A DNA stretch of 64,000 bases from contig CAZSKP010000003.1 in NCBI GenBank assembly GCA_964607485.1, positions 64,001 to 128,000 on the forward strand. The letters run 5' to 3'. Source of the stretch: an uncultured bacterium. Its GTDB lineage: Bacteria > Abyssobacteria > SURF-5. The position numbers and the translations under genes were made by a program. Each line of letters starts with the position of its first letter. The first letter of the stretch is position 1. Under the pieces are notes generated by a model. That model did no database searches, was not told the origin of the DNA, and worked only from the letters and a program-made list of their open reading frames with translations. Shown piece after piece: positions 1 through 64,000 of this stretch.

Positions 1-874
1 AGGAGAGCAGCCTGACCAAAGCGTGAACGGCCTCCGGACTCTTTATGTCGCCCAGCGCCGAGGCGATATCCGCTCTCACAGACGGAGTTTCGTTCGGAAG
101 CGCGCTCACAAGCGCCCCCACCGAATACACGCTCCCGACCTTGCCCAGCGCCGAGGCGATTATGCGCCGTACGTCTTCGTCGGTCTCCTGCTCGAGAGCG
201 CGGCCGAGCGCCCACCCCGCATCCGGACCCTTGAGGTCGCCCAACGCAGTTGCGGAGTAGATGCGAATTCTCGAGTCTTCATCGTTAAGGCCTTGGATAA
301 AGATGTCCCTGCTTGACGGAGATCCTATTTCCTTCAGCGCGTATATGACCTCCACCCTGACGCTCGTATCCTTGTCGCCGGCCTCACTTTCAAGGCCTTC
401 CACCACGGCTCGATCTTCTTTCTTCGCCAGCCTGCCGAGCACATAGGCGGAGTATTTCCGCACGCACGGGTTCGGGTCGCTCAAGTTCGCGACCAATTCT
501 TCAAAAATGCTGGGGTCACCCAGTTTCGCAAGCGCTTCGGCCACCGCCTTTTGAACCACCTCTTCAGGGTCCCTGAGCGCTCGCATCAGGGCGGGAATGG
601 CCTCCTTGTCTTTGTGGTCGCCGAGAAGTTCCGCCGCGTAACGACGTTGATGCTTCAATTTGGAATGTTCGAGGGCGTAGACAAGTTCCTGGGTCGTGCT
701 CAAGATGTCGACGAATATGGGGGATTGCTGCTCTTCGTTCTGGGCCAGGGAAAGGCGCTTCTCCCCCGATTCGGCAGGCGCGGCATGGACGGGAATGGCT
801 ATGGATGCCAGAATAACGGCGTTTGTGAGAATGAGAATGTTGCCCAAGAAACCTTTCGTGTTCTGTGGACTCAC
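1..874 (-). CDS. HEAT/PBS-lyase repeat protein with N-terminal signal/anchor (runs off window edge)
   Basis: Hand translation of the minus strand from GTG at 874: MSPQNTKGFLGNILILTNAVILASIAIPVHAA...RRYAAELLGDHKDKEAIPALMRALRDPEEVVQKAVAEALAKLGD...; repeated L..AL.D.D..VR..AA.ALG units; open to position 1; absent from the ORF track because the stop is outside the window. Confidence 0.88.
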   Translation of the reverse strand, partial: MSPQNTKGFLGNILILTNAVILASIAIPVHAAPAESGEKRLSLAQNEEQQSPIFVDILSTTQELVYALEHSKLKHQRRYAAELLGDHKDKEAIPALMRALRDPEEVVQKAVAEALAKLGDPSIFEELVANLSDPNPCVRKYSAYVLGRLAKKEDRAVVEGLESEAGDKDTSVRVEVIYALKEIGSPSSRDIFIQGLNDEDSRIRIYSATALGDLKGPDAGWALGRALEQETDEDVRRIIASALGKVGSVYSVGALVSALPNETPSVRADIASALGDIKSPEAVHALVRLLS

Positions 875-963
875 CTGGATGATCGTATCCCCCTTGGGAT
901 TTACTCTATTTGGCAACGGTTCTTTTTTGGACGAGCTTATCTCTCGCTCCCATGCCACCTTCT

Positions 964-991
964 ATTATACATTCTGAATAGAAGAAATCAA
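964..991 (-). promoter_or_regulatory. putative sigma70 promoter of HEAT-repeat gene
   Basis: minus strand TTGATT-N16-TATAAT. Confidence 0.45.
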
Positions 992-1202
992 AATCGACAG
1001 GTTGGCCCAATCCTTAAATAATAGACGGCTCGTTCCCCCGCGATATTCACCCGGCTAATTTTGGAAGCAATCTGCGCTTCTTCGGCATGGCCAAAGTCAG
1101 TGCCGCTCCGAATCGTCTCCCTCCTCTTGCTCTTTTCCCTCTTTTTGCGAAAAAAAGGGGGGAGAAGTGAAAAAAAGGTGAAACTTCTCGCATCGGTGAA
1201 GA

Positions 1203-1231
1203 TTGAAGTATTTGCGACCCTGTGTTATAAT
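1203..1231 (+). promoter_or_regulatory. sigma70 promoter of lptD operon
   Basis: TTGAAG-N17-TATAAT with extended -10 TG. Confidence 0.65.
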
Positions 1232-1313
1232 CGCTCGATGTCTCTCCTGAAACCGGATGCAGTAGAGCCGCCGGAACGTGTGACTCCCGCTTTCGGAGGC
1301 GGAATGTACAGGC

Positions 1314-3473
1314 TTGAATGTGCAGCGAAGGAGTAGAGCGGCGTTGAGAGCGAGCCTGCGAGACAGTAAGAATGGCATCATTTCTCTCATCTCGATTATT
1401 CTCGTCTTTTGCGTAACCACGCCGGTTGAGGCGGGAAAGGGGCTTTCCGACATCCGGGAATCGGACGTCGTCAGCAAGACGGAGCCCGTTTATTTTGCCG
1501 GCGACAGGTTCAGCTATGACCTGAAAACAGGTGTCGTCACGGGCAGCGGCGACATCGAGGTGGTTCAGGACGAAAGCACGCTGCGGGGCGACAAGGTCAT
1601 CATAAATCTTTCAAAGAAGGTGGCGGAGATAGACGGAGATGTCGTGGCCACGCGAGGGGCCGATGTGGTCGAGGGCACGCGCGGAGTGTACGATTTCGAG
1701 AACCAGACGGGCGTTTTCTACGAGGCGCGGGGATATTCGGATCCCTGGTACGTCACTGCCGAGAAGATCAAGCGCGCGAGTTCGGGGGAGTACTCAGTCG
1801 CCGGCGCCTCACTGACTACCTGCGACCGCCCGCATCCCCACTATGGCCTCAAGGCGGGCTCGATCACCGTCGTGCCCGAGGAACGCGTAATCGCGCGCAA
1901 CATCACCCTCTTCGCAGGCCCGGTGCCGCTCTTCTACATACCCTACTATTCCCAGGGACTGGGCCCGTCGCGTCCGCCGCTCGAGTTCGACGCGGGCACG
2001 CAGACCGACCTGGGAGCATACGCCAGTCTGCGCTACAACCTCGAACTGAGCAGAGAGATCTCGCTCTATCCGCATATCGAGGCGTTCACGAAGAGCGGGC
2101 TGGGAGGAGGGGTGGACGGCCGTCTCGACCTGTTCGAGGGCAGGGGACGCGGCACGTTCGACTCGTTCTACATTTCCGACATGAACGACAGCAACACGGA
2201 CGAAGCCGGCATCGACAAGGACAGGGGCAAGCTCGACTTCTACTATCGTCAGGAGCTTCCCTACGACTTTACCGCGCTCATACAGGAGGAATACGTAAGC
2301 GACCGCGAGTTCCTGAAGACGTTCGACTTTGACGAATTCTCCGAGCGGGAGCTGCCCGAGACGTTCTTCAATCTCGAGCGGACGGGCGAGCACAGCGTGA
2401 TATCGTTCATCACGCGCGTGAGGCTGGTGGATTATATTGATGACATCGAACGCCTGCCCCAGCTCAGGCTGGAATTGCTCGAACAGAGGATAGGCGATAC
2501 CGGCCTGTTCCTGAGCGCCGCGAACGAAACCGCCTACCTCAACGTCGAGCCGCACGGGGCCGAGTCCGCGCGAAACTTCTCCCAGGCGCGGCTGGCCTAC
2601 CCCAAGCGTCTCTGGAACTGGCTCGAACTCGTGCCGTTCATCGAGGGCGACGCCACGTACTATTCAAAGACGCCAATGGAAGACGACGAGTATCGGCTCT
2701 CATGGGAGACGGGCGTGGTCTCGCAGGCGCGGTTCCAGCGTGTCTTCAACTCTCCCTTCCCCCAATACACCGCGTTCAGGCATCTGTTTGTGCCCACGGT
2801 CATCTACCGCTACAGGCCGACTCCCGACGAGCAACCGGACGAGCTGCCCCAGTTTGATTCGATCGACCTGATCGACCGGGAGAACATGGTCGAGGTGGAA
2901 CTCAGGAATTACCTCCAGGCAAAGCGACCCGACGGCAGCAAGGTCGAGCTGGGACAATATACTCTGACGGCGGGACTGGAATTCGACGACGGCGAAGACC
3001 GTCTGGCCGAGCTCGAGAACGAGTTCCTGCTCAGGCCGGTGCCCAACTGGGAACTGGCGCTGAAATCACTGAACGACTTCAGAGACGAGAGGCGCAGCGA
3101 CCTGGTGAGCGCCGTCATTGGATACACGAAGCCCGATTCGTTCAAGGCCTCGGTGGGCGTCATACACGAGGACACCGTGCTCAGGCCCTTCGAGACGCAG
3201 GTGGTGTATTCGCTCAGCAAGGCATTCGGACCGCTGTGGCGCGCGGGGTTCGAGCAGCGCTACGATTTCGCCACCGACGATTTTTCGTACCAAGAGTTCT
3301 GGGTGTGGCGCGACCTGCATTGCTGGGAGGTCCTCGTCAGGCTCAGGGACAGGCGGGAGGCCACCTCGGTGATGGTGCTGTTCAACATCAAGGCCTTCCC
3401 CTTGAGGCAGATCGAGCGGAAGACTGAGATAAAACCCAGCGGGGAGAATCATCCATGGCCCACGCGTTGGTAA
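1314..3473 (+). CDS. lptD: LPS-assembly outer membrane protein LptD (start codon uncertain)
   Basis: signal-like hydrophobic stretch, N-terminal jellyroll pattern, LTTCD...PHY, P.FY.PY, ERLPQL, C-terminal RDLHCWE beta-barrel end. Confidence 0.85.
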   Translation: MNVQRRSRAALRASLRDSKNGIISLISIILVFCVTTPVEAGKGLSDIRESDVVSKTEPVYFAGDRFSYDLKTGVVTGSGDIEVVQDESTLRGDKVIINLSKKVAEIDGDVVATRGADVVEGTRGVYDFENQTGVFYEARGYSDPWYVTAEKIKRASSGEYSVAGASLTTCDRPHPHYGLKAGSITVVPEERVIARNITLFAGPVPLFYIPYYSQGLGPSRPPLEFDAGTQTDLGAYASLRYNLELSREISLYPHIEAFTKSGLGGGVDGRLDLFEGRGRGTFDSFYISDMNDSNTDEAGIDKDRGKLDFYYRQELPYDFTALIQEEYVSDREFLKTFDFDEFSERELPETFFNLERTGEHSVISFITRVRLVDYIDDIERLPQLRLELLEQRIGDTGLFLSAANETAYLNVEPHGAESARNFSQARLAYPKRLWNWLELVPFIEGDATYYSKTPMEDDEYRLSWETGVVSQARFQRVFNSPFPQYTAFRHLFVPTVIYRYRPTPDEQPDELPQFDSIDLIDRENMVEVELRNYLQAKRPDGSKVELGQYTLTAGLEFDDGEDRLAELENEFLLRPVPNWELALKSLNDFRDERRSDLVSAVIGYTKPDSFKASVGVIHEDTVLRPFETQVVYSLSKAFGPLWRAGFEQRYDFATDDFSYQEFWVWRDLHCWEVLVRLRDRREATSVMVLFNIKAFPLRQIERKTEIKPSGENHPWPTRW

Positions 3474-4417
3474 CGGGCGGCGCCGGCTTCATCGGCTCTC
3501 ATCTGGCGGAGGCCCTGCTCGGGCGGGGATACCGTGTGACGGTGCTCGACGACCTCTCGACCGGAAGCCGCGACAACATCGACCACCTCCAGCAAAATCC
3601 CGACTTCGAGTTTGTGCTCGGCACCATCATGGATTACGACACGGTGGACAAGCTGGTCTCACGGTGCGAGGTCATCTTCCATATGGCCGCCGCGGTGGGC
3701 GTGAAATACATCATCGATAACCCGCTCGCCTCGTTGCGGATTAACACGAAGGGCACAGAGAACGTGTTCGAGGCGGCCAACCGGCACAAGCGCAAGGTGG
3801 TCATCGCGTCCACGTCGGAAGTGTACGGAAAAAACGAGAAGGGGAACCTGGGCGAGGACGACGACAGAGTCCTGGGCTCGACCGCCATATCGCGGTGGGG
3901 CTACGCCTGCACGAAGACGTTCGACGAGTTCCTCGCGCTCGCGTACTGGCGCGAAAAGAAGCTGCCCGTCGTGATCGTGAGATTTTTCAACACGTGCGGC
4001 CCGAGACAGACGGGCGAGTACGGCATGGTCGTCCCTCGGTTTGTCAAGGCTGCGCTGCTGGGACATCCCCTCCAAGTGTTCGGCGACGGGAAACAGGTGC
4101 GCTGCTTTTCCTTTGTGGACGACATCGTGAACGGCACGCTCGCCCTCGCCGAGCATCCGGCGGCGGAGGGGGAGATATTCAACCTCGGCTCCACCGAGGC
4201 TATCAGCATCGAGGAATTGGCTCAAAAGGTAGTGATGATGACGAACAGCTCGTCACCCATCAGCTACATTCCGTACGAGCAGGCGTACGAAAAGGGTTTC
4301 GAGGACTTGCGCCGCCGCGTTCCCGACATCAGCAAGGCGAAGCGGCTGGTGGGCTTTGAGCCGAAGACATCCCTCGACACACTTCTGCGCCGGGTGATCG
4401 AATACTTTAAGGAATAG
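3455..4417 (+). CDS. NAD-dependent nucleotide-sugar epimerase/dehydratase (extended SDR)
   Basis: VTGGAGFIGSH, STSEVYG, YACTK (YxxxK), RFFNTCGPRQ. Confidence 0.9.
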   Translation: MAHALVTGGAGFIGSHLAEALLGRGYRVTVLDDLSTGSRDNIDHLQQNPDFEFVLGTIMDYDTVDKLVSRCEVIFHMAAAVGVKYIIDNPLASLRINTKGTENVFEAANRHKRKVVIASTSEVYGKNEKGNLGEDDDRVLGSTAISRWGYACTKTFDEFLALAYWREKKLPVVIVRFFNTCGPRQTGEYGMVVPRFVKAALLGHPLQVFGDGKQVRCFSFVDDIVNGTLALAEHPAAEGEIFNLGSTEAISIEELAQKVVMMTNSSSPISYIPYEQAYEKGFEDLRRRVPDISKAKRLVGFEPKTSLDTLLRRVIEYFKE

Positions 4418-4482
4418 GATGGAAGCGCTCGTGGGCGCGGATAACTCGGCTGCCGCGATGGCGCCCGGATACGTTGGCTGCG

Positions 4483-5433
4483 ATGAGAGTATTGATAACG
4501 GGGATCGCCGGCTTTGCAGGGTCGCATCTTGCCGAGCTCCTGCTGAATGACGGGGAAGAAGTATTCGGCACGCTCCTGCCGGGTGAGAGTACCCGGAACC
4601 TGGAAACGGTTCGACCTCAGCCGGAGTTGGTTCCGTGCGACCTGCGGGATGCCAAGGCGGCCGAACAGCTGATGGCGCGAGTACGGCCGGAGGAAACATA
4701 CCATCTCGCGGCGCTGACGTTTATCCCCGACTCGATGGTCGACCCGCGCTTGACGTTCGACACCAATCTGTACGGAACTCTGAACCTCCTCGAAGCCGCC
4801 AAGAAGCTCTCGTCGCGCCCGCGCATCCTGTTTGTGGGGTCGGCAGACGAGTACGGGCGAGTCAGAAAAGACGAACTCCCGATTAAGGAGCAGAACCCGC
4901 TGAGGCCGGCCAACCCATACTCGGTCAGCAAGGTGGGCGCCAGCATGCTCGCCTATCAGTACGGCCTTTCGGAGGGGATGCATGTCGTCCGGGTGCGGCC
5001 CTTCAACCATACGGGGCCGCGGCAGTCGCCGCAATTTGTCTGTTCCGACTTCGCGCGCCAGATAGTCGAGGCCGAGAGGGGGCGGCGCCCGCCGGAGATA
5101 CGGGTGGGCAATCTGAGGCCGAAGCGGGATTTCACCGATGTGAGGGACGTGGTGCGCGCTTACCGAGAGGTCCTGAGGCGCGGCGAGCCGTGCGAGGTCT
5201 ATAACATATGTTCGGGAAAAGCGGTGGGAGTGGGCGAGATACTGGATGAGCTGCTGGCCCTTTCGGGAAATCGACTCATGATAGTCGAATCTTCCGAACG
5301 CACGCGCGCGAGCGATGTCGAGGAAATACGCGGAGATTTCGGCAAGCTCGAGAGCGCGACCGGTTGGAGACCGACCATGCCTCTTAGGAAGACGCTGGAG
5401 GATTTAATCGGATACTGGCGGGGAATCAACTGA
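4483..5433 (+). CDS. GDP-4-keto-6-deoxy-D-mannose reductase (Rmd)-like SDR
   Basis: ITGIAGFAGSH, GSADEYG, NPYSVSK, RPFNHTGPRQ, VGNL...RDFTDVRDVVRAY; ATG at 4483. Confidence 0.75.
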   Translation: MRVLITGIAGFAGSHLAELLLNDGEEVFGTLLPGESTRNLETVRPQPELVPCDLRDAKAAEQLMARVRPEETYHLAALTFIPDSMVDPRLTFDTNLYGTLNLLEAAKKLSSRPRILFVGSADEYGRVRKDELPIKEQNPLRPANPYSVSKVGASMLAYQYGLSEGMHVVRVRPFNHTGPRQSPQFVCSDFARQIVEAERGRRPPEIRVGNLRPKRDFTDVRDVVRAYREVLRRGEPCEVYNICSGKAVGVGEILDELLALSGNRLMIVESSERTRASDVEEIRGDFGKLESATGWRPTMPLRKTLEDLIGYWRGIN

Positions 5434-5445
5434 AGGAGGCTCTTC

Positions 5446-6378
5446 TTGGCAAGAGTCCTGATAACGGGCGGCGCCGGATTTCTCGGATCGCATCTGTGCG
5501 ACCGATTCATAGGCGAGGGCCACGAGGTGATATGCGTCGACAACCTTATCACCGGCAGTTGCGATAACGTCGCGCATCTTTTCGGCAACCAAAGCTTCAA
5601 GTTCATGCACCACGATGTGACGGAATATCTGTACGTGGCCGGGCCGCTGGACTATATTCTCCATTTCGCTTCGCCCGCCAGCCCGATCGACTACCTCGAG
5701 CTGCCCATCCAGACGTTGAAAGTGGGGGCGCTGGGAACTCACAAGGTGCTGGGCCTGACAAAGGACAAGGGGGCGTGCCTGCTGCTCGCCTCGACGTCGG
5801 AGGTGTACGGCGACCCGCTGATACATCCGCAGCCCGAATCGTACTGGGGCAACGTGAACCCGATAGGCCCGCGGGGCGTCTATGACGAGGCGAAGCGGTT
5901 TGCCGAGGCGCTCGTGATGGCCTACCATCGCGTGCACGGGCTGGAGACGCGCATAGCCCGCATATTCAACACGTATGGCCCGCGCATGCGGCCCAACGAC
6001 GGGCGCGTGGTTTCGAACTTCGTCACGCAGGCTCTCAAGGGCGAGCCGCTCACCGTGTACGGAGACGGAACTCAGACGCGCAGCTTCTGCTTTGTCGACG
6101 ACATGGTGGAGGCGATTGCGAGCCTACTCTTTTCCAACGAGACGGAGCCGGTAAACCTGGGCAACCCCAATGAAATGTCCGTGCTGGAGTTGGCGAGGCT
6201 CGTGCAGGAACTCGTGGGAAGCAAGAGCGAGATAGTCATGCAGCCGCTCCCCGTTGACGACCCGAAGGTCAGACAGCCCGACACTTCACGCGCGCGTGAA
6301 ACGCTCGGCTGGAAGCCGAAGGTGTCTCTGCGGGAGGGGCTCGCGCAAACGATAGACTTCTTCAGGGGCAGGATCTAG
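5446..6378 (+). CDS. UDP-glucuronate decarboxylase (UDP-xylose synthase) family
   Basis: [56 protein letters not shown]. Confidence 0.9.
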
Positions 6379-6400
6379 TGACGCACGGGGAGAGGGTGCG

Positions 6401-6814
6401 ATGGCACAGGAGAAAAGGCCGGCCACGGGAGAACGGCGTAAGTTTATCAGGTACGCCTGCAGGACGGAACTGAAGGCCATAATCGATTTCAATCCCGACG
6501 TCGCTCGCAGAGCTTTGGGGAAACTGCCGCCCATAGTCTTCCGCCGGGGCGAGGCGGGCACAATCAGGGACATCAGCGAGAAGGGTATCGCAATAGAGCT
6601 GGAACACTTTCTCCCGGAAGGAATGTTGGTGAAGATGGCCATCGACAATCCTGCCACGCCCTCCATCGAGACGGATGCCCGAGTGGTGTGGTCGAAAAAG
6701 CTTCCGGGAGAAAAACGGGGATACGTGATGGGAATGACGTTCCGGCATATGAAGAACAAGCATCAACGCAATCTGGAAAAGCTCATCGATTTCCTGCGGA
6801 GTATTCCCGAATAG
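6401..6814 (+). CDS. PilZ-domain (c-di-GMP receptor) protein
   Basis: RKFIR (RxxxR) and DISEKG (DxSxxG), ARVVW...GMTF. Confidence 0.85.
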   Translation: MAQEKRPATGERRKFIRYACRTELKAIIDFNPDVARRALGKLPPIVFRRGEAGTIRDISEKGIAIELEHFLPEGMLVKMAIDNPATPSIETDARVVWSKKLPGEKRGYVMGMTFRHMKNKHQRNLEKLIDFLRSIPE

Positions 6815-6859
6815 CTTTTTGAATAAGAACACAATGCACCCCTGCGGGGGACCTGCCCT

Positions 6860-8449
6860 TTGTCGGACCAACCGTCAAATAGTTCAAGCGACCGAGAACG
6901 AACGATTCTCTACGTCGGCCTGGCCGTCGGATTCGTGCTCTGCATGATCCTGGCATGGCTGCCCCTGAGCGTGTCGCTTTCGCGGTTCGTGTTCGAGGAC
7001 TCGTTCTACTACCTGTCCGTCGCCCGCAACCTCGTCGCGGGCAAGGGGTCGAGCTTCGACGGCATCCATGCCACCAACGGCTACCATCCGCTCTGGATGC
7101 TCGTCTCCATGCTGCTGGTATGGCCGTTTGAGGCCGGCTCGGCGACGCCCGTCCATCTCCTGCTCTCTCTGTGCGCTATCTTCCACGTCTTGACGGCATT
7201 CATGATTTATAAGACGGTCCTGCTGGGGGGACACCGCATGGTGGCCGTGATCGCCGCGCTGGCATGGCTTTTCAACTACAACGTGGCGGGAATAGCGATG
7301 TGCGGGCTGGAGACGTCGCTGTTCGCGTTTCTTGTGATAACCACGGTGTACTATTACCTGCTGCGACGCCACGAGATGTCTGCCGGGCAGAGCGTGAGAG
7401 TAGGGCTGCTGCTGGGCCTGACCGCGCTGGCGAGGTTCGACGGCGCTTTGCTCGGGTTTGCCGTGGCGGCCGACCAGCTCTGGCAGGGGTTGCGCAAGAG
7501 GGAGTCGTTCGGCCGAATCGTGGCGCGGGTCGTCCCGATGTCGCTCGTGGGTTCGGCGATGATGGTGCCGTGGATGGTGTGGAGTTGGAGCGTGTCGGGG
7601 ACGATAATTCCTCACAGCCACCGGGCGGTGAACCTGTGGTACAGTCCGATCGATCACTTCAGGCAGGGCGTTCTTCCGGGGCTCGCGAAGATGGTCGCGG
7701 GCCACGCGCCGCTGATGGCCAGAATGTACGGCCTCGTGCCGCTGTCCGCGCTGGCGCTCATTCTTCTTGCGGCCTTCCTCGTGGTCCTTTTTGGGGGACG
7801 CGAGAAGAGGGCGGTCGGGCTTCCCGTCATTATATTCGTGGTGTACCCTCTGGCGCACGCGTTATACTACGGCCTTTTTTTCAGGCTGTACAATCGTTAC
7901 CTCTACCCCGCTCACCTGCTGGTTTTCACGGGGATGATGACGGTCATCGGGTGCTGGCTGCTCGCGAACCGCAGGCGGCGGCTTGCGCGGCTTCTGGGCA
8001 CGGCTCTCGGAGTTGTTGTGGCGGTGAATTTCGCGCTGGAGGGCGTAAAGACGTGGAGGCAGGGGACGACTTCGACGAGGACGCACAGCATTCACTGGAC
8101 CATGTACAACGAGGTCCTGCCATGGATAAAGGCGAACGTGCAGCCTCACGAACGTGTGGGCGCATTCAATAGCGGAATATACGGCTACTTCTCCGGGCGC
8201 ACCATCGTGAACCTCGACGGCGTGATGAACGACAGCGTGCTGCCCGCACTTGAGAAGAGGCAGTTGATTCGCTACCTCTACGATGAGCGGATCACGTACG
8301 TCATAGACATGGAGAAGACGCTTGACACCTCGTTCGAGGTGCTCGGCGGAGTTCCCGACTATCGGAGGAAATTCGCGGTCGTGAAGGTGTTCGAGCAGCC
8401 CTGGGGCCCTCTGACGGGCCTTCGCATTGTTGTCCTGCGGCTGATGTAG
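6860..8449 (+). CDS. polytopic membrane glycosyltransferase (GT-C/ArnT-like)
   Basis: EDSFYYLSVARNL, TNGYHPLW, GLET, LARFDG, many TM helices, C-terminal NLDGVMN domain. Confidence 0.75.
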   Translation: MSDQPSNSSSDRERTILYVGLAVGFVLCMILAWLPLSVSLSRFVFEDSFYYLSVARNLVAGKGSSFDGIHATNGYHPLWMLVSMLLVWPFEAGSATPVHLLLSLCAIFHVLTAFMIYKTVLLGGHRMVAVIAALAWLFNYNVAGIAMCGLETSLFAFLVITTVYYYLLRRHEMSAGQSVRVGLLLGLTALARFDGALLGFAVAADQLWQGLRKRESFGRIVARVVPMSLVGSAMMVPWMVWSWSVSGTIIPHSHRAVNLWYSPIDHFRQGVLPGLAKMVAGHAPLMARMYGLVPLSALALILLAAFLVVLFGGREKRAVGLPVIIFVVYPLAHALYYGLFFRLYNRYLYPAHLLVFTGMMTVIGCWLLANRRRRLARLLGTALGVVVAVNFALEGVKTWRQGTTSTRTHSIHWTMYNEVLPWIKANVQPHERVGAFNSGIYGYFSGRTIVNLDGVMNDSVLPALEKRQLIRYLYDERITYVIDMEKTLDTSFEVLGGVPDYRRKFAVVKVFEQPWGPLTGLRIVVLRLM

Positions 8450-8496
8450 CGGCGGAATTTGGCCGGAAAAGGCTCACCGGCTGTGGCGGGCGCGCA

Positions 8497-8802
8497 TTAT
8501 TGTTCGGGCTGCGGGGCGGGTTCCGGCGGAGGACTCAGCCTTCTTACGCTCGTGATACGGCGGGGCGTCGGAGGCTTGAGAACCCAAAAATATGCTCGGC
8601 TGAGTCCGACGTGGACGGGTTCGAGGACGAACTGAATACCTGCAGCAACGGTGTCGCCGACGGGGTGGCCGGTGCGCGTCGTCATTTCCTCGGGAGCAGG
8701 CTGGGAAGAATCCGCGAGGCACAATTGAGCGGTCGTCGTGGCAACCGCCGCGACCAACGCGACCGCCAACAACCGTCGCAAGACTTTGCCCGACGCTATC
8801 AT
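8497..8802 (-). CDS. small secreted hypothetical protein
   Basis: ATG at 8802 just after the upstream stop, signal peptide RRLLAVALVAAVATTTAQLCLA, Pro-rich tail. Confidence 0.6.
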   Translation of the reverse strand: MIASGKVLRRLLAVALVAAVATTTAQLCLADSSQPAPEEMTTRTGHPVGDTVAAGIQFVLEPVHVGLSRAYFWVLKPPTPRRITSVRRLSPPPEPAPQPEQ

Positions 8803-8804
8803 GC

Positions 8805-9461
8805 TTACACTCCTTTCCCTTCGCCTTCCCTGGGACCGCCTCCGCTGGCGGTGAATGCGCCGTACCACTGAAGCAGTTCGTCGATTTCGAATCGGATCGC
8901 TTTCTTCTTGCCTTCGGTCACCTGGTAAAAGGGGATGTCGCTTTCATCCAGCCATTTGTAAATCTGCTCGACGGGCACGCCGATGGTGTCGGCGGCATCG
9001 GCCACGGTGAGCAACATTTTACCCCGCTGGTCCTCCCGACGGCGCAGCCACACACGCCTTTGCACGATTCTTCTTTCTTCATCCGTGGGAATGTCCGATG
9101 TGCGCCTTTCCCTCAAGCGGCGATTGTATTTTCTCCTTTCGCCCGGGTCTTCATTTACCTTCAGCACGATTGTGCCTATCGCCTTGGAACAGGCCTCGTC
9201 GTTCGCGCCGCCGCCGAGAATGGCATCGGGAAGAGAAATGTGAGGGACCTGCACGGGAGGCGCCGGTGCGAACAGGTCTGTGTCCCCTTCAATCATCTGT
9301 GCCAGTTCTCCGAGCGCTTCGAATTCCGGGTGCTGCTCAGGCTCAACCGGGGTGTATGCCTCGGTCTGCAACCCGGACGAGGGCGCTCTGACGGCAAGCA
9401 TGATCACAAGAGCGCTCAGGATGAATACGAGGATTACCATCGCCAGGAAATCGAGCAGCAT
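8805..9461 (-). CDS. membrane-anchored protein with Arg-rich RxxxR repeats and C-terminal excisionase-type (HTH_17) DNA-binding domain
   Basis: N-terminal TM helix; ERRKYNRRLRERR...EERRIVQRRVWLRRREDQR; LLTVADAADTIGVPVEQIYKWLDESDIPFYQV...IRF. Confidence 0.75.
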   Translation of the reverse strand: MLLDFLAMVILVFILSALVIMLAVRAPSSGLQTEAYTPVEPEQHPEFEALGELAQMIEGDTDLFAPAPPVQVPHISLPDAILGGGANDEACSKAIGTIVLKVNEDPGERRKYNRRLRERRTSDIPTDEERRIVQRRVWLRRREDQRGKMLLTVADAADTIGVPVEQIYKWLDESDIPFYQVTEGKKKAIRFEIDELLQWYGAFTASGGGPREGEGKGV

Positions 9462-9481
9462 CCGCCTTCCCCTGTTTTGAG

Positions 9482-9646
9482 TTAATTCCCTGCGAGCGAA
9501 TCGAACGTTTCGGCCAGAAAATTAAACAGCTTTATGGCGCCGACCCAGATGGTGACTCTGTGTATCCATAGCAGCGCCAACAGAATCAGGATGCAGATAT
9601 AGAAGACCAGTGTCCTGAATCTTCTCTTTGTCGTTATTTTTCCCAC
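9482..9646 (-). CDS. small membrane protein (54 aa, below ORF-track cutoff)
   Basis: hand translation MGKITTKRRFRTLVFYICILILLALLWIHRVTIWVGAIKLFNFLAETFDSLAGN; basic N-terminus plus TM helix; fills the gap in a minus-strand run. Confidence 0.55.
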   Translation of the reverse strand: MGKITTKRRFRTLVFYICILILLALLWIHRVTIWVGAIKLFNFLAETFDSLAGN

Positions 9647-9726
9647 TCGAACCCAGCTCGATGCTGTAGCCGACGATTCATTTTACAATTTCCCGGCGCA
9701 TAAATCAATGGCGCGCCTTTTGGCGC

Positions 9727-10002
9727 TCATTGGCCCTTGCCCTCGGTGTGTTCACGCTCCCGGCGTTCGGACTCAAACCTCTCTCTCAGAATTCTCTCGA
9801 AACGTCTTCCGTAGATAATGTTGTACGTGTGCTCTTTTCCCGGAAAAAGGCGCAGCACGGTTCGCTTGGTGGCGTTAATCAAGTCCAGCGCCTCGTCTAT
9901 GGTCATTTTTTCTTGTGCGAGGACTGCGGCGGTGAGATCCACGATAGTTCTCAGGCGCCGCATCTTCTTCTCTTCATCTCTGATAGAGTCGTTTGCTTCC
10001 AT
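9727..10002 (-). CDS. small helical hypothetical protein
   Basis: RBS AAGGGGAA; MRRLR.IVDL...LFPGKEHTYNIIYGRRFERIL; collinear with neighbours. Confidence 0.75.
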   Translation of the reverse strand: MEANDSIRDEEKKMRRLRTIVDLTAAVLAQEKMTIDEALDLINATKRTVLRLFPGKEHTYNIIYGRRFERILRERFESERREREHTEGKGQ

Positions 10003-10044
10003 CTGCTGTTCCCCTTCTTTATCTTTAGGGCATCGAACGGCGCC

Positions 10045-12468
10045 TCACATTGTACTCAGAATGATTGCTCTGCAGCGGAGCACAAAGAGCCCTGCCGTCT
10101 GTCCCATTTGACTTTGCACCAGCGATATAGTTTCAAGCGTGTGCTCTCCTTCGAGTTTGGCGGCGTCCTCGGCTATGGGCAACACGAGCGTATGCCAACC
10201 CTTGTTGAGAAGGACGAACAGTTGGGGTCGGCTTATGCGGAGCGTGTTCGGGGCTTCTTGAACTCCGGTGGCCAGGTCGGATTGCGAATCGAAGATGGGG
10301 TATTCAAGCCGCTTTCCGTCGGAGAAGGTCAGCACAAACGAGGAGACGACCCGACCGTCTTGTGGCAGTATCAGCCGCTTGACTTCCACGAGAAGTTCGA
10401 TTGAAGCGGGCGCTCGCTCGATGGGGCTCTTTGTCCACGCCGTTATGGAGCAGAGGGGCTCTTGGATCGGATGGCCGACAAACATGGAGATGGTGTCATC
10501 CTCAAAAGTGACTTTTGACTCCTCGCTGCAGTTGGACAGGATATGCCAGGTTTCCTCCAGCATGGGAACTTGTATCGACTTCTTTTCCGAACTGCCGCGC
10601 TCCTCCGGAGGCTTTTCCTCGCCGATGCTCTGCCCCGTTTCACCCTCAACGGAGAGGGCGACCTTCTCGGGAACGGGCTCCGGCTCGGGTCCTATATCAT
10701 ATTCGGCCAACTCGCCTCTGAACTCCCTGATTCCCTGCTCGATCTTCTGCATCTCGCTCCGGAGCGTCTTGGCGATTTGTTTCTGAACGTCGGTCGCGTA
10801 AACGGTGAGTTTGATTTCGCTCCGGGAAATGTCCGCCTGGGTTTCCGATTGCGCCCGCGCCTTGCGGATGCGGACTTTCTCCAGCCATTCCCCCACTATT
10901 TCACACCATATCGTGTTTCCGTTGTTGAGCACCAGACGGTCAGGCCACATGTACTCCTGGAGCCCCTTCACATAGTCGTCGGGCAAAGCGGCCCTGCGTT
11001 TCAACTGGTCGAGCGCGTCTTTCAACGCCGGCATGTCCTCCCCTTCCAGCGGCGTCCCGATGTTTTTCAGACGTTCACGAAGCGCGGCGACTTTCGCCTC
11101 CGCCTCGGCGAGCCCTCCCTCCAACGCCGCCACGTCTTCCTGTTCGCACTGGTGCCGGATGCGGGAGAACAGCTCCCCGAGCGTGCCGAGCTCAACATTC
11201 ATCTCGCCGAACAGGTCCTTAATCGGCGGGGGCTCTTCGGCGGGCGTGCATTCCTGCCGGACGCGTGTGAGTTGTTCTCCGAGCAGTTCGAGCTGAGCGT
11301 CGGTCTTGTCGATCGAAGCCTTGGCAAGCGCCGGCCCGGCGGCCTGGCGGATACCCTCCAGCCTGCCGTCGAGCGAGGCGAGCAGTTGCTCTGTCCGGTC
11401 GAGTTCATCGTTCGCCGCGGCCGCGTCGCCTCCCTCGCATCGTTGCCCGAGCTCCTTCAGCCTACCGTCGAGCGCGGCGACATCTTGGTCCACCTGAGCG
11501 AGCGCTTCTTCCCACTCGTTCGGAGGCGGCGGAGGCGACGGCCCGTTGCCGTTGGTCATTTTAAGGGCGATGACAATCCCCACAATGAGAAGGCCCGCAC
11601 CGGCCGCAAGCAGCCGAAGGCCTTTTTTGCGTCGGGCCTGTGTCGAAATCGGCTGGCCGGTCTTGAGCCGCCGGAGGTCTTGAATGAGCTCCTGGCAGCT
11701 CGCGTAACGATTTCGGGGTTTCTTGGCCATCATGTTCTGGATGGCTTTTTCGGCCTCGACCGGAATGTCGGGATTGATGGAGCGCGGCCACTCGGGCTCG
11801 GATGTCTGTATCCTGTTCAGCACCATCAGAGGCGATTCGGCCTCAAAGGGGACCTTGCCGGTAAGAAGCTCGTAGAAGACGACGCCGAGCGAGTAGATGT
11901 CGCTCCGGGCGGTAGCCACCTGTCCCGCGGCCTGTTCGGGCGACATGTATTCGGGCGTGCCCACGATGCTCCCCTCCACCGTGAGCCTCGTGGTGCGCTC
12001 CTGTAGCGCCAACCCGAAGTCGGTCACCTTCACCCGGCCCGACTTGTCTATCATGATGTTGCTCGGTTTTATGTCGCGGTGTACTATCCCCTGGCTGTGC
12101 GCATACTGGAGCGCCCGTGCGACCTGCAGGACGATGCCCATGGCTCTGTCGAGCTGGAAGAAGCCTTCTTTGTAAAGTATTTCGTCGAGCGCGGGGCCTT
12201 CGATGAATTCCATCGTGTAGTAGTAGATTTCATCCTCGTGGCCGATGTCGTATATCTGGACGATGTTGGGGTGATTGAGCTTGGCGATGGCTCGCGCTTC
12301 GTTCTCGAACCTCTTGATAAAGGAAGGGTCGCTGGTGAGGTGCTGGGGAAGCACCTTCATGGCCACCATCCGGCCGAGGGAGAGCTGGTTGGCCTTGTAG
12401 ACGACGCCCATGCCTCCCTTGCCCAGTTCCTTGAGGATTCTGCAGTTTCCGATCTCTTTGCCGATCAT
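10045..12468 (-). CDS. membrane Ser/Thr protein kinase (Hanks-type) with extracytoplasmic coiled-coil and beta domains
   Basis: GKGGMGVVY, VAMK, HRDIKPSN, DFG, GTPEYMSPEQ, DIYSLG; TM helix after the kinase domain. Confidence 0.95.
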   Translation of the reverse strand: MIGKEIGNCRILKELGKGGMGVVYKANQLSLGRMVAMKVLPQHLTSDPSFIKRFENEARAIAKLNHPNIVQIYDIGHEDEIYYYTMEFIEGPALDEILYKEGFFQLDRAMGIVLQVARALQYAHSQGIVHRDIKPSNIMIDKSGRVKVTDFGLALQERTTRLTVEGSIVGTPEYMSPEQAAGQVATARSDIYSLGVVFYELLTGKVPFEAESPLMVLNRIQTSEPEWPRSINPDIPVEAEKAIQNMMAKKPRNRYASCQELIQDLRRLKTGQPISTQARRKKGLRLLAAGAGLLIVGIVIALKMTNGNGPSPPPPPNEWEEALAQVDQDVAALDGRLKELGQRCEGGDAAAANDELDRTEQLLASLDGRLEGIRQAAGPALAKASIDKTDAQLELLGEQLTRVRQECTPAEEPPPIKDLFGEMNVELGTLGELFSRIRHQCEQEDVAALEGGLAEAEAKVAALRERLKNIGTPLEGEDMPALKDALDQLKRRAALPDDYVKGLQEYMWPDRLVLNNGNTIWCEIVGEWLEKVRIRKARAQSETQADISRSEIKLTVYATDVQKQIAKTLRSEMQKIEQGIREFRGELAEYDIGPEPEPVPEKVALSVEGETGQSIGEEKPPEERGSSEKKSIQVPMLEETWHILSNCSEESKVTFEDDTISMFVGHPIQEPLCSITAWTKSPIERAPASIELLVEVKRLILPQDGRVVSSFVLTFSDGKRLEYPIFDSQSDLATGVQEAPNTLRISRPQLFVLLNKGWHTLVLPIAEDAAKLEGEHTLETISLVQSQMGQTAGLFVLRCRAIILSTM

Positions 12469-12499
12469 GGCTTTCCCAGACGGACGGGGGAATCCGCCC

Positions 12500-13324
12500 T
12501 CACTCGGATTCGGCCTGCGGCCTCAAGGCGCCCCGGAATTCTTCGGGCACTTCGTATCGGACGCTTGTGGCCTCGATTTCGTCCGCCCTCTTAAGGAGCT
12601 TGCCGAGCTTTGCGGTGTTTTCGGAGATCTTCTTGTTAACCTCTTCGATACGTTTGCTGTACTCGTCGGCCTCTTCTACGGAGGTCACTTTGGCCATGGC
12701 AGAGCGGAGCGCGCCGCTCATCCGTCTCTGGGCCGTTATTTCTTCATACAGCCGATAGATTTCCGGCTCCATCTCGTCGAGTTCCTTCGCCTGCTTGGGA
12801 GTAACCCAGATGTACTGAAACTTCACGAGGCCCTTCGCCTTTTGGTCGGCTTCGAACTGCCTGCGATGTTCTCGCGCGCGCCTTCTGGTATCGAGCAGTT
12901 CCTCCTTTTCTTCAGGCGTCATCCAATTGCCCTCGAACTTCACGAGCCCTTTGGCCAGCTGGGCATTCTCGAACCGTTTTTCTGCGGCGTGTCTCGCCTC
13001 CTGGGCTTCCTTGATTTCCAGCTCTTTTTGTCTCCATTTTCTGAGCAGCAACTGGTTCTCTTCCCGCGTGGCCTCCTCCACGAAATCGATTTTGTCGCGT
13101 GCTATGGTAGATATTCCCATCTCCGTCTTGAACGTGATCGAATCTTCGGTTTCGCGTATGACGACCGCGGTGCGCGAGTATCCGGTCTTGAAATATATCT
13201 CGTCGGCGGAAAGGGGAGTGTTCAGGACGGCGGCGAACAGAGCGGCGCAGATGACCGTCGGGAGGAAATGCCGGCGGACACGGCCGAGGGCTCTTCGTTC
13301 AGGCTTACAGATGTGCTTTAACAT
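12500..13324 (-). CDS. secreted hypothetical protein with KGLVKF..W.TP repeats
   Basis: signal peptide ending PLSA-DEIYFKTG; two repeats AKGLVKFEGNWMTPEE / AKGLVKFQYIWVTPKQ; coiled coil; start uncertain. Confidence 0.7.
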   Translation of the reverse strand: MLKHICKPERRALGRVRRHFLPTVICAALFAAVLNTPLSADEIYFKTGYSRTAVVIRETEDSITFKTEMGISTIARDKIDFVEEATREENQLLLRKWRQKELEIKEAQEARHAAEKRFENAQLAKGLVKFEGNWMTPEEKEELLDTRRRAREHRRQFEADQKAKGLVKFQYIWVTPKQAKELDEMEPEIYRLYEEITAQRRMSGALRSAMAKVTSVEEADEYSKRIEEVNKKISENTAKLGKLLKRADEIEATSVRYEVPEEFRGALRPQAESE

Positions 13325-13673
13325 ATTCTTCAACGGCCTTCCTTGCAGTGTCGTCCAGATCCGTAAAGAACACGGCCACCTCGTACTGCTGCGCGTCGCC
13401 GCCATGGACGGGTTCGCACCGCACAACGGCTCCTTCGCACTGAACGCTGGTTGGAGCTTCCGGCCGGCCGGCCGGGTCGGACTGAATGGGGAGCATCAGG
13501 GTCATCATGAGACGGGTCATGAACTCGATGGGCCGGCCTATCCTGAAACTGAGGCCCGAGAGGCTGATGTCTTTGACCTGCAGCCCGGCCGCATGCGGGG
13601 CCGCGCCAAGCCTCAGGCCAGCCGTGCCTCTGGCCCGAGGATGCTTGCGTCGTTCGACCTTCGGTTTCGCCAT
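13305..13673 (-). CDS. PilZ-domain protein
   Basis: RKHPR (RxxxR), DISLSG (DxSxxG), GAVVR...VAVFF; ATG at 13673 with GGAG upstream. Confidence 0.88.
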   Translation of the reverse strand: MAKPKVERRKHPRARGTAGLRLGAAPHAAGLQVKDISLSGLSFRIGRPIEFMTRLMMTLMLPIQSDPAGRPEAPTSVQCEGAVVRCEPVHGGDAQQYEVAVFFTDLDDTARKAVEEYVKAHL

Positions 13674-13693
13674 GGCTTCATTCTCCAGTCGAC

Positions 13694-16273
13694 CTAGGTG
13701 CCCTCCAATGCTTCGATTGCGCGTTTCAGGTCTTCTATCAGAAACGGTTTCTCCACCACCGTGCATTCGATCGCGGCGAAGAATTCCCTGAACTCCTCGC
13801 TGAGAGTATCGCCCGTTGAGAAGATCATCTTCTTCGACAATTCCGGATTCACTTCCCGAATCCTATGGTACAGAGCCTTGCCGTCCATTCCGGGCATTTT
13901 CAGGTCGCAGATGAGGAAGTCGAACTGCGACGTCGCAATCATCTGCAGAGCCTCGTCGCCGTTGTGGGCCTTTTCCACGCTCAAGTCCATCTGCGTTAAG
14001 ATATCGGTCAGCAGGTCGAGGATTACCTCCTCGTCGTCGACCACGAGCGCCAGACCCTTCTTTGGCGCGGCCGAAGATGTTCCCGATGCGGACGCGTCCG
14101 CTTCCACGGCCTCCGTCCGAGCGTCGACCAGGGGGAATTCGAGCCTGAACGTGGCCCCGTGGGGATGTGTGTTCTCGGCGGAGATATGTCCGCCGTGTTC
14201 TTGCGCGATGCCGTATGCGACGCTCAGCCCAAGCCCCGTGGCCTCTCCGACTTCCTTGGTCGTGAAGAACGGGTCGAAGATTCTGGACAGGTGTTCCTGG
14301 GGTATGCCGGGGCCGTCGTCCGAGATGAAGACGCGCACGCAGTTGTTGCGTCGGTCCGTTTCGGTTCTTATCTCTATCTTCCCGCCCGTCTTGCCGGCTG
14401 CAACGGCCTGATGGGCATTGTTGAGCACGTTCAGGACCACCTGTTGCATCTGGTAAAAATCCGCCATGATGTGGGGCTGGTCGTCGTCGAGTCGAGCGAC
14501 GAGACGGATGCCGTCCATACACACCTGCTGCTCTCTCAAATCGACAATGCTCTTTACGATCTCATTCATGTTCATGGGCAGCTTCTGAGGCTTGTCACGC
14601 CTCGCAAACCCGAGCAGGTTCTGGACTATTCTCTTGCATCGCAACGCCTCGCGGTTGATCTTTTCGAGAGCGTCTCGGTATTGGGATTCCAAAGACAGTT
14701 CGAGCAGGAACTGGGAGTAGCCCATGATGCCCGTCAGGGGATTGTTGAGCTCATGCGCGACGCCCGATATGAGTTCGCCCATGGCTGAGAGCTTCTCGGT
14801 CTGAACGAGCTTGGCCTGCGTCGCCTTGAGCTTTGCCATCGATTCTTCGAGTTTGCGGTTTGTCTCGACGACCGACTCGTGGAGCTTCCTGAATTCCTCT
14901 TCGCGCTTTGTCTCGGCGGTCGCGTCGCGGGCGATGCACATCACACCTTTCAGCTCGCCGTCTTCCTCAACGAGCGAACTATTGATTTTCAGGTAAACGT
15001 CCTCACCCTTCGTGTCCTTTATCCGCATGGGCAGCACGTCGTCGCCGCCCTTGAGTCCTCGCGTCCATCCCGCCATCGCCTCGGGCAAATCCTCGGGACT
15101 GACGATGTCGGCGAAATGGCGGCCGATCCAATCTTCAGCCTTAAAGCCGGTGATTTGTTCGGCCCTCCTGTTTATCGAAACGAATCGTCCCTCAGTGTCG
15201 AGAATAAAGATAATATCGATGGCATTTTCGATCAGGTTGCGGTACCTCTGCTCCGACCTTCGGAGCTCGCCGTAAAGCTCCGCGTTTCTCCACGCCACGG
15301 CCGCCTGGTCGGCGAACAGGCTGAGACTTTCGATCTCCGCCGGCGTGAACGTACGCGTCGTGGCGAGCACCACCGTCATGAAGCCGAATTCTTCGCCCGA
15401 TTCGAACATCGGAACCACGAGCGTCGCCTTCACGCCCAAGTTGGCAAGTGCTCCGGGCGCGTGGATGCGGGAGTCTTGCATGACATCTGCGCTGAAGACC
15501 GGCCGTTTTTCCCTCAGTGCTACGTCGAACAGTCCCTCCGCTCCCCTGGAGCGCCGTCGTATCAGTGTGAACTCGTCCAGGAACTCCTGGAGGTTCTTCT
15601 GTATCGTCTCCTCAAGCGCGGGCCCGGCCATGGACTGCTTGAGCACGAGGTCTCCCGTTTCCCTGTCCACCATGTGTATGGTGACGGCATCGGCGACGGT
15701 CGTTTGCAGAACGCCCTCGCATATCGTCTTGAGGACCTCGTCGGTCCCGATGGAGGGGTCGAGCATGCGATGCATGACTTCGTCGAAGAGCTGTATCGAG
15801 AGGAGCTTCTGTCGGGTTCCTTGCTGCGACTCGTCTGTGACGGTTTCCTCTGCGCGACGGCCCGTTGTCGGCTGACCGGGGGGATATGCGGCTGCGACGA
15901 TTCGCCGCGCGTCGGAGAAGAAACTCGCCGCTCGCAGCAGCTCCTGCAGAATGGATTGCTCGGAGGAGTCGCGCCGCGGCAGCTCGAGCATCGCCCTCTC
16001 CAGGCTGTCCAGGGCGGCGATCTGGTCGGCGAGGCAGTTGGAGGCGGCGGCATTTTGTGAGGCCGCGGTCATCCTGACCTCGAGCGCCTCCGGGTCTTCG
16101 CCCTCGAGCATCGACAGCACACAGGAAAAAGCCGCCTCCTGAAGCGGGCGGAGTCGGGGAGCACCCTCGGTTGCTGAGGAGATTTGGGAGAAGATGTCGG
16201 CCTGGCTTTCAGCCAGAATGCGACGTAAGCTTGTGGCAGACATAACGAGAAAAGGTTGCGCGACGAGTCCCAA
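13694..16273 (-). CDS. cytoplasmic hybrid histidine kinase (helical N-term, GAF, PAS, HisKA, HATPase, REC); start may be 16243
   Basis: [43 protein letters not shown]...DLKMPGMDG...KPF. Confidence 0.93.
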   Translation of the reverse strand: MGLVAQPFLVMSATSLRRILAESQADIFSQISSATEGAPRLRPLQEAAFSCVLSMLEGEDPEALEVRMTAASQNAAASNCLADQIAALDSLERAMLELPRRDSSEQSILQELLRAASFFSDARRIVAAAYPPGQPTTGRRAEETVTDESQQGTRQKLLSIQLFDEVMHRMLDPSIGTDEVLKTICEGVLQTTVADAVTIHMVDRETGDLVLKQSMAGPALEETIQKNLQEFLDEFTLIRRRSRGAEGLFDVALREKRPVFSADVMQDSRIHAPGALANLGVKATLVVPMFESGEEFGFMTVVLATTRTFTPAEIESLSLFADQAAVAWRNAELYGELRRSEQRYRNLIENAIDIIFILDTEGRFVSINRRAEQITGFKAEDWIGRHFADIVSPEDLPEAMAGWTRGLKGGDDVLPMRIKDTKGEDVYLKINSSLVEEDGELKGVMCIARDATAETKREEEFRKLHESVVETNRKLEESMAKLKATQAKLVQTEKLSAMGELISGVAHELNNPLTGIMGYSQFLLELSLESQYRDALEKINREALRCKRIVQNLLGFARRDKPQKLPMNMNEIVKSIVDLREQQVCMDGIRLVARLDDDQPHIMADFYQMQQVVLNVLNNAHQAVAAGKTGGKIEIRTETDRRNNCVRVFISDDGPGIPQEHLSRIFDPFFTTKEVGEATGLGLSVAYGIAQEHGGHISAENTHPHGATFRLEFPLVDARTEAVEADASASGTSSAAPKKGLALVVDDEEVILDLLTDILTQMDLSVEKAHNGDEALQMIATSQFDFLICDLKMPGMDGKALYHRIREVNPELSKKMIFSTGDTLSEEFREFFAAIECTVVEKPFLIEDLKRAIEALEGT

Positions 16274-16308
16274 AAGGATAATGCGCCAAAGCTTTTGCGT
16301 TTGTTCGC

Positions 16309-16317
16309 ATTATAGCA
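16309..16317 (-). promoter_or_regulatory. extended -10 promoter element upstream of hybrid kinase
   Basis: minus strand TGcTATAAT. Confidence 0.5.
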
Positions 16318-16360
16318 TAAAGGCGATGGGATTTTCCACAGGGGAAGGGCGTGGAACGAA

Positions 16361-17458
16361 TCAGTATCGGCCGTATTCCAAGGCGCAGCGCAGCATCGCG
16401 CGGATGTTTTCGGGCCGGGAGTTGGGAGGCGCCTCGCATCCGGAGCTGAGAATGAACCCGCCGCCCGGCGCACAGCCGTCGATGAGTTGCCTGCAGGCAT
16501 CTTCCACCTCTTCGGGTGGGCCGAACGCGAGCAACGCGGGAGACACGTTGCCCTTGATACAGAGCTTCTTAGACAATATGCGTTTGGCAAGAAACATGTC
16601 GGAGATGTCGAGTTCGACGACGGCCGAACCGGCCGGAAGCTCGGTGAAGTATTCCAGGAGCGGGTTCCAATTACCATCGAGATGGAGAATGACAAGATAT
16701 CCCGCCCCGGAGTAAGCCAACACCTGCTGTTTGAGCCACGGCCAGGCGAACCGCTCGAACATGGCGGGCGAGACCATCGAGCTGGAGAATTTCAGGCTGG
16801 GAATGCAGATGTTTCTGGCTCTGAGCAGGCGCGCCAGCCGGAGGACGGCCTTGATTATCTTCTGGTTGTATTTCTCGTTTATCTCGCCTATCTTCTCCGG
16901 GATGTCTATCAGGTCGGTGAATCCCTCAGTGCCGCGATAGAACAGCATGAGTTCCGCCGGAAGATACGAAATCATTTCCTGCCAGGGTACCACGTCGCGA
17001 GTACTTTTCCAGCGTTTCATCCAGCGAAGGTGCTTGAGCAGGTACACGCTCATTGTCTTGATGGTGTCCCATCGCCCGATGCGGTCATATGTCATCATGG
17101 CGGAGAACCCCTTTTGCATAACGGAATCGTAGATGTCGGGGCCGGCCTGGACGCTTTCGAGGATTTGCGGCATCTCCAGGTCAGAGAAGCGCCAGTCATA
17201 GTAGAGCGCGCTGTAAAGAATCGGGACGACGGAGGAAAAAGCGAAACGCATCGGAGTGAGGTTCATGGTGTCAGGGAGGCCGTCATAGAATTCGAACGCG
17301 CCAAGAGCAGCGCGGTGGCACGCATCGACGTCCCACACGAAATCTTTCATTCGAGTTCCGGTGACGGCTGCGATGTGGTAAATGATGAAGGGCGAGACGG
17401 GGACCCTGTCGGGCTCTCGCAGGGCGATGGCTTCCGCAACTCGCTCGGCGGACGTCAT
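16361..17458 (-). CDS. uroporphyrinogen decarboxylase / MtaA-CmuA (methylcobamide methyltransferase) family protein
   Basis: MTSAERV..AI....PDRVPV, SP.MFERFAWP, LHLDG, GNVSP..L..G.PEEV, GGGFILSSGC. Confidence 0.85.
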   Translation of the reverse strand: MTSAERVAEAIALREPDRVPVSPFIIYHIAAVTGTRMKDFVWDVDACHRAALGAFEFYDGLPDTMNLTPMRFAFSSVVPILYSALYYDWRFSDLEMPQILESVQAGPDIYDSVMQKGFSAMMTYDRIGRWDTIKTMSVYLLKHLRWMKRWKSTRDVVPWQEMISYLPAELMLFYRGTEGFTDLIDIPEKIGEINEKYNQKIIKAVLRLARLLRARNICIPSLKFSSSMVSPAMFERFAWPWLKQQVLAYSGAGYLVILHLDGNWNPLLEYFTELPAGSAVVELDISDMFLAKRILSKKLCIKGNVSPALLAFGPPEEVEDACRQLIDGCAPGGGFILSSGCEAPPNSRPENIRAMLRCALEYGRY

Positions 17459-18276
17459 TTCCTCTCTGGCAAATACGAGGCAGGTTGCTCGACTCGGGAG
17501 AGACAGAATCTGCTCACCTCATCGAACAGGATATGGCGGTCTCTGTCGATGGGAGCCTTGTGCCGGCTGTTCTCAAGACGGATGAGGCGTTTCTCTTTGC
17601 TGCTGACGGAATCGAACATGTATTTTCCGCTGTTTTTCCAGATGACATCGTCGCGGCGCGACTGCACGATGAGTATCGGCGCGTTCACGCGTTTGATGAC
17701 GGCGCGCGTCATCTCCATCGATTCGACGAGGCAGAGCACGCTCCGGGAGGGATAGCTCTTGTAACCGACGAGGTATTCTGCGAGCGTTTTATCGGACAGG
17801 CTGGTGGCTCCAAACTTGGGGATGTTTGCGCCGAACACCGCGCCCAGCTTTGCGACAATCTTTATCGCCTTTTCGCTCGCATAGCCGCCGCGGGGGAACA
17901 CGGGCGCGCAGATGGTTACGATGCCGCCCAGGTCGCGCATCGCGGCCAGTTGGAGGCCCAGCAGGCCTCCCATGCTGAAGCCGACGATCACAACCGACTC
18001 GCAGCTTTCCTGCATTTTCGCATATTCCATCTCCACCATTCCGAGCAGCCTCTGGTTGGAGATGCCGGCGAAATCCTCCAATGAGGTTCCATGGCCGGGC
18101 AGGGTTATTCCCTTCGTGCTTATCCCCTGAGTACTCAGGTGAGTGCCCATCGGTTCCATGAGAGCGGCGGTGTCGCCGAACCCGTGCACCAAGAGACACC
18201 CCACCGGCCCCCTGACAAAGGAAAACGCCGGGGCGAATGTACGCTTCTTCACGCCTGTGCCTGTTGCAACCGCCAA
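17455..18276 (-). CDS. alpha/beta-hydrolase (carboxylesterase/monoacylglycerol lipase-like)
   Basis: LLVHGF, LPGHG, GFSMGG nucleophile elbow, D and H (NSRH) triad positions. Confidence 0.88.
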   Translation of the reverse strand: MAVATGTGVKKRTFAPAFSFVRGPVGCLLVHGFGDTAALMEPMGTHLSTQGISTKGITLPGHGTSLEDFAGISNQRLLGMVEMEYAKMQESCESVVIVGFSMGGLLGLQLAAMRDLGGIVTICAPVFPRGGYASEKAIKIVAKLGAVFGANIPKFGATSLSDKTLAEYLVGYKSYPSRSVLCLVESMEMTRAVIKRVNAPILIVQSRRDDVIWKNSGKYMFDSVSSKEKRLIRLENSRHKAPIDRDRHILFDEVSRFCLSRVEQPASYLPERK

Positions 18277-18356
18277 GTAATCTCAACCCCTTTGGGGCGA
18301 GCGTGAAGCCCTGGCAGGCTCGACCATCCCATCGTCGTGGCCGGGGCCCTTTGCTC

Positions 18357-18590
18357 TCAGTAGTAGTAGTGTCCCTTGAACAGGCCGACGTTCTTCAGGA
18401 ATCTGTACGCGCCCATGAGCGCCGCACTGACTATCACAACCATCGAGAACAGGCTCACGGCAAGCGTAAATGTGAAAGCGGAATTAGTGTCCATGCCGAA
18501 ACTCCCGTAGTTCAGAAACGCGAAGGCGACAGGTGCGCCCAGCGCGGTTCCGACAGAAACCTTTAAGGTGTTCTTAACCTTTTTGCTCAC
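18357..18590 (-). CDS. small two-TM membrane protein
   Basis: two hydrophobic helices, G-rich RBS before GTG. Confidence 0.6.
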   Translation of the reverse strand: MSKKVKNTLKVSVGTALGAPVAFAFLNYGSFGMDTNSAFTFTLAVSLFSMVVIVSAALMGAYRFLKNVGLFKGHYYY

Positions 18591-18631
18591 TGTCTTCCCC
18601 CCCAGTCATCGCAGTGCTTGGGGACTCGAAG

Positions 18632-18700
18632 AACAAGAAGCATGCCAGCCCTTCGCGGCAGGGGGAGATAATTCATAACCACATTTATACCAGGTTGTTA
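18632..18700 (-). promoter_or_regulatory. putative sigma54 promoter with upstream IHF-like site
   Basis: TGGCATGCTTCTTGTT (18647-18632; -12 is TTGT, not TTGC) and TAACAA-N4-GTA starting 54 bp upstream of the GG. Confidence 0.45.
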
Positions 18701-18873
18701 CAAAACAGACCCGGGTTTGCCGGTCATGCCCCGATTGCCTCTTTGTGCAACCGCGGACATGCATGGATGCAGTATGTTTATTGCGTGGGGATGGGATGGG
18801 AAATAGGAGCCGGCGGAGCGTTAATCCCTTGCAGGCGTGCGAGATGCGCCTTTGCCCGACGAGCTGACAGGAA

Positions 18874-20712
18874 TCAGGTCTTCCCTTTTTTCAGGGCCTC
18901 GGACGCGAGTTTGTCGGCACGCCGGTTCCGCGACCTGCTCACGTGCCGGAGGGAGAACTCGGCGAACTGGCCCCTTAACGCCTGCGCTTTCTGGATGAGC
19001 GGAAGGAGCTTCTTACTCTTGACGCGATAGGCCCCCGTCATCTGACGGACGACGAGCTCGCTGTCGGAAAGGCATTCCACCTCAGTGGCCCCGAGCTTTT
19101 TTGCCTCTTCGAGAGCACGGATGAGGGCAGTGTACTCGGCGTAGTTGTTCGTCGCCTTGCCTATGGCCTCGCCCAGTTCGCGGACGGGTTCCCCCGTCGC
19201 CGGGTTGGTTATCACCACGCCGATTGCGGCAGGCCCCGGGTTCCCGCGAGAGGCGCCGTCGAAGTGGATCACCAGCTTGTGTGGATTTTCCATTTTGCGC
19301 GCCGAGGCCCGAAGAGCCGGTTGCGGAGCCGTTTCGCTGGCTCCGAGGTATCTCCCATACTCGACGGATGCCGCGAGCGACTCTATCGCCCGCGAGAAGC
19401 TTGCGTAAACGGGAATCTGCTGAGATTCCAAGTGTTGGAACAGAATGTCGTGGTACTCCCTGAATCCAACCGAACAGAATGCGACGGGCTTGCCGGGGTA
19501 CTCGGCCTGGAGGTCTCTTATGAAATCGAACGAAATGCCGGCTTCCGGAAACGGCGACCATGTTATCATCAGGCAGGCGTCCGTCTCCGGGTTGCTCAGC
19601 GCGCAGCGTGTGGTCATCTCGAACGCGGGCTGAAAGCCTATCGTCTCGGTGAGCGGCTCGATGTCGAAGGGATGCCTCACAGTCGCCCAATCGGGATAAT
19701 GCTTCTGTATGCCCGCCAGAAGCTCTTCGGAGAAGTGGGCGAGACGGAAGCCGGCGCTTATCGCGGCGTCGGTGGACATGACGGCGGCTCCGCCCGAAAG
19801 GGAAACGATTGCCAGCCGGTTGCCGCGAGCGACGGGCTGATAGGCGAGCAGCTTCGCCTGGTCGATAAGCCGCTGAAACGAACGGACACGCAGAATTCCC
19901 GCCTGTTTGAACGCTCCCGACACGATGTCGTCGTTGCCCGCAAGAGAGCCGGTGTGCGACATTGCCGCCACAGCGCCCTCGCCGGTGTGTCCCGCCTTCA
20001 CGACCACTACCGGCTTGCGCCGCGTGGCGGTCCTGGCCGCTTCGATGAAGCGCCTGCCATCCTTGATGGCTTCCACGTACATCATGATGACTTTCGTGTG
20101 CTCGTCCTTCGCCAGATATTCGAGCACCTCCGCGTCGTCGACGTCGCACTTGTTGCCCAAGCCGACGACTTTGCTGATGCCGAAGCACTCCGAGGAGAGA
20201 ATCCATTCCAGGAGCATTCCCGCAAACATGCCGGTTTGGGCGATAAAGGCGACGGACCCTTGCTTCACGTCCCGGAGAGGGACGAAGGTGGTCGTGAATC
20301 TGTCGCGTGGGTTCAGTATGCCGGTGGTGTTCGGGCCGATGATCCTGATTCCGGCCCCCCGCGCGATTTCGAGAAGCTCGCGCTGGTATGCGGTTCCCGT
20401 TTCGCCCGCCTCTTTGAACCCGGATGAGATGATGAGAACGCCCTTCACCCGTTTCTGGGCGCAATCTCTCATGACGTCGACCGTGGCCGAGGCCGGTATG
20501 GCGAGAATGACGAGGTCGAGCTCGTCAGGAATCTGCGTGACCGAGGTGTATGTCTTCAGGCCGGCGATCTCTTCTCCCTTCGGGTTCACGGGAAATATCT
20601 TGCCCTCGTACCCGAGATTGAAGAGGTTCGCGACGATGATGCTGCCGAATTTCATCGGGTTGCGGGACGCGCCCACGATGGCCACGCTCTTGGGGTTGAA
20701 AAAGAACTCCAT
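18874..20712 (-). CDS. ADP-forming acyl-CoA ligase alpha subunit fused in frame to C-terminal ribonuclease HI
   Basis: FFNPKSVAIVGAS, IIGPN, SHTGSLAG phospho-His, SGGAAV; then FDGASRGNPGPAAIG, ATNNYAEY, SDSELVVRQMTG.YRVK, HVSR..N..AD.LA (RNase HI domain 18874-19293). Confidence 0.9.
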   Translation of the reverse strand: MEFFFNPKSVAIVGASRNPMKFGSIIVANLFNLGYEGKIFPVNPKGEEIAGLKTYTSVTQIPDELDLVILAIPASATVDVMRDCAQKRVKGVLIISSGFKEAGETGTAYQRELLEIARGAGIRIIGPNTTGILNPRDRFTTTFVPLRDVKQGSVAFIAQTGMFAGMLLEWILSSECFGISKVVGLGNKCDVDDAEVLEYLAKDEHTKVIMMYVEAIKDGRRFIEAARTATRRKPVVVVKAGHTGEGAVAAMSHTGSLAGNDDIVSGAFKQAGILRVRSFQRLIDQAKLLAYQPVARGNRLAIVSLSGGAAVMSTDAAISAGFRLAHFSEELLAGIQKHYPDWATVRHPFDIEPLTETIGFQPAFEMTTRCALSNPETDACLMITWSPFPEAGISFDFIRDLQAEYPGKPVAFCSVGFREYHDILFQHLESQQIPVYASFSRAIESLAASVEYGRYLGASETAPQPALRASARKMENPHKLVIHFDGASRGNPGPAAIGVVITNPATGEPVRELGEAIGKATNNYAEYTALIRALEEAKKLGATEVECLSDSELVVRQMTGAYRVKSKKLLPLIQKAQALRGQFAEFSLRHVSRSRNRRADKLASEALKKGKT

Positions 20713-20803
20713 GCTCCTCTCCGTGTGTGTTCCCCTCGCGGGCGACGGCTGAGACGACCCCGGCTGTCGCCACCCGAGGCGAGATGTCGTGTCTGCGCGA
20801 AAG

Positions 20804-21232
20804 CTACTGTGCCGTGGGCATCATCAATTCTATGGTCTCGCCGTCGAATCCCTTGAAGAAGATCACTTTGAACGGCCCGAGGTCCTCGGCCTCGGAGTAG
20901 AACTCGATGCCCTTTTCCCTAAGCCTGCGGCAAATCTCGTCAAGTTCGTCCACGCCGAACGCGACGTGCATATAGCCGAGGTCGCATTGCCTGCGCTCGA
21001 TATTCCTGCCCTTTGGGTGGAAAAACTGAAAGAGCTCGATGCGGCAGTTGTTCAGCCGGAGCATGACGATTCGTTCCCTGACTCCCGGCAGGCCGATGAC
21101 TGTTCCGAACTGGGGGATGTCTTCAACCGTGACGTCGAATTCGACCTCCATGCCCAAGATATCCCGGTAGAGTTCGAGCGAGCGTTCCATGTCGCTCACG
21201 CTCAAGCCCGTATGATGTATTTCTTTCAGCAT
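20804..21232 (-). CDS. VOC/glyoxalase family protein (methylmalonyl-CoA epimerase-like)
   Basis: IHHTGLSVSDMERSLE.Y, IELFQF, HVAFGV, DGETIEL; ATG at 21232 with GGAG RBS. Confidence 0.88.
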   Translation of the reverse strand: MLKEIHHTGLSVSDMERSLELYRDILGMEVEFDVTVEDIPQFGTVIGLPGVRERIVMLRLNNCRIELFQFFHPKGRNIERRQCDLGYMHVAFGVDELDEICRRLREKGIEFYSEAEDLGPFKVIFFKGFDGETIELMMPTAQ

Positions 21233-21472
21233 ATGGTTTCTCCGGATATGGCTGTGCGAGAAGGGCGGGAGACGGCGTCGTATGCAGGTGAATAATACGG
21301 CCTGAAGGCGTCCATTGTCAAGCATTGGATTGCTTGAATAGAGCGATTGAATATTCAATGTTCCGGATGCGTCTAAAAAGTAAGACAGAATGTACTGTCG
21401 GAATGGTCGATTTTTTGAGATAGTTAATAAGGGGTAATGAAACGGTAGAATTGATGGATAGGAGGTGTCAAG

Positions 21473-22114
21473 ATGATGCGACACCTGAACATTCGCAACC
21501 TGGTGCTGTCGGCCGTGTTGGCAACCGGTCTGGTGGCATTCAGCCTCACCGGCGAGGCGGTTGCCAGGGATGGACACGGCGGAGGCATGCGCGGCCATCA
21601 TGTGAGCTCAAGCCAATTCAGAGGGAATTTTGGGCGAAACATGGGCGGACGCTCTTTCATGAGCCGTCGCGGGTTTGATGGAGGAAGCCGTCACTTCATG
21701 AGCCGCCGTGGGTTTGATGGAGGAAGCCGTCACTTTGTGAACCGTAGTGGCCGGTTTGATGGCGGGCGACACTTCGCGGACCGCCGCGGGTTCGATAGAG
21801 GCGGACGGCACTTCGTGGACCGAGGTGGCCGGTTCGATGGCGGACGCCATTTCAGAGACGGACGCCATTTCAGAGGCGAACGTCACTTCAGAGACCATCA
21901 TGAGCATTTCGGCCGCCACCATTTCGACCGCGATCGGGATCACACGTTCTTCAGCTTTGGGTTAGGCTTTTATCCGTATGATTACTACTACGGGCCGTCC
22001 TATTACTACGGATACCCATATTACGATTACGGGTATCCATGCGGATACTACGGTCCCGGGTACTACGGATATGGGTACTACGCTAACCCGTACTGCTATT
22101 ACAACGGGTACTAA
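21473..22114 (+). CDS. secreted low-complexity protein (R/G/F/H repeats plus Tyr/Gly-rich tail)
   Basis: AGGAGG RBS, signal peptide ending AVA, tandem 13-aa repeats, YYGP/GYYG tail. Confidence 0.85.
   Translation: MMRHLNIRNLVLSAVLATGLVAFSLTGEAVARDGHGGGMRGHHVSSSQFRGNFGRNMGGRSFMSRRGFDGGSRHFMSRRGFDGGSRHFVNRSGRFDGGRHFADRRGFDRGGRHFVDRGGRFDGGRHFRDGRHFRGERHFRDHHEHFGRHHFDRDRDHTFFSFGLGFYPYDYYYGPSYYYGYPYYDYGYPCGYYGPGYYGYGYYANPYCYYNGY
21656..21904 (+). repeat. intragenic tandem repeats: five 39-nt units then three 18-nt units
   Basis: units at 21656, 21695, 21734, 21773, 21812 (FMSRRGFDGGSRH-like), then 21851, 21869, 21887 (FRDGRH-like). Confidence 0.9.
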
Positions 22115-22302
22115 GCCGCTAGAATCCGAAGGCTGAGCGCGGCTGTGAGATAGTCCTGGTTGGACAATGCCGGAGCAAGTGAATTGTCCGAGCCGCCGTC
22201 GAGCATTCTTGGTTCGACAGGCGGCTTCTTGCTATCAATCCTCGGGCGCTTCGCCTCCCCCGATTTCGCACCGCGCGCCTCTGTGGTGATATAATTCCGG
22301 AG

Positions 22303-23187
22303 ATGCCGGAATGCGGCGAGACAGTCTCCGGTCGCAAGCGCGGCACACCTTCAGCACTCATGCGCATCCCAATGGAAACACTCCTGTCAAAGAAGCGAAT
22401 ATCCGATTATCGGCGGAGCAGGTGGCGCGGAGGGCATAACGCGCGCCTGCGAACGCTTGCGCAAACCGGCAGATTCCTCGACAAGGTCGGCATGTGTCTC
22501 CTCTTCTATTGCGACGACATCCCCCTGCCGAAGCTCTACGACTGTGCTGCGGACGACGCCGATTGGTGGGCATGGAAGGACCTTCTGCAGGTGAGGAGGC
22601 TGGCGTACAACGGCCGGCTGGTCAGGCGCAAGGCGACGCTGGTGTCGATGGAGCTGCTGCCGGCCTTCCTTGCCGTTTACCTGACCGGCGGCGGATATGC
22701 GATGCATGAAGAGGAGTATTACTGGGGAAAGCTCGGGCAACTGGCCAACACGGTGGCCGAGTACCTCGACCGAAACGGCCCCACCCCCACCGATGTCCTC
22801 CGCCGGGCCGTCGTGCCGCAGGGCAAGGAACACACCCGCCGGTTTCACTCGGCCCTGTTCGAGCTTCAATCGAAATTCAAAATCGCGTCGGTGGGCCTCG
22901 AGGACAGGAGCTGGGGCGTGCGCGTGCTCGACCTGTTCGTGAATTGGGTCCCGCCGAAGATCGAGCGGAGCGCGGAGAAGATGACCAGAGATGAAGCCAT
23001 CCGACGAATCTCCGAGGCCTTTCTGAACACGGCCGGAGCCGTTCCCGAGGACCTTCTGCCCCGAATGTTCGGCTGGTCATCCGTCGAGACTCTGCCCGCA
23101 ATCGACTCTCTCGTTTCGACCGGCTCTCTCCGTCGCGGACGTGTCCGGGGCGAGCGCGGCATGTGGCTCATGAATCCGGGAGTGTGA
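22303..23187 (+). CDS. winged-helix AlkZ/HTH_42-related protein (start may be 22360 or 22372)
   Basis: WWAWKD.L......YNGRL.RRKATLVS, L.RNGP.PT..LRR, LFELQ..F.I, LFGW-like C-terminal HTH; TGaTATAAT at 22287-22295. Confidence 0.6.
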   Translation: MPECGETVSGRKRGTPSALMRIPMETLLSKKRISDYRRSRWRGGHNARLRTLAQTGRFLDKVGMCLLFYCDDIPLPKLYDCAADDADWWAWKDLLQVRRLAYNGRLVRRKATLVSMELLPAFLAVYLTGGGYAMHEEEYYWGKLGQLANTVAEYLDRNGPTPTDVLRRAVVPQGKEHTRRFHSALFELQSKFKIASVGLEDRSWGVRVLDLFVNWVPPKIERSAEKMTRDEAIRRISEAFLNTAGAVPEDLLPRMFGWSSVETLPAIDSLVSTGSLRRGRVRGERGMWLMNPGV

Positions 23188-23360
23188 ATCTGTCCGGCAA
23201 TGAGCCCCCTCGATTGACATATCATCTTCCCCGCCAAATCCCTTTCCCGCCCCGACATGCCGGGCTGGTCCACCCGTGCGCCGTGGGTGTTCAAACACGT
23301 GCAAGCCCCCATCGCCGCCGAGAAGACTTCGACCGGTGTGTCCAAGCACAAGGCATTGTT

Positions 23361-23428
23361 TAGCAATAAGTTATAACCTACGGCCACAAAAAATCGAGTC
23401 CGAGGCCCATATCGGTATAAAAAATGCA
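23361..23428 (+). promoter_or_regulatory. putative sigma54 promoter with IHF-like site
   Basis: CGGTATAAAAAATGCA (GG-N10-GC, 23413-23428); TAGCAA-N4-TTA at 23361, 53 bp upstream of GG. Confidence 0.5.
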
Positions 23429-23572
23429 TCGCTAGGAAAACTCAGGGCTGTACCGTGCGATATTTCCGTCGCAATCGCATTGAGATAAGTGGTAAGCGGT
23501 TTGGGGAGCAGCCCGGAGTAATCGCCTTCGGCGAGGGGAGACCGCGGAACCCACCGCGGAGGGGAGCGTCGG

Positions 23573-26500
23573 GTGAAGGTAGCGGAATTCTACAGGGAGC
23601 TCGGGAGAAAAGATCCTCCGGGGATGAGAGGGATAAAAGCCCGCTTTGCCATCATCGCGTTCCTCCTGCTCATCGCCGTTGTAGCAACCCCGCTCTTGAA
23701 TATCGAGTTTATCCTTCCGCCAGTTCTGTTTGTGATTTCAATGGAGTTTGTCACCAACCTCATTTGCATTTTCTGGATGGCCACGGGAAGAGGGGCCCGA
23801 CAGCGAATCTATCTCGCAGCGGTCGTTGACCTCTTCCTAGTCACCGTTGTGATCCATTACATCGGCGGAATCGAGACGACGCTTTCATGGGTGTACGCCA
23901 TCGTCTTGCTCGCCTATGCGTCATTATATGGAATGAGGGTTGGCCTGTTCGCGGCAGCGGTCAGTTCCCTGCTCTATTCTTCCCTTCTGTTGGCGGAATT
24001 CTCGAACGTCGTTCCGCACATAAACTTTGACATTGTGAACAGCTCCTACCTGCACGGCGACCGGTTCTATCTCAACATAAAGCTCGTGAGCGAGAACGTT
24101 CTCTTTTTCATCACCGCCGCGGTTGCGGGATTACTCTCCGAACGATTGATCCAGAGCAAGAACGACCTGGAGCAAAGGAACGCGGATATATTGAAGATGC
24201 AGAAGACCCTGGAAGGTCACATGGGCAACCTGGAGCGCACCGTGGCGGAACGCACTCAGGAGCTCACGGACGCCAATGAACAGCTCCGGAGAGAGATCGC
24301 CGAACGCATGCAGGCAGAAGAAGCCCTGAAGGAGTCTGAGGAACGCTATCGAATGCTGGTTGAGGAAGCGAAAGACATAATCTGTACGATCGACATGAAG
24401 ACGGGCATCCTCACCAGCGTCAATAGCTTTGCTGCAAACACGCTTGGATACAGACCCGAAGCTGTTGTGAACAAGCTCAGTTTTCTTGAGATGGTCCACC
24501 CCGAGGACCATCAAAATGTGATCGGCCGATTGCAGGAATTGGCGTCCGAGAGGAAACGGTCGCCCAATTTCCCGTTACGGCTCCGAAAGGCCGACGGCAC
24601 CTACATGAACGTGGAGGTTAACGGAGCCGTCACCTACGATGCCCAAGGCAATCCCGAGACCTTCGTGGGCATCATACGGGACGTCACCGAGCGCCACCGG
24701 GCCGAAAAAGCATTGAGGGAGTCAGAGGAACGCTATCGGACGCTCGTCGACAACTCGCTCACCGGTACGTGCCTCATTCAGGACGGGAAATATCGGTTTG
24801 TGAACAAACGGCTCGTCGAAATGACGGGATACAGTCTGGCAGAGCTGGAGGAGGCGTCGCTCGACCTCCTGGTGCATCCCGACGACGTGAAGCTTGCTCA
24901 GGAAGCGATAGCAAAAAGGATATCAAGGGAGGATCTGACCGGTCATTATCAATTTCGTGCGGTCACCAAGACTGGAGAGATTTTGTGGATCGAAACACTG
25001 GGGACACCGGTTGACTATCAAGGAAGGCCCGCAGTACTGGTTAATTTGATCGACATCACCGAGCGCAGGCGGGCAGAGCAGCACCTCCGGGCGTCGGAGG
25101 AGAGATATCGGACGCTGCTCGACAGCATCGAGGTCGCCTTCTATGAGACCGACCTCGCGGGTAACCTTCTGTTCTTTAACGACACGGTGAGCAAGTTTCT
25201 CGGCTATACGAAGGACGAGCTTGCCGGGATGAGTTATCGACAGTACACCGACGAGGAGAACGCCGATATAATCTACCGCGCCTTCAACGCCATCTACGAG
25301 ACCAGGCTTGCGGAAAAGTCTTTTGAGTGCACCCTCACCTCGAAGGACGGCAAGAAGATACCCGTGGAGTACAGCGTCTCTCTCGTGTACGACGATTCGG
25401 GAGAGCCCATCGGGTTCCGGGGTCTGGCCCGCGACATCGCCGAGCGCAAGCGGGCGGAGGAACACCTGCGGGCATCCGAGGAGAAATACCGCACGCTGCT
25501 CGATAGCATCGACACCGGTTTCTACGAAACCGACCTCGCGGGCAACTTCCTCTTCTTCAACGAAACGATAAGGAAAGACCTGGAATATTCGAAGGAAGAA
25601 CTTGCCGGGATGAATTACCGACAGTACACCGACGAGGAGAACGGCAATATAATATACCGCGCCTTCAACACCGTCTACAGGACGGGCCGGGTGGACAAGT
25701 CATTTGAATGTACCATCCGGTCGAAAAGCGGCAGAGAGATGCCAGTCGAGTTCAGCGTATCTCTCATCCGGAACGATTCGGGCGAGCCGGTCGGCTTCCG
25801 AGGTCTGACGCGCGAGATCACCGAACGCAAGCGGGCGGAGGAGAAACTGAAGAGTTCGGAGGAGCGACTGAAGATATTGTTTGAATTTGCGCCGGACGCC
25901 TACTACTTGACCGATTTCGAGGGCAGGTTTGTCGATGGCAACAGGGCCGCCGAAAAACTGTTCGGTTACAGCAAGGACGAATTCACCGGGAAGAGTTTCG
26001 CCGAATTGAACCTGCTTCCTCCAGACCGGTTCTCAAAGGCGCTCATGCACGTGGCGGAAAATGCCGAGGGAAAAGCCACCGGACCTGACGAGCTCACCCT
26101 CACGCGGAAGGACGGCGTCGAGGTCGCAGTTGAGATAACGACATTTCCCGTGACAATTGAGGATCAGCCGTTGATGTTGGGTATCGCTCGCGACGTCACG
26201 GAGCGAAAGCACCTTGAGCGGCAGTTCTTCCAGGCCCAGAAGATGGAAAGCATCGGCACGTTGGCCGGCGGAATCGCCCACGACTTCAACAATCTTCTCG
26301 GGGGAATTCTGGGCTATGCCTCTTTTATGAAAAGCAGAATCGAGGCGGACCACCCCTTCTATAGGTACGTCGAGACAATTGAAAGAACCGCCATGCGGGC
26401 AGGTGAACTCACCTCACAGCTCCTCGGATTCGCCCGGGGTGGAAAGTACGAAACCAAGTCCATCGACCTGAATAGCATCGTCGAAGAGACATTGAGACTC

Positions 26501-27400
26501 ATCGACAGGACGTTCGACAGATTGATTGAAATCGAGACCCATCTGTGCCCCTCCCTCCCCGCAATCGAGGGTGACGCCGGACAGATACAGCAGGCATTGA
26601 TGAACCTCTGCGTTAATGCCCGCGATGCGATGGCCGGCGGAGGAACGCTGATCATCGAGACGAACGTTGAGGCGCTCTCGGAGGAATATGTGAGAACGCA
26701 CATGGGCGCGAAGGAGGGTTCATACGTGAGTCTGTCGGTGACCGACACCGGAACGGGCATGGACAGGGAAACCTTGCAGAGGATATTCGAGCCCTTCTTC
26801 ACAACGAAAGAACAGGGAAAGGGCACGGGACTTGGCCTGTCGATGGTGTACGGCGTCGTCAAGAATCATGGCGGACACGTGCGCGTGTACAGCGAGCCGG
26901 GCGAGGGGACGACGTTCAAGCTCTATTTGCCCTGCAGCAGAATGCCCGAGGCGCAGGAATTGTCGGAACTTCAATCGCCTCCCGAGGGGAACGAATTGAT
27001 CCTTGTCGTCGATGACGAGGAATCGATACGGTCTGTTGCAAGGGAGACGCTCGAAGCTCATGGCTACCGTGTGCTCCTGGCTGAGGACGGCGCAAAGGCT
27101 ATCGAGATCTATACAGAGCTTGACGGTGAGATCGGCTTGGTTATTCTCGATATGATTATGCCGAAAATGGGAGGCCGTGAGACCTTTCTGAAATTGAAGG
27201 AGCTCAATCCGAACGTGAAGGCGCTCCTTTCCACCGGTTACAGCCAGAATGGGAAGGCGCAGGAAATACTCGACAGTGGAGTCATGGGATTCGTTCAGAA
27301 GCCCTATCAGGTTGATGCGTTGCTGTCGGGAGTAAGAAAGGTGCTGGATGCAAGAGTAACATCGAAAACGTCGTCCTCCCAAGAGGAACACTCTCACTGA
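23573..27400 (+). CDS. membrane hybrid histidine kinase: multi-TM sensor, five PAS/PAC, HisKA, HATPase, REC
   Basis: 5-6 TM helices, repeated ESEERYR/RDVTER PAS boundaries, [48 protein letters not shown]. Confidence 0.95.
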   Translation: MKVAEFYRELGRKDPPGMRGIKARFAIIAFLLLIAVVATPLLNIEFILPPVLFVISMEFVTNLICIFWMATGRGARQRIYLAAVVDLFLVTVVIHYIGGIETTLSWVYAIVLLAYASLYGMRVGLFAAAVSSLLYSSLLLAEFSNVVPHINFDIVNSSYLHGDRFYLNIKLVSENVLFFITAAVAGLLSERLIQSKNDLEQRNADILKMQKTLEGHMGNLERTVAERTQELTDANEQLRREIAERMQAEEALKESEERYRMLVEEAKDIICTIDMKTGILTSVNSFAANTLGYRPEAVVNKLSFLEMVHPEDHQNVIGRLQELASERKRSPNFPLRLRKADGTYMNVEVNGAVTYDAQGNPETFVGIIRDVTERHRAEKALRESEERYRTLVDNSLTGTCLIQDGKYRFVNKRLVEMTGYSLAELEEASLDLLVHPDDVKLAQEAIAKRISREDLTGHYQFRAVTKTGEILWIETLGTPVDYQGRPAVLVNLIDITERRRAEQHLRASEERYRTLLDSIEVAFYETDLAGNLLFFNDTVSKFLGYTKDELAGMSYRQYTDEENADIIYRAFNAIYETRLAEKSFECTLTSKDGKKIPVEYSVSLVYDDSGEPIGFRGLARDIAERKRAEEHLRASEEKYRTLLDSIDTGFYETDLAGNFLFFNETIRKDLEYSKEELAGMNYRQYTDEENGNIIYRAFNTVYRTGRVDKSFECTIRSKSGREMPVEFSVSLIRNDSGEPVGFRGLTREITERKRAEEKLKSSEERLKILFEFAPDAYYLTDFEGRFVDGNRAAEKLFGYSKDEFTGKSFAELNLLPPDRFSKALMHVAENAEGKATGPDELTLTRKDGVEVAVEITTFPVTIEDQPLMLGIARDVTERKHLERQFFQAQKMESIGTLAGGIAHDFNNLLGGILGYASFMKSRIEADHPFYRYVETIERTAMRAGELTSQLLGFARGGKYETKSIDLNSIVEETLRLIDRTFDRLIEIETHLCPSLPAIEGDAGQIQQALMNLCVNARDAMAGGGTLIIETNVEALSEEYVRTHMGAKEGSYVSLSVTDTGTGMDRETLQRIFEPFFTTKEQGKGTGLGLSMVYGVVKNHGGHVRVYSEPGEGTTFKLYLPCSRMPEAQELSELQSPPEGNELILVVDDEESIRSVARETLEAHGYRVLLAEDGAKAIEIYTELDGEIGLVILDMIMPKMGGRETFLKLKELNPNVKALLSTGYSQNGKAQEILDSGVMGFVQKPYQVDALLSGVRKVLDARVTSKTSSSQEEHSH
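25061..25822 (+). repeat. tandem duplication of one PAS module (381-nt period)
   Basis: HLRASEE.YRTLLDSI...FYETDLAGN..FFN...ELAGM.YRQYTDEEN..IIYRAFN starts at 25061 and again at 25442. Confidence 0.88.
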
Positions 27401-27540
27401 GAGCTGCGCCCCTCCCGCCTTTCCACCCTGTCGGCAATCACTAAGCTTATGCTCCCGCCCTCAGAGTGATGCGCTCCGTGGTGACATCTCCCCTTTACCC
27501 GTTGCCTTTTCCTCCACGTATGCGAGCCGGGCACGGGATG

Positions 27541-27702
27541 TGTCGGCATAGCGTCACCTTCTCCGGTGCTCTGCAAACGGAAATCGTGGCAAGTCGGCAT
27601 GGGAAACATACGCGTGACGACTTAAATCGATAGTTGACAAAGAGTTGTGGAAGGGGGCTGACGAGACCTGGCGATGGTTTCAAACTTGGCCCAAGAAATG
27701 CT
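27541..27702 (+). promoter_or_regulatory. sigma54 promoter with enhancer-like site and IHF-like site
   Basis: TGTCGGCATAGCGTCAC (27541), TGACAA-N4-TTG (27635), TGGCCCAAGAAATGCT (27687-27702). Confidence 0.7.
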
Positions 27703-27791
27703 TCAGCCCTTCAGTCGATACACCGACCGATACGGCAATGTGACATGGCGTTCGGTCTCGGGTCAAGAGAAAGCCATGAGGAACCCCGAAT

Positions 27792-28928
27792 ATGACGCGG
27801 CACAAAGTGTTGTTCGTAGATGATGAAGAGAATGTGTTGAAATCCCTCGAACGGATTTTCGTCGATGAGGGGTATGAAATCATAACCGCCTCCAGTGGAG
27901 AGGAGGCTCTCGAAAAGCTGGACAGCGAGAGAGTCTCTCTCGTCATCTCCGACCAGAGGATGCCGGGAATGCAAGGGGTGGAACTGCTGAGCCGCATCAA
28001 GGCCCTTTCACCGCACACGGTGGGCATTCTTCTGACAGGCTACACCGACATCAAGACGGCCATCGTCGCGATCAACAGCGGGGCGGTCTACAAGTACATC
28101 GGGAAACCGTGGGACGATGAGCAGTGCAAGATCACGGTGAGGAGAGCGCTCGAAAACTACGACATCGAGCAGGAAAATCGAAGGCTCGAAAGAAAGATAA
28201 GGAAGCAAAACGAAAAGTTGAAGGAACTGAACAAGAACCTGCAAAGGGCCAAGGAACTGCTGAGCGTCTCTCTGCAGCGCTACGTGAGCACTCATCTGGT
28301 CGAGCGGGTTCTGAAAAGCTCCACTCCGGTCTCGCTCTCGGGCGAGAAGAAAGAAGTGACGATCCTGATTTCCGATATCAGGAATTTCACCGCGCTGGCG
28401 GAGAACATGCCTCCGGAGGAGCTGGTGGAATTCCTGAACCAGTACTTCGAGGCGATGGTCGAGGTCGTTCTGAAGAATGAAGGGCTCCTGGACAAGTTCA
28501 TGGGTGACGCCGTCATGGCGTTGTTCGGCGCGATCTACACGCATGAAGACGACCCGTTAAGGGCGGTCACGACGGCCGTCGAGATGCAGGAGATGGTGGA
28601 AAAGCTGAACGAGAGATGGGCCAGAACGAGCCAGCCTCAGATCAAGGTCGGTATCGGCATCTCCACGGGAGAGGTCGTCGTGGGAAACATCGGCTCCAAG
28701 AAGAGAATGGACTACACCGTCATCGGACAGCACGTCAATTACGCACAGCGGATCGAAGGTCTCACGAAGGTCCTCCCCTCCCCCATCCTGATCGGCGAGC
28801 TCACGTATTCCGAAGTCAGCGAGAAGGTCCACGCCACCCGGTACGGCCCCGTCCAGATTAAAGGGAAGAAAGACCCCATTATCGTTTACGGCGTCAGCGG
28901 GCTGAAAGAACAGTGCACCGAACAATAA
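27792..28928 (+). CDS. response regulator receiver fused to class III adenylate cyclase
   Basis: FVDDE, SDQRMPGM, LLTG, KPW; ISDIRNFT, DKFMGDAVM, GNIGS..RMDYTVIG..VN.A.R (K and T specificity residues suggest ATP). Confidence 0.92.
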   Translation: MTRHKVLFVDDEENVLKSLERIFVDEGYEIITASSGEEALEKLDSERVSLVISDQRMPGMQGVELLSRIKALSPHTVGILLTGYTDIKTAIVAINSGAVYKYIGKPWDDEQCKITVRRALENYDIEQENRRLERKIRKQNEKLKELNKNLQRAKELLSVSLQRYVSTHLVERVLKSSTPVSLSGEKKEVTILISDIRNFTALAENMPPEELVEFLNQYFEAMVEVVLKNEGLLDKFMGDAVMALFGAIYTHEDDPLRAVTTAVEMQEMVEKLNERWARTSQPQIKVGIGISTGEVVVGNIGSKKRMDYTVIGQHVNYAQRIEGLTKVLPSPILIGELTYSEVSEKVHATRYGPVQIKGKKDPIIVYGVSGLKEQCTEQ

Positions 28929-28977
28929 CTCCTTGACCCTCCCCCATCCCACCCGCGCCTCCTCAGGTTCAGATAGG

Positions 28978-29142
28978 TGTCGGCATTACGTCACTCCCTT
29001 GATGCTCTGAGATGAGGGAAGATCGTGTCCGGGGGAAACGGGCGACCGCCTCGCATGAATGTACTCCATTATATAGCAACGCTTTACAGCCAGAGGCAGG
29101 AGAATCCTTGTTGGAGATTCCACGTTTGGCGCAAGAAATGCT
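28978..29142 (+). promoter_or_regulatory. sigma54 promoter with enhancer-like site and IHF-like site
   Basis: TGTCGGCATTACGTCAC (28978), TAGCAA-N4-TTA (29074), TGGCGCAAGAAATGCT (29127-29142). Confidence 0.7.
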
Positions 29143-29261
29143 GAAGGCCTCATTTGATTTATTGTTTCGTAACCTTTTGCTGGCAATGCACTCCGCGCGG
29201 TCAATTCCCAATGCAGGCGGAGAAGGATGAAGCGCGATTCTGACATTCAAGGGGGAAAATC

Positions 29262-31301
29262 ATGACGAAGAATACGACATGGGTCCGGAGAGCGGCACTG
29301 GTATCGCTGCTCATCGTCTTGCTGCTGCTGGCCGCGCCCGCTAATTCAGAGCCGGAGACGCAAGCTGAATCGGGAGCCGTGTTCATGGAAGATTCCTACA
29401 AGAGGGAACAGCTCCTCTTCGAGGAATTCCCGATCGTCTTCAGCGCCGCCAAGATGGAGCAGCCGATAAACTGGTCTCCCTCCAGCACGACGGTCATAAC
29501 CGCCGACGAGATACGCCGCTCGAGCGCGACCAACCTGCTGGACCTGTTGCGCAGGGTGCCGGGACTGGACATCTTCAGAGTTACCGGAGGCAATGGCAAC
29601 CTGGCGGTCAGGGGATTTGCCAGGCCGGCGAGCAGGACGGTGCTGGTGCTTGTCGATGGGATGTCGGTGTACCGCGACTACTATGGGACGGTCGAATGGG
29701 AGTCGCTGCCCGTCGTGCTGGAGGAGATCGACCGTATCGAGATCATCCGGGGGCCGGGCTCCGCGCTGTACGGCGCAAACGCCTTTTCCGGTGTCGTCAA
29801 CATCATCACCAAGACTCCCAAACAGCTCAAGGGAACGACCGTCTCTTCAACGCTCGGCCAATTCGAAACGTACATCAACACCGTGATACACGCGGGCGTG
29901 AAGGACAAGTGGAGCTACAGGGTCACCGGAAGCTGGACCGAACTCGATTCGATGGAATTCAACGATGAAAGGGTCCTGAAGACGCAGAAGGCAAACGTCC
30001 TGCTCGGCTACGAATTCGACGAGGACCAAAAGTTGACGCTTTTCAACGGGTTCATCTACACGGACATGACCTCGCTTTCCCACAGCGTGCCCGTTGTCTG
30101 GAATGGTATCTCCAATTACTTGAAGCTTAACTACGACCATGACGACTGGAAGTTCCAGGCCTTTTACGCTCTGACGGATATCGACACCTCCTCGGAGGGT
30201 TCCATCGACGGTTACAAATCGCTCATCGACAACGTATTCGACTTCGAGGTCCAGCACACCTTTCGGCCCAACGACGAGCACACGGTCATATGGGGCGCCG
30301 ACTACCGATATAATCGACCGACGGCACATGAAACCTTTAGGAATGCTCCGAGCTTTAACCTCTTTTCATTCTTCGTACAGGACGAATTTCGGCCCTTTGA
30401 CAATCTGGCGTTCACGGGAGGGCTCAGGGTCGACTCTCATCCCGACACGGGAGTTCACTTCTCCCCCCGGTTCAGCGCCGTGTATGAGCCGTGGGAAAAC
30501 CACATGTTCAGGGCGTCCGTCGGACAGGCATTCAGAAATCCGACATTCATAGAATCCTACCTGGACACAACCTTCACGTATCCGACTCCCATGCCCGGCG
30601 TATTCGTCGTCACCAACTTGCTCGGAGACGATGACATTGACGCTGAACAGGTGACTACCTTCGAGCTCGGCTATCAGACGCGGACCGACGACGGAAGGCT
30701 GCATGTCAAGCTCGATACCTTCTACGACATGTTCGACGACATCATCGAATTCGTTTTCGTGAGCGGTCCCACTCCGCCGCCCGACATCACCTTTGAGATC
30801 GACCACGCGAACGTCGGGAAAGCCATCGCCTACGGAGGTGAGCTCAGCGTGGATTACCATATCAACGACTGGCTCGGCGCTTATTTCAACTATTCATACG
30901 AGTACGTCGAGGCCAGGGACGACGGCGTGCAGTTCCAGGATGTCAAGAAGGGAGACCGGATCAAGTCTTCTCCAAGACATAAGGTGAATGCGGGGGCATA
31001 CGCCGAGTTCGACAGCGGCGTGAACATGAGCGTTGACGCGAGCTACGTGGACGAGATCGAGGCGTTCTTCTTCGATGTCGCGAGCGCCGTCTCCGACCCG
31101 GCCGCCATCTTCGGCCATGAGAAGGTCGATGACTATCTCCGCGTGGACGCGAAGATAGGATACAAGCTTCCGAAGCATGACATCGAGGTGTCACTCCTCG
31201 TTCACAACCTGTTGAACGACGTTCACAGGGAATGGGCCGCGGCCAAAGGCGGGGAGAGATTCGAGCGGCAGTTCTTGATCAACGTCACGGGCAGGTTCTA
31301 G
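29262..31301 (+). CDS. TonB-dependent outer membrane receptor
   Basis: signal peptide, plug VITADEI...DLLRRVPGL, IDRIEIIRGPGSALYGANA.SGVVNIITK, C-terminal NLLN and terminal F. Confidence 0.93.
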   Translation: MTKNTTWVRRAALVSLLIVLLLLAAPANSEPETQAESGAVFMEDSYKREQLLFEEFPIVFSAAKMEQPINWSPSSTTVITADEIRRSSATNLLDLLRRVPGLDIFRVTGGNGNLAVRGFARPASRTVLVLVDGMSVYRDYYGTVEWESLPVVLEEIDRIEIIRGPGSALYGANAFSGVVNIITKTPKQLKGTTVSSTLGQFETYINTVIHAGVKDKWSYRVTGSWTELDSMEFNDERVLKTQKANVLLGYEFDEDQKLTLFNGFIYTDMTSLSHSVPVVWNGISNYLKLNYDHDDWKFQAFYALTDIDTSSEGSIDGYKSLIDNVFDFEVQHTFRPNDEHTVIWGADYRYNRPTAHETFRNAPSFNLFSFFVQDEFRPFDNLAFTGGLRVDSHPDTGVHFSPRFSAVYEPWENHMFRASVGQAFRNPTFIESYLDTTFTYPTPMPGVFVVTNLLGDDDIDAEQVTTFELGYQTRTDDGRLHVKLDTFYDMFDDIIEFVFVSGPTPPPDITFEIDHANVGKAIAYGGELSVDYHINDWLGAYFNYSYEYVEARDDGVQFQDVKKGDRIKSSPRHKVNAGAYAEFDSGVNMSVDASYVDEIEAFFFDVASAVSDPAAIFGHEKVDDYLRVDAKIGYKLPKHDIEVSLLVHNLLNDVHREWAAAKGGERFERQFLINVTGRF

Positions 31302-31302
31302 C

Positions 31303-32310
31303 GTGTCGAACCGACCTCTTCGCGACAAGGAGTGGAGGCGGGCAATGAGGTTCAGGGTTCTGGTGTTTTTCGTGATGTGGCTCGGCCTCTTTTGGACGGG
31401 TTGGCAGGAAGACGCCTTCCCGGCGCCCCAGGCACGCATCGCGATCGTGTTCAGCTACGATGCCCGCGCGTACGATGAAGCCGAGAAGGGATTCCTCGAG
31501 GTCATAAGCAAGAGCAAGCTCGATCCGATGATCAAGCGCTATACGCTCAAGGGTTCAGCCAAGGGTATCGACTCACTCATTGCGGAAATCAGCTTCGCTC
31601 GGCCCAACGTAATCATCACCGTGGGCTCGCCCGCCACGAAGGTCATCGCCTCGCGAGTTTCCGACATCCCCATCGTCTTCTCGATGGTTCTGTATCCGGT
31701 CGCAAGCGGGTTTGTCCCCAACATAAACTCCCCGGGGAAAAACCTCACCGGGGCGGCGATGGACGTGCCGATAGAGGCTCAGTTCAAGGTCCTCTCAAGG
31801 GTTGTTCCCCGGCTGAGGCGGATCGGGGTGCTCTACAATCCTGAAGAGACGGGGTCGATAATCAGCGAGGCTGAGAAGGTGGCGGAGTCGATGAAGCTGG
31901 AGCTCGTGGCCGAGCAGGTGTGCTCCGAGGCCGACGTGCTGGCTGCCATGAACAATCTGAACTCCAAAGGAGCCGAGGTCCTGTGGGGAGTTGCCGACGG
32001 CACCGTTTTCACGGTTTCCTCCTTCAAGTTCCTGATCCAGAAGACCGTCGAGAGAGGAATGCCTTTCATGGGTCCGAACAACCAATTCGTCAAGTCGGGT
32101 GCATTGATAGCCCTCGGGTGCAACTACCGGGACAACGGGAGGCAGGCCGCAGAGCTGGCTCTCCGCATTCTGGAAGGAGAAAGCCCGTCGAAGATTCCCA
32201 TTGCCCGCCCCCGCGAGACCGAAATGGCGCTGAACCTTCGGGTCGCCGAATATATCGGCCTGGACATTCCCGACAGGATTATCAACGAGGCTCAGAAAGT
32301 CTTCAGGTAG
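31303..32310 (+). CDS. periplasmic substrate-binding protein (ABC_sub_bind family); start may be 31345
   Basis: signal peptide, IPIVFSMV..P, NLTG, RRIGVLYNP, GRQAAELA.RIL.GE.P, LNL..A..IGL.IP. Confidence 0.88.
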   Translation: MSNRPLRDKEWRRAMRFRVLVFFVMWLGLFWTGWQEDAFPAPQARIAIVFSYDARAYDEAEKGFLEVISKSKLDPMIKRYTLKGSAKGIDSLIAEISFARPNVIITVGSPATKVIASRVSDIPIVFSMVLYPVASGFVPNINSPGKNLTGAAMDVPIEAQFKVLSRVVPRLRRIGVLYNPEETGSIISEAEKVAESMKLELVAEQVCSEADVLAAMNNLNSKGAEVLWGVADGTVFTVSSFKFLIQKTVERGMPFMGPNNQFVKSGALIALGCNYRDNGRQAAELALRILEGESPSKIPIARPRETEMALNLRVAEYIGLDIPDRIINEAQKVFR

Positions 32311-32343
32311 CGTGACGGAGGAATTCGGAAGGGAAGAGTAACG

Positions 32344-34077
32344 ATGCCGCGTCCGAGATTCAGCGTGCAAAGGAGATTCATCGCGCTCATATCCTGCGCG
32401 GTGATTCTCACCTCGGGACTGCTGAGCGCCTACTATTTCATCCGTTGGAAAGAGGATGAGATGGAGGAAATCAGCGAAAAGGGGCAGACCCTGGCGCTTT
32501 CCCTCGCGCAGAACTGCGAGTACGGGGTGCTGTTCTCCGACATCCCGCAGCTTGAGCTCCTCGCCAAAGTCGCCGCCGAGGACGTGGACGTGAGTTACGT
32601 AACAATCTACGACGAAAAAGGAGTCGTGCTTGCCGAAGTTCATGGGAAGCCCCTCGTGCCCTATCCGGAACAGGGAAGCAGGAGAAGCATCGTTCGGGAA
32701 CAAGGACAGGATAAAGAAGCAATCGTCACCTACTTCGAATATGGCAGCAACCGTATTCCCGCCCTTGATATTGTTCGCCCCATCCTGATCGAAAAAGTGG
32801 CCAGACACAGGGAAGAATTGGAGCTGATGTGGGAAACGGGCGACGCAGGCGGCGCGAGCGCGGAAACACGCGTCATTGGCCACGTACAGTTGGGGCTTTC
32901 GCTCGAAAAACCTCTGGCGCAGCTCCGGGAAATTCGTCGGAATGTCGGCATATTGACTCTTGCGGTGATCGTATCAGGCGTCCTGCTCACCATACCCTTT
33001 GCGCGGCTTATCGTCAGGCCGATCCGGCAACTGGTGGATGCCACACAAAAGATCGCGCAGGGAGACCTGAGCCAGAATGTAGAAGCGAGGACAAAAGACG
33101 AGATCGGCGACCTCGCCCATTCCTTCAACCAGATGGTCGCAGACCTGAAATCGTCCAGGAACGAGGTCGAAGAATACAGCCGGACCCTGGAGAGAAAAGT
33201 TGAGGAAAGAACGGCCGAGCTGGCCAGGGCAAACGAAAGGCTGAAATCGGAACTCACCGAACGCGAGCGAGCCGAAAAGGAGCTCCAGGAATTCGCCGCG
33301 AGGCTGGAGAGAAGCAACCGCGAGTTGACACACTTCGCCTACATCGCATCCCACGACCTCAGGGAGCCGCTTCGGAAGATTCAGGCCTTCGGCGACCGAC
33401 TCGTGTCCAAGTGTCGGGAATCGCTCCCCGAAGAGGGGCGCGATTATCTGGACCGCATGCAGAGCGCGTCCGAGCGGATGCAAGACCTGATCGACGGGCT
33501 GCTCACGTTCTCCAGAGTCACGACCAAGGCGCAGCCCTTCAGCCCAGTCGACCTCACCAAAGTGGCGCGGGAGGTCTTGTCCGACCTGGAGGTGACCATC
33601 GAGCAGACCGGGGGACGCGTGGAGCTGGGGGACCTGCCCACCATCGACGCCGACCCGCTCCAGATGCGCCAACTGCTGCAAAACCTCATTGGCAATGCGC
33701 TGAAATTCCACCGGAACGAGGAGACTCCTCTCGTAAAAGTAAGCGCCCAAATGCTCAACGGCGAGAAGGGACGCCCGGGCGCGGAATCCTCGAACAGCCT
33801 TTGTCAAGTTGTCGTGGAGGATAACGGCATCGGATTCGACGAAAAACACTGCGACCGCATTTTCGAGGTTTTCCAGCGCCTGCACGGACGAAGCGAATAC
33901 AAGGGCTCTGGCGTCGGGCTGGCGGTCTGCAAGAAGATTGCCGAGCGACACGGCGGAAGCATCACTGCTAAGAGCGTGCCGGGGCAAGGCGCGACATTCA
34001 TCGTCACGCTGCCTGTCAAACAACCCAAAGGAGGAAACATACAATGGAACGATACGGAACCCCCATCACGATCCTGA
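32344..34077 (+). CDS. membrane HAMP histidine kinase (Cph1/phytochrome-type kinase core)
   Basis: two TM, DEIGDLA.SFNQM HAMP, FAYIASHDLREPLRKI, NLIGNALKF, DNGIGF, FQRLH, GSGVGLA. Confidence 0.95.
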   Translation: MPRPRFSVQRRFIALISCAVILTSGLLSAYYFIRWKEDEMEEISEKGQTLALSLAQNCEYGVLFSDIPQLELLAKVAAEDVDVSYVTIYDEKGVVLAEVHGKPLVPYPEQGSRRSIVREQGQDKEAIVTYFEYGSNRIPALDIVRPILIEKVARHREELELMWETGDAGGASAETRVIGHVQLGLSLEKPLAQLREIRRNVGILTLAVIVSGVLLTIPFARLIVRPIRQLVDATQKIAQGDLSQNVEARTKDEIGDLAHSFNQMVADLKSSRNEVEEYSRTLERKVEERTAELARANERLKSELTERERAEKELQEFAARLERSNRELTHFAYIASHDLREPLRKIQAFGDRLVSKCRESLPEEGRDYLDRMQSASERMQDLIDGLLTFSRVTTKAQPFSPVDLTKVAREVLSDLEVTIEQTGGRVELGDLPTIDADPLQMRQLLQNLIGNALKFHRNEETPLVKVSAQMLNGEKGRPGAESSNSLCQVVVEDNGIGFDEKHCDRIFEVFQRLHGRSEYKGSGVGLAVCKKIAERHGGSITAKSVPGQGATFIVTLPVKQPKGGNIQWNDTEPPSRS

Positions 34078-34502
34078 TGGCCGACGACGATCCGGACGAT
34101 TGCCTGATGGCCAAGGAGGCGTTGGAGGAGAACCGATTGGCCAACGACCTGCATTTCGTCGGGGACGGCGAGGAGTTGCTCGATTATCTACGTCATCGTG
34201 GGAAGTACGCCGGTCCGGACAGTTCGCCCACGCCCGGCCTGATCCTGCTCGACCTCAACATGCCCCGGAAGGACGGGCGTGAGGCACTCAGGGAGATAAA
34301 AGAAGACCCCAACCTGCGGCGGATTCCAATCGTGGTACTCACCACCTCGAAGGCGGAAGAGGATATCTGCCGAACTTACGACCTCGGCGTAAACTCGTTC
34401 ATCGTCAAACCCGTATCCTTCGAGGGGCTTGTCAATGTGATGAAGACTCTGTGCGAGTACTGGTTCGAAATCGTCAAACTTCCCACCGACGAGAGTTATT
34501 GA
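34044..34502 (+). CDS. single-domain response regulator (Rcp1-like)
   Basis: MADDD.DD, LILLDLNMPRKDGRE.L.EIK, VVLTTS, LGVNSFIVKP, YWFEIV.LP. Confidence 0.93.
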   Translation: MERYGTPITILMADDDPDDCLMAKEALEENRLANDLHFVGDGEELLDYLRHRGKYAGPDSSPTPGLILLDLNMPRKDGREALREIKEDPNLRRIPIVVLTTSKAEEDICRTYDLGVNSFIVKPVSFEGLVNVMKTLCEYWFEIVKLPTDESY

Positions 34503-34509
34503 AAACGAT

Positions 34510-36435
34510 ATGGACGACCGCAAACTTAAGATCCTGCTCGTTGACGACGACGAGGACGATTACATTATCGTCCGAGACATGATCTCCGAGATCCCGGGGC
34601 ACGGATACAGCCTCGAATGGCTGGCGACGTACGATGCGGCTTTGGACGCGGTTGGTCGCAATCACCACGACGTGTACATCTTCGATTACCGTCTGGGCGA
34701 GCGTGACGGGCTCGAACTCTTGCGCGAGGCGATTGCAAACGGCTGCAAGACCCCGATGATTCTGATGACGGGCCAGGGAGACCGCGAGGTGGACATCGAG
34801 GCGATGAAGGCGGGAGCGGCGGACTACCTCGCGAAGGGACAGATAAGCCCGCTGCTGCTCGAGCGCTCGATACGCTACGCCGTCGAACGGGCCCGCACGT
34901 TGGAATCGCTCCAGAACAGCGAGGAACGCTTTCGCTCTGTGGCGCAAACGGCGAACGACGCAATCATCTGCATCGACAGCAACGGAACAGTGGTCTTCTG
35001 GAACAATGCGGCGCAGACCATGTTCGGACACACCGCCGATGAGGCCGCGGGCATGAAGTTCACCGACATAATGCCCGAAAGGCTCAGGGAGGAGCAACGA
35101 ACCGACCTGAAACGGGCGGTCACAACCGGACAATCGGTCGTCGTCGGCAGGACAACTGAGTTCGTCGGGCTCAGGAAGAACGGCAGCGAGTTTCCCATAG
35201 AGCTCTCCCTCGCCATGTGGAGGACGAAAGACGACCTCTTCTTCACGGCGATCGTACGGGACATCACCGAGCGCAAGCAGCTCGAGCAGCAACTCTTCCA
35301 GGCGCAGAAGATGGAAAGCATCGGAACGCTGGCGGGCGGCATCGCCCACGACTTTAACAACCTGTTGGGCGGAATCCTGGGGTATGTTTCACTCATGAAA
35401 TCAAAGATCTCACAAGACCATCAGTTCTTCGATTATGTCGAAACGATCGAGAAGAGCGCGTCCCGCGCCGCCGAGCTCACGGCGCAGCTCCTTGCGTTCG
35501 CCCGGCGCGGAAAATACGTCGTCAGGGCGGTTGACCTGAACGACATCATTAAAGAAACCGTGAAGATCGTCGGGAGAACGTTCGATAAATCGATAGAAAT
35601 CGAGATCCTTCTGTGCGACCCAATTCCGCCGGTCGAGGCGGACGCCGGCCAGGTGCAGCAGGCGCTGATGAACCTCTGCGTGAACGCACGCGACGCGATG
35701 CCCCAGGGAGGGACGCTGACCGTCAAGACGAGCGTCGCGACGCTCGGCCACGACTTTGTCGAGAAACACGCGGAGGCGAAAGAAGGCGAGTACGTCGTCC
35801 TGTCTCTGACCGATACCGGAGTGGGCATGAACAAGGAAACGATGGAGAGAATATTCGACCCCTTCTTCACGACGAAAGAAGTCGGCAAGGGCACGGGGCT
35901 CGGATTGCCGATGGTATACGGGGTCGTCAAGAATCACGGCGGGTTTGTGCTGGTGCACAGCGAACCTGGAGCGGGCGCGACGTTCGAGCTTTTCCTGCCC
36001 GTGAGCGGCAGAGCCGAGGCGACGGAATCTGCGCCCGTCGAGACCGCTCACGAGCAGAAGGGGCTGATTCTCGTCGTGGACGATGAGGAGCCTCTCCGCT
36101 TTCTTGTGAAAGAAATGCTCGAGGCCCACGGCTATCGCGTGCTGCTGGCCGAAACCGGCCCGCAGGCGGTCAAGGTGTATGGCGAGAGGAACGGTGACAT
36201 AAGCCTGGTGATTCTCGACATGATTATGCCGGAGATGGGAGGCCGCGAGACCTTCCTGAAATTGAAAGAGATTGACCCGACAGTCAGGGCGCTCCTTTCC
36301 ACCGGCTATGGCCAGGATGGAGATGTGCAGGAGGCCGTGGAAAGCGGCGCCAGGGGATTCATTCAGAAGCCGTATCGGCTCGGCGAGCTGGTGTCCAGAG
36401 TGAGAACGGCGCTCGGCGCAAATGAGCAAGCCTGA
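34510..36435 (+). CDS. hybrid kinase REC-PAS-HisKA-HATPase-REC
   Basis: [44 protein letters not shown]-terminal REC; kinase core very similar to that of 23573..27400. Confidence 0.95.
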
Positions 36436-36558
36436 CGTACCTAGCATCCCTTCCCGGAAACACCCGCCGATCGTTTACTTCTTCATTGCGTCGGGATTTC
36501 CCACTGTGCTGGGGGTGTGTTTGGGTTGAGCAGTTGGCCGCCGTGAATGCAGGTTGGG

Positions 36559-36750
36559 AAAAATGACATTCATTCCTCCCGGCGCTGCCCGGAGCATGAA
36601 GTTGGCCAGATAGATTCGGCACGCCTTCCCATTGACCGTATCCTGCCAGCCCGGATAGTGGGAATCGGAAGGCACCAGGTATCCCGGCCGGGTGGAGCGT
36701 ACAAGACTATCGACACAACCGGGCTCATCGCGCACAAATCTTGCCTGTCC
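36559..36750 (-). pseudogene. degenerate C-terminal fragment of a YfhO-family gene
   Basis: GQARFVRDEPGCVDSLVRSTRPGYLVPSDSHYPGWQDTVNGKACRIYLANFMLRA aligns by eye with GQARIDRYENDEVELHVEVQSPSLVILTDSYYPGWNAFVDGVRTPIWRANSLFRA of the YfhO paralogs; no N-terminal membrane part. Confidence 0.75.
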
Positions 36751-36823
36751 GTCCGCCGTTTGGGTATGCGCATCCGTCGGTTCAACCGGTTCTACTCCCG
36801 ACGGCGTTTCCGATAAGAGGACT

Positions 36824-37957
36824 TCAGTGGCTGGGTGCGGAACTCTCCTTTAGAATCGCAATAACCGTGGGTGCCAGGGCGGCGGCGATCCTCCTCTGGC
36901 CCGCTGCTTTGCAATGTCCCCATTTGTCTTTGAAGTACCTGTGTTCGAGCAGATTGGAAAGGTCCACGAAGTAGACGTTTTCCTTTTCAGTCGCTTTCAT
37001 AACCATCTGCATGGAATGTTCAAGGGCGGGCTTGTCTAAGATTCCGACGTCGGCAAAGGATTCCAGGTCCAACGGCCAGACAAAGAAGAGGACCTTTGTT
37101 CCGTGTTTCGATGCGACACTGGCAAGGGCTCGAAGGTCTTTCATCATGGGATTGGAATTCGTAACTCCCATCGGGAAATTCGCTTCAAAGGTCGAACGCA
37201 GGTCAGAGGGAGGCTGTTCCTCGGCATCCGGTTGCCCGTCTTCGATCGATTCGGAGGGCGTCTCAATACTGGCGTTCTCTTCTCCCGCGACTTTCGGGAG
37301 AACTGCGGCTTGGGGTTGAGGACGCAAATGGGCCCTCAGGTTGTCCAAAACCCACATCTTGATTCCCATGGGGTAGAGAGAGTAGATGGAGAACTTGTAT
37401 TCAATTTGTTTCGTCAAAGATATGCCCCTTGACCTGACAGGATTCTCATGCTCCGAAAGGACCCCGCCACGGAGGGGGGCAAGCGCTGACAACTCGGGGT
37501 TGAAATAGCTTTTCTCGCTTAACCAAGAGGATCCAAACGTTCTCCAATTTATGGGTATTACGATCAAATCGGGGGAATATCTCTCTGCCTCGTAAAACAG
37601 ACAGTAATAGTCAAACATGTCGGCCGCTACAAAGGCCCACTGAGAGACTATCAAGTTTTGAAACTCTGCTCTCTTGCTTATTTCCTCATCAAGCAGCTTG
37701 GACATGCCATCATATGCGGGAAAATAATTAGAATCGCCAAGACAAATGACTTTCAGTGGATTGCCTTTGTTATCTGACAATTTATCATACCAGCGCTTGC
37801 TGAACAGGTACGAATAGGGTTTGTTCTCGCTCGCACGTTCAATAAACGGTTCGAAGCCGATCAATTGCAGAGACAGCATCGCTGCCGCAACCAGCCAGGC
37901 CAGGTAGTAGATTCCTATCCTTATCGGAGCGGCGCTGCTTCTTTGGCGTAGGTTCAT
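36824..37957 (-). CDS. membrane-anchored SGNH-like protein (DltD/AlgX-type candidate acyltransferase)
   Basis: N-terminal TM, ICLGDS block I, C-terminal FVDL...F.D..GH...G...IA. Confidence 0.65.
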   Translation of the reverse strand: MNLRQRSSAAPIRIGIYYLAWLVAAAMLSLQLIGFEPFIERASENKPYSYLFSKRWYDKLSDNKGNPLKVICLGDSNYFPAYDGMSKLLDEEISKRAEFQNLIVSQWAFVAADMFDYYCLFYEAERYSPDLIVIPINWRTFGSSWLSEKSYFNPELSALAPLRGGVLSEHENPVRSRGISLTKQIEYKFSIYSLYPMGIKMWVLDNLRAHLRPQPQAAVLPKVAGEENASIETPSESIEDGQPDAEEQPPSDLRSTFEANFPMGVTNSNPMMKDLRALASVASKHGTKVLFFVWPLDLESFADVGILDKPALEHSMQMVMKATEKENVYFVDLSNLLEHRYFKDKWGHCKAAGQRRIAAALAPTVIAILKESSAPSH

Positions 37958-38290
37958 AGCCGATTACCGGACTTAGAATTGAAGGTACAATCCTCTATGA
38001 GGCGTTCAGCATTCTCAAATCAAGAAAAGCGAGAAAAGAGAGCGCGAGAACAAATCCGAACCGCAGCAAACATTCGATGTCAAATATGTGCTCAGCGGCA
38101 AGTTTACCATGCACGCGCGTATGGTTGCAAGCACTGAACCTCCTTGCTTTTTCGAAATTAACTGTGTTAAGATGTCGCGCAAACGGGCTGGAGGGCGCTC
38201 TTCGGCGAATGTGAAAGATCGTGCCGAAGGCTTCATGGAAGGATGGTCCCACCCGATAAACTCCAGTGGATCCCTCCGGGCAGGTAGAAT

Positions 38291-40288
38291 TTGGCTTACC
38301 GCGACTATCAAGAATACCTATCTCGCAAAGACAGCCAATCATTCCAGATATTAGCGGGTTTGGGCTCGATTCTTTCGGGCGTCTTGATTGCGGGAGCGGT
38401 CATCTATTTGCTGCCGCGGAATCTGTCTTCGTTGGAAAAGGCCCGAGAACTGGGCATCATCAGTCGGTCCGTCGTTGACGGGTATCCGAAGGCATCGGAA
38501 ATTCAATATTATGTCCTCGGCGTAATCGTTTCCCTCCTGAGCGGCCTTTCCATATTTCTGGGGATTACGTATTCTCACTACAAGAAGAGGAGCCTGGAGC
38601 GTACCGCCAAGGAGAGCCTTTTCGTTTATGACGGGGAGATGCCAAAACCTCGAATGGGACTGCTTCGCTGGGGAGCCCTGGTCGTGGTATTGTTCCTTGC
38701 CACTTTCCATACGGATTTCATATACAAGAATTGGTACTGGTCGGACTGGGGATTTTTCTTCGAAGAAGGCATCTATTTGCGCTGGATCAATGACCTGTTG
38801 AAGGGGAGAATTCTATACAAGGACATCTACTTCTACGGCGGTCCCTTCATGCTCTGGCCCCAGTATTGGCTGATGAAGCTGTGCGGGCCTTCCATTGCCA
38901 TCAACAGGTACTATGTCTATTTCTGCTACCTCGTCGGCTATTTAATCGTGTTCAAAGTCCTGCGCGAAACGATAAGAAACAGGATAGTGCTGTCGGTCGG
39001 CGTGGTGCTGATCGTGTATTTCTACTATCCCATGTTCCCGGGCTTCCATCGCTCGCTGGGGCGATTCGCCTTCGCGCTGCTTCCGCTCTATTTTCTGTAC
39101 AAATACTTCTTTCGGAAGGGCCGTTTGTACCTGCTCATATCGGGCGTATGCTCCGGACTCGCTCTTCTTTTCAGCCAGGAGCTGGGCATAAGCGCGCTGA
39201 TCGCGGCGCTGGCGATGCTGGCCGCTTTTGACTATCGGGAGGGAGAGACGATAAAGAACCTGGTGCGTCAGTTTTCTCTTATCGGCGCCGGAATTTTCGT
39301 CGCTCTGCTTCCCGTATTGGGCTATTTTGCGTTACACCGCGCTCTGGGCGACCTTTACGAGACGGTGATTGCCGGCACCAGATACTATACGCTGGGAATT
39401 TGGGGATACAGTTTTCCGAGTCTTTTCCAGCTCATCAAGAATCCGGCGGCGAGCAGGTACGACGTCGTCGAAACGTTGCTCGCTTATTGGCCGATACTAT
39501 TCTATGTCTGCAGTGTCTTTTTCTTCCTGGCCTTGTTTCTCAGGAAATCATTCAGCAACAGACACATCTTATACTTCGGTATCGCTGCGTTGGGTGGGAT
39601 GATTTTCCAGCGGGCTCTCGGCATATACTATCTCTTCCAGATAGGTACCCTCATCTATCCGCTGGTGATTCTGAGCGTCGCATACCTGGATATGGCCTGG
39701 CCGAGAGTGCGCACGCTGTTTGAGAATGGAAGCGTGACCGGGCGAACGATTGAGACGAGTTTCTACGTCGTGGCTCTCGTATTCATAACATCCGGCCTGT
39801 ACGGCTACTCACAGGCGCGCGCCTTCTACCCCGCGGCGCGCCCTCTTGTTTACCTGACCCACCTGAAAAGAAGCAGCGAAGGATTTGTGCCCCTGGACCT
39901 CCCCCGGGCCCGAAACATCTACGTACCGCCGAAAGAGGCGGACGAAATCAGATGTGTCGTCGATTATATCAAGGAAAAGACGACGCCCGAAGAGCCGGTT
40001 TATGTGTTTCCCTTTTCACCGACGTATTACTTCTTGGCCGATCGCGTGAGTCCCGTCAAGTATCCGGTCGCCCACACCACTACGAGGAAATATCGTGAAG
40101 AGACAATAGAGAAACTGGAAGAGGAGAAAGTCCGCTACGTGATTTACATCATGCAGGGACCTTCTCTGGGATTGACCCCTGAAATGCGCTATCCGGAGAT
40201 TACCGACTACATATTCAGAGAATATGCGCCCGAAAAGAGATGCGGTCGCGCAATCATCTCACGGCGCAAGAAACGCTCCGAGCCCTAA
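38291..40288 (+). CDS. polytopic membrane glycosyltransferase (GT-C fold)
   Basis: FEEG.YL....L.G.ILYKD....GP, FSQELG, many TM, C-terminal YI...T.P.EPVYVFP....YYFLADR. Confidence 0.72.
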   Translation: MAYRDYQEYLSRKDSQSFQILAGLGSILSGVLIAGAVIYLLPRNLSSLEKARELGIISRSVVDGYPKASEIQYYVLGVIVSLLSGLSIFLGITYSHYKKRSLERTAKESLFVYDGEMPKPRMGLLRWGALVVVLFLATFHTDFIYKNWYWSDWGFFFEEGIYLRWINDLLKGRILYKDIYFYGGPFMLWPQYWLMKLCGPSIAINRYYVYFCYLVGYLIVFKVLRETIRNRIVLSVGVVLIVYFYYPMFPGFHRSLGRFAFALLPLYFLYKYFFRKGRLYLLISGVCSGLALLFSQELGISALIAALAMLAAFDYREGETIKNLVRQFSLIGAGIFVALLPVLGYFALHRALGDLYETVIAGTRYYTLGIWGYSFPSLFQLIKNPAASRYDVVETLLAYWPILFYVCSVFFFLALFLRKSFSNRHILYFGIAALGGMIFQRALGIYYLFQIGTLIYPLVILSVAYLDMAWPRVRTLFENGSVTGRTIETSFYVVALVFITSGLYGYSQARAFYPAARPLVYLTHLKRSSEGFVPLDLPRARNIYVPPKEADEIRCVVDYIKEKTTPEEPVYVFPFSPTYYFLADRVSPVKYPVAHTTTRKYREETIEKLEEEKVRYVIYIMQGPSLGLTPEMRYPEITDYIFREYAPEKRCGRAIISRRKKRSEP

Positions 40289-40301
40289 TGCTTCGCATAT
40301 C

Positions 40302-42086
40302 TCACCTATAGAACTGGAACAGGTATATGCCGCCCCGTTGAGTCTCTCTTACGGGCTCGTGCTCCCTGATGAACAACATCAGCGGCTCTCTTTGCGCTTC
40401 GTCAATATCTTCAAAGTGGACCACCAGGTACTTAATCCGGCTTTCTCTGAAAAACCGGCTGTCTATCCCGATAATGGACCTCCGGGCCGCAGGGGTGAGG
40501 GGAAGGAAAGTATCGGGGGAATCTGCGAACCGGTAGAACGGGCTGTCCATTATCAGTTGCGTCGTCTTTGACTTGGACCTGGGGAAAATGCCCGTGTGTG
40601 TGGCGACTGTGACGAGCTTTCTCTCATGGAACGTCTGGTAATAGAGCACGCTCCGGCTGAGAGGAATCGAAGACACAAGGGGCCACTCGAGCACACCGTA
40701 TTCGGAGTCGTCGCCGAGCAGTTCGGCGTATATGTCGGGAACAGACGGCCGGGTAAGACGTATCGGGAGCTTGAGCCCCTCGACAAAGATGAGCGACGTG
40801 ATTACGAATGGAACAGGGAAGAGCCAGCGCCACTTTCTTGCGGGTATTCTCGCCCAGTAAACATCCATGGCCGTTCCCACGATGACGGCCAGCGCCATCA
40901 GCAGCGGAACGACGAAAATCATCGGATAGCGAAACATCCTGAAGAATGGCGCAATAATTACGAACCATGCAAACGGCATCGGGAGATTAACGATGGGCGT
41001 GCCATTCCATGTCATGTACAAGCCGAACGACAATAACAGGGACGACAAGGCGAGAATCAACCAAAATATATTTCTTTTCTTATTGACAAGCACGACGGAG
41101 ATTGCCACGGACAACAGCAACGAATACGTCAGGAACAGTTCGCCCCAGAACTCCGCCTGACTGGTCTTTCGTAGCAAAAAGCCGATGGACTTGAAAAGCG
41201 TGTGGTCGGCCGACGGAAGGAGATAGTTGGCGAGGTCGGCGCCAATGTAAAAAGGGAATCTCTCAACGGCCACTTCCCTATTAGCGAGGTCGCCGACGAT
41301 TCCCGCCAAGAGAGGCAGAGAAAGCGCTCCGAAGACCGCGCAGGCCACGGCGAAATGCTTCAGCAGTTTCCCGTCGATGGAGATACGCTTCTTGATAACG
41401 TGAAAGCCGAACGCCGGGATAAGGATGATAACCATAATAAAAAAATAGACGAATGAGTTGTAAAGCAGAACGCTCATCAGACAGGCGATCGCTATCAGGT
41501 GCCGCAATTTTCGGCTTTCGAGCCACCTGTAGCAGAAGAACAGGACCAACGGAAGGAACTCCATGCACAGGTTATGGAAACGAGGCACCATGGAGAGATG
41601 AGCCGCACTGAAAGAGAAGATGACTCCTCCGCAAAAAGCGGCCTTCCTGCTCGTCCGAAGCTGCCGCATCAACAGGTACTGAAAGAATCCGGCCGCGGTG
41701 AAAGACCAGAGAACCAGCAAGTTGTATGAAGGGATCAGCTTCAACTTGCCAAAGCTGAGCGCGCTCATGAACAATGCCATCAGGTTGTAGACGAATGAGA
41801 ACGTGTGAAAGGCCAGATTGGTGCCGAAAGGATAATAGATATAGTCCGTGAAGAACGGGTTCCTGTGAGCCAGCAGAGCGGTCTTGGTCCACCAGATGTT
41901 CCACACGAAAATGAACTGGTCGTTGATGCCGGTATTGTCGATGGGAAGCATCGTGTTCATGCGGACAATCAGAGGGTACGTGTACACGGCCGACAGGAGC
42001 AGATAGGCCAAGAGGACGATGAGATTGCGCAGAGGCGGGCTCAGTTTTCCGCTTGTACCGTGAACCGTGGATTCCGAAGGCGTCAT
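40302..42086 (-). CDS. polytopic membrane protein, GT-C/YfhO-like
   Basis: YTYPL, D...FVWNIWW, FFT.YIYYP.G..LAFH, FR.P..F, LEWP, YYQTFH.RKLV; ATG at 42086. Confidence 0.72.
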   Translation of the reverse strand: MTPSESTVHGTSGKLSPPLRNLIVLLAYLLLSAVYTYPLIVRMNTMLPIDNTGINDQFIFVWNIWWTKTALLAHRNPFFTDYIYYPFGTNLAFHTFSFVYNLMALFMSALSFGKLKLIPSYNLLVLWSFTAAGFFQYLLMRQLRTSRKAAFCGGVIFSFSAAHLSMVPRFHNLCMEFLPLVLFFCYRWLESRKLRHLIAIACLMSVLLYNSFVYFFIMVIILIPAFGFHVIKKRISIDGKLLKHFAVACAVFGALSLPLLAGIVGDLANREVAVERFPFYIGADLANYLLPSADHTLFKSIGFLLRKTSQAEFWGELFLTYSLLLSVAISVVLVNKKRNIFWLILALSSLLLSFGLYMTWNGTPIVNLPMPFAWFVIIAPFFRMFRYPMIFVVPLLMALAVIVGTAMDVYWARIPARKWRWLFPVPFVITSLIFVEGLKLPIRLTRPSVPDIYAELLGDDSEYGVLEWPLVSSIPLSRSVLYYQTFHERKLVTVATHTGIFPRSKSKTTQLIMDSPFYRFADSPDTFLPLTPAARRSIIGIDSRFFRESRIKYLVVHFEDIDEAQREPLMLFIREHEPVRETQRGGIYLFQFYR

Positions 42087-42114
42087 AATTTGGTTGCGGT
42101 CCGATGATCGGGTG

Positions 42115-43092
42115 TCACGCGTCGGCGATTCGGTCGAGCAAGAACTGTTCGAAACGGTTCGGGTCAATATACAGGGCGACGTCCGCGTTCGGCTCCGCCG
42201 TCCTGCCGCGCGCGAACGGACGCAGGTCGGCAACGCTCATGCCCGTTGTCAATTTCCCGTCGGTCTCAATCTCGACATGCACGCGTCTTGTGCCCGCGAA
42301 ACCGCCGTCGATGGCGACCATCACCGCCAGGGGGTCGTGCAGACAGCAGCCATGATACCCTTCCCTCTCCCTGTAGAAGTTCATGACGTGCTCCGTCGAG
42401 TCCCTCAGGAACCGGTTGAGCTTCGTCCGCTTCTCCGTCGCGCTCAGAAGCGAGTGGCGGCTGAGGCGGGCGCTGCGAGTGACGTCGAGGCCCACTAACG
42501 TGATGGGGATGCCGGAGGATACGACCTCGCGCGCGGCTTCGGGGTCGCAGAAAAAATTGAACTCGGCGGCGGGAGTCACGTTGCCCGGAACCGAATAGGC
42601 GCCGCCCATCGTGACAATCTTCCTGATGCGCCGCGCCAACCCGGGGTCGAGCGTCAGGGCGAGCGCGACATTCGTGAGCGGCCCCAGCGTGACGACGGTC
42701 AGCTCGCCCGAATGCCGGTGGGCGAGTTCGCATATGAGCTCGGGCGCATACTTCTTAACAGGACGCAGGCGGGGGGACGGATATTTCCTCTTCCCGCGCC
42801 GGTCCTTGATGAACGATATCTCTCCCAATCCGTCGCGTCCGTGGATGGAAACGCTTGGAAAGGGTTCCCTCCAAATGGGCCGGTCGGCACCCTGCGCGAC
42901 GGGCGGGGCGTTCGGCATGCCCAGGATCTCCAGTACCTGGAGCGCGTTCCGGGTGCATTGGCCGACACCCGTGTTGCCGTTGACGGTCGTGATCGCTTCG
43001 ACCCGGAGCTCGGGCGACCGAAGCGCGAGGATCAAGGCGAGCGCGTCGTCTACCCCCGGGTCGGTGTCGATTATTATCCGCTCCTGTGACAT
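42115..43092 (-). CDS. nucleoside hydrolase (IUNH family)
   Basis: IIDTDPGVDD, HG.DGLG, LGPLTN, MGGA, GNVTPAAEFN..DPEAA, LHDP. Confidence 0.93.
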   Translation of the reverse strand: MSQERIIIDTDPGVDDALALILALRSPELRVEAITTVNGNTGVGQCTRNALQVLEILGMPNAPPVAQGADRPIWREPFPSVSIHGRDGLGEISFIKDRRGKRKYPSPRLRPVKKYAPELICELAHRHSGELTVVTLGPLTNVALALTLDPGLARRIRKIVTMGGAYSVPGNVTPAAEFNFFCDPEAAREVVSSGIPITLVGLDVTRSARLSRHSLLSATEKRTKLNRFLRDSTEHVMNFYREREGYHGCCLHDPLAVMVAIDGGFAGTRRVHVEIETDGKLTTGMSVADLRPFARGRTAEPNADVALYIDPNRFEQFLLDRIADA

Positions 43093-43138
43093 ATTCCTGG
43101 CTTATGAAAGCCGACGGCGTTCCCCCAACCGGAAGTTC

Positions 43139-44125
43139 CTAACTCGGAATCGGCCAGTCTTTTCGTTCGAGAATCTCCCTGATGATGTACTTCGGAAGGT
43201 GCCGCGAGGCAATGAAGGAGCGAACGGTGAACTCACCTATCATGCATAGTATCGCCACGAGGACGAATGAGGAAATCACGATCGCGTTGAGCAACAGGCC
43301 GGTTGAGACCTTGCCGAGAATCTTGAACGGCGTAAAATAGTCCACGACCACCCTGACCCCAAAGAGGAACGCAAAGACGAAACTGATAAACGCCAGTATC
43401 TGAAAGGGGCGTTCCGTCATGATGACGATATTATCCATGTTGTATTTCCAGAGTTTCCTGAACGTGTAGCCGGATTTTCCGTATTTCCGTGGATAGTGTG
43501 TGACCGGGACTTCCCGACATCGCCCCGCTTTGGAGATAGCGTCGATATTGCTGAAAACGTGAAACGGCCCCGGCTCCAAAGCTCGGACCAGCTTTGCATT
43601 GAATAGTTTGAAGGTGCATCCGAAATCCCGAAACGTGCTCTGCGACGCCTTTCGCATAATCATGTTGGCGATTCTTGACGGAATGATTCTGAGCAGGGAA
43701 TCCTCCCGCTTTTCCCTGTAGCCGCTGACGACATCGAAGCCCCTGTCGTATTCTTGCGCGAGCAGCGGAATTTCCTCGGGAGCCAGTTGCAGGTCGCTGT
43801 CCATGAACATGAAGGCGTTGCCGCGGGCCTGACACATGGCGGCCGTCACGGCGGCCTGTTGGCCGGCGTTCTTGAAAAAATCTATGACGGCGCTCACCTT
43901 CGGGTCACGCTGGAATATCTTCTTGAGCTTCTCGAAGGTCTTGTCGGTGCTGCCGTCGTTCACCATGATGATCTCGTACGAGCGTCCCAGGGATTCCATT
44001 GTGGCGGAAAGACGCGAGTAGAACTCTTCTATGCTTTGCTCCTCGTAGTGACAAGTTACGAGCACGGAGAACTCCGGAGCTTGATCATCGTCCTGAGCCC
44101 GATGCATCGCTGGCTTGTCCGGCAT
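43139..44125 (-). CDS. GT2 polyprenyl-phosphate glycosyltransferase (ArnC/GtrB/CsbB-like)
   Basis: VNDGSTD, NAGQ.AA, MDSDLQ..PE.IP, DVVSGYR..RED, DFGC.FK, two C-terminal TM helices then GE. Confidence 0.88.
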   Translation of the reverse strand: MPDKPAMHRAQDDDQAPEFSVLVTCHYEEQSIEEFYSRLSATMESLGRSYEIIMVNDGSTDKTFEKLKKIFQRDPKVSAVIDFFKNAGQQAAVTAAMCQARGNAFMFMDSDLQLAPEEIPLLAQEYDRGFDVVSGYREKREDSLLRIIPSRIANMIMRKASQSTFRDFGCTFKLFNAKLVRALEPGPFHVFSNIDAISKAGRCREVPVTHYPRKYGKSGYTFRKLWKYNMDNIVIMTERPFQILAFISFVFAFLFGVRVVVDYFTPFKILGKVSTGLLLNAIVISSFVLVAILCMIGEFTVRSFIASRHLPKYIIREILERKDWPIPS

Positions 44126-44147
44126 CTTTCGGTTCCTATAAAATCAA

Positions 44148-45167
44148 TCAGTCGTTATCGCGAGGTGTATGCGCCACGACCATCCTGTAAAGCGACAGCC
44201 CGCAGTCACGCCAAGAAGGACTCGTATAGCCCGCCGACTGCATGAGCGCCGCATACTCCTGAACACTGCGGCGCCGTCCCCCGAAAAGTGTGATCATCAG
44301 AGAGGTCAGTACGGAGCTTGGGTCGTGCTTCAGCGTGTCATCATTCATGGGTTCCACTATGAGCGCAGTGCCGGGCCTTCGCAGACAAGAGCGAGCCTTC
44401 GTTACCAAGTTCGAAACCTCTTCGTCGTTCCAATCATGCAAGACGCGCACAAAAAGTATGGCGTCGGCCGCATTCGCCGGCAGTTCGTCGCGGAAAAAAT
44501 CCACCGGCAGAAGCTTGATTCTTGCCCCGAGCCCGGCCTCATCGATGCGGGCACGGGCTCCTTCGCATACGGCGGGAAGATCCGCAATGGTGATTCGCAA
44601 ATGGGGATATTTCTTGGCCAGAGTGATCGCCAGGCGAGCGTGTCCGCCGCCGAAGTCGATGATACGCTCGTGCGCTCCGAAGTCGTAGTGCTCCACGATG
44701 GCTTGGCTCAACTGCGCCTGAGAAGCATCCATCACGGATGAATAGTCGTCCACCGCGGAAGCTTGCAGTTGTTTCGGCTCGGAAGACTTCTTATAGATCC
44801 AGTATGCGGAAAGCACCGAGTCCTGATACCGGCCAGTCCTCAGCAATCCAGTCAAGTCACAGAGCGAGTCATAGAATTGCTGCATTTCCCTGTTCCAGCT
44901 TCTTATACTCTGATACGTGGGCAGGATCGAACGGCTCAGGTCTGATAATTCAAGCTTTCCGTCCTGTTCCCGAAGCATGTGGAACGCGACCAGCACGTCA
45001 AGGACAGCATCGGAGATAAGCGTGTCTTCCATCGCTGTTCTCTTCTTCAGTTCGGCACGGCTGAGAGGTGCCTGCTCCAGTTGCCTGAAAAGGTCGAGCT
45101 CGATTGCCGCCATCAGAACTCGAGCCAGGGCGAACGCTTTTACGGAATTCAGGAAGTCCGTCAACAT
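44148..45167 (-). CDS. SAM-dependent O-methyltransferase (Methyltransf_2; CrtF-like)
   Basis: dimerisation domain AIELDLF; YW.Y...YS.VM.ASQ; DFGGG, DLPAV, DFF.D.LP..ADAI.FVRVLHDW, IVEPM. Confidence 0.85.
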   Translation of the reverse strand: MLTDFLNSVKAFALARVLMAAIELDLFRQLEQAPLSRAELKKRTAMEDTLISDAVLDVLVAFHMLREQDGKLELSDLSRSILPTYQSIRSWNREMQQFYDSLCDLTGLLRTGRYQDSVLSAYWIYKKSSEPKQLQASAVDDYSSVMDASQAQLSQAIVEHYDFGAHERIIDFGGGHARLAITLAKKYPHLRITIADLPAVCEGARARIDEAGLGARIKLLPVDFFRDELPANAADAILFVRVLHDWNDEEVSNLVTKARSCLRRPGTALIVEPMNDDTLKHDPSSVLTSLMITLFGGRRRSVQEYAALMQSAGYTSPSWRDCGLSLYRMVVAHTPRDND

Positions 45168-45303
45168 CTCCGTTTTCTCCTTTCGGTTGTGCCGACTGGT
45201 TTTCGGCCGCCTCGCGGCGAGCTCAAGATATAGAGCCGACGTGAACGGTTCACGCCTCCAACCTTGCAGGAGAAGGCCAACGAACTCACGTCCATTTGCT
45301 CGG

Positions 45304-45876
45304 TCATGAGCCTCCTAACAGTTTTTTCTCTAATTCAATTATCCTCTCGGATCTTCTCTTGCCTATCGGCCTTGCCGGATTACCCCCGCAAATCGTCCAG
45401 GGCTCAATCTTCCCCCGCACGAAAGACAGGGCACCGATCGCCGCGCCGATTCCAATCGTCGTTTTCGGCATGATTATCGATCCCGCGCCGACAATTACGT
45501 GCTTCTCCAATTTTACGGGTCCTTTATCGAATTTGACTTTGAATTTGTCCGGGATGGTAGTATTTGTCAATGAAGAGCCAAAAACGTAATCATCGGAAAA
45601 CGTGTACACCGAGACCCTGGCGGATAAACCGGCGAAGTCGCCTATCGAAATCTTCTCCTGTTCACCGTACAGCGCGCAGTAGGCGGCAATGTGGACGTAC
45701 GAACCAAGCTGAATGTCGCCGCTCAGTATGCAAAAATCGTCGATCCGAACATTGTCCCCGACGGTCAGTCTCTCGGGCGAATAGATGGATGCTTTCCTAC
45801 TTATGAGTACATTTTTGCCGTATTTTCTTATTCCCGATTCAGCAAGTTCGGCTTCTTCAAGAAATGATGTTTTCAC
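45304..45876 (-). CDS. left-handed beta-helix acyltransferase, VioB-like (dTDP-4-amino-4,6-dideoxyglucose N-acyltransferase)
   Basis: GKNVLISRKASIY, NVRIDDFCILSG.I.LG.YVHIAAY, SDDY.G.SLTN.TIP, GA.SFV, GNPA. Confidence 0.8.
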   Translation of the reverse strand: MKTSFLEEAELAESGIRKYGKNVLISRKASIYSPERLTVGDNVRIDDFCILSGDIQLGSYVHIAAYCALYGEQEKISIGDFAGLSARVSVYTFSDDYVFGSSLTNTTIPDKFKVKFDKGPVKLEKHVIVGAGSIIMPKTTIGIGAAIGALSFVRGKIEPWTICGGNPARPIGKRRSERIIELEKKLLGGS

Positions 45877-45921
45877 AGCACGCTCCCAAGCAATCCCGGA
45901 TCGTATCCCGTTCTCGCAAAG

Positions 45922-47193
45922 TCAAGGCTTGAACATGACCCAACGAACCAGTTCACTGATGACAAGTTTGCCATCCCAAGGTGATTCAAAAGCGTTCATA
46001 AACCCTGGCCGGACACAGCGCGCCACTCCACGTGTTGTCGCTTCCTCGGCAAACGATTCGGCGTCCTCCAAAACGCCAAAAGCGATTCCCGCTGTCTGGA
46101 TTCTCGGGCCGAGCAAAGGGAGGATTTCTCTCCACGAAGCGATCTCGGTCAAGAACACGGTGCGAGATTGAACCGCTTCTTTAAGCGAGACTTCCCGGTC
46201 CATACAAACGGTCCAATTTGCCTCAGGTCCTGAAACGATGACATCCCGCCCAGCATCTAAGGCCCACTCGCTACGCGCATTCATGATGCCAACGGTGGTA
46301 TAAGGGTCGAGGCCGGGTTTAGGCGGCAGGTGGGCGAGGTGTGTCGCAAAGAGCTCACCAACCTGCCGCAACGACAGTCTCGAGTTTCTCTCCACAAAGA
46401 TCGTTTGCGGAGAGGAACAGGCTCGTTGGTCAAATGCAGCGATGTCTCTCACAAATTTCATTATCAGCTGTTCCAGGCCTTCGGGGCTTTCGAGCTGCGT
46501 CCGATCGATGAGACCAATGGAATATTTGGGGCCGAAGACAATCTCCGTGCAGTGTTCCTGATGTGGCAATACGGATATGGCTCTCACTGCCTGAGAGCCG
46601 CCCCACACCATTCTTGTATCTGCGGCCATGGACATCGTCTCGTTCAGGTCATGCTCTGCATAATCGAACCATACGACTGCTATGTTTCTTATCAGGTCCT
46701 TCCCCTCGAGCCCGTCAGCACTCGATTGAGCCAATAACGTCAGCAGAGCATCCAGCCCTCTTGGGTCGGGATAAGCCAGCTTCACGAGGCAGGCATTCTT
46801 TGCTAACAACGCGGGAACAATTGAGAACAAAGGCAACGTGGGAACATTGCCGGCCATCCACATCGATACCAGCCCTCGGGGTTTCGCAGCGATCTTCGCA
46901 GCTCCGACCGATATGAAACCGTCGAGACATTCCAACGATTCCCCCACGTTCAGCCGCAGCACTTTTTCCAGATTAGAAGAGCGTAGCCATGCTGATAGGA
47001 ATGCCACACCCTCAATATCTTGTGTCTTACGGTCGCGGATGATCCTGTGGGAAAAATTGTCCAGTAAAGCAAGAATGGCTTGAACCGGAACGCGCGCGAG
47101 TATTTCACGCTGCCGGTTCAGGTCCTCGATCAGTGGTTCGAGGAAGTCGAACTGTTGGGGCTGGCCGGTCGGAAGATATCGCAAGCCTCTCAT
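45922..47193 (-). CDS. luxC: acyl-CoA reductase, LuxC family
   Basis: PRGLV..W.AGNVP, L.KNA.LVK, WGG.QAV, FGPKYS, FDQRACSSPQ catalytic Cys, WDG..VI.ELVRW. Confidence 0.88.
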   Translation of the reverse strand: MRGLRYLPTGQPQQFDFLEPLIEDLNRQREILARVPVQAILALLDNFSHRIIRDRKTQDIEGVAFLSAWLRSSNLEKVLRLNVGESLECLDGFISVGAAKIAAKPRGLVSMWMAGNVPTLPLFSIVPALLAKNACLVKLAYPDPRGLDALLTLLAQSSADGLEGKDLIRNIAVVWFDYAEHDLNETMSMAADTRMVWGGSQAVRAISVLPHQEHCTEIVFGPKYSIGLIDRTQLESPEGLEQLIMKFVRDIAAFDQRACSSPQTIFVERNSRLSLRQVGELFATHLAHLPPKPGLDPYTTVGIMNARSEWALDAGRDVIVSGPEANWTVCMDREVSLKEAVQSRTVFLTEIASWREILPLLGPRIQTAGIAFGVLEDAESFAEEATTRGVARCVRPGFMNAFESPWDGKLVISELVRWVMFKP

Positions 47194-48344
47194 TCCCGTT
47201 CCCCGTGAGCGAACGTATCCCCGCAGCCGCGAATTTCCGACTGTTCAATACGGCTTGTGAATCGGAAGTAGAGACCCTTCCGGCCACAAGGGCAATCATC
47301 CACCCCGATCAGCTGCCCCTTATCATCTGTCATTATTGCCTGGGCGGGATAACTTGTGGGAAGAATGCTAAGGATTTCAATAATCCCCTCTTCTCCCCGT
47401 CCAACGGGGACGAGGGTATGGGGAGCACGCAGGATAACATCGGCATAGGCTGGGGCGTGTTTGTTGCCCGCCTCACAATCCAAGAAAATTGTCCCGACTT
47501 GTTCGACCGTGCCGTAGAAGTCAACTATGGAATTGGGGGGGCATCCCAGAATGGCTGCCGTTCTTTCTGAGAAGGTCTCTTTCGAGACTCTTTGCTCCTT
47601 CAGTCGTTTCCACCCTCCTGAATGGAGGAGCCTTGCGCCGGGAGCGTTAAAGGAAAGGCCGAGCTTTTCCGCTTCGAGCACAAAGCGAGTCCATACAATG
47701 TACGTGAACCCAAAAAGCAAGATCGAACGATCCTGATGCTTATTGAGAAATTCAGCCACTCTATCGAAGTCCGGCACAAGAAGCCCGTTATCCAATTGGT
47801 CCATGGCAAATTCCGTCACTGAGGCAAAATTTCCGAGACCTCGAATGGCGGCGCCCCGAGCGGTCATTTCTTCGCCTTTCCCTATTGCCTTTTCCGCGTC
47901 CAAGACAAGATAGGGCCGACGTGTGCCCCCGATGTGTTCTTTCAGAACCGAAGTAAGCGCTCGGGCCTGGCGGAAAGCAGTCGATTTGTCAATAAATATT
48001 CGGCTGGGCATTTGCCCTGTCGTCGATGAAGAATGGAGTTCTCTAACAATAGACTCAGGAGTTACCGCCCGCAGTTCGAACCGCTTGAACATGGCTACCG
48101 GCAAGGGGGGGATATCATTGAGTGATTGCCATTCTGTCACTGGCTTGCCGATTCGACAAAGGAATCTGGAATACGCTTCGCAGTTGTTGGCCATCAATTG
48201 GCATTCCGCCTGGAGTATCGGAAGCAATCCGGTACTCTTTTCCTGCTGAGGTGTGCAATATTGGGGTCCCTTCAGCAAGCATTCCACTCGCTCTGCAAGT
48301 CGGCGCTCATCCAGCAATGCGTTTTCACATGAGAGATTCTGCAT
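47190..48344 (-). CDS. luxE: acyl-protein synthetase, LuxE family
   Basis: IPPLPV.MFK, SSSTTG..PSRI, FGFTYIVW, HSGGWK, FYG.VEQ.G, LPTSYP, TDD.G, E.RGCGD. Confidence 0.9.
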   Translation of the reverse strand: MQNLSCENALLDERRLAERVECLLKGPQYCTPQQEKSTGLLPILQAECQLMANNCEAYSRFLCRIGKPVTEWQSLNDIPPLPVAMFKRFELRAVTPESIVRELHSSSTTGQMPSRIFIDKSTAFRQARALTSVLKEHIGGTRRPYLVLDAEKAIGKGEEMTARGAAIRGLGNFASVTEFAMDQLDNGLLVPDFDRVAEFLNKHQDRSILLFGFTYIVWTRFVLEAEKLGLSFNAPGARLLHSGGWKRLKEQRVSKETFSERTAAILGCPPNSIVDFYGTVEQVGTIFLDCEAGNKHAPAYADVILRAPHTLVPVGRGEEGIIEILSILPTSYPAQAIMTDDKGQLIGVDDCPCGRKGLYFRFTSRIEQSEIRGCGDTFAHGERE

Positions 48345-48353
48345 GTCGAAGAT

Positions 48354-49940
48354 TCAGTTAACTTCCTGCCTCCCACTATCTCTCAGTCCGCCCATTTCCA
48401 ACGACTCGGTCCGCAGATTGGACGAACGAAGTTCGGCTTTCATTATCTTGCCATGATCATTGAGCGGCAGTCGATGAAGAATCGATATGACGTGCGGAAC
48501 CTTGTAGTTCGGAAGACGGTCGTTGCAGAACCGTCTGATCTCGCGGTCGGTAACGACACCGGGTTTGCGAGGAACCACATAGGCAGCAATCGCCTCTCCC
48601 CATAGTTCATCCGGAATCCCGATGACGGCCACGTGCAACACATCCGGATGGCTGGCGATTATCTCTTCAATTTCCTGGGGGCTGACACGGTTGCCCATGG
48701 ACTTAATGAAGTCCCGCGCTCGATCGACAATATAGATGAACCCGTCTCCATCCACTCGTGCCATGTCACCCGTGTAAAGCTTGCATCCCCGGAAAAACTT
48801 GGCAGTCTCCTCAGGGTCATTCCAGTACCCATGGGTGATGTTCGGTCCGGATGCCACTATCTCACCCACCTCTTCCGACCCGGGACAAACCGGTTTGCCG
48901 TCTTCTCGAATCACTTCGAGTTTGGTTGAGGGAAGTCCGCGACCGATTGAACCCTGTTTTATGTCCAAAAGCTCGGGTGGCAGGTAAGACAGGCGCGCCG
49001 TGGCCTCCGTCTGTCCGTACATGATGAAAATCTTGACATTCGGCTGTGCGGCCCGCAATTCCTTAACAAGGGGGGCGGGAAGCCTGCCTCCTGCTTGTTG
49101 CAGCCAGCGTAAGGCGGGGAATTGGCGTTGGGCAAAGTGGGTGCGCCGGAGCAATATCTGATAGGATGACGGAACTCCAGCGAAGCCGGTGCATTCTTTT
49201 GCTTCGAGTTCATCCAACACTTTCTCGGGAAACATGAAACTGCTGCAAAGCACGACCGAGGCGCCTACACGAAGATGAGTATGCAGTAACGAGAGGCCGA
49301 AGCAATAAGAAAATGGCAAGACGGCCAGCACACAATCCTCTTCTGTAAGGCCCAGATATGAAACTATGTCGTTCGTGTTGGTCCCTATGTTCCGGTGAGT
49401 CACCATCACTCCCTTGGGTTGTCCCGTGGAACCGGACGTGAACATGATTGCAGCCAGGTCAGAATCAGGATCGATCACGATACGGTCAAGGGCAGAGATA
49501 TCTTTCGCCCGTACGGCTGGTGTTTCTCCATCGTTGTGCACACACACTGTTTCTTCAGGCCACACGTGAACTCCCGCTCTTCGGGACCATTCTGTCACCT
49601 GCTCGACATATTTCCGTTGCACGAGAACATGTCTGAAAGCTGCGGTCTCTGCAATGTTGGAAAACGTTCGCTCATCTGTACTGGGGGGAAAGGGAACTGA
49701 ACACAGACCAGCCCGAATCGTTGCCAGGTATCCCAAGACAAAGAAGGGGATATTGTCGCTGTACAGGCCGACGCAGTCTCCCTTCTGAGTCCCTGACGCC
49801 AACAGGTCACATGCAAGGCTATCGACTTTCCGGCGGAGGCCGCGATAGGTCAGTATGTAATCGCGGAATAGTATGGCCGGCGAATCATCCTTTCCCTCGG
49901 CAAGGAGAACCGCGGCTATGTTGGCCGAAGCATCAGGCAT
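48354..49940 (-). CDS. AMP-dependent acyl-CoA/acyl-ACP ligase
   Basis: FTSGSTGQPKGV, YCFGLS, QAGG, MYGQTEAT, YTGD, R.SPQEIE, GKI. Confidence 0.93.
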   Translation of the reverse strand: MPDASANIAAVLLAEGKDDSPAILFRDYILTYRGLRRKVDSLACDLLASGTQKGDCVGLYSDNIPFFVLGYLATIRAGLCSVPFPPSTDERTFSNIAETAAFRHVLVQRKYVEQVTEWSRRAGVHVWPEETVCVHNDGETPAVRAKDISALDRIVIDPDSDLAAIMFTSGSTGQPKGVMVTHRNIGTNTNDIVSYLGLTEEDCVLAVLPFSYCFGLSLLHTHLRVGASVVLCSSFMFPEKVLDELEAKECTGFAGVPSSYQILLRRTHFAQRQFPALRWLQQAGGRLPAPLVKELRAAQPNVKIFIMYGQTEATARLSYLPPELLDIKQGSIGRGLPSTKLEVIREDGKPVCPGSEEVGEIVASGPNITHGYWNDPEETAKFFRGCKLYTGDMARVDGDGFIYIVDRARDFIKSMGNRVSPQEIEEIIASHPDVLHVAVIGIPDELWGEAIAAYVVPRKPGVVTDREIRRFCNDRLPNYKVPHVISILHRLPLNDHGKIMKAELRSSNLRTESLEMGGLRDSGRQEVN

Positions 49941-49943
49941 TTG

Positions 49944-50180
49944 CTACTGCACACCCCTCTGCGCTAGAACGTCCAGAATATCTCGGACAGAAGCCATTTG
50001 CATAATCTCGTCTATCTCAAACTGGAGACCAAATTCCTCTTCCAACATCCCAGCCATATTCATATGACCGAGAGAATCCCATTTTGATACGTCGTCTGGA
50101 GTGGTTTCGGCAGAGATGCTTTCAGCGGGCACGGCAAAAACCTCGCTAAACACCTTCGCTACGCGCTCAATGGTTTTCAC
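49944..50180 (-). CDS. acyl carrier protein
   Basis: WDSLGHM phosphopantetheine motif, acidic, 78 aa. Confidence 0.9.
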   Translation of the reverse strand: MKTIERVAKVFSEVFAVPAESISAETTPDDVSKWDSLGHMNMAGMLEEEFGLQFEIDEIMQMASVRDILDVLAQRGVQ

Positions 50181-50330
50181 AAAATATTTTCCTTAATAAA
50201 TCTTGTCTCTCTTCATCCGGCCGGCTCTATGCATACTATTCTTTCAAAAACTCCGCCCCACATAAGAAAGAGAAAGGTTGCGCGTTAACGCAAGTCCGTT
50301 TCGCGAGCGCTGGGCCGATGAGCACCCAGC

Positions 50331-51047
50331 TCATAAGTTCATGCCACCATCTAGCGAGAAGACGGACCCGGTCACGTTTCTGGCTTCTTCGGAGAGTAGC
50401 CACATGACTAGTGCGGCAACTTCCTCCGGAGTTTGAAGCTCTCCTAGCGGAATTCCCTTCTTCACCAGGCTGAACATGATAGGAGTCGTCAAGCTTGTCT
50501 TGACGGCCCCCGGGCAGATCACATTAGCTCTGATTTTTTTCGAGGCATACTCTGCCGCAACTGCTCTCGTGTAATGAAGCAATCCCGCCTTTGTTGCTCC
50601 ATACACCGCAAGTTTCGGAGTGGCTTTCAGGCCGGCTACAGACGAGATGTTGATAATGTGACCGCCGGAGTCCTGTTCGAGCATGGCTTTGAGCGCAATG
50701 GCAGTAAGAAGAGCGGGAGCTTCGAGGTTAACCGCGATATGTTTGCGAACCGACTCGAAGGTCGAGTCATGCGCATTCTCAAACGACATGACACCTGCGT
50801 TGTTTATCAGAACGTCTATGCCTTTCATCTCTTCGATTGCGGCTTGAAGAGCAGCGCTTGCAGCCTCAAATTCCATCAAGTCGACGGAATGGTAGGTGGT
50901 ATTGTTAACAAGATCTTTTCCCACCTCTTGCCAACGCTCCCGGGTATCAAGTGCCAAAACGTGCACTACATGACCCTCCGCAGTCAACCGTTTGGCAATG
51001 GCCAGTCCGATTCCCGATGAAGCCCCGGTTATAGCGATTCTTTTCAT
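50331..51047 (-). CDS. short-chain dehydrogenase/reductase (FabG-like)
   Basis: ITGASSGIG, NNAG, NISS, YGATK, N.ICPG, DGG; ATG at 51047 with GAGG RBS. Confidence 0.9.
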   Translation of the reverse strand: MKRIAITGASSGIGLAIAKRLTAEGHVVHVLALDTRERWQEVGKDLVNNTTYHSVDLMEFEAASAALQAAIEEMKGIDVLINNAGVMSFENAHDSTFESVRKHIAVNLEAPALLTAIALKAMLEQDSGGHIINISSVAGLKATPKLAVYGATKAGLLHYTRAVAAEYASKKIRANVICPGAVKTSLTTPIMFSLVKKGIPLGELQTPEEVAALVMWLLSEEARNVTGSVFSLDGGMNL

Positions 51048-51108
51048 GTCGCTTACCTCTTCCAGTCCTTTCAAGGCCGAACGTGCCAGAACTTGGCAGA
51101 CTTTGCCT

Positions 51109-51493
51109 TCAAATGAATCCTAGCGCTGCCTCTCCTGCCCAAGCCCCGGGGACTATCATACAATCACCTGCGATTTCGTCGATGGACTGGGCTGCATCGT
51201 GGTGACAAAAGTTCGCACAACCGTATCCCCTGTCCGTGGAAACGCTTATACAGGTGTTGAACAGCCCAGAGTTCATCGACGCAAGTAGCAACTTGCTACA
51301 CTTCCGGAGGAGAAAGCTCGAGAGCCTCGAATGTAGTGACGCAGGTCCTCGAAAGAAAGGATCGACAGCCCCCGGCATGTCGGCAAGAGCAGCTATTTCA
51401 TACTCGACGCCGTCCGCCTTGGCAAGATCTTGGAGAATGGCCTCTACTTCACGAGCAAAGTCCCGAGCTCCGAGAAGTGAATATTTTTTTCAC
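51109..51493 (-). pseudogene. decayed NeuD/PglD-type sugar acetyltransferase
   Basis: GTG at 51493, +1 frameshift in A7 tract, then LLGARDFAREVEAIL...YEIAALAD (Rossmann-like GAGGFAREV) and GY..ANFCHH.A....I...CMIVPGA; stops before the hexapeptide repeats. Confidence 0.62.
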
Positions 51494-51551
51494 TTAATTG
51501 TGCTCAATATCTTTATGTTCCCCCAACTTATGACCTTACCAAATGCAGTGA

Positions 51552-51581
51552 ATTCTATCATATCATCTTTCGGGATGTCAA
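51552..51581 (-). promoter_or_regulatory. sigma70 promoter driving the SDR-ACP-ligase-luxE-luxC block
   Basis: minus strand TTGACA-N18-TAGAAT with extended -10 TG. Confidence 0.72.
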
Positions 51582-52119
51582 GATATCCGCCTCGCTCGCA
51601 GACCCGCATTTCGGACAAGAAAAAGGACTTTGACAGAGGAGGGCAGATTCCAAAAGTTCTTGACAAAGGCCTTAACGCCCACGATAAGAAAAACCTGGTA
51701 GCGAGGGGGTGGACGACAAACTCTTTCGAATCCCGCGTCCGGCTCTTCGCCGAATCGTCCGATTTCTCTCCACAGATATACCCTTGTTGGTCGATGGTAA
51801 AGCGGTTCAGGGCATGGGAGGACGTAGTTGCCTCATTACATCACGACGCGCATTGATTTGATTTAATGTTTCAAGGTGAGACACAGCCAGTCCCGCTTAC
51901 TGCGCACGACAGATAAGCACGGACTTCCGTAGTCGAGTACGAGGAATATTCCGAAAGTCATAAAATGTGGGAGAATTGTGAGATGAGGAAATTCAGCCCG
52001 CGGAGATGTCGTTCCCGGAACAAGGCGTGTGAACAGATTCCGGACTCCATAATTATTTGGTGAGAAATTCCTTGATCGTTCAAACAGTCAGGGAGTGACC
52101 TTCTCGGCAGATGAGACAG

Positions 52120-53325
52120 TCACCTCATATTCTCGGATCCCAGGGTTTGGAGAGTCTTGAGCACATGGCAGATGTTTCGTAGCTCGCTTTCCTGCAGTGT
52201 TCCGCAAAGCGGCAGACACAACACCTGTCGGGCGACGCGTTCGGCTACCGGCAGGTTGCTCGGCGCGGCCGAGGGAAGCGCGGAATAACAGGAGAAGTGG
52301 CTGCATAACGGATGGAAGTATTTGCGCGGATGAACATTGAATTGTTTCAGCAGCGTGTAGAGTTCGTCCCGGCTCATCCCGTAACGCTTTTCATCGATGA
52401 GAATGGGGAAATAGGCGTAGTTGGGACGCACGTGCGGGATTTCTTCGAGGAGCGAGAGTCCCGGAATATCCCTCAATCCGTCTCGATAGATTCCGCTCAG
52501 CCTGCCCCGGTTGGCAATCTCTTCGTCCACCATGTCAAGCTGAAGGAGGCCGAAGGCCGCCTGAAACTCGTTCATCTTGCCGTTGATTCCCGGGCCGATG
52601 ACCGTCTCCTCGCCGGCGATCCCGAAGTTTCTCAGGAAGCCGATGCGTCTTTTTTGGTCTGCGGATTTGGAGATCAGCGCACCGCCCTCGCCAGTCGTGA
52701 AGAGCTTGGTCGCGTGGAAGCTCAGCACGGAGATGTCGCCGTACGAAAGGATCGACCGGCCGTTGTAGCGCACGCCGAAGGCATGGGCGGCATCGTATAT
52801 CACATGCAAACCGTGCGTGTCCGCGATTGCCTGGATGGCCTCCACATCACAGGGAGTTCCGTAGACGTGCACCGCCAGTATAGCCTTTGTGTCGGGGCTG
52901 ATGAGACGTTCCAGCCGGTTGGGGTCCAGGTTGAAGGTTTTCTCGTCAATGTCGCAGAAAACGGGCCGGACCCGGTTCCAGTACAGAACGTGGGAGGTGG
53001 CGGGAAAGGTAAACGGAGTGGTAATCACCTCACCGCTGTTTATGCGCAGCGCCTGAAGCGCCACCAGAAGAGCTATTGTGCCATTGCAGAAGAGGGACAA
53101 ATGTTCCACGTCCAGATATTGGGCCAATCGGGCCTCTAACTCCCTGTGAAGCTCTCCGTCGTTGGTGAGCCATTGACGCTTCCAGATTCCCTCGAGTTTC
53201 TCACGATACTGGCCCAGGCTCGGCATGCTCGGACGCGTCACCAGGATCGGCTCAGGGAATTTATATTTGAGGATGAGGCTGTCCAAAGAAGGATGTTGCA
53301 AACGATTGCCAGCCCTGGTTTCCAC
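52120..53325 (-). CDS. DegT/DnrJ/EryC1/StrS sugar aminotransferase, VioA-like
   Basis: VTRP..P, WLTN.G, NGT.AL, TTPFTF.AT, VIYDAAHAFG, SFHATKLF.T.EGG (PLP Lys), GINGKMNE; GTG at 53325 with GGAGG RBS. Confidence 0.9.
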   Translation of the reverse strand: METRAGNRLQHPSLDSLILKYKFPEPILVTRPSMPSLGQYREKLEGIWKRQWLTNDGELHRELEARLAQYLDVEHLSLFCNGTIALLVALQALRINSGEVITTPFTFPATSHVLYWNRVRPVFCDIDEKTFNLDPNRLERLISPDTKAILAVHVYGTPCDVEAIQAIADTHGLHVIYDAAHAFGVRYNGRSILSYGDISVLSFHATKLFTTGEGGALISKSADQKRRIGFLRNFGIAGEETVIGPGINGKMNEFQAAFGLLQLDMVDEEIANRGRLSGIYRDGLRDIPGLSLLEEIPHVRPNYAYFPILIDEKRYGMSRDELYTLLKQFNVHPRKYFHPLCSHFSCYSALPSAAPSNLPVAERVARQVLCLPLCGTLQESELRNICHVLKTLQTLGSENMR

Positions 53326-53462
53326 CCGAAAGGTTCCTCCCAAGTTCACGCCGCGCCGAGAAAGGAAGGGGAGAATCAATCCCTCTCGGAAGCGGATCTC
53401 GCCGCGCAGCCAAAATGCTTCCTTATTGGCGGTTCCTCACATGCTCAAACCCTGTGAAGCGT

Positions 53463-56132
53463 CTATTCCGTATGGATTCTACAGGCTGAATCGGCATCTG
53501 TCAAGCGCCTGCCGACATAACGTCGATCGATGAATAACCCCAGCAGGATAAGCAGGAGGGTGCCGAGGGAGATGGCCGCTCCCCAGCGCAGACTGGCCGG
53601 CTGGTACTTGAAGAGGACCGTGTGATTGCCCGCGGGCGTCTCGACGGCCCGAAACAGCGAGTTCGCACGCCAGATGGGTGTTCTCACCCCGTCCACGAAC
53701 GCGTTCCAGCCCGGATAGTAACTGTCGGTTAGGATGACGAGCGAGGGCGACTGGACCTCGACATGCAGCTCGACCTCGTCGTTTTCGTACCTGTCGATCC
53801 GCGCCTGGCCGGGATGTGTGGGAGCGTCGGCGGAGGCAAACGAGGGCTGGCCGTCTTCGAGTATTACCGAGCGCGACAGCTCGGAGAGGTTATCCCTGAT
53901 TGCCTGCAGGCTCTGCTGCTCGCCGTGCGTGATTATATAATTGTTGACCAGATAGGTTCGGGGGAGGGCGAATCTGTTCTCGTAAACATGGATCTCCGAG
54001 GTTGCATCATTACCGGAATGGCTTGATTTCCAAATCTCGTGATAATTGTCTTTCACCACATCTTCGCCAAGCACGTCGTTGGTAACGACATAGCGTAACG
54101 AGGCCAAGCCTACCATCTGTGCCTGCTTCAGGAACAATTCCATAAAGGGGCCGCCTATGATTCCGTAAAATGGCGCAAGACGGCTATGTTTGTCAAACTC
54201 TTCGGGACCCAGCATGGATCGAACGTAGTTCCTCCACCTGGCCAGTGTAAGAGAATCGTAGTTATTAACATCAAGAAACTGGAACATGCTTCCGAGATTG
54301 GGATTTATGATGGCAGTGATGATGACGTTAGAAAGGAGTACGCGATCTTGCCCCGCGTGCGCTTTTGTCCACTTTACCCTCTCGTCGGAAAGAGAATCCG
54401 CGGAGACGAGTTTGGTGGTGGCTGGAACCGGCCACCGGATTTGCCTCCGTGGAACAACATCGAACAGTATCAGCAGCATCACCGCCCATACGCTCAACCT
54501 CCTTGTCCAGGAAGGAAGTCCGGGTGCATGCAATAGGAAGACCAGAACCAGGGTCATGACGCAAATGAAGTATCCTGTCGATTCAAACCTACTTCCGAAC
54601 GCAATGCTCAACGGAATCAGCCCGACCGCCATTCCCGCCGCGAACCTCTTCATCCGACGAGAACAGTCGAAAGCGCATGAAACGACGAGGAGAATCAGTG
54701 GGATGCAGAACAGGACCACCATGAGATCGATTTCCGCATACATCATATCTTTGAACAAAATAACGCTGAGTACGCCGACCAATAGCACCGCCACTGTCAG
54801 AATCCCTTTCATCCGGAAAGAATAACTGGAGACAAATATCAAGAGGATGGAGGCAAAGAGCATCCAAGGGAGTACAATCACAATATAACCGGCTGAGCGA
54901 AATAGCAGTCTGACACTGGTTGAGCAAACCGGATACGATAAGCTGAGCGTGTACAAGGCCGCCAGAACCAGGAGCCAGTTCAAGCTCCCGGTTTGCGAGT
55001 TCCGTAACCTCATAGATCCCATGTCCAGTAAAGAGGAAAGGCCGATTCCTGCAAGAACCGCAATCGCAAAGCTCCCCAGAGGGATAATCCTCTCGGGGAG
55101 ACGAAAGCTGTCCGAGAAAGGGATCATGCCAAAAATTGCCAGCGCCGGCCTGTGCTTTGACAGAACAAAAAGCAATGCGTAGCCGAAGGTGGCAGACAAG
55201 GCAATCAAGATTCGCCGGTTCTTCTTGGAGGTAAATGCGAAAGGAACGAGAAGCAGCGAGCTGCCGAAGTAGGGCATAATTGAAGGACCCGACCATCTGC
55301 TTATGGAATTCTGCAATGTTCTGAGGGGTGAAAATCCCTTGATCAGGAGCATTGTGCTCCGGTCCATTTGCTCCGTCACATTGCGGACAGAATTAAGAGA
55401 CAGCTCCAGCGTGGGCAAAAATTGGACAGCTACCAGGCCCGCTGTGAATAAAAAGGCGAGACCAATAAGGCCCAGTCTCAAGGAGACACCCTTCAGCTCA
55501 TAACGGGACCATGAGAGAAGGAGAACGAGAAGAACGTAAATGGATAAAATGATGCAAATGTAGTAAAAGTACTGTGTGAATCCCGCCAAGAAGCAGAGGG
55601 TCAGGGATAGAGTCAGAGCCAGGCAAGCCCCGAAGGTGGGTTTGTCAAGAAGCCGGTGGGCCAACCAGAAGATAACCGGCAGCCAGCAATAGGTGGCGCC
55701 GACGCATGGGCTGAAGGTCTCTGCCAGTACGGAAAATCCGAAAAGTATGGTGGCTAGGGTCACGGCCGGCCAGTCGAACTTTAGGTAGCGCATATAAAGC
55801 ACCACCCCCGCCATGCCAACAACGACGCCCACAAACTGGATGAGCAACATCGCGTGCGGCAAGTCCAGAAGAAATATTGCCCAGTTAATCGGGTAGAGAT
55901 GTCCCATTCCGATCATTGCAAAGAAGGGACGGCCCATCGCTTGATAAGGGTTCCACAACGGAAGCGATCCCGCCAGAACACTCTGCCTGGCAAACGTTTG
56001 GAAAGGAAGAGATTGAGTATACACATCAAGTTGGGGCAGTCTGTCCCCCGCTTTTTCCATTTGATACAGGGCGTTTGCCAAAAAACCCAAGATGCCGATT
56101 ATGACCAGAATCGGCGTGAGCGGCCGCTTCAT
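53463..56132 (-). CDS. YfhO-family GT-C membrane protein, paralog 3
   Basis: D...Q..P, LPLWNPY...G.P, LYP.NW, AVQFLP..EL, many TM, C-terminal N..ALPR.Y and TDSYYPGW.AFVDG..ANSLFRAV; ATG at 56132 overlaps upstream stop. Confidence 0.88.
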   Translation of the reverse strand: MKRPLTPILVIIGILGFLANALYQMEKAGDRLPQLDVYTQSLPFQTFARQSVLAGSLPLWNPYQAMGRPFFAMIGMGHLYPINWAIFLLDLPHAMLLIQFVGVVVGMAGVVLYMRYLKFDWPAVTLATILFGFSVLAETFSPCVGATYCWLPVIFWLAHRLLDKPTFGACLALTLSLTLCFLAGFTQYFYYICIILSIYVLLVLLLSWSRYELKGVSLRLGLIGLAFLFTAGLVAVQFLPTLELSLNSVRNVTEQMDRSTMLLIKGFSPLRTLQNSISRWSGPSIMPYFGSSLLLVPFAFTSKKNRRILIALSATFGYALLFVLSKHRPALAIFGMIPFSDSFRLPERIIPLGSFAIAVLAGIGLSSLLDMGSMRLRNSQTGSLNWLLVLAALYTLSLSYPVCSTSVRLLFRSAGYIVIVLPWMLFASILLIFVSSYSFRMKGILTVAVLLVGVLSVILFKDMMYAEIDLMVVLFCIPLILLVVSCAFDCSRRMKRFAAGMAVGLIPLSIAFGSRFESTGYFICVMTLVLVFLLHAPGLPSWTRRLSVWAVMLLILFDVVPRRQIRWPVPATTKLVSADSLSDERVKWTKAHAGQDRVLLSNVIITAIINPNLGSMFQFLDVNNYDSLTLARWRNYVRSMLGPEEFDKHSRLAPFYGIIGGPFMELFLKQAQMVGLASLRYVVTNDVLGEDVVKDNYHEIWKSSHSGNDATSEIHVYENRFALPRTYLVNNYIITHGEQQSLQAIRDNLSELSRSVILEDGQPSFASADAPTHPGQARIDRYENDEVELHVEVQSPSLVILTDSYYPGWNAFVDGVRTPIWRANSLFRAVETPAGNHTVLFKYQPASLRWGAAISLGTLLLILLGLFIDRRYVGRRLTDADSACRIHTE

Positions 56133-59100
56133 CTTTTGCTCCTCTTTCTCAAGACCACAAAAGAAAATGAACACAGAATGAGCAAGAGGGTGCCGAGGGA
56201 GATGGCCGCTCCCCAACGCAGACTGGCGGGCTGGTACTTGAAGACAACCGTGTGATTGCCCGCGGGCGTCTCGACGGCCCGAAACAGCGAGTTCGCACGC
56301 CAGATGGGCGTCCTCACGCCGTCCACGAACGCGTTCCAGCCCGGATAGTATCCGTCGGTCAGGATGACAAGCGAGGGTTTGTCGGCCTCGACATGCAGCT
56401 CGACCTCGTCGTTTTCGTACCTGTCGATTCGCGCGCGGCCGGAACGTGTGGAAGCATCGGAGGAGGCAAACGAGGGCTGGCCGTTTTCGAGTATTACCGA
56501 GTGCGACAGCTCGGAGAGGTTATTCCTGATTGCCTGCAGGCTCTCCTGCTCGCCGTGCGTGATTATATAATTGTTGACCAGATAGGTTCGGGGCAGGGCG
56601 AATTCATTCTCGTAAATGCAGATTTCCGGTTCCGTGCTGTTTTGATATCTCAATTTCCATGAATCCCGGCTATCCTCTTCTGACATTTCGCTGTCCGTAA
56701 CCATGTACCGCAAAGAAGCAAGCCCCATCTCTTTTGCCCGTTGCGGCAGGTCCTTCTCGAAACCGACGAAGAGTCCATAAAATGTGACAATCTCTTCAAA
56801 TTCCTTGTCCCCTATCATAAACTCGACAAAATCTCCCCATCTCGCCAAGGTGAACGATGTGTAGCTGCTAATGTTAAAAATTCGGTCTCCAGACCCGCGA
56901 CTCTTTTCGGGTGAGTTCACTGCGTATTTCAGATATACACGGTCATATCCCGCGTGTTCTGTTATCCACTTTCTCCACGACACATCCGAAGAGCCGGCGT
57001 AGCTCTTGACAGTGGTGGCTGGAACGGTGCTCCGGATATGTCGGTACGAGACAATCTCAACCAGTATTAGCAGCGCCAATACCCACACGCCCGTCTTTTT
57101 CGGCCACGAGGGAAGCCCGGAATCATAGAAGAAGTAGAAGACGAAAACGGCCGTCATGAAAAGTACGAAACATCCTGTTGGTTCGAATCTGTGTCCGAAC
57201 ACAATACCCAGCACGGCCAGCCCCACCGTCATGCCTAGTATGAATCTCTTCATCCGGGGGACGCCGTCGAGGGCACATATAAACACGAACAGAATCAAGG
57301 AGACGCAGAGCAGGAGGATTATCAAGTCGATGACCGCATCCAGCACGTCCCACAGGTGGACGGCGCCCAGCAGACTGGTCAACAGCACCATTCCCATCAA
57401 TACCGTTTTCACGCGGAAGGAATAACGGGAAGCGCGTATTAAGAAAGCGGCGCCAATCACTATCCAGGGCAACAAGATCACGAAGTAGCCGGATGAGCGA
57501 AATAACAATCTGGGGACGGTCTTGCAGGTTGGGTACGCCACGAAAAGTGTGTACAGAACTGCCAGGATTGGAAACCAATTCAACTTGCCTGTTTCCGTGT
57601 CCCGCAGTCTTACCGACCCTTTTTCCCACAGAACGAGGAGGCCAATGCCCGCCAAGACGCCTAGCGCAAATTGATTCATATCGATCATCCTGGCGTGCCA
57701 ACGCAGGGAATCCGAAAAGGGCAACTTGCCAAAGATGGCCAGCGAAGGCACATGTTTCGACAGGACGAAAAGCACGGTATAACCAATGGTCGCGAACAGG
57801 GCGATCACGACGGGCCGGTCCTTCTTGGACGCAATTGAGAAAGGGACAAACAGAAGAGAGCTGCCATAGTAGTAAATGGCCGCGGACACAAAGAGATTTC
57901 TGTCGCCCCAGATATGCGCCCCCCTGCTGTTCAGGTAATTATTAAACACCAGACTGATTGAAAAGACATCGTAAGGGTCATGTCCCGTTGAAACATATTC
58001 CTTGGTTATATTCCGCACGGAAGATAGGGATAATTCCACCATAGGGAGAAACTGCACGGAGACTATGCCCAGCATCAACACAAAGGCGAGTCCCACCAAG
58101 CTCAATCTGAGCAGCGTGCCCTTAAGCTTGTATTCGGACCAGGAAAACACAATGACAAAGGAGAAATATACAAACCCGATGATGCAGATATAGTAAAAGT
58201 AATTGGCGAAGCCCCCCAGGAAGCAAAGAACGAGAGAAGCTGTCAGGGCGATGCACGCGCCGAAGCTCGGCCTGTCGAAAAGACGGTGGGTCAGCAAGAT
58301 AATAAGAGGAAGCCAACACAGCGTGGCCCCCTTATTCGGGACAAAGGTATCCAGAAACACCGCATATCCAAAAAGCATCGTACCCAGGATAACAGCCGGC
58401 CAGTCAAGCTTCAGATAACGCATATAGAGCAGCGTCCCCACCATACCAATGATGGTGTTCAGAAACTGGATGACCAGCATGGCGCGCGGCACGTCCAGCA
58501 GAAGCATTACCCAATTGATGGGAGAGAGAAGGCTCTGCCCGTTAATGGCGAAAAGGGGACCACCCAACGCATCATAGGGGTTCCACAATGGAAGCGCTCC
58601 CGCCCGAACATACTCCCTGGAGAGTGTTAGGACCGGCCAAAACTGAGAATACATGTCGCTATTTATGAAATTGAGGACGGGAGTGCTTCCCGCTTTCAGT
58701 ACGTCATAGAGGAGCATTGCCAGAAAGAATAGAATTCCCAGGAGGATCAAGGATGGTTTGAGTAGCCGTTTCATCTTTTCCTTCGCCTTCTCGAGACATC
58801 AAGCAGGAGAGCACACAAAATAACCGTGAGGGTGCCGAGGGAGATGGCCGCTCCCCGGCGCAGACTGGCGGGCTGATATCTGAAGAGAACCGTGTGATTG
58901 CCCGCGGGAGTTTCGACGGCTCGAAACAGTGAGTTCGCGCGCCATACGGGCTTCCTCTCTCCGTCCACAAACGCGTTCCAGCCCGGATAGTAGCTGTCGG
59001 TCAGGATGACGAGCGAGGGTTCGCCGGCTTCGACCTGCAATTCGACCTCGTTTATTCCATACCTGCCGATCCGCGCCCGGCCCGGATTTGCGGGCACGGC

Positions 59101-59255
59101 GGCAGAGGGAAACGAGGGCTCGCCGTTTTCGAGTATCACCGAGTGTGACAGGCTCGAGACATTGTCCCTGATCGCCTGCAAGCTCTCCTGCTCGTTGCGT
59201 GTGATTGCGTAGCTGTTGACCAGATAGGTTCGGGGCAGGGCGAATGTGTTCTCGC
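53558..59255 (-). repeat. three highly similar ~430-nt 3' ends of the YfhO paralogs (about 53558-53985, 56188-56615, 58830-59255)
   Basis: shared gggtgccgagggagatggccgctcccc...gtgtgattgcccgcggg...aaacgcgttccagcccggatagta-type sequence. Confidence 0.88.
56129..58774 (-). CDS. YfhO-family GT-C membrane protein, paralog 2
   Basis: same motifs; ATGA overlap coupling on both sides. Confidence 0.88.
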   Translation of the reverse strand: MKRLLKPSLILLGILFFLAMLLYDVLKAGSTPVLNFINSDMYSQFWPVLTLSREYVRAGALPLWNPYDALGGPLFAINGQSLLSPINWVMLLLDVPRAMLVIQFLNTIIGMVGTLLYMRYLKLDWPAVILGTMLFGYAVFLDTFVPNKGATLCWLPLIILLTHRLFDRPSFGACIALTASLVLCFLGGFANYFYYICIIGFVYFSFVIVFSWSEYKLKGTLLRLSLVGLAFVLMLGIVSVQFLPMVELSLSSVRNITKEYVSTGHDPYDVFSISLVFNNYLNSRGAHIWGDRNLFVSAAIYYYGSSLLFVPFSIASKKDRPVVIALFATIGYTVLFVLSKHVPSLAIFGKLPFSDSLRWHARMIDMNQFALGVLAGIGLLVLWEKGSVRLRDTETGKLNWFPILAVLYTLFVAYPTCKTVPRLLFRSSGYFVILLPWIVIGAAFLIRASRYSFRVKTVLMGMVLLTSLLGAVHLWDVLDAVIDLIILLLCVSLILFVFICALDGVPRMKRFILGMTVGLAVLGIVFGHRFEPTGCFVLFMTAVFVFYFFYDSGLPSWPKKTGVWVLALLILVEIVSYRHIRSTVPATTVKSYAGSSDVSWRKWITEHAGYDRVYLKYAVNSPEKSRGSGDRIFNISSYTSFTLARWGDFVEFMIGDKEFEEIVTFYGLFVGFEKDLPQRAKEMGLASLRYMVTDSEMSEEDSRDSWKLRYQNSTEPEICIYENEFALPRTYLVNNYIITHGEQESLQAIRNNLSELSHSVILENGQPSFASSDASTRSGRARIDRYENDEVELHVEADKPSLVILTDGYYPGWNAFVDGVRTPIWRANSLFRAVETPAGNHTVVFKYQPASLRWGAAISLGTLLLILCSFSFVVLRKRSKR

Positions 59256-61399
59256 GTACGTAAAACTTTGAGTTCTTATCGATGCCTTCGTGCGTCAACT
59301 TCCACCCGTTGCGATTACCCTCTCCTATCTTGTCCTCGTCGAAACCTTCATAGGCGAGAAAGTAGCGAAGAGATGTCAATCCCACCATCTGCGGCTGCTC
59401 CAGGAATAATTTCGTCAAAGGCCCGACGAGGATGCCGTAGAAGGGGCCGGCCCGGGTGATCTCGTCGAATTTTTCGGAACCTGCGATGCAGCGGACATAG
59501 TTTTTCCACCGGGCCAGCGTCAAGGAGTCGTAACTGTCGATACTGAAAAACTGAAACATGCTTCCAATATTAGAGTTGAGTAAGGAATCGGAGGGGGAAA
59601 TGAGCACACGGTCGTACCCCGCGTGTGCTTTTGTCCACTTTACCCTTTGGTCGAAATAGAAATTGGCTGAGGCGACCGTAGTGGTAGCGGGAACCGGCGC
59701 GAGCGCCTGCCTCCGTGGAACGACATCGAGCAGTATCAACAGCAACACCGCCCACATGCTCGCCCTCCTCGTCCAGGGGGGAAGTTCGGGAGCATACAGG
59801 AAGAAAGCGAGCACGGCTGTCATAATGACTGTGAAATATCCCGTCGGCTCGAACTGGCTCCTGAACACAATACTCACCGCGACTAGCCCCGCCGCCATTC
59901 CCGCTGCGAATCTCTTCATCCGGCGAGAGCCATCGGAAGCGTACAGAACGACGACGATAATCAAGGGGATGCAGAGCGAAATGCCGATGAGGTCGATTGC
60001 CATGTACATCGTGTCTTTGAATGAGACAACGCTTAGCAGACCCGCCAATAGCACCGCCGCCGCCAGGAACCCTTTCACCCGAGGAGGATACCTGGAAGCT
60101 ATCACAAGGAAGATGAAACCGATCAGTATCAAGGGCAGCAGAATCACCATGTAACTTGATGAACGAAATAACAGTCTAACGATGGTCACGCAGGCCGGGT
60201 ACGAAAGGAAGAGCAGGTACAAGACCGCCAGCACCGAGAACCAGTCCAAGCTCCTCGTCCGTGGGTTGCGCAACTTCAGGAATTCCCTGTTCAACAGAAC
60301 AGAAAGGCCGATCCCCGCGAGGGCCACGATCATGAAATGAGTGAGAGCCACAAACCTTTCGTGCCAACGGAAACTGTCGGCAAGAGGGACCCTGCCGAAG
60401 ACGGCCAACTCCGGCCTGTGCTTTGATAGAACAAACAGCAGTGCATAGCCCAGGGCGGCTGACAGCGCTATCACAACCTGCCTGTGCCTCTTAGACCAAA
60501 GCGCAAAAGGGATGAGTAGCAGCGAGCTGCCGAAATAGGGCGTGAACGAGTGAGGCGTCCATGTGGTCAGAGTGCTCCACAACATCCCAAGCACGGAGAA
60601 CCTTCCGAGCAAAAGAACTTTTCCCGGCTCCATCTGCTTCGTCACACTACGGACAGAATGAAGAGACAGCTCCAGCGTGGGCAAAAATTGCACAGCGACC
60701 AGCCCCGCCGTGAACAGAAGGGCGAGACCGCACAGGCCAAATCTCAACGAGACGCCTCTCAGCTCATAACGGGACCATGAGAGGAGCAGCATAACACAAA
60801 GGTAAACGAATAGAATGATGCAGATGTAGTAAAAGTGCTGGACGAATCCCGCCAGAAAACAGAGAGCCAGCAATGCCGTCAGCGCCAGGCACGCCCCCAG
60901 CCCCGGCCCGTCAAGAAGCCGGTGAGCCAACCACAGAATGACCGGCAGCCAACAGTAAGCCGAGCCAACGCAGAGGCAAAAGGTCTGTCCCAAAACGGAA
61001 TACCCAAAAAGCAAAGATGCCAGGATGACGGCGGGCCACTCAAGCTTCAGATAGCGCATGTAAAGCGCCATCCCCCCCCATGCCGATAGCGACAGACAGA
61101 AACTGTATTGCGAGCATCGCCCGAGGCACGTCCAGCAGGAATATTACCCAGTTAATCGGGTAGAGAAGCCCGTATCCTATTACAGCAAAGAGCGGGCGGC
61201 CCACCGCCTGATAGGGATTCCACAACGGGAGCGTCCCAGACAGAACTTCCCGTTTGGCAAGAGTTAGTAGCGGTAAATATTGAGCATACAAGTCGAGGGG
61301 AGGAATCCCATCCCCCGCCCTCTTCATTTGATACAGAGAATTCGTCAGAAAGCACGAAATGCCGACGACGACCAGAGCCAGTACGACCAGACGCTTCAA
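58771..61399 (-). pseudogene. YfhO-family GT-C membrane protein, paralog 1, frameshifted at a G8 tract (61072-61079)
   Basis: ORFs 61040..61399 and 58771..61071 join if G8 becomes G7, giving GMGGMALYMRY, in register with GMAGVVLYMRY and GMVGTLLYMRY of the paralogs; remainder intact. Confidence 0.88.
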
Positions 61400-61455
61400 C
61401 TGTTCATTCCATCAAAATTGCGTAACATGAATAGTTTGGCGACCCTCGGTCGTCG

Positions 61456-61485
61456 ATTATATCTACATCGGCGTTGAAAGGTCAA
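61456..61485 (-). promoter_or_regulatory. sigma70 promoter of YfhO operon
   Basis: minus strand TTGACC-N18-TATAAT. Confidence 0.68.
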
Positions 61486-61701
61486 GTCACACTCTCCGGC
61501 TGAAATTCCCACATGAACAATGGCTGGGAGGGCCCGTTGGCTCGCAGGCGCTGGGAAATTACCGCAAAATAAAAGTGTCTTGTCCAACGCCGTACAACAC
61601 GCGCACAAACCCGGCCAGTTGTGCTCATCCTCAGAAACAGCCGGACGAACCAAGCCCGAAATGGCCGGCGGGACAATTGAATCCATCTGGCGCTTTCTGT
61701 G

Positions 61702-61731
61702 TTGAAGCGCGAAATTATGGTGTGTTATACT
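61702..61731 (+). promoter_or_regulatory. sigma70 promoter of methionine synthase/btu operon
   Basis: TTGAAG-N18-TATACT with extended -10 TG. Confidence 0.62.
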
Positions 61732-61739
61732 TAGAAACC

Positions 61740-61840
61740 GGGTCTCGTGGACGTCGGGGGAGGCGGACGACGCGTCCCGTGCGGCGACCTCTTCCGCCGC
61801 ATGCACCCGCCAGAGGAGACACCGGGAACTTTTCCCGACA
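61740..61840 (+). ncRNA. candidate structured 5' leader (unassigned cis-regulatory RNA)
   Basis: nested stems GTCTC/GAGAC, GGACGTCG/CGACG(CG)TCC, TGCGGCG/CGCCGCA, then CGGGAA/TTCCCG, starting right after the predicted TSS. Confidence 0.3.
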
Positions 61841-61875
61841 AGAGTCGAGTGTAAGCTACTGGGGCGTGGTTGATT

Positions 61876-62925
61876 ATGGAGCTACTGGGAAATGCCGTTG
61901 CGACGGGTATCGGCACGGTTCCGCACACCGACGCCGTCCAGGCGACAAAACTGATTTTCGAACATTTCGTCGATATCCCTTTCTGGCCGCAGTTGAACCG
62001 CAGGCGCTTCGTCGAGCAGATGCTCGTGCAGTTCACCGAACGCATGCCCGGAATACACGTCGACGAGGCCGCGAGAGCTATCCGCTTCTCGACTCCCTCG
62101 CCCGAAGCCCAGGCCGAATTCTACGAGAACTATTTGGCTGCCAACCTCGAATTTGCTCGTATATCGCCCGAGTATGCGGCGGGCCTGCACGCCTTCGTCG
62201 AAACCCTGCAATCAAAAGAGAGGGCCGTGCCCCCGTTCGCCAAGGGCCATGTCGTCGGGCCGATAACGTTCGGCCTGAGCGTGTTGAACGAGGCCGAACG
62301 CGGGCTGATATACGACGAGATCGCCGCCGACATTGCGGTAAAATGTCTCGAGATGAAAGCGCGCTGGCAGGCCGAGCTTTTCAGGCGCATCGGCCCGACT
62401 CCTATAATCATTGTCGACGAGCCTTATCTCTCGAATTACGGCTCTCCATTCATCAGCCTGACTCGCGAGCGCGTAATCGGGATTCTGAACGACCTCATCC
62501 GCCCGGTCAAGCAAGCCGGCACAAAGGTCGGCATACACTGCTGCGGCAATACCGACTGGTCGATGCTCCTCGAGACCGACGCCGACATCGTGAGCTTCGA
62601 CGCCGACGGATACTTCGACGGGTTCGCATGCTACGACGCGGACCTCGCGAAGTTTCTCGAACGCGGCGGCTTGGTGGCGTGGGGCATCGTGCCCACGATC
62701 GCGTTCACGGGCTCGGAGACCGTTGCCGGCCTTGCCGACAAACTCGAGGGCCAGATAAAGACCCTCTCGTCGAAAGGGATCGACGAAGAACTCCTGTGGA
62801 GACAGTCGCTGGTCACTCCAAGCTGCGGCGTCGGCCCGATCCCCGAAGAGAAGAAGGCGGAACGGATTCTCACGCTGGCCTCCCGGGTCTCGCGCGAGAT
62901 ACGCGAGCGGAGAAAATATATATGA
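61876..62925 (+). CDS. core (catalytic-domain-only) methionine synthase, Meth_synt_2 family, MesB-like
   Basis: [31 protein letters not shown] zinc motif, SFDA, AWGIVPT, TPSCG; about 350 aa with no N-terminal folate barrel. Confidence 0.8.
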
Positions 62926-63845
62926 GACTGCGAAGGCTCGTTCGCTGCGCGCTGCTCATTATTCTGCTTTGGTCGCTCACCTCATGCGCGAAGCGGGCGA
63001 ACGAGCCGGCCGAGCCGGCCCCGGAAGCCACTGCCGAAAAGAAGTATCCGGCCCGCATCGTCTCGATGGCGCCCAGCATCACCGAGGTGGTCTTCGCGCT
63101 GGGGCTCGGCGACAGGGTCGTTGGTGTCACCGACTACTGCGACTATCCGCCCGAGGCGCGGGAAAAACCCTCGATAGGCGGCGTCAACAATCCCAACATG
63201 GAGGCCATCGTCGCGCTCAACTCCGACCTCGTCATCGCGCTTCCGATCGCCAGTCATCAGGGCCTGTTCCGGTCGCTCAATCAGCTCGGCATCAAGGTGC
63301 TCACGCTCCCGAACGATACGCTCGAAGATTTGTTCAACACCATCCGCACAATCGGCAAAGAGACCTCGACACAGGAAGCCGCTGAGGAGTTGGTCGGCCG
63401 TCTGCAGGCGAAATTTTCGGAGATAAGCGAGAAGGTTGCAAAGAGCCCTCGGAGAAAAGTCATGTTCGTCGTGGGCGAGGACCCCCTGTTTGTCGCTGGC
63501 GGAGGCACGTTCATCGACGAGCTCATCACCATCGCTGGCGGAACCAACATCGCGGGCGACAGCCTGTCGAAATATCCCCGGCTGAGCATTGAGGAGGTTG
63601 TCTCGAGGGCGCCCGAGGTGATATTGTACACATCGTTCAACTACGAGTTGACTCCGCAGAGAGAGGCGCGGGCGAAGGAGCTGTGGAGCGCATATCCGTC
63701 GCTTCCCGCCGTCAGGGAAGGGCGAATATACGGGCTGGTGGCCGACGACGTCACGCTTCCCGGCCCCAGGCTGGTGCTTGGGGTCGAGGAGATGGCCCGC
63801 GCGATTCATCCCGAAGTGTTCGAGCGAGAGGAACCTGCACAGTGA
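62922..63845 (+). CDS. btuF: cobalamin/iron-siderophore ABC transporter substrate-binding lipoprotein
   Basis: lipobox [58 protein letters not shown]. Confidence 0.85.
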
Positions 63846-64000
63846 AGCGGCTTACCGTGAAGCGCTGGCTTTTTACGGTCGGGGTCATGGCGGTTCTGCT
63901 CTTTGTCTCGATAGTCGTCTGCTCTCTCATCGGGCCGACGCCGCTCGACCTAAAGCAGGCGTTCGACACCTCGCTCGTGCCCAATCCCCAAGCGAAGATA
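63842..64000 (+). CDS. FecCD/BtuC-family permease (5' part only)
   Basis: GTG overlapping the btuF stop; [35 protein letters not shown]...; position after the binding protein. Confidence 0.65.
   Translation, partial: MKRLTVKRWLFTVGVMAVLLFVSIVVCSLIGPTPLDLKQAFDTSLVPNPQAKI

Follow-up and report, generated by a model that had tools for sequence, protein, structure and literature searches.

Gene Content and Organization

The window, a 64,000-nucleotide stretch of the genome of a two-membrane sediment bacterium, harbors at positions 36824-61399 a locus whose genes lie nearly all on the minus strand (Table 1). With the Pfam gathering score as the threshold for family calls, 22 open reading frames (ORFs) were scanned. 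Every gene type listed in a preliminary description of this DNA is present, and the LuxC, LuxE, YfhO, DegT, hexapeptide, SDR, PP-binding, AMP-binding, PF00891, and GT2 families all exceed the gathering score. From the SDR gene to GTCb, the genes follow one another on a single strand with gaps of -4 to 150 bp. YfhO paralogue 1 is separated by 83 bp from the DegT-family aminotransferase gene, which is in turn followed by an ORF-free stretch of 630 bp before a VioB-family remnant. The remnant, the frameshift in YfhO paralogue 3, and the piece of a YfhO gene at the border are signs of decay; the remaining 16 genes are intact, with frames as long as those of their homologues. Gene order and spacing are compatible with a single pathway.

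Table 1. Features of the locus, numbered by position in the window
Feature	Positions	Strand	Basis
YfhO-type C-terminal-domain fragment, left border of locus	36478-36849	-	YfhO profile E 1.3e-18
Membrane-anchored DltD-like SGNH-fold protein	36824-37957	-	one N-terminal hydrophobic segment; model pLDDT 80.3
GTCa, PMT_2-like-family GT-C fold glycosyltransferase	38291-40288	+	PMT_2 23.3 bits, below 26.1 cut-off
GTCb, distant YfhO-related GT-C protein	40302-42089	-	YfhO profile E 2.3e-17; 9 hydrophobic segments
Inosine-uridine-type nucleoside hydrolase, inside operon	42115-43092	-	PF01156 E 2e-94
Polyprenyl-phosphate glycosyltransferase, ArnC/GtrB/PgfS-like GT2	43139-44125	-	PF00535
O-methyltransferase with dimerisation domain	44148-45167	-	PF00891
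AntD-like left-handed beta-helix N-acyltransferase	45304-45876	-	Pfam hexapeptide transferase; PDB 3vbi-3vbp
LuxC-like acyl-thioester reductase	45922-47193	-	PF05893 214.6 bits
LuxE-like acyl-protein synthetase	47190-48344	-	PF04443 182.5 bits
Acyl-AMP ligase	48354-49940	-	AMP-binding and AMP-binding_C; 3 bp after ACP gene
Dedicated acyl carrier protein (ACP)	49944-50180	-	PP-binding; DSL serine motif in translation
FabG-like SDR	50331-51074	-	adh_short_C2 E 2e-53
NeuD/PglB/VioB-family acyltransferase remnant	51142-51489	-	N-terminal half; stop codon at expected start
DesI/VioA-type sugar 4-aminotransferase	52120-53379	-	DegT PF01041 330.7 bits; true start uncertain
YfhO paralogue 1, 889 aa	53463-56132	-	PF09586 66.6 bits; 15 hydrophobic segments
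YfhO paralogue 2, 881 aa	56129-58774	-	PF09586 66.3 bits; 57% identical to paralogue 1
YfhO paralogue 3, two frames in assembly	58771-61399	-	pieces 61399-61040, 61071-58771
G8 run at YfhO paralogue 3 frame break	61072-61079	-	run length varies between samples

Enzymes of the Proposed Donor Sugar

The aminotransferase, earlier called VioA-like, is of the DesI/VioA type. Its top NCBIfam model is DesI TIGR04427 (326.6 bits, under the 650 cut-off), its best structure match is DesI (PDB 2po3, E 5e-76), and it is 53% identical to its counterpart in another cassette locus, L037. Precursor supply is represented elsewhere in the genome by RmlB (C17:43904-44848; 455 bits, exceeding its cut-off) and by an RmlA-like gene (247 bits, under its cut-off).

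The acyltransferase downstream of LuxC had been taken for a VioB-like enzyme but is AntD-like: it matches PDB 3vbi-3vbp (E 1.7e-50), and of the 185 residues aligned roughly half are identical as counted from the alignment midline; 3vbn is AntD of B. cereus (PMC6031040). Assignment to the NeuD/PglB/VioB family was rejected, as that model covers only the last 50 residues and scores 50 bits against a cut-off of 160.8. Anthrose synthesis employs 3-hydroxy-3-methylbutyryl-CoA (PMC8141488). The known donor of AntD is an acyl-CoA and not an acyl-ACP, which counts against the acyl-ACP hand-over proposed for this locus.

The true VioB-family gene is the remnant. In a tblastn search against the whole window, the intact proteins of loci L037, L041, and L006 (TIGR03570 scores of 129-144 bits) align with it over residues 4-119 of 229-239 at 29-36% identity (E 1e-10 to 5e-9). 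The ancestral order DegT-VioB-SDR is kept in the window, but its VioB-family member has decayed. The closest solved relatives of the methyltransferase are the natural-product O-methyltransferases MmcR (E 8e-25), RedM, DtpM, RdmB, and CalO6, whose substrates are small aromatic natural products rather than sugars, a point against the main reading given below.

The Acyl Cassette

The SDR, ACP, ligase, LuxE-like, and LuxC-like genes form a cassette that is widespread. SDR orthologues of 51-64% identity occupy the equivalent position in other cassette loci, and LuxC-like homologues at 58-68% identity are numerous. The top NCBIfam model of the ligase is TIGR03098 (356 bits, under cut-off). The LuxE-like and LuxC-like genes overlap by 4 bp, and the only PDB matches of their products are chains E (E 3e-17) and A (E 2e-18), respectively, of 7xc6; the C-terminal cysteine of the LuxE-like protein and the cysteine of the LuxC-like protein are aligned with those of the solved chains.

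The comparison comprised 88 cassette loci, with 33 informative ones; 26 distinct loci extend 4.5 kb or more upstream of LuxC. In the distinct set, LuxE is adjacent in 26/26, the ligase and ACP in 23/26, and the SDR in 16/26. A DegT-family gene occurs in 14/33 informative loci. A NeuD/VioB-family acyltransferase gene directly precedes the SDR gene in three distinct loci (L006, L036/L037, and L041/L072), with a DegT gene ahead of it in the latter two.

The recurrence of luxE, luxC, vioB, GT2, and yfhO together, suggested as a check in the preliminary description, is seen in part. L036/L037, one distinct locus, joins the cassette to a DesI-like aminotransferase, a VioB-family acyltransferase, and a PgfS-like GT2 (181.5 bits), along with a weak Wzx-like match. 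The YfhO, GT-C, AntD-like, O-methyltransferase, and DltD-like genes, however, each occur in 0/33 informative loci by tblastn, and the YfhO profile matches 0 ORFs across all 88.

Accounts of flagellin glycosylation islands in Aeromonas and enterobacteria describe the set ACP/3-oxoacyl-ACP reductase/AMP-synthetase/luxE/luxC (PMC7874193, PMC4875605). The term "undescribed" applied earlier to the system is therefore too strong for its parts. The novelty is the combination; each component of the locus is individually known already.

Glycosyltransferases and the SGNH Protein

Along its whole length (residues 18-325), the GT2 can be aligned with the ArnC structures 9bhc and 8vxh (E 4e-41), whose titles specify an N-formyl sugar, and also matches GtrB sll0501 (E 1e-26); it has hydrophobic segments at its C-terminus. 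Its 154 bits on the ArnC model and 133 bits on the PgfS model are so far under the equivalog cut-offs that its sugar is not readable from sequence. In line with the earlier ArnC-like assignment, the locus has one glycosyltransferase outlet, this polyprenyl-phosphate-type enzyme. It is the sole GT-A-type glycosyltransferase among the 22 ORFs, and the Pfam scan finds no cytoplasmic glycosyltransferase in the locus able to use a nucleotide sugar. The locus contains no flippase gene. The reported lack of a GtrA-type flippase in the window extends to the whole 97.5%-complete genome, in which PF04138 has no match.

The three YfhO genes overlap one another by 4 bp, and the start of paralogue 1 was placed by aligning the paralogues. 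All three reported paralogues are present, but the third is split by a frameshift in the G8 run, its two pieces aligning in order with the other paralogues. In run X1, the probable source of the window, the G-run has the same length as in the window. A 272-base contig from run X2 (depth 4.8) is otherwise identical but has one letter fewer at 61072 (G7), and the frame is open. The border fragment aligns with residues 749-840 of paralogue 1 (35% identity, E 2e-10).

Two further GT-C proteins had been proposed, and both assignments hold. The GTCa model (pLDDT 91.5) has 27/27 Foldseek PDB matches at E<=1e-3 to GT-C enzymes, including STT3, ArnT, AftA, DPY19, AglB, PglB, and Emb. PMT_2 is matched by 13/65 members of the GTCa family, and two GTCa paralogues (58% and 56% identity) lie on contig C22. 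GTCb, whose probable start is the ATG at 42089, has no Pfam match and was recognized by a YfhO profile built in this analysis from 93 homologues. Its neighbours in the atlas are DUF6311 clusters, which is a lead only.

The SGNH protein was likewise correctly called. It has no Pfam family over threshold, but G74-D75-S76, D344, and H348 are conserved without exception across 19 homologues, and the top Foldseek matches of its model are DltD structures (3bma, 7dxm, and 6pfx; E 1.4e-5 and up), followed by GDSL esterases. It is predicted to act outside the cytoplasm in acyl transfer or as an esterase.

Proposed Pathway

In the Arn pathway, an N-acylated 4-amino sugar is put on undecaprenyl phosphate and then used by a GT-C enzyme. 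The present scheme resembles that logic. On balance, the locus appears to encode an Arn-like lipid-carrier pathway for extracytoplasmic glycosylation whose predicted donor is an exotic N-acylated 4-amino-4,6-dideoxyhexose. The product of the cluster is probably an amino sugar with an unusual acyl group, which would be loaded onto a membrane lipid and passed to several outward-facing transferases. The interpretation offered earlier is supported in its gene order, enzyme identities, GT2 outlet, and absence of GtrA, and weakened as to the novelty of its parts and the linkage of YfhO to the cassette.

dTDP-4-keto-6-deoxyglucose would be supplied by genes elsewhere in the genome and aminated at C4 by the DesI-like enzyme. 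The five-gene cassette would ready a small, non-acetyl acyl group. At a guess, LuxE and LuxC may activate and reduce one carboxyl of an acid to the aldehyde, the SDR may convert this to the alcohol, which the PF00891 enzyme could methylate, and the AMP-ligase may place the remaining carboxyl onto the dedicated ACP. A ligase-carrier pair acting for an N-acyl amino sugar has a precedent in RfbL and RfbK of V. cholerae, with 2,4-dihydroxybutanoate (PMC12208996, PMC3441752). The AntD-like enzyme, a candidate functional replacement for the decayed VioB-family gene, would N-acylate the sugar amino group with the cassette-made acyl in a putative hand-over. The ArnC/PgfS-like GT2 would load the sugar onto polyprenyl phosphate, and the product would be turned outward by a flippase from another part of the genome. 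Its attachment to at least one envelope acceptor would fall to the YfhO paralogues together with GTCa and GTCb. The DltD-like protein might add or remove an ester outside the membrane, and the G-run could switch one transferase on and off.

Alternative Explanations

It is possible, though rather unlikely, that the neighbourhood is a mosaic. The YfhO, GT-C, and DltD-like genes would then form a lineage-typical envelope set using ordinary lipid-linked sugars, one perhaps supplied by the ArnC-like GT2. The aminotransferase, cassette, and AntD-like gene would be an inserted block, providing a nucleotide sugar for cytoplasmic glycosyltransferases elsewhere, e.g., those of O-antigen, capsule, or flagellin glycan. 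YfhO is present in 9/9 same-family genomes and the LuxC-like gene in 0/9; in family relatives, YfhO orthologues have as neighbours genes resembling GTCb, GTCa (49% identity), and the DltD-like gene (39%) but no donor module, and therefore adjacency may reflect insertion rather than function. Cassette loci elsewhere hold GT1, GT2, Bac_transf, and export genes of ordinary kinds but lack GT-C, and the Aeromonas glycosyltransferase following luxC is presented in the island account as cytoplasmic, without a transmembrane segment (PMC7874193). The border fragment suggests rearrangement, and the rest of the genome has around a dozen further YfhO genes as well as three more full-length genes for ArnC-like GT2 enzymes. 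Against insertion, the AntD-like, methyltransferase, GT2, hydrolase, and GTCb genes follow LuxC on the same strand with gaps of 22-136 bp, so that the GT2 and a YfhO-related GT-C share a block with the cassette. The locus also lacks the cytoplasmic glycosyltransferase that a nucleotide sugar would call for, and L036/L037 independently combines the cassette with a polyprenyl-phosphate GT2.

That the cassette is instead a fatty-acid reductase, whose product would be the fatty aldehyde, alcohol, or amine of a lipid or "liposugar" rather than a small hydroxy-acyl group, with the sugar genes only loosely related, is improbable. The fatty-acid reductase and synthetase of luminous bacteria are the only PDB relatives of its LuxC-like and LuxE-like proteins, long-chain fatty-acid CoA ligases are the next-best models of its ligase, and a liposugar was proposed in the flagellin-island studies (PMC7874193, PMC4875605). 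LuxE-LuxC-SDR trios also occur on plasmids beyond glycan contexts (26-30% identity). The true-LuxC and true-LuxE equivalogs, however, are missed widely (95.9 of 750 and 64.7 of 550 bits), and neither a LuxD-type acyltransferase nor a luciferase occurs among the 22 ORFs. In many loci, moreover, the cassette is accompanied by genes for aminotransferases and N-acyltransferases, and a four-carbon hydroxy acid is assigned to the ligase's relative in V. cholerae (PMC12208996).

It is highly improbable that the locus is decaying and the modified sugar is no longer produced in the sampled population: the startless VioB-family half, the frameshifted YfhO, the truncated border fragment, and the 630 bp without an ORF are set against the 16 intact genes, an AntD-like gene that could replace the lost acyltransferase, and a G-run of another length in a second sample that has the frame open.

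Three features escaped the preliminary description: the VioB-family remnant, the YfhO border fragment, and the nucleoside hydrolase. The last is RihC/RihA-like yet under those cut-offs, occurs in one copy in this genome by tblastn, and has a G+C content of 0.641 versus 0.49-0.57 in the adjoining genes.

Organization of the Locus and Its Host

The window corresponds to C3:64001-128000 of a source genome that spans 4.7 Mb in 93 contigs and is 97.5% complete. The organism is a diderm, as LptD-like and TonB-dependent receptor genes also lie in the window. Metagenome-assembled genomes (MAGs) assigned to Candidatus Abyssobacteria/Abyssubacteria and to Hydrogenedentota supply the closest named homologs of the YfhO and DltD-like proteins. 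When the 22 ORFs at 36.8–63.8 kb are scanned with Pfam and NCBIfam, every gene type listed in the preliminary description, which had put forward a candidate surface-glycosylation system, is recovered. The observation stands with corrections, and the interpretation finds partial support. Known modules are combined here in a new way. Spacing is tight, with gaps of −4 to 150 bp from the SDR to GTCb (a YfhO-related GT-C protein), 4-bp overlaps between the YfhO genes, and 83 bp between YfhO paralog 1 and the DegT gene.

Genes of the locus (window positions, listed in the order of the minus strand)
Feature	Coordinates	Strand	Remark
YfhO paralog 3	61399-58771	-	two reading frames
YfhO paralog 2	58774-56129	-	
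YfhO paralog 1	56132-53463	-	
DegT aminotransferase	53379-52120	-	
DegT-SDR interval	about 1 kb		no good ORF; contains gene remnant
SDR	51074-50331	-	
ACP	50180-49944	-	
AMP-ligase	49940-48354	-	
LuxE-like	48344-47190	-	
LuxC-like	47193-45922	-	
Hexapeptide acyltransferase	45876-45304	-	
PF00891 O-methyltransferase	45167-44148	-	
GT2	44125-43139	-	
Nucleoside hydrolase	43092-42115	-	absent from the preliminary description
GTCb, polytopic membrane protein	42089-40302	-	
GTCa, polytopic protein	38291-40288	+	
Membrane-anchored protein (SGNH/DltD-like)	37957-36824	-	

No Rfam family reaches its gathering score in 36000-62000, and the stretch of 630 bp from the DegT gene to the remnant finds no explanation in that scan. 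Promoter and terminator scans do not rise above shuffled sequence (15 versus 11.1 ± 3.8 and 24 versus 19.7 ± 4.9, respectively). Two 11-of-12 promoter-like sites on the minus strand, at 53504-53476 and 51581-51552, are hints only.

Predicted Enzymes of the Donor Sugar

The best NCBIfam model for the aminotransferase is DesI (TIGR04427, 326.6 bits versus a cut-off of 650), and its best solved relative is DesI 2po3 (E 5e-76), a match from which the nucleotide and the product stereochemistry are not readable. DesI is the dTDP-4-keto-6-deoxyglucose 4-aminotransferase. For precursor supply, the genome encodes RmlB on contig C17, above its cut-off, and an RmlA-like gene below its own. Three consecutive NAD-dependent epimerase/dehydratase genes (3455-6378, plus strand) directly follow an LptD-like gene, 30 kb from the locus, and none of the three reaches the RmlB cut-off.

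The acyltransferase, previously called VioB-like, is AntD-like instead. TIGR03570 matches only its last 50 residues, with 50 bits against 160.8, whereas PDB entries 3vbi-3vbp align at E 1.7e-50 over 185 residues, about half of them identical as counted on the printed midline. Residues 3-187 pair with 19-200 of the 205-residue AntD chain and cover the whole beta-helix. The entry 3vbn is identified as B. cereus AntD, which serves as N-acyltransferase in the synthesis of D-anthrose (PMC6031040), and 3-hydroxy-3-methylbutyryl-CoA is involved in making anthrose (PMC8141488). A complex prediction with three AntD-like copies and the ACP scores 0.00, which speaks neither for nor against binding. The solved relatives of the O-methyltransferase (MmcR, RedM, DtpM, RdmB, and CalO6) are small-molecule natural-product enzymes and include no known sugar methyltransferases.

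The nucleoside hydrolase is RihC/RihA-like and is flanked by the polyprenyl-phosphate GT2, 46 bp away, and a GT-C gene, 25 bp away. Its base composition stands out, at 0.641 G+C compared with 0.49-0.57 in neighboring genes. We know of no role for such a hydrolase in glycan pathways.

The LuxE/LuxC Carrier-Protein Cassette

The cassette consists of the SDR, ACP, ligase, LuxE, and LuxC genes. For both the LuxC-like and the LuxE-like protein, the sole solved relative is the P. phosphoreum complex 7xc6, and a cysteine of each solved chain aligns with a cysteine of the respective window protein. These are presumably the acylated cysteines of LuxC and LuxE. PMC9157457 yielded no residue labels for them. 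The ACP has the DSL serine. LuxC and LuxE are recognized at the Pfam family level and fall short of their equivalog cut-offs, with 95.9 bits against 750 for LuxC and 64.7 bits against 550 for LuxE, and neither a LuxD acyl-transferase nor luciferase genes are found among the 22 ORFs of the locus. All five gene types are adjacent to each other and lie in a glycan locus.

A pathway proposal for tetronate, with homologies for RfbM, RfbN, and RfbO, reportedly goes back to Morona et al. in 1995. Perosamine of V. cholerae O1 is acylated with 3-deoxy-L-glycero-tetronate via VC0248-VC0252 (PMC3441752), and RfbL is said to activate 2,4-dihydroxybutanoate and to pass it to CoA or to the carrier RfbK (PMC12208996). 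In the group II flagellin glycosylation islands of Aeromonas, genes for ACP, 3-oxoacyl-ACP reductase, and AMP-dependent synthetase stand together with luxE and luxC, and the next gene encodes the soluble GT2 Fgi-1, which acts on flagellin-linked pseudaminic acid (PMC7874193); the same five gene types are described in enterobacterial flagellin islands (PMC4875605). A lipid-bearing glycan is suggested in both papers, in passages that report no biochemistry. The literature searched, which takes in few subscription journals, holds genomic descriptions and proposed pathways and no biochemical characterization of the cassette.

A Dlt-like reading, in which the ligase and carrier protein would act together with the DltD-like protein, is rejected, since the 22 ORFs contain no MBOAT-type gene and since in relatives the DltD-like gene travels with GT-C genes where ligase and ACP are absent.

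Predicted Lipid-Carrier Transfer and the GT-C Enzymes

Residues 18-325 of the GT2 align with ArnC structures at E 4e-41 and with that of GtrB sll0501 at E 1e-26, and hydrophobic segments occupy its C-terminal part (residues 233-296). The protein stays well short of the equivalog cut-offs for ArnC (NF007986, 154 bits against 529) and for PgfS, its second-best NCBIfam match (133 bits).

The three YfhO paralogs score 66.6, 66.3, and 50.6 bits against a PF09586 threshold of 28.5, so the family assignment holds for all of them, but paralog 3 is split over two frames. Both further proteins proposed as GT-C enzymes are supported as such. GTCa, a PMT_2-like protein, gave an hhalign probability of 4.6% when its four-sequence alignment was compared with a YfhO alignment, and its assignment comes from a fold search instead. 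A model built from an alignment of 65 homologs has a pLDDT of 91.5, and every Foldseek PDB match at E≤1e-3 (27/27) is a GT-C enzyme. GTCb, which has no Pfam match, is recognized by our own YfhO profile (93 homologs) at E 2.3e-17.

The assignment of the SGNH protein is borne out as well, with DltD as the first Foldseek match (E 1.4e-5) followed by GDSL esterases. G74-D75-S76, D344, and H348 are invariant in 19 sequences. The Asp and His of the usual SGNH motif are two residues apart, whereas here they are three apart.

The reported absence of a GtrA-type flippase extends from the window to the whole 97.5%-complete genome, in which PF04138 has no match at E≤0.01; the same search is positive in 8 of 14 control genomes. 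Small ORFs at 37995-38342, 51236-51856, and 61396-61806 were considered as a hidden GtrA and rejected, because their translations are not membrane-protein-like and have no Pfam match even at E 10. Five Polysacc_synt (MOP) genes score above the cut-off, all on contigs other than that of the window. Fusions of Wzx to YfhO, about 1350 residues long, are numerous in public databases. In P0145, P0153, P0155, and others, of about 1300-1480 residues, an MOP-type flippase (PF01943, PF13440) is fused to a YfhO domain, which hints that the YfhO enzymes of many bacteria work with Wzx-like rather than GtrA-like flippases.

Distribution of the GT-C Set in the Genome and Family

YfhO-family genes are spread over seven contigs of the genome (C2, C6, C13, C14, C34, C63, and that of the window). 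Several are in tandem, with four on C34. Two close GTCa paralogs and four full-length ArnC-like GT2 genes are also present. The ArnC on C42 is near-canonical (486.6 bits versus the cut-off of 529) and adjoins a DegT paralog (C42:8392-10435), which suggests a separate, putative Arn-like pathway for the modification of lipid A or the envelope. On one strand of C6:94581-102192 lie an ArnC-like GT2 (94581-95468), a YfhO match (99886-100110), and an MOP/Polysacc_synt gene (101392-102192). The YfhO gene follows the GT2 by about 4.4 kb and precedes the MOP-type gene by about 1.3 kb, and this region is a possible second three-part set.

Multiple YfhO matches occur in all nine same-family genomes. In these relatives the orthologs lie beside GTCb-like, GTCa-like (49% identity), DltD-like (39% identity), sulfatase-family, and methyltransferase genes, and no part of the donor module (the aminotransferase, the cassette, and the AntD-like block) is found beside them by Pfam scans of 37 of 55 called ORFs. 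Since these GT-C and DltD-like genes recur without the donor module, they form a set typical of the lineage, next to which the donor module has been inserted as an accessory.

The Cassette in Other Genomes

LuxC-like homologs number in the hundreds, with at least 120 at 58-68% identity among the matches listed. The comparison comprises 13 loci from species-representative genomes (Acidobacteriota, Planctomycetota, and Verrucomicrobiota MAGs) and 75 from metagenomes, the latter from a scan anchored on LuxC. Collapsing near-identical copies leaves 72 distinct loci, of which 70 show a tabulated LuxC match. Where at least 4.5 kb upstream of LuxC is available (26 distinct loci), LuxE adjoins it in 26, ligase and ACP are part of the row in 23, and an SDR in 16. 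ACP, ligase, and LuxE beside LuxC are thus kept as a unit in 23 of 26 loci.

Context beyond the cassette is available for 33 distinct loci, each with at least 5 kb outside it. A DegT-family gene is nearby in 14 of these, a NeuD/VioB-like gene in three, a full-length polyprenyl-phosphate GT2 in two, and a DesI-like aminotransferase of at least 45% identity in one. AntD-like, O-methyltransferase, YfhO, other GT-C, DltD-like, and nucleoside hydrolase genes are each found in none of the 33. The YfhO profile, which recovers all copies in the window, matches no ORF in the 88 cassette loci. Pfam scans of the neighbors, covering 79 of 123 called ORFs in seven loci and 67 of 74 in eight, find genes of the ordinary kinds seen in polysaccharide loci: GT1, GT2, Bac_transf, GNAT, UDP-glucose dehydrogenase, Poly_export, and LPG_synthase_TM. 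Several Planctomycetota-like loci (L035, L040, L051, L053, and L073) carry a giant 2000-residue TPR protein within 2-3 kb downstream of LuxC, identified by Pfam in the first three and by ORF length only in L053 and L073.

The closest architecture is that of L036/L037, which represent one distinct locus. Its order is PgfS-like GT2 (181.5 bits), GT2, DesI-like aminotransferase (53% identical to that of the window), NeuD/VioB-family acyltransferase (143.7 bits), SDR, SDR, ACP, ligase, LuxE, and LuxC, after which come a weak Wzx-like match and another GT2. Here the cassette, a VioB-family gene, and a PgfS-like GT2 occur together, and YfhO is not among their neighbors.

A LuxC-like gene is found in none of the nine same-family genomes, so no syntenic relative is available for comparison. 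In a plasmid collection the LuxC-like protein matches only LuxE-LuxC-SDR trios that are 24-30% identical and lie in non-glycan contexts in Azospirillum and Pantoea, which say little about this locus.

Gene Decay and the G-Run

Three scars mark the locus. The frame of YfhO paralog 3 breaks within eight consecutive G of the minus strand (61072-61079), and both pieces align in order with the paralogs. Assembled contigs from three public runs of one study were available for comparison. The G-run in the probable source run has the length seen in the window, and a second sample provides a 272-base contig at depth 4.8 that is one letter short at 61072 and otherwise identical. With seven G, the frame is continuous. 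Because a single low-depth contig may be in error, this hints that the length of the G-run varies and does not prove switching.

The second scar lies in the seemingly empty kilobase between DegT and SDR, where 51142-51489 encodes a remnant of the NeuD/PglB/VioB family, the only representative of this family in the locus. It spans residues 4-119 of the 229-239-residue proteins of L037, L041, and L006 (29-36% identity; E 1e-10 to 5e-9 against the whole window), with a stop codon at the expected start and the beta-helix half absent. Because the DegT-VioB-SDR frame is conserved, the VioB-family gene has decayed, and an AntD-like gene follows LuxC, the arrangement suggests the replacement of a VioB-type by an AntD-type acyltransferase. 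The third is a 124-codon open frame at 36478-36849, a YfhO-type tail (profile E 1.3e-18) that aligns with residues 749-840 of YfhO paralog 1.

Comparison with Known Systems

In the Arn pathway of Gram-negative bacteria (the aminotransferase ArnB, the N-formyltransferase ArnA, ArnC, ArnD, ArnE/F, and ArnT), a 4-amino sugar is N-acylated on the nucleotide, moved to undecaprenyl phosphate by a GT2 whose C terminus carries membrane helices, flipped, and transferred by a GT-C enzyme, the same logic as proposed for the locus. The window GT2 aligns over its full length with ArnC, and the GTCa model matches ArnT among other GT-C enzymes. However, the sugar is probably a dTDP-6-deoxyhexose, given the DesI-like aminotransferase, rather than UDP-L-Ara4N, and the acyl group would arrive through the AntD-like enzyme and the carrier-protein cassette instead of formyl-tetrahydrofolate. 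ArnD, ArnE, and ArnF are not seen here, the transferases are YfhO-type, and the ArnC on C42 is a much better candidate for that enzyme.

The multicomponent transmembrane glycosylation systems CsbB/GtcA/YfhO and S. mutans PgfS/PgfM1/PgfM2 (PMC5836110, 10.1101/2019.12.12.873851, PMC8035078, and 10.1101/2022.10.10.511621) likewise combine a polyprenyl-phosphate GT2 with YfhO-family GT-C enzymes. The locus has such a GT2 with C-terminal membrane helices, but the GtrA/GtcA flippase is missing from the genome. It further differs in its diderm host, in its three tandem YfhO and two other GT-C genes, and in having a dedicated set of biosynthetic genes predicted to supply an exotic donor sugar, where those systems use UDP-Glc or UDP-GlcNAc.

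With the anthrose (antABCD) and viosamine pathways, the locus shares a putative DesI/VioA-type 4-aminotransferase, an AntD-type N-acyltransferase, and an O-methyltransferase, the last being of the small-molecule PF00891 class, unlike in those pathways. In contrast to anthrose synthesis, neither an AntA-type enoyl-CoA hydratase nor an AntB-type cytoplasmic glycosyltransferase is found among the 22 ORFs, the acyl source is presumably the ACP cassette, and the proposed destination of the product is a lipid carrier.

The Aeromonas and enterobacterial flagellin islands carry a set of the same five gene types (PMC7874193 and PMC4875605). The Aeromonas glycosyltransferase is described as soluble and acting on flagellin-linked pseudaminic acid, whereas the outlet in the window is membrane-bound and predicted to be directed to a lipid carrier. 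The V. cholerae O1 tetronate genes rfbK-O (VC0248-VC0252) include a ligase and a carrier protein that work in N-acylating a 4-amino-4,6-dideoxyhexose.

Proposed Mechanism and Significance

The best-supported reading is an Arn-like route. A 4-amino-4,6-dideoxyhexose would be made on dTDP, and the AntD-like enzyme would N-acylate it, using an acyl group other than acetyl that the cassette prepares. The ArnC-like GT2 would then move the sugar to polyprenyl phosphate, a flippase encoded elsewhere in the genome would turn the lipid-linked sugar, and the YfhO-type and other GT-C enzymes would transfer it. Since the locus has two enzymes that activate carboxyl groups as well as a thioester reductase and an SDR, the cassette acid may be dicarboxylic or a hydroxy acid. 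As in the tetronate proposal, one end could be reduced and perhaps O-methylated, and the other would form the amide. Several points argue against a single pathway: among the loci compared, the donor module and YfhO occur together only here, the locus bears three scars, and the known donor of AntD is a CoA ester.

In a bolder version, a single exotic 4-amino-4,6-dideoxyhexose with an N-acyl group, possibly a methoxy- or hydroxy-acyl group, rides on polyprenyl phosphate, and as many as five GT-C transferases hand it to different acceptors in the envelope of a diderm from a little-studied lineage, one transferase switching by G-run slippage. We consider this version rather unlikely. If true, it would for the first time connect the widespread LuxE/LuxC carrier-protein cassette functionally with periplasmic glycosylation from a lipid carrier, and it would be a case in which an AntD-type acyltransferase replaced a VioB-type one within the conserved frame of the cassette. 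If the G-run difference reflects switching, it would constitute a contingency locus in an uncultured sediment bacterium.

Glycan loci from many phyla contain the cassette, and apparently no study has demonstrated its chemistry. Being compact, the present locus lends itself to reconstitution with defined partners, namely the DesI-like aminotransferase, an acyltransferase for which the structure of a close relative is solved, and one membrane GT2 that serves as the only outlet. YfhO-type transferases are best known from Gram-positive teichoic-acid and adhesin glycosylation. They are strongly expanded in this diderm lineage, with about a dozen genes in 4.7 Mb, and the expanded set may be coupled to a tailored donor sugar.

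Other Open Reading Frames of the Window

A 756-residue ORF at 61575-63845 (plus strand) is probably over-extended. Its match to BtuF/TroA-like periplasmic binding proteins is confined to residues 495-721, and its N-terminal 450 residues are arginine-rich and overlap a 351-residue ORF at 61870-62925. A 612-residue ORF at 18874-20712 (minus strand) is an unusual fusion, in which CoA-binding and succinyl-CoA-ligase-like domains are followed by an RNase H / RVT_3 domain at the C terminus.
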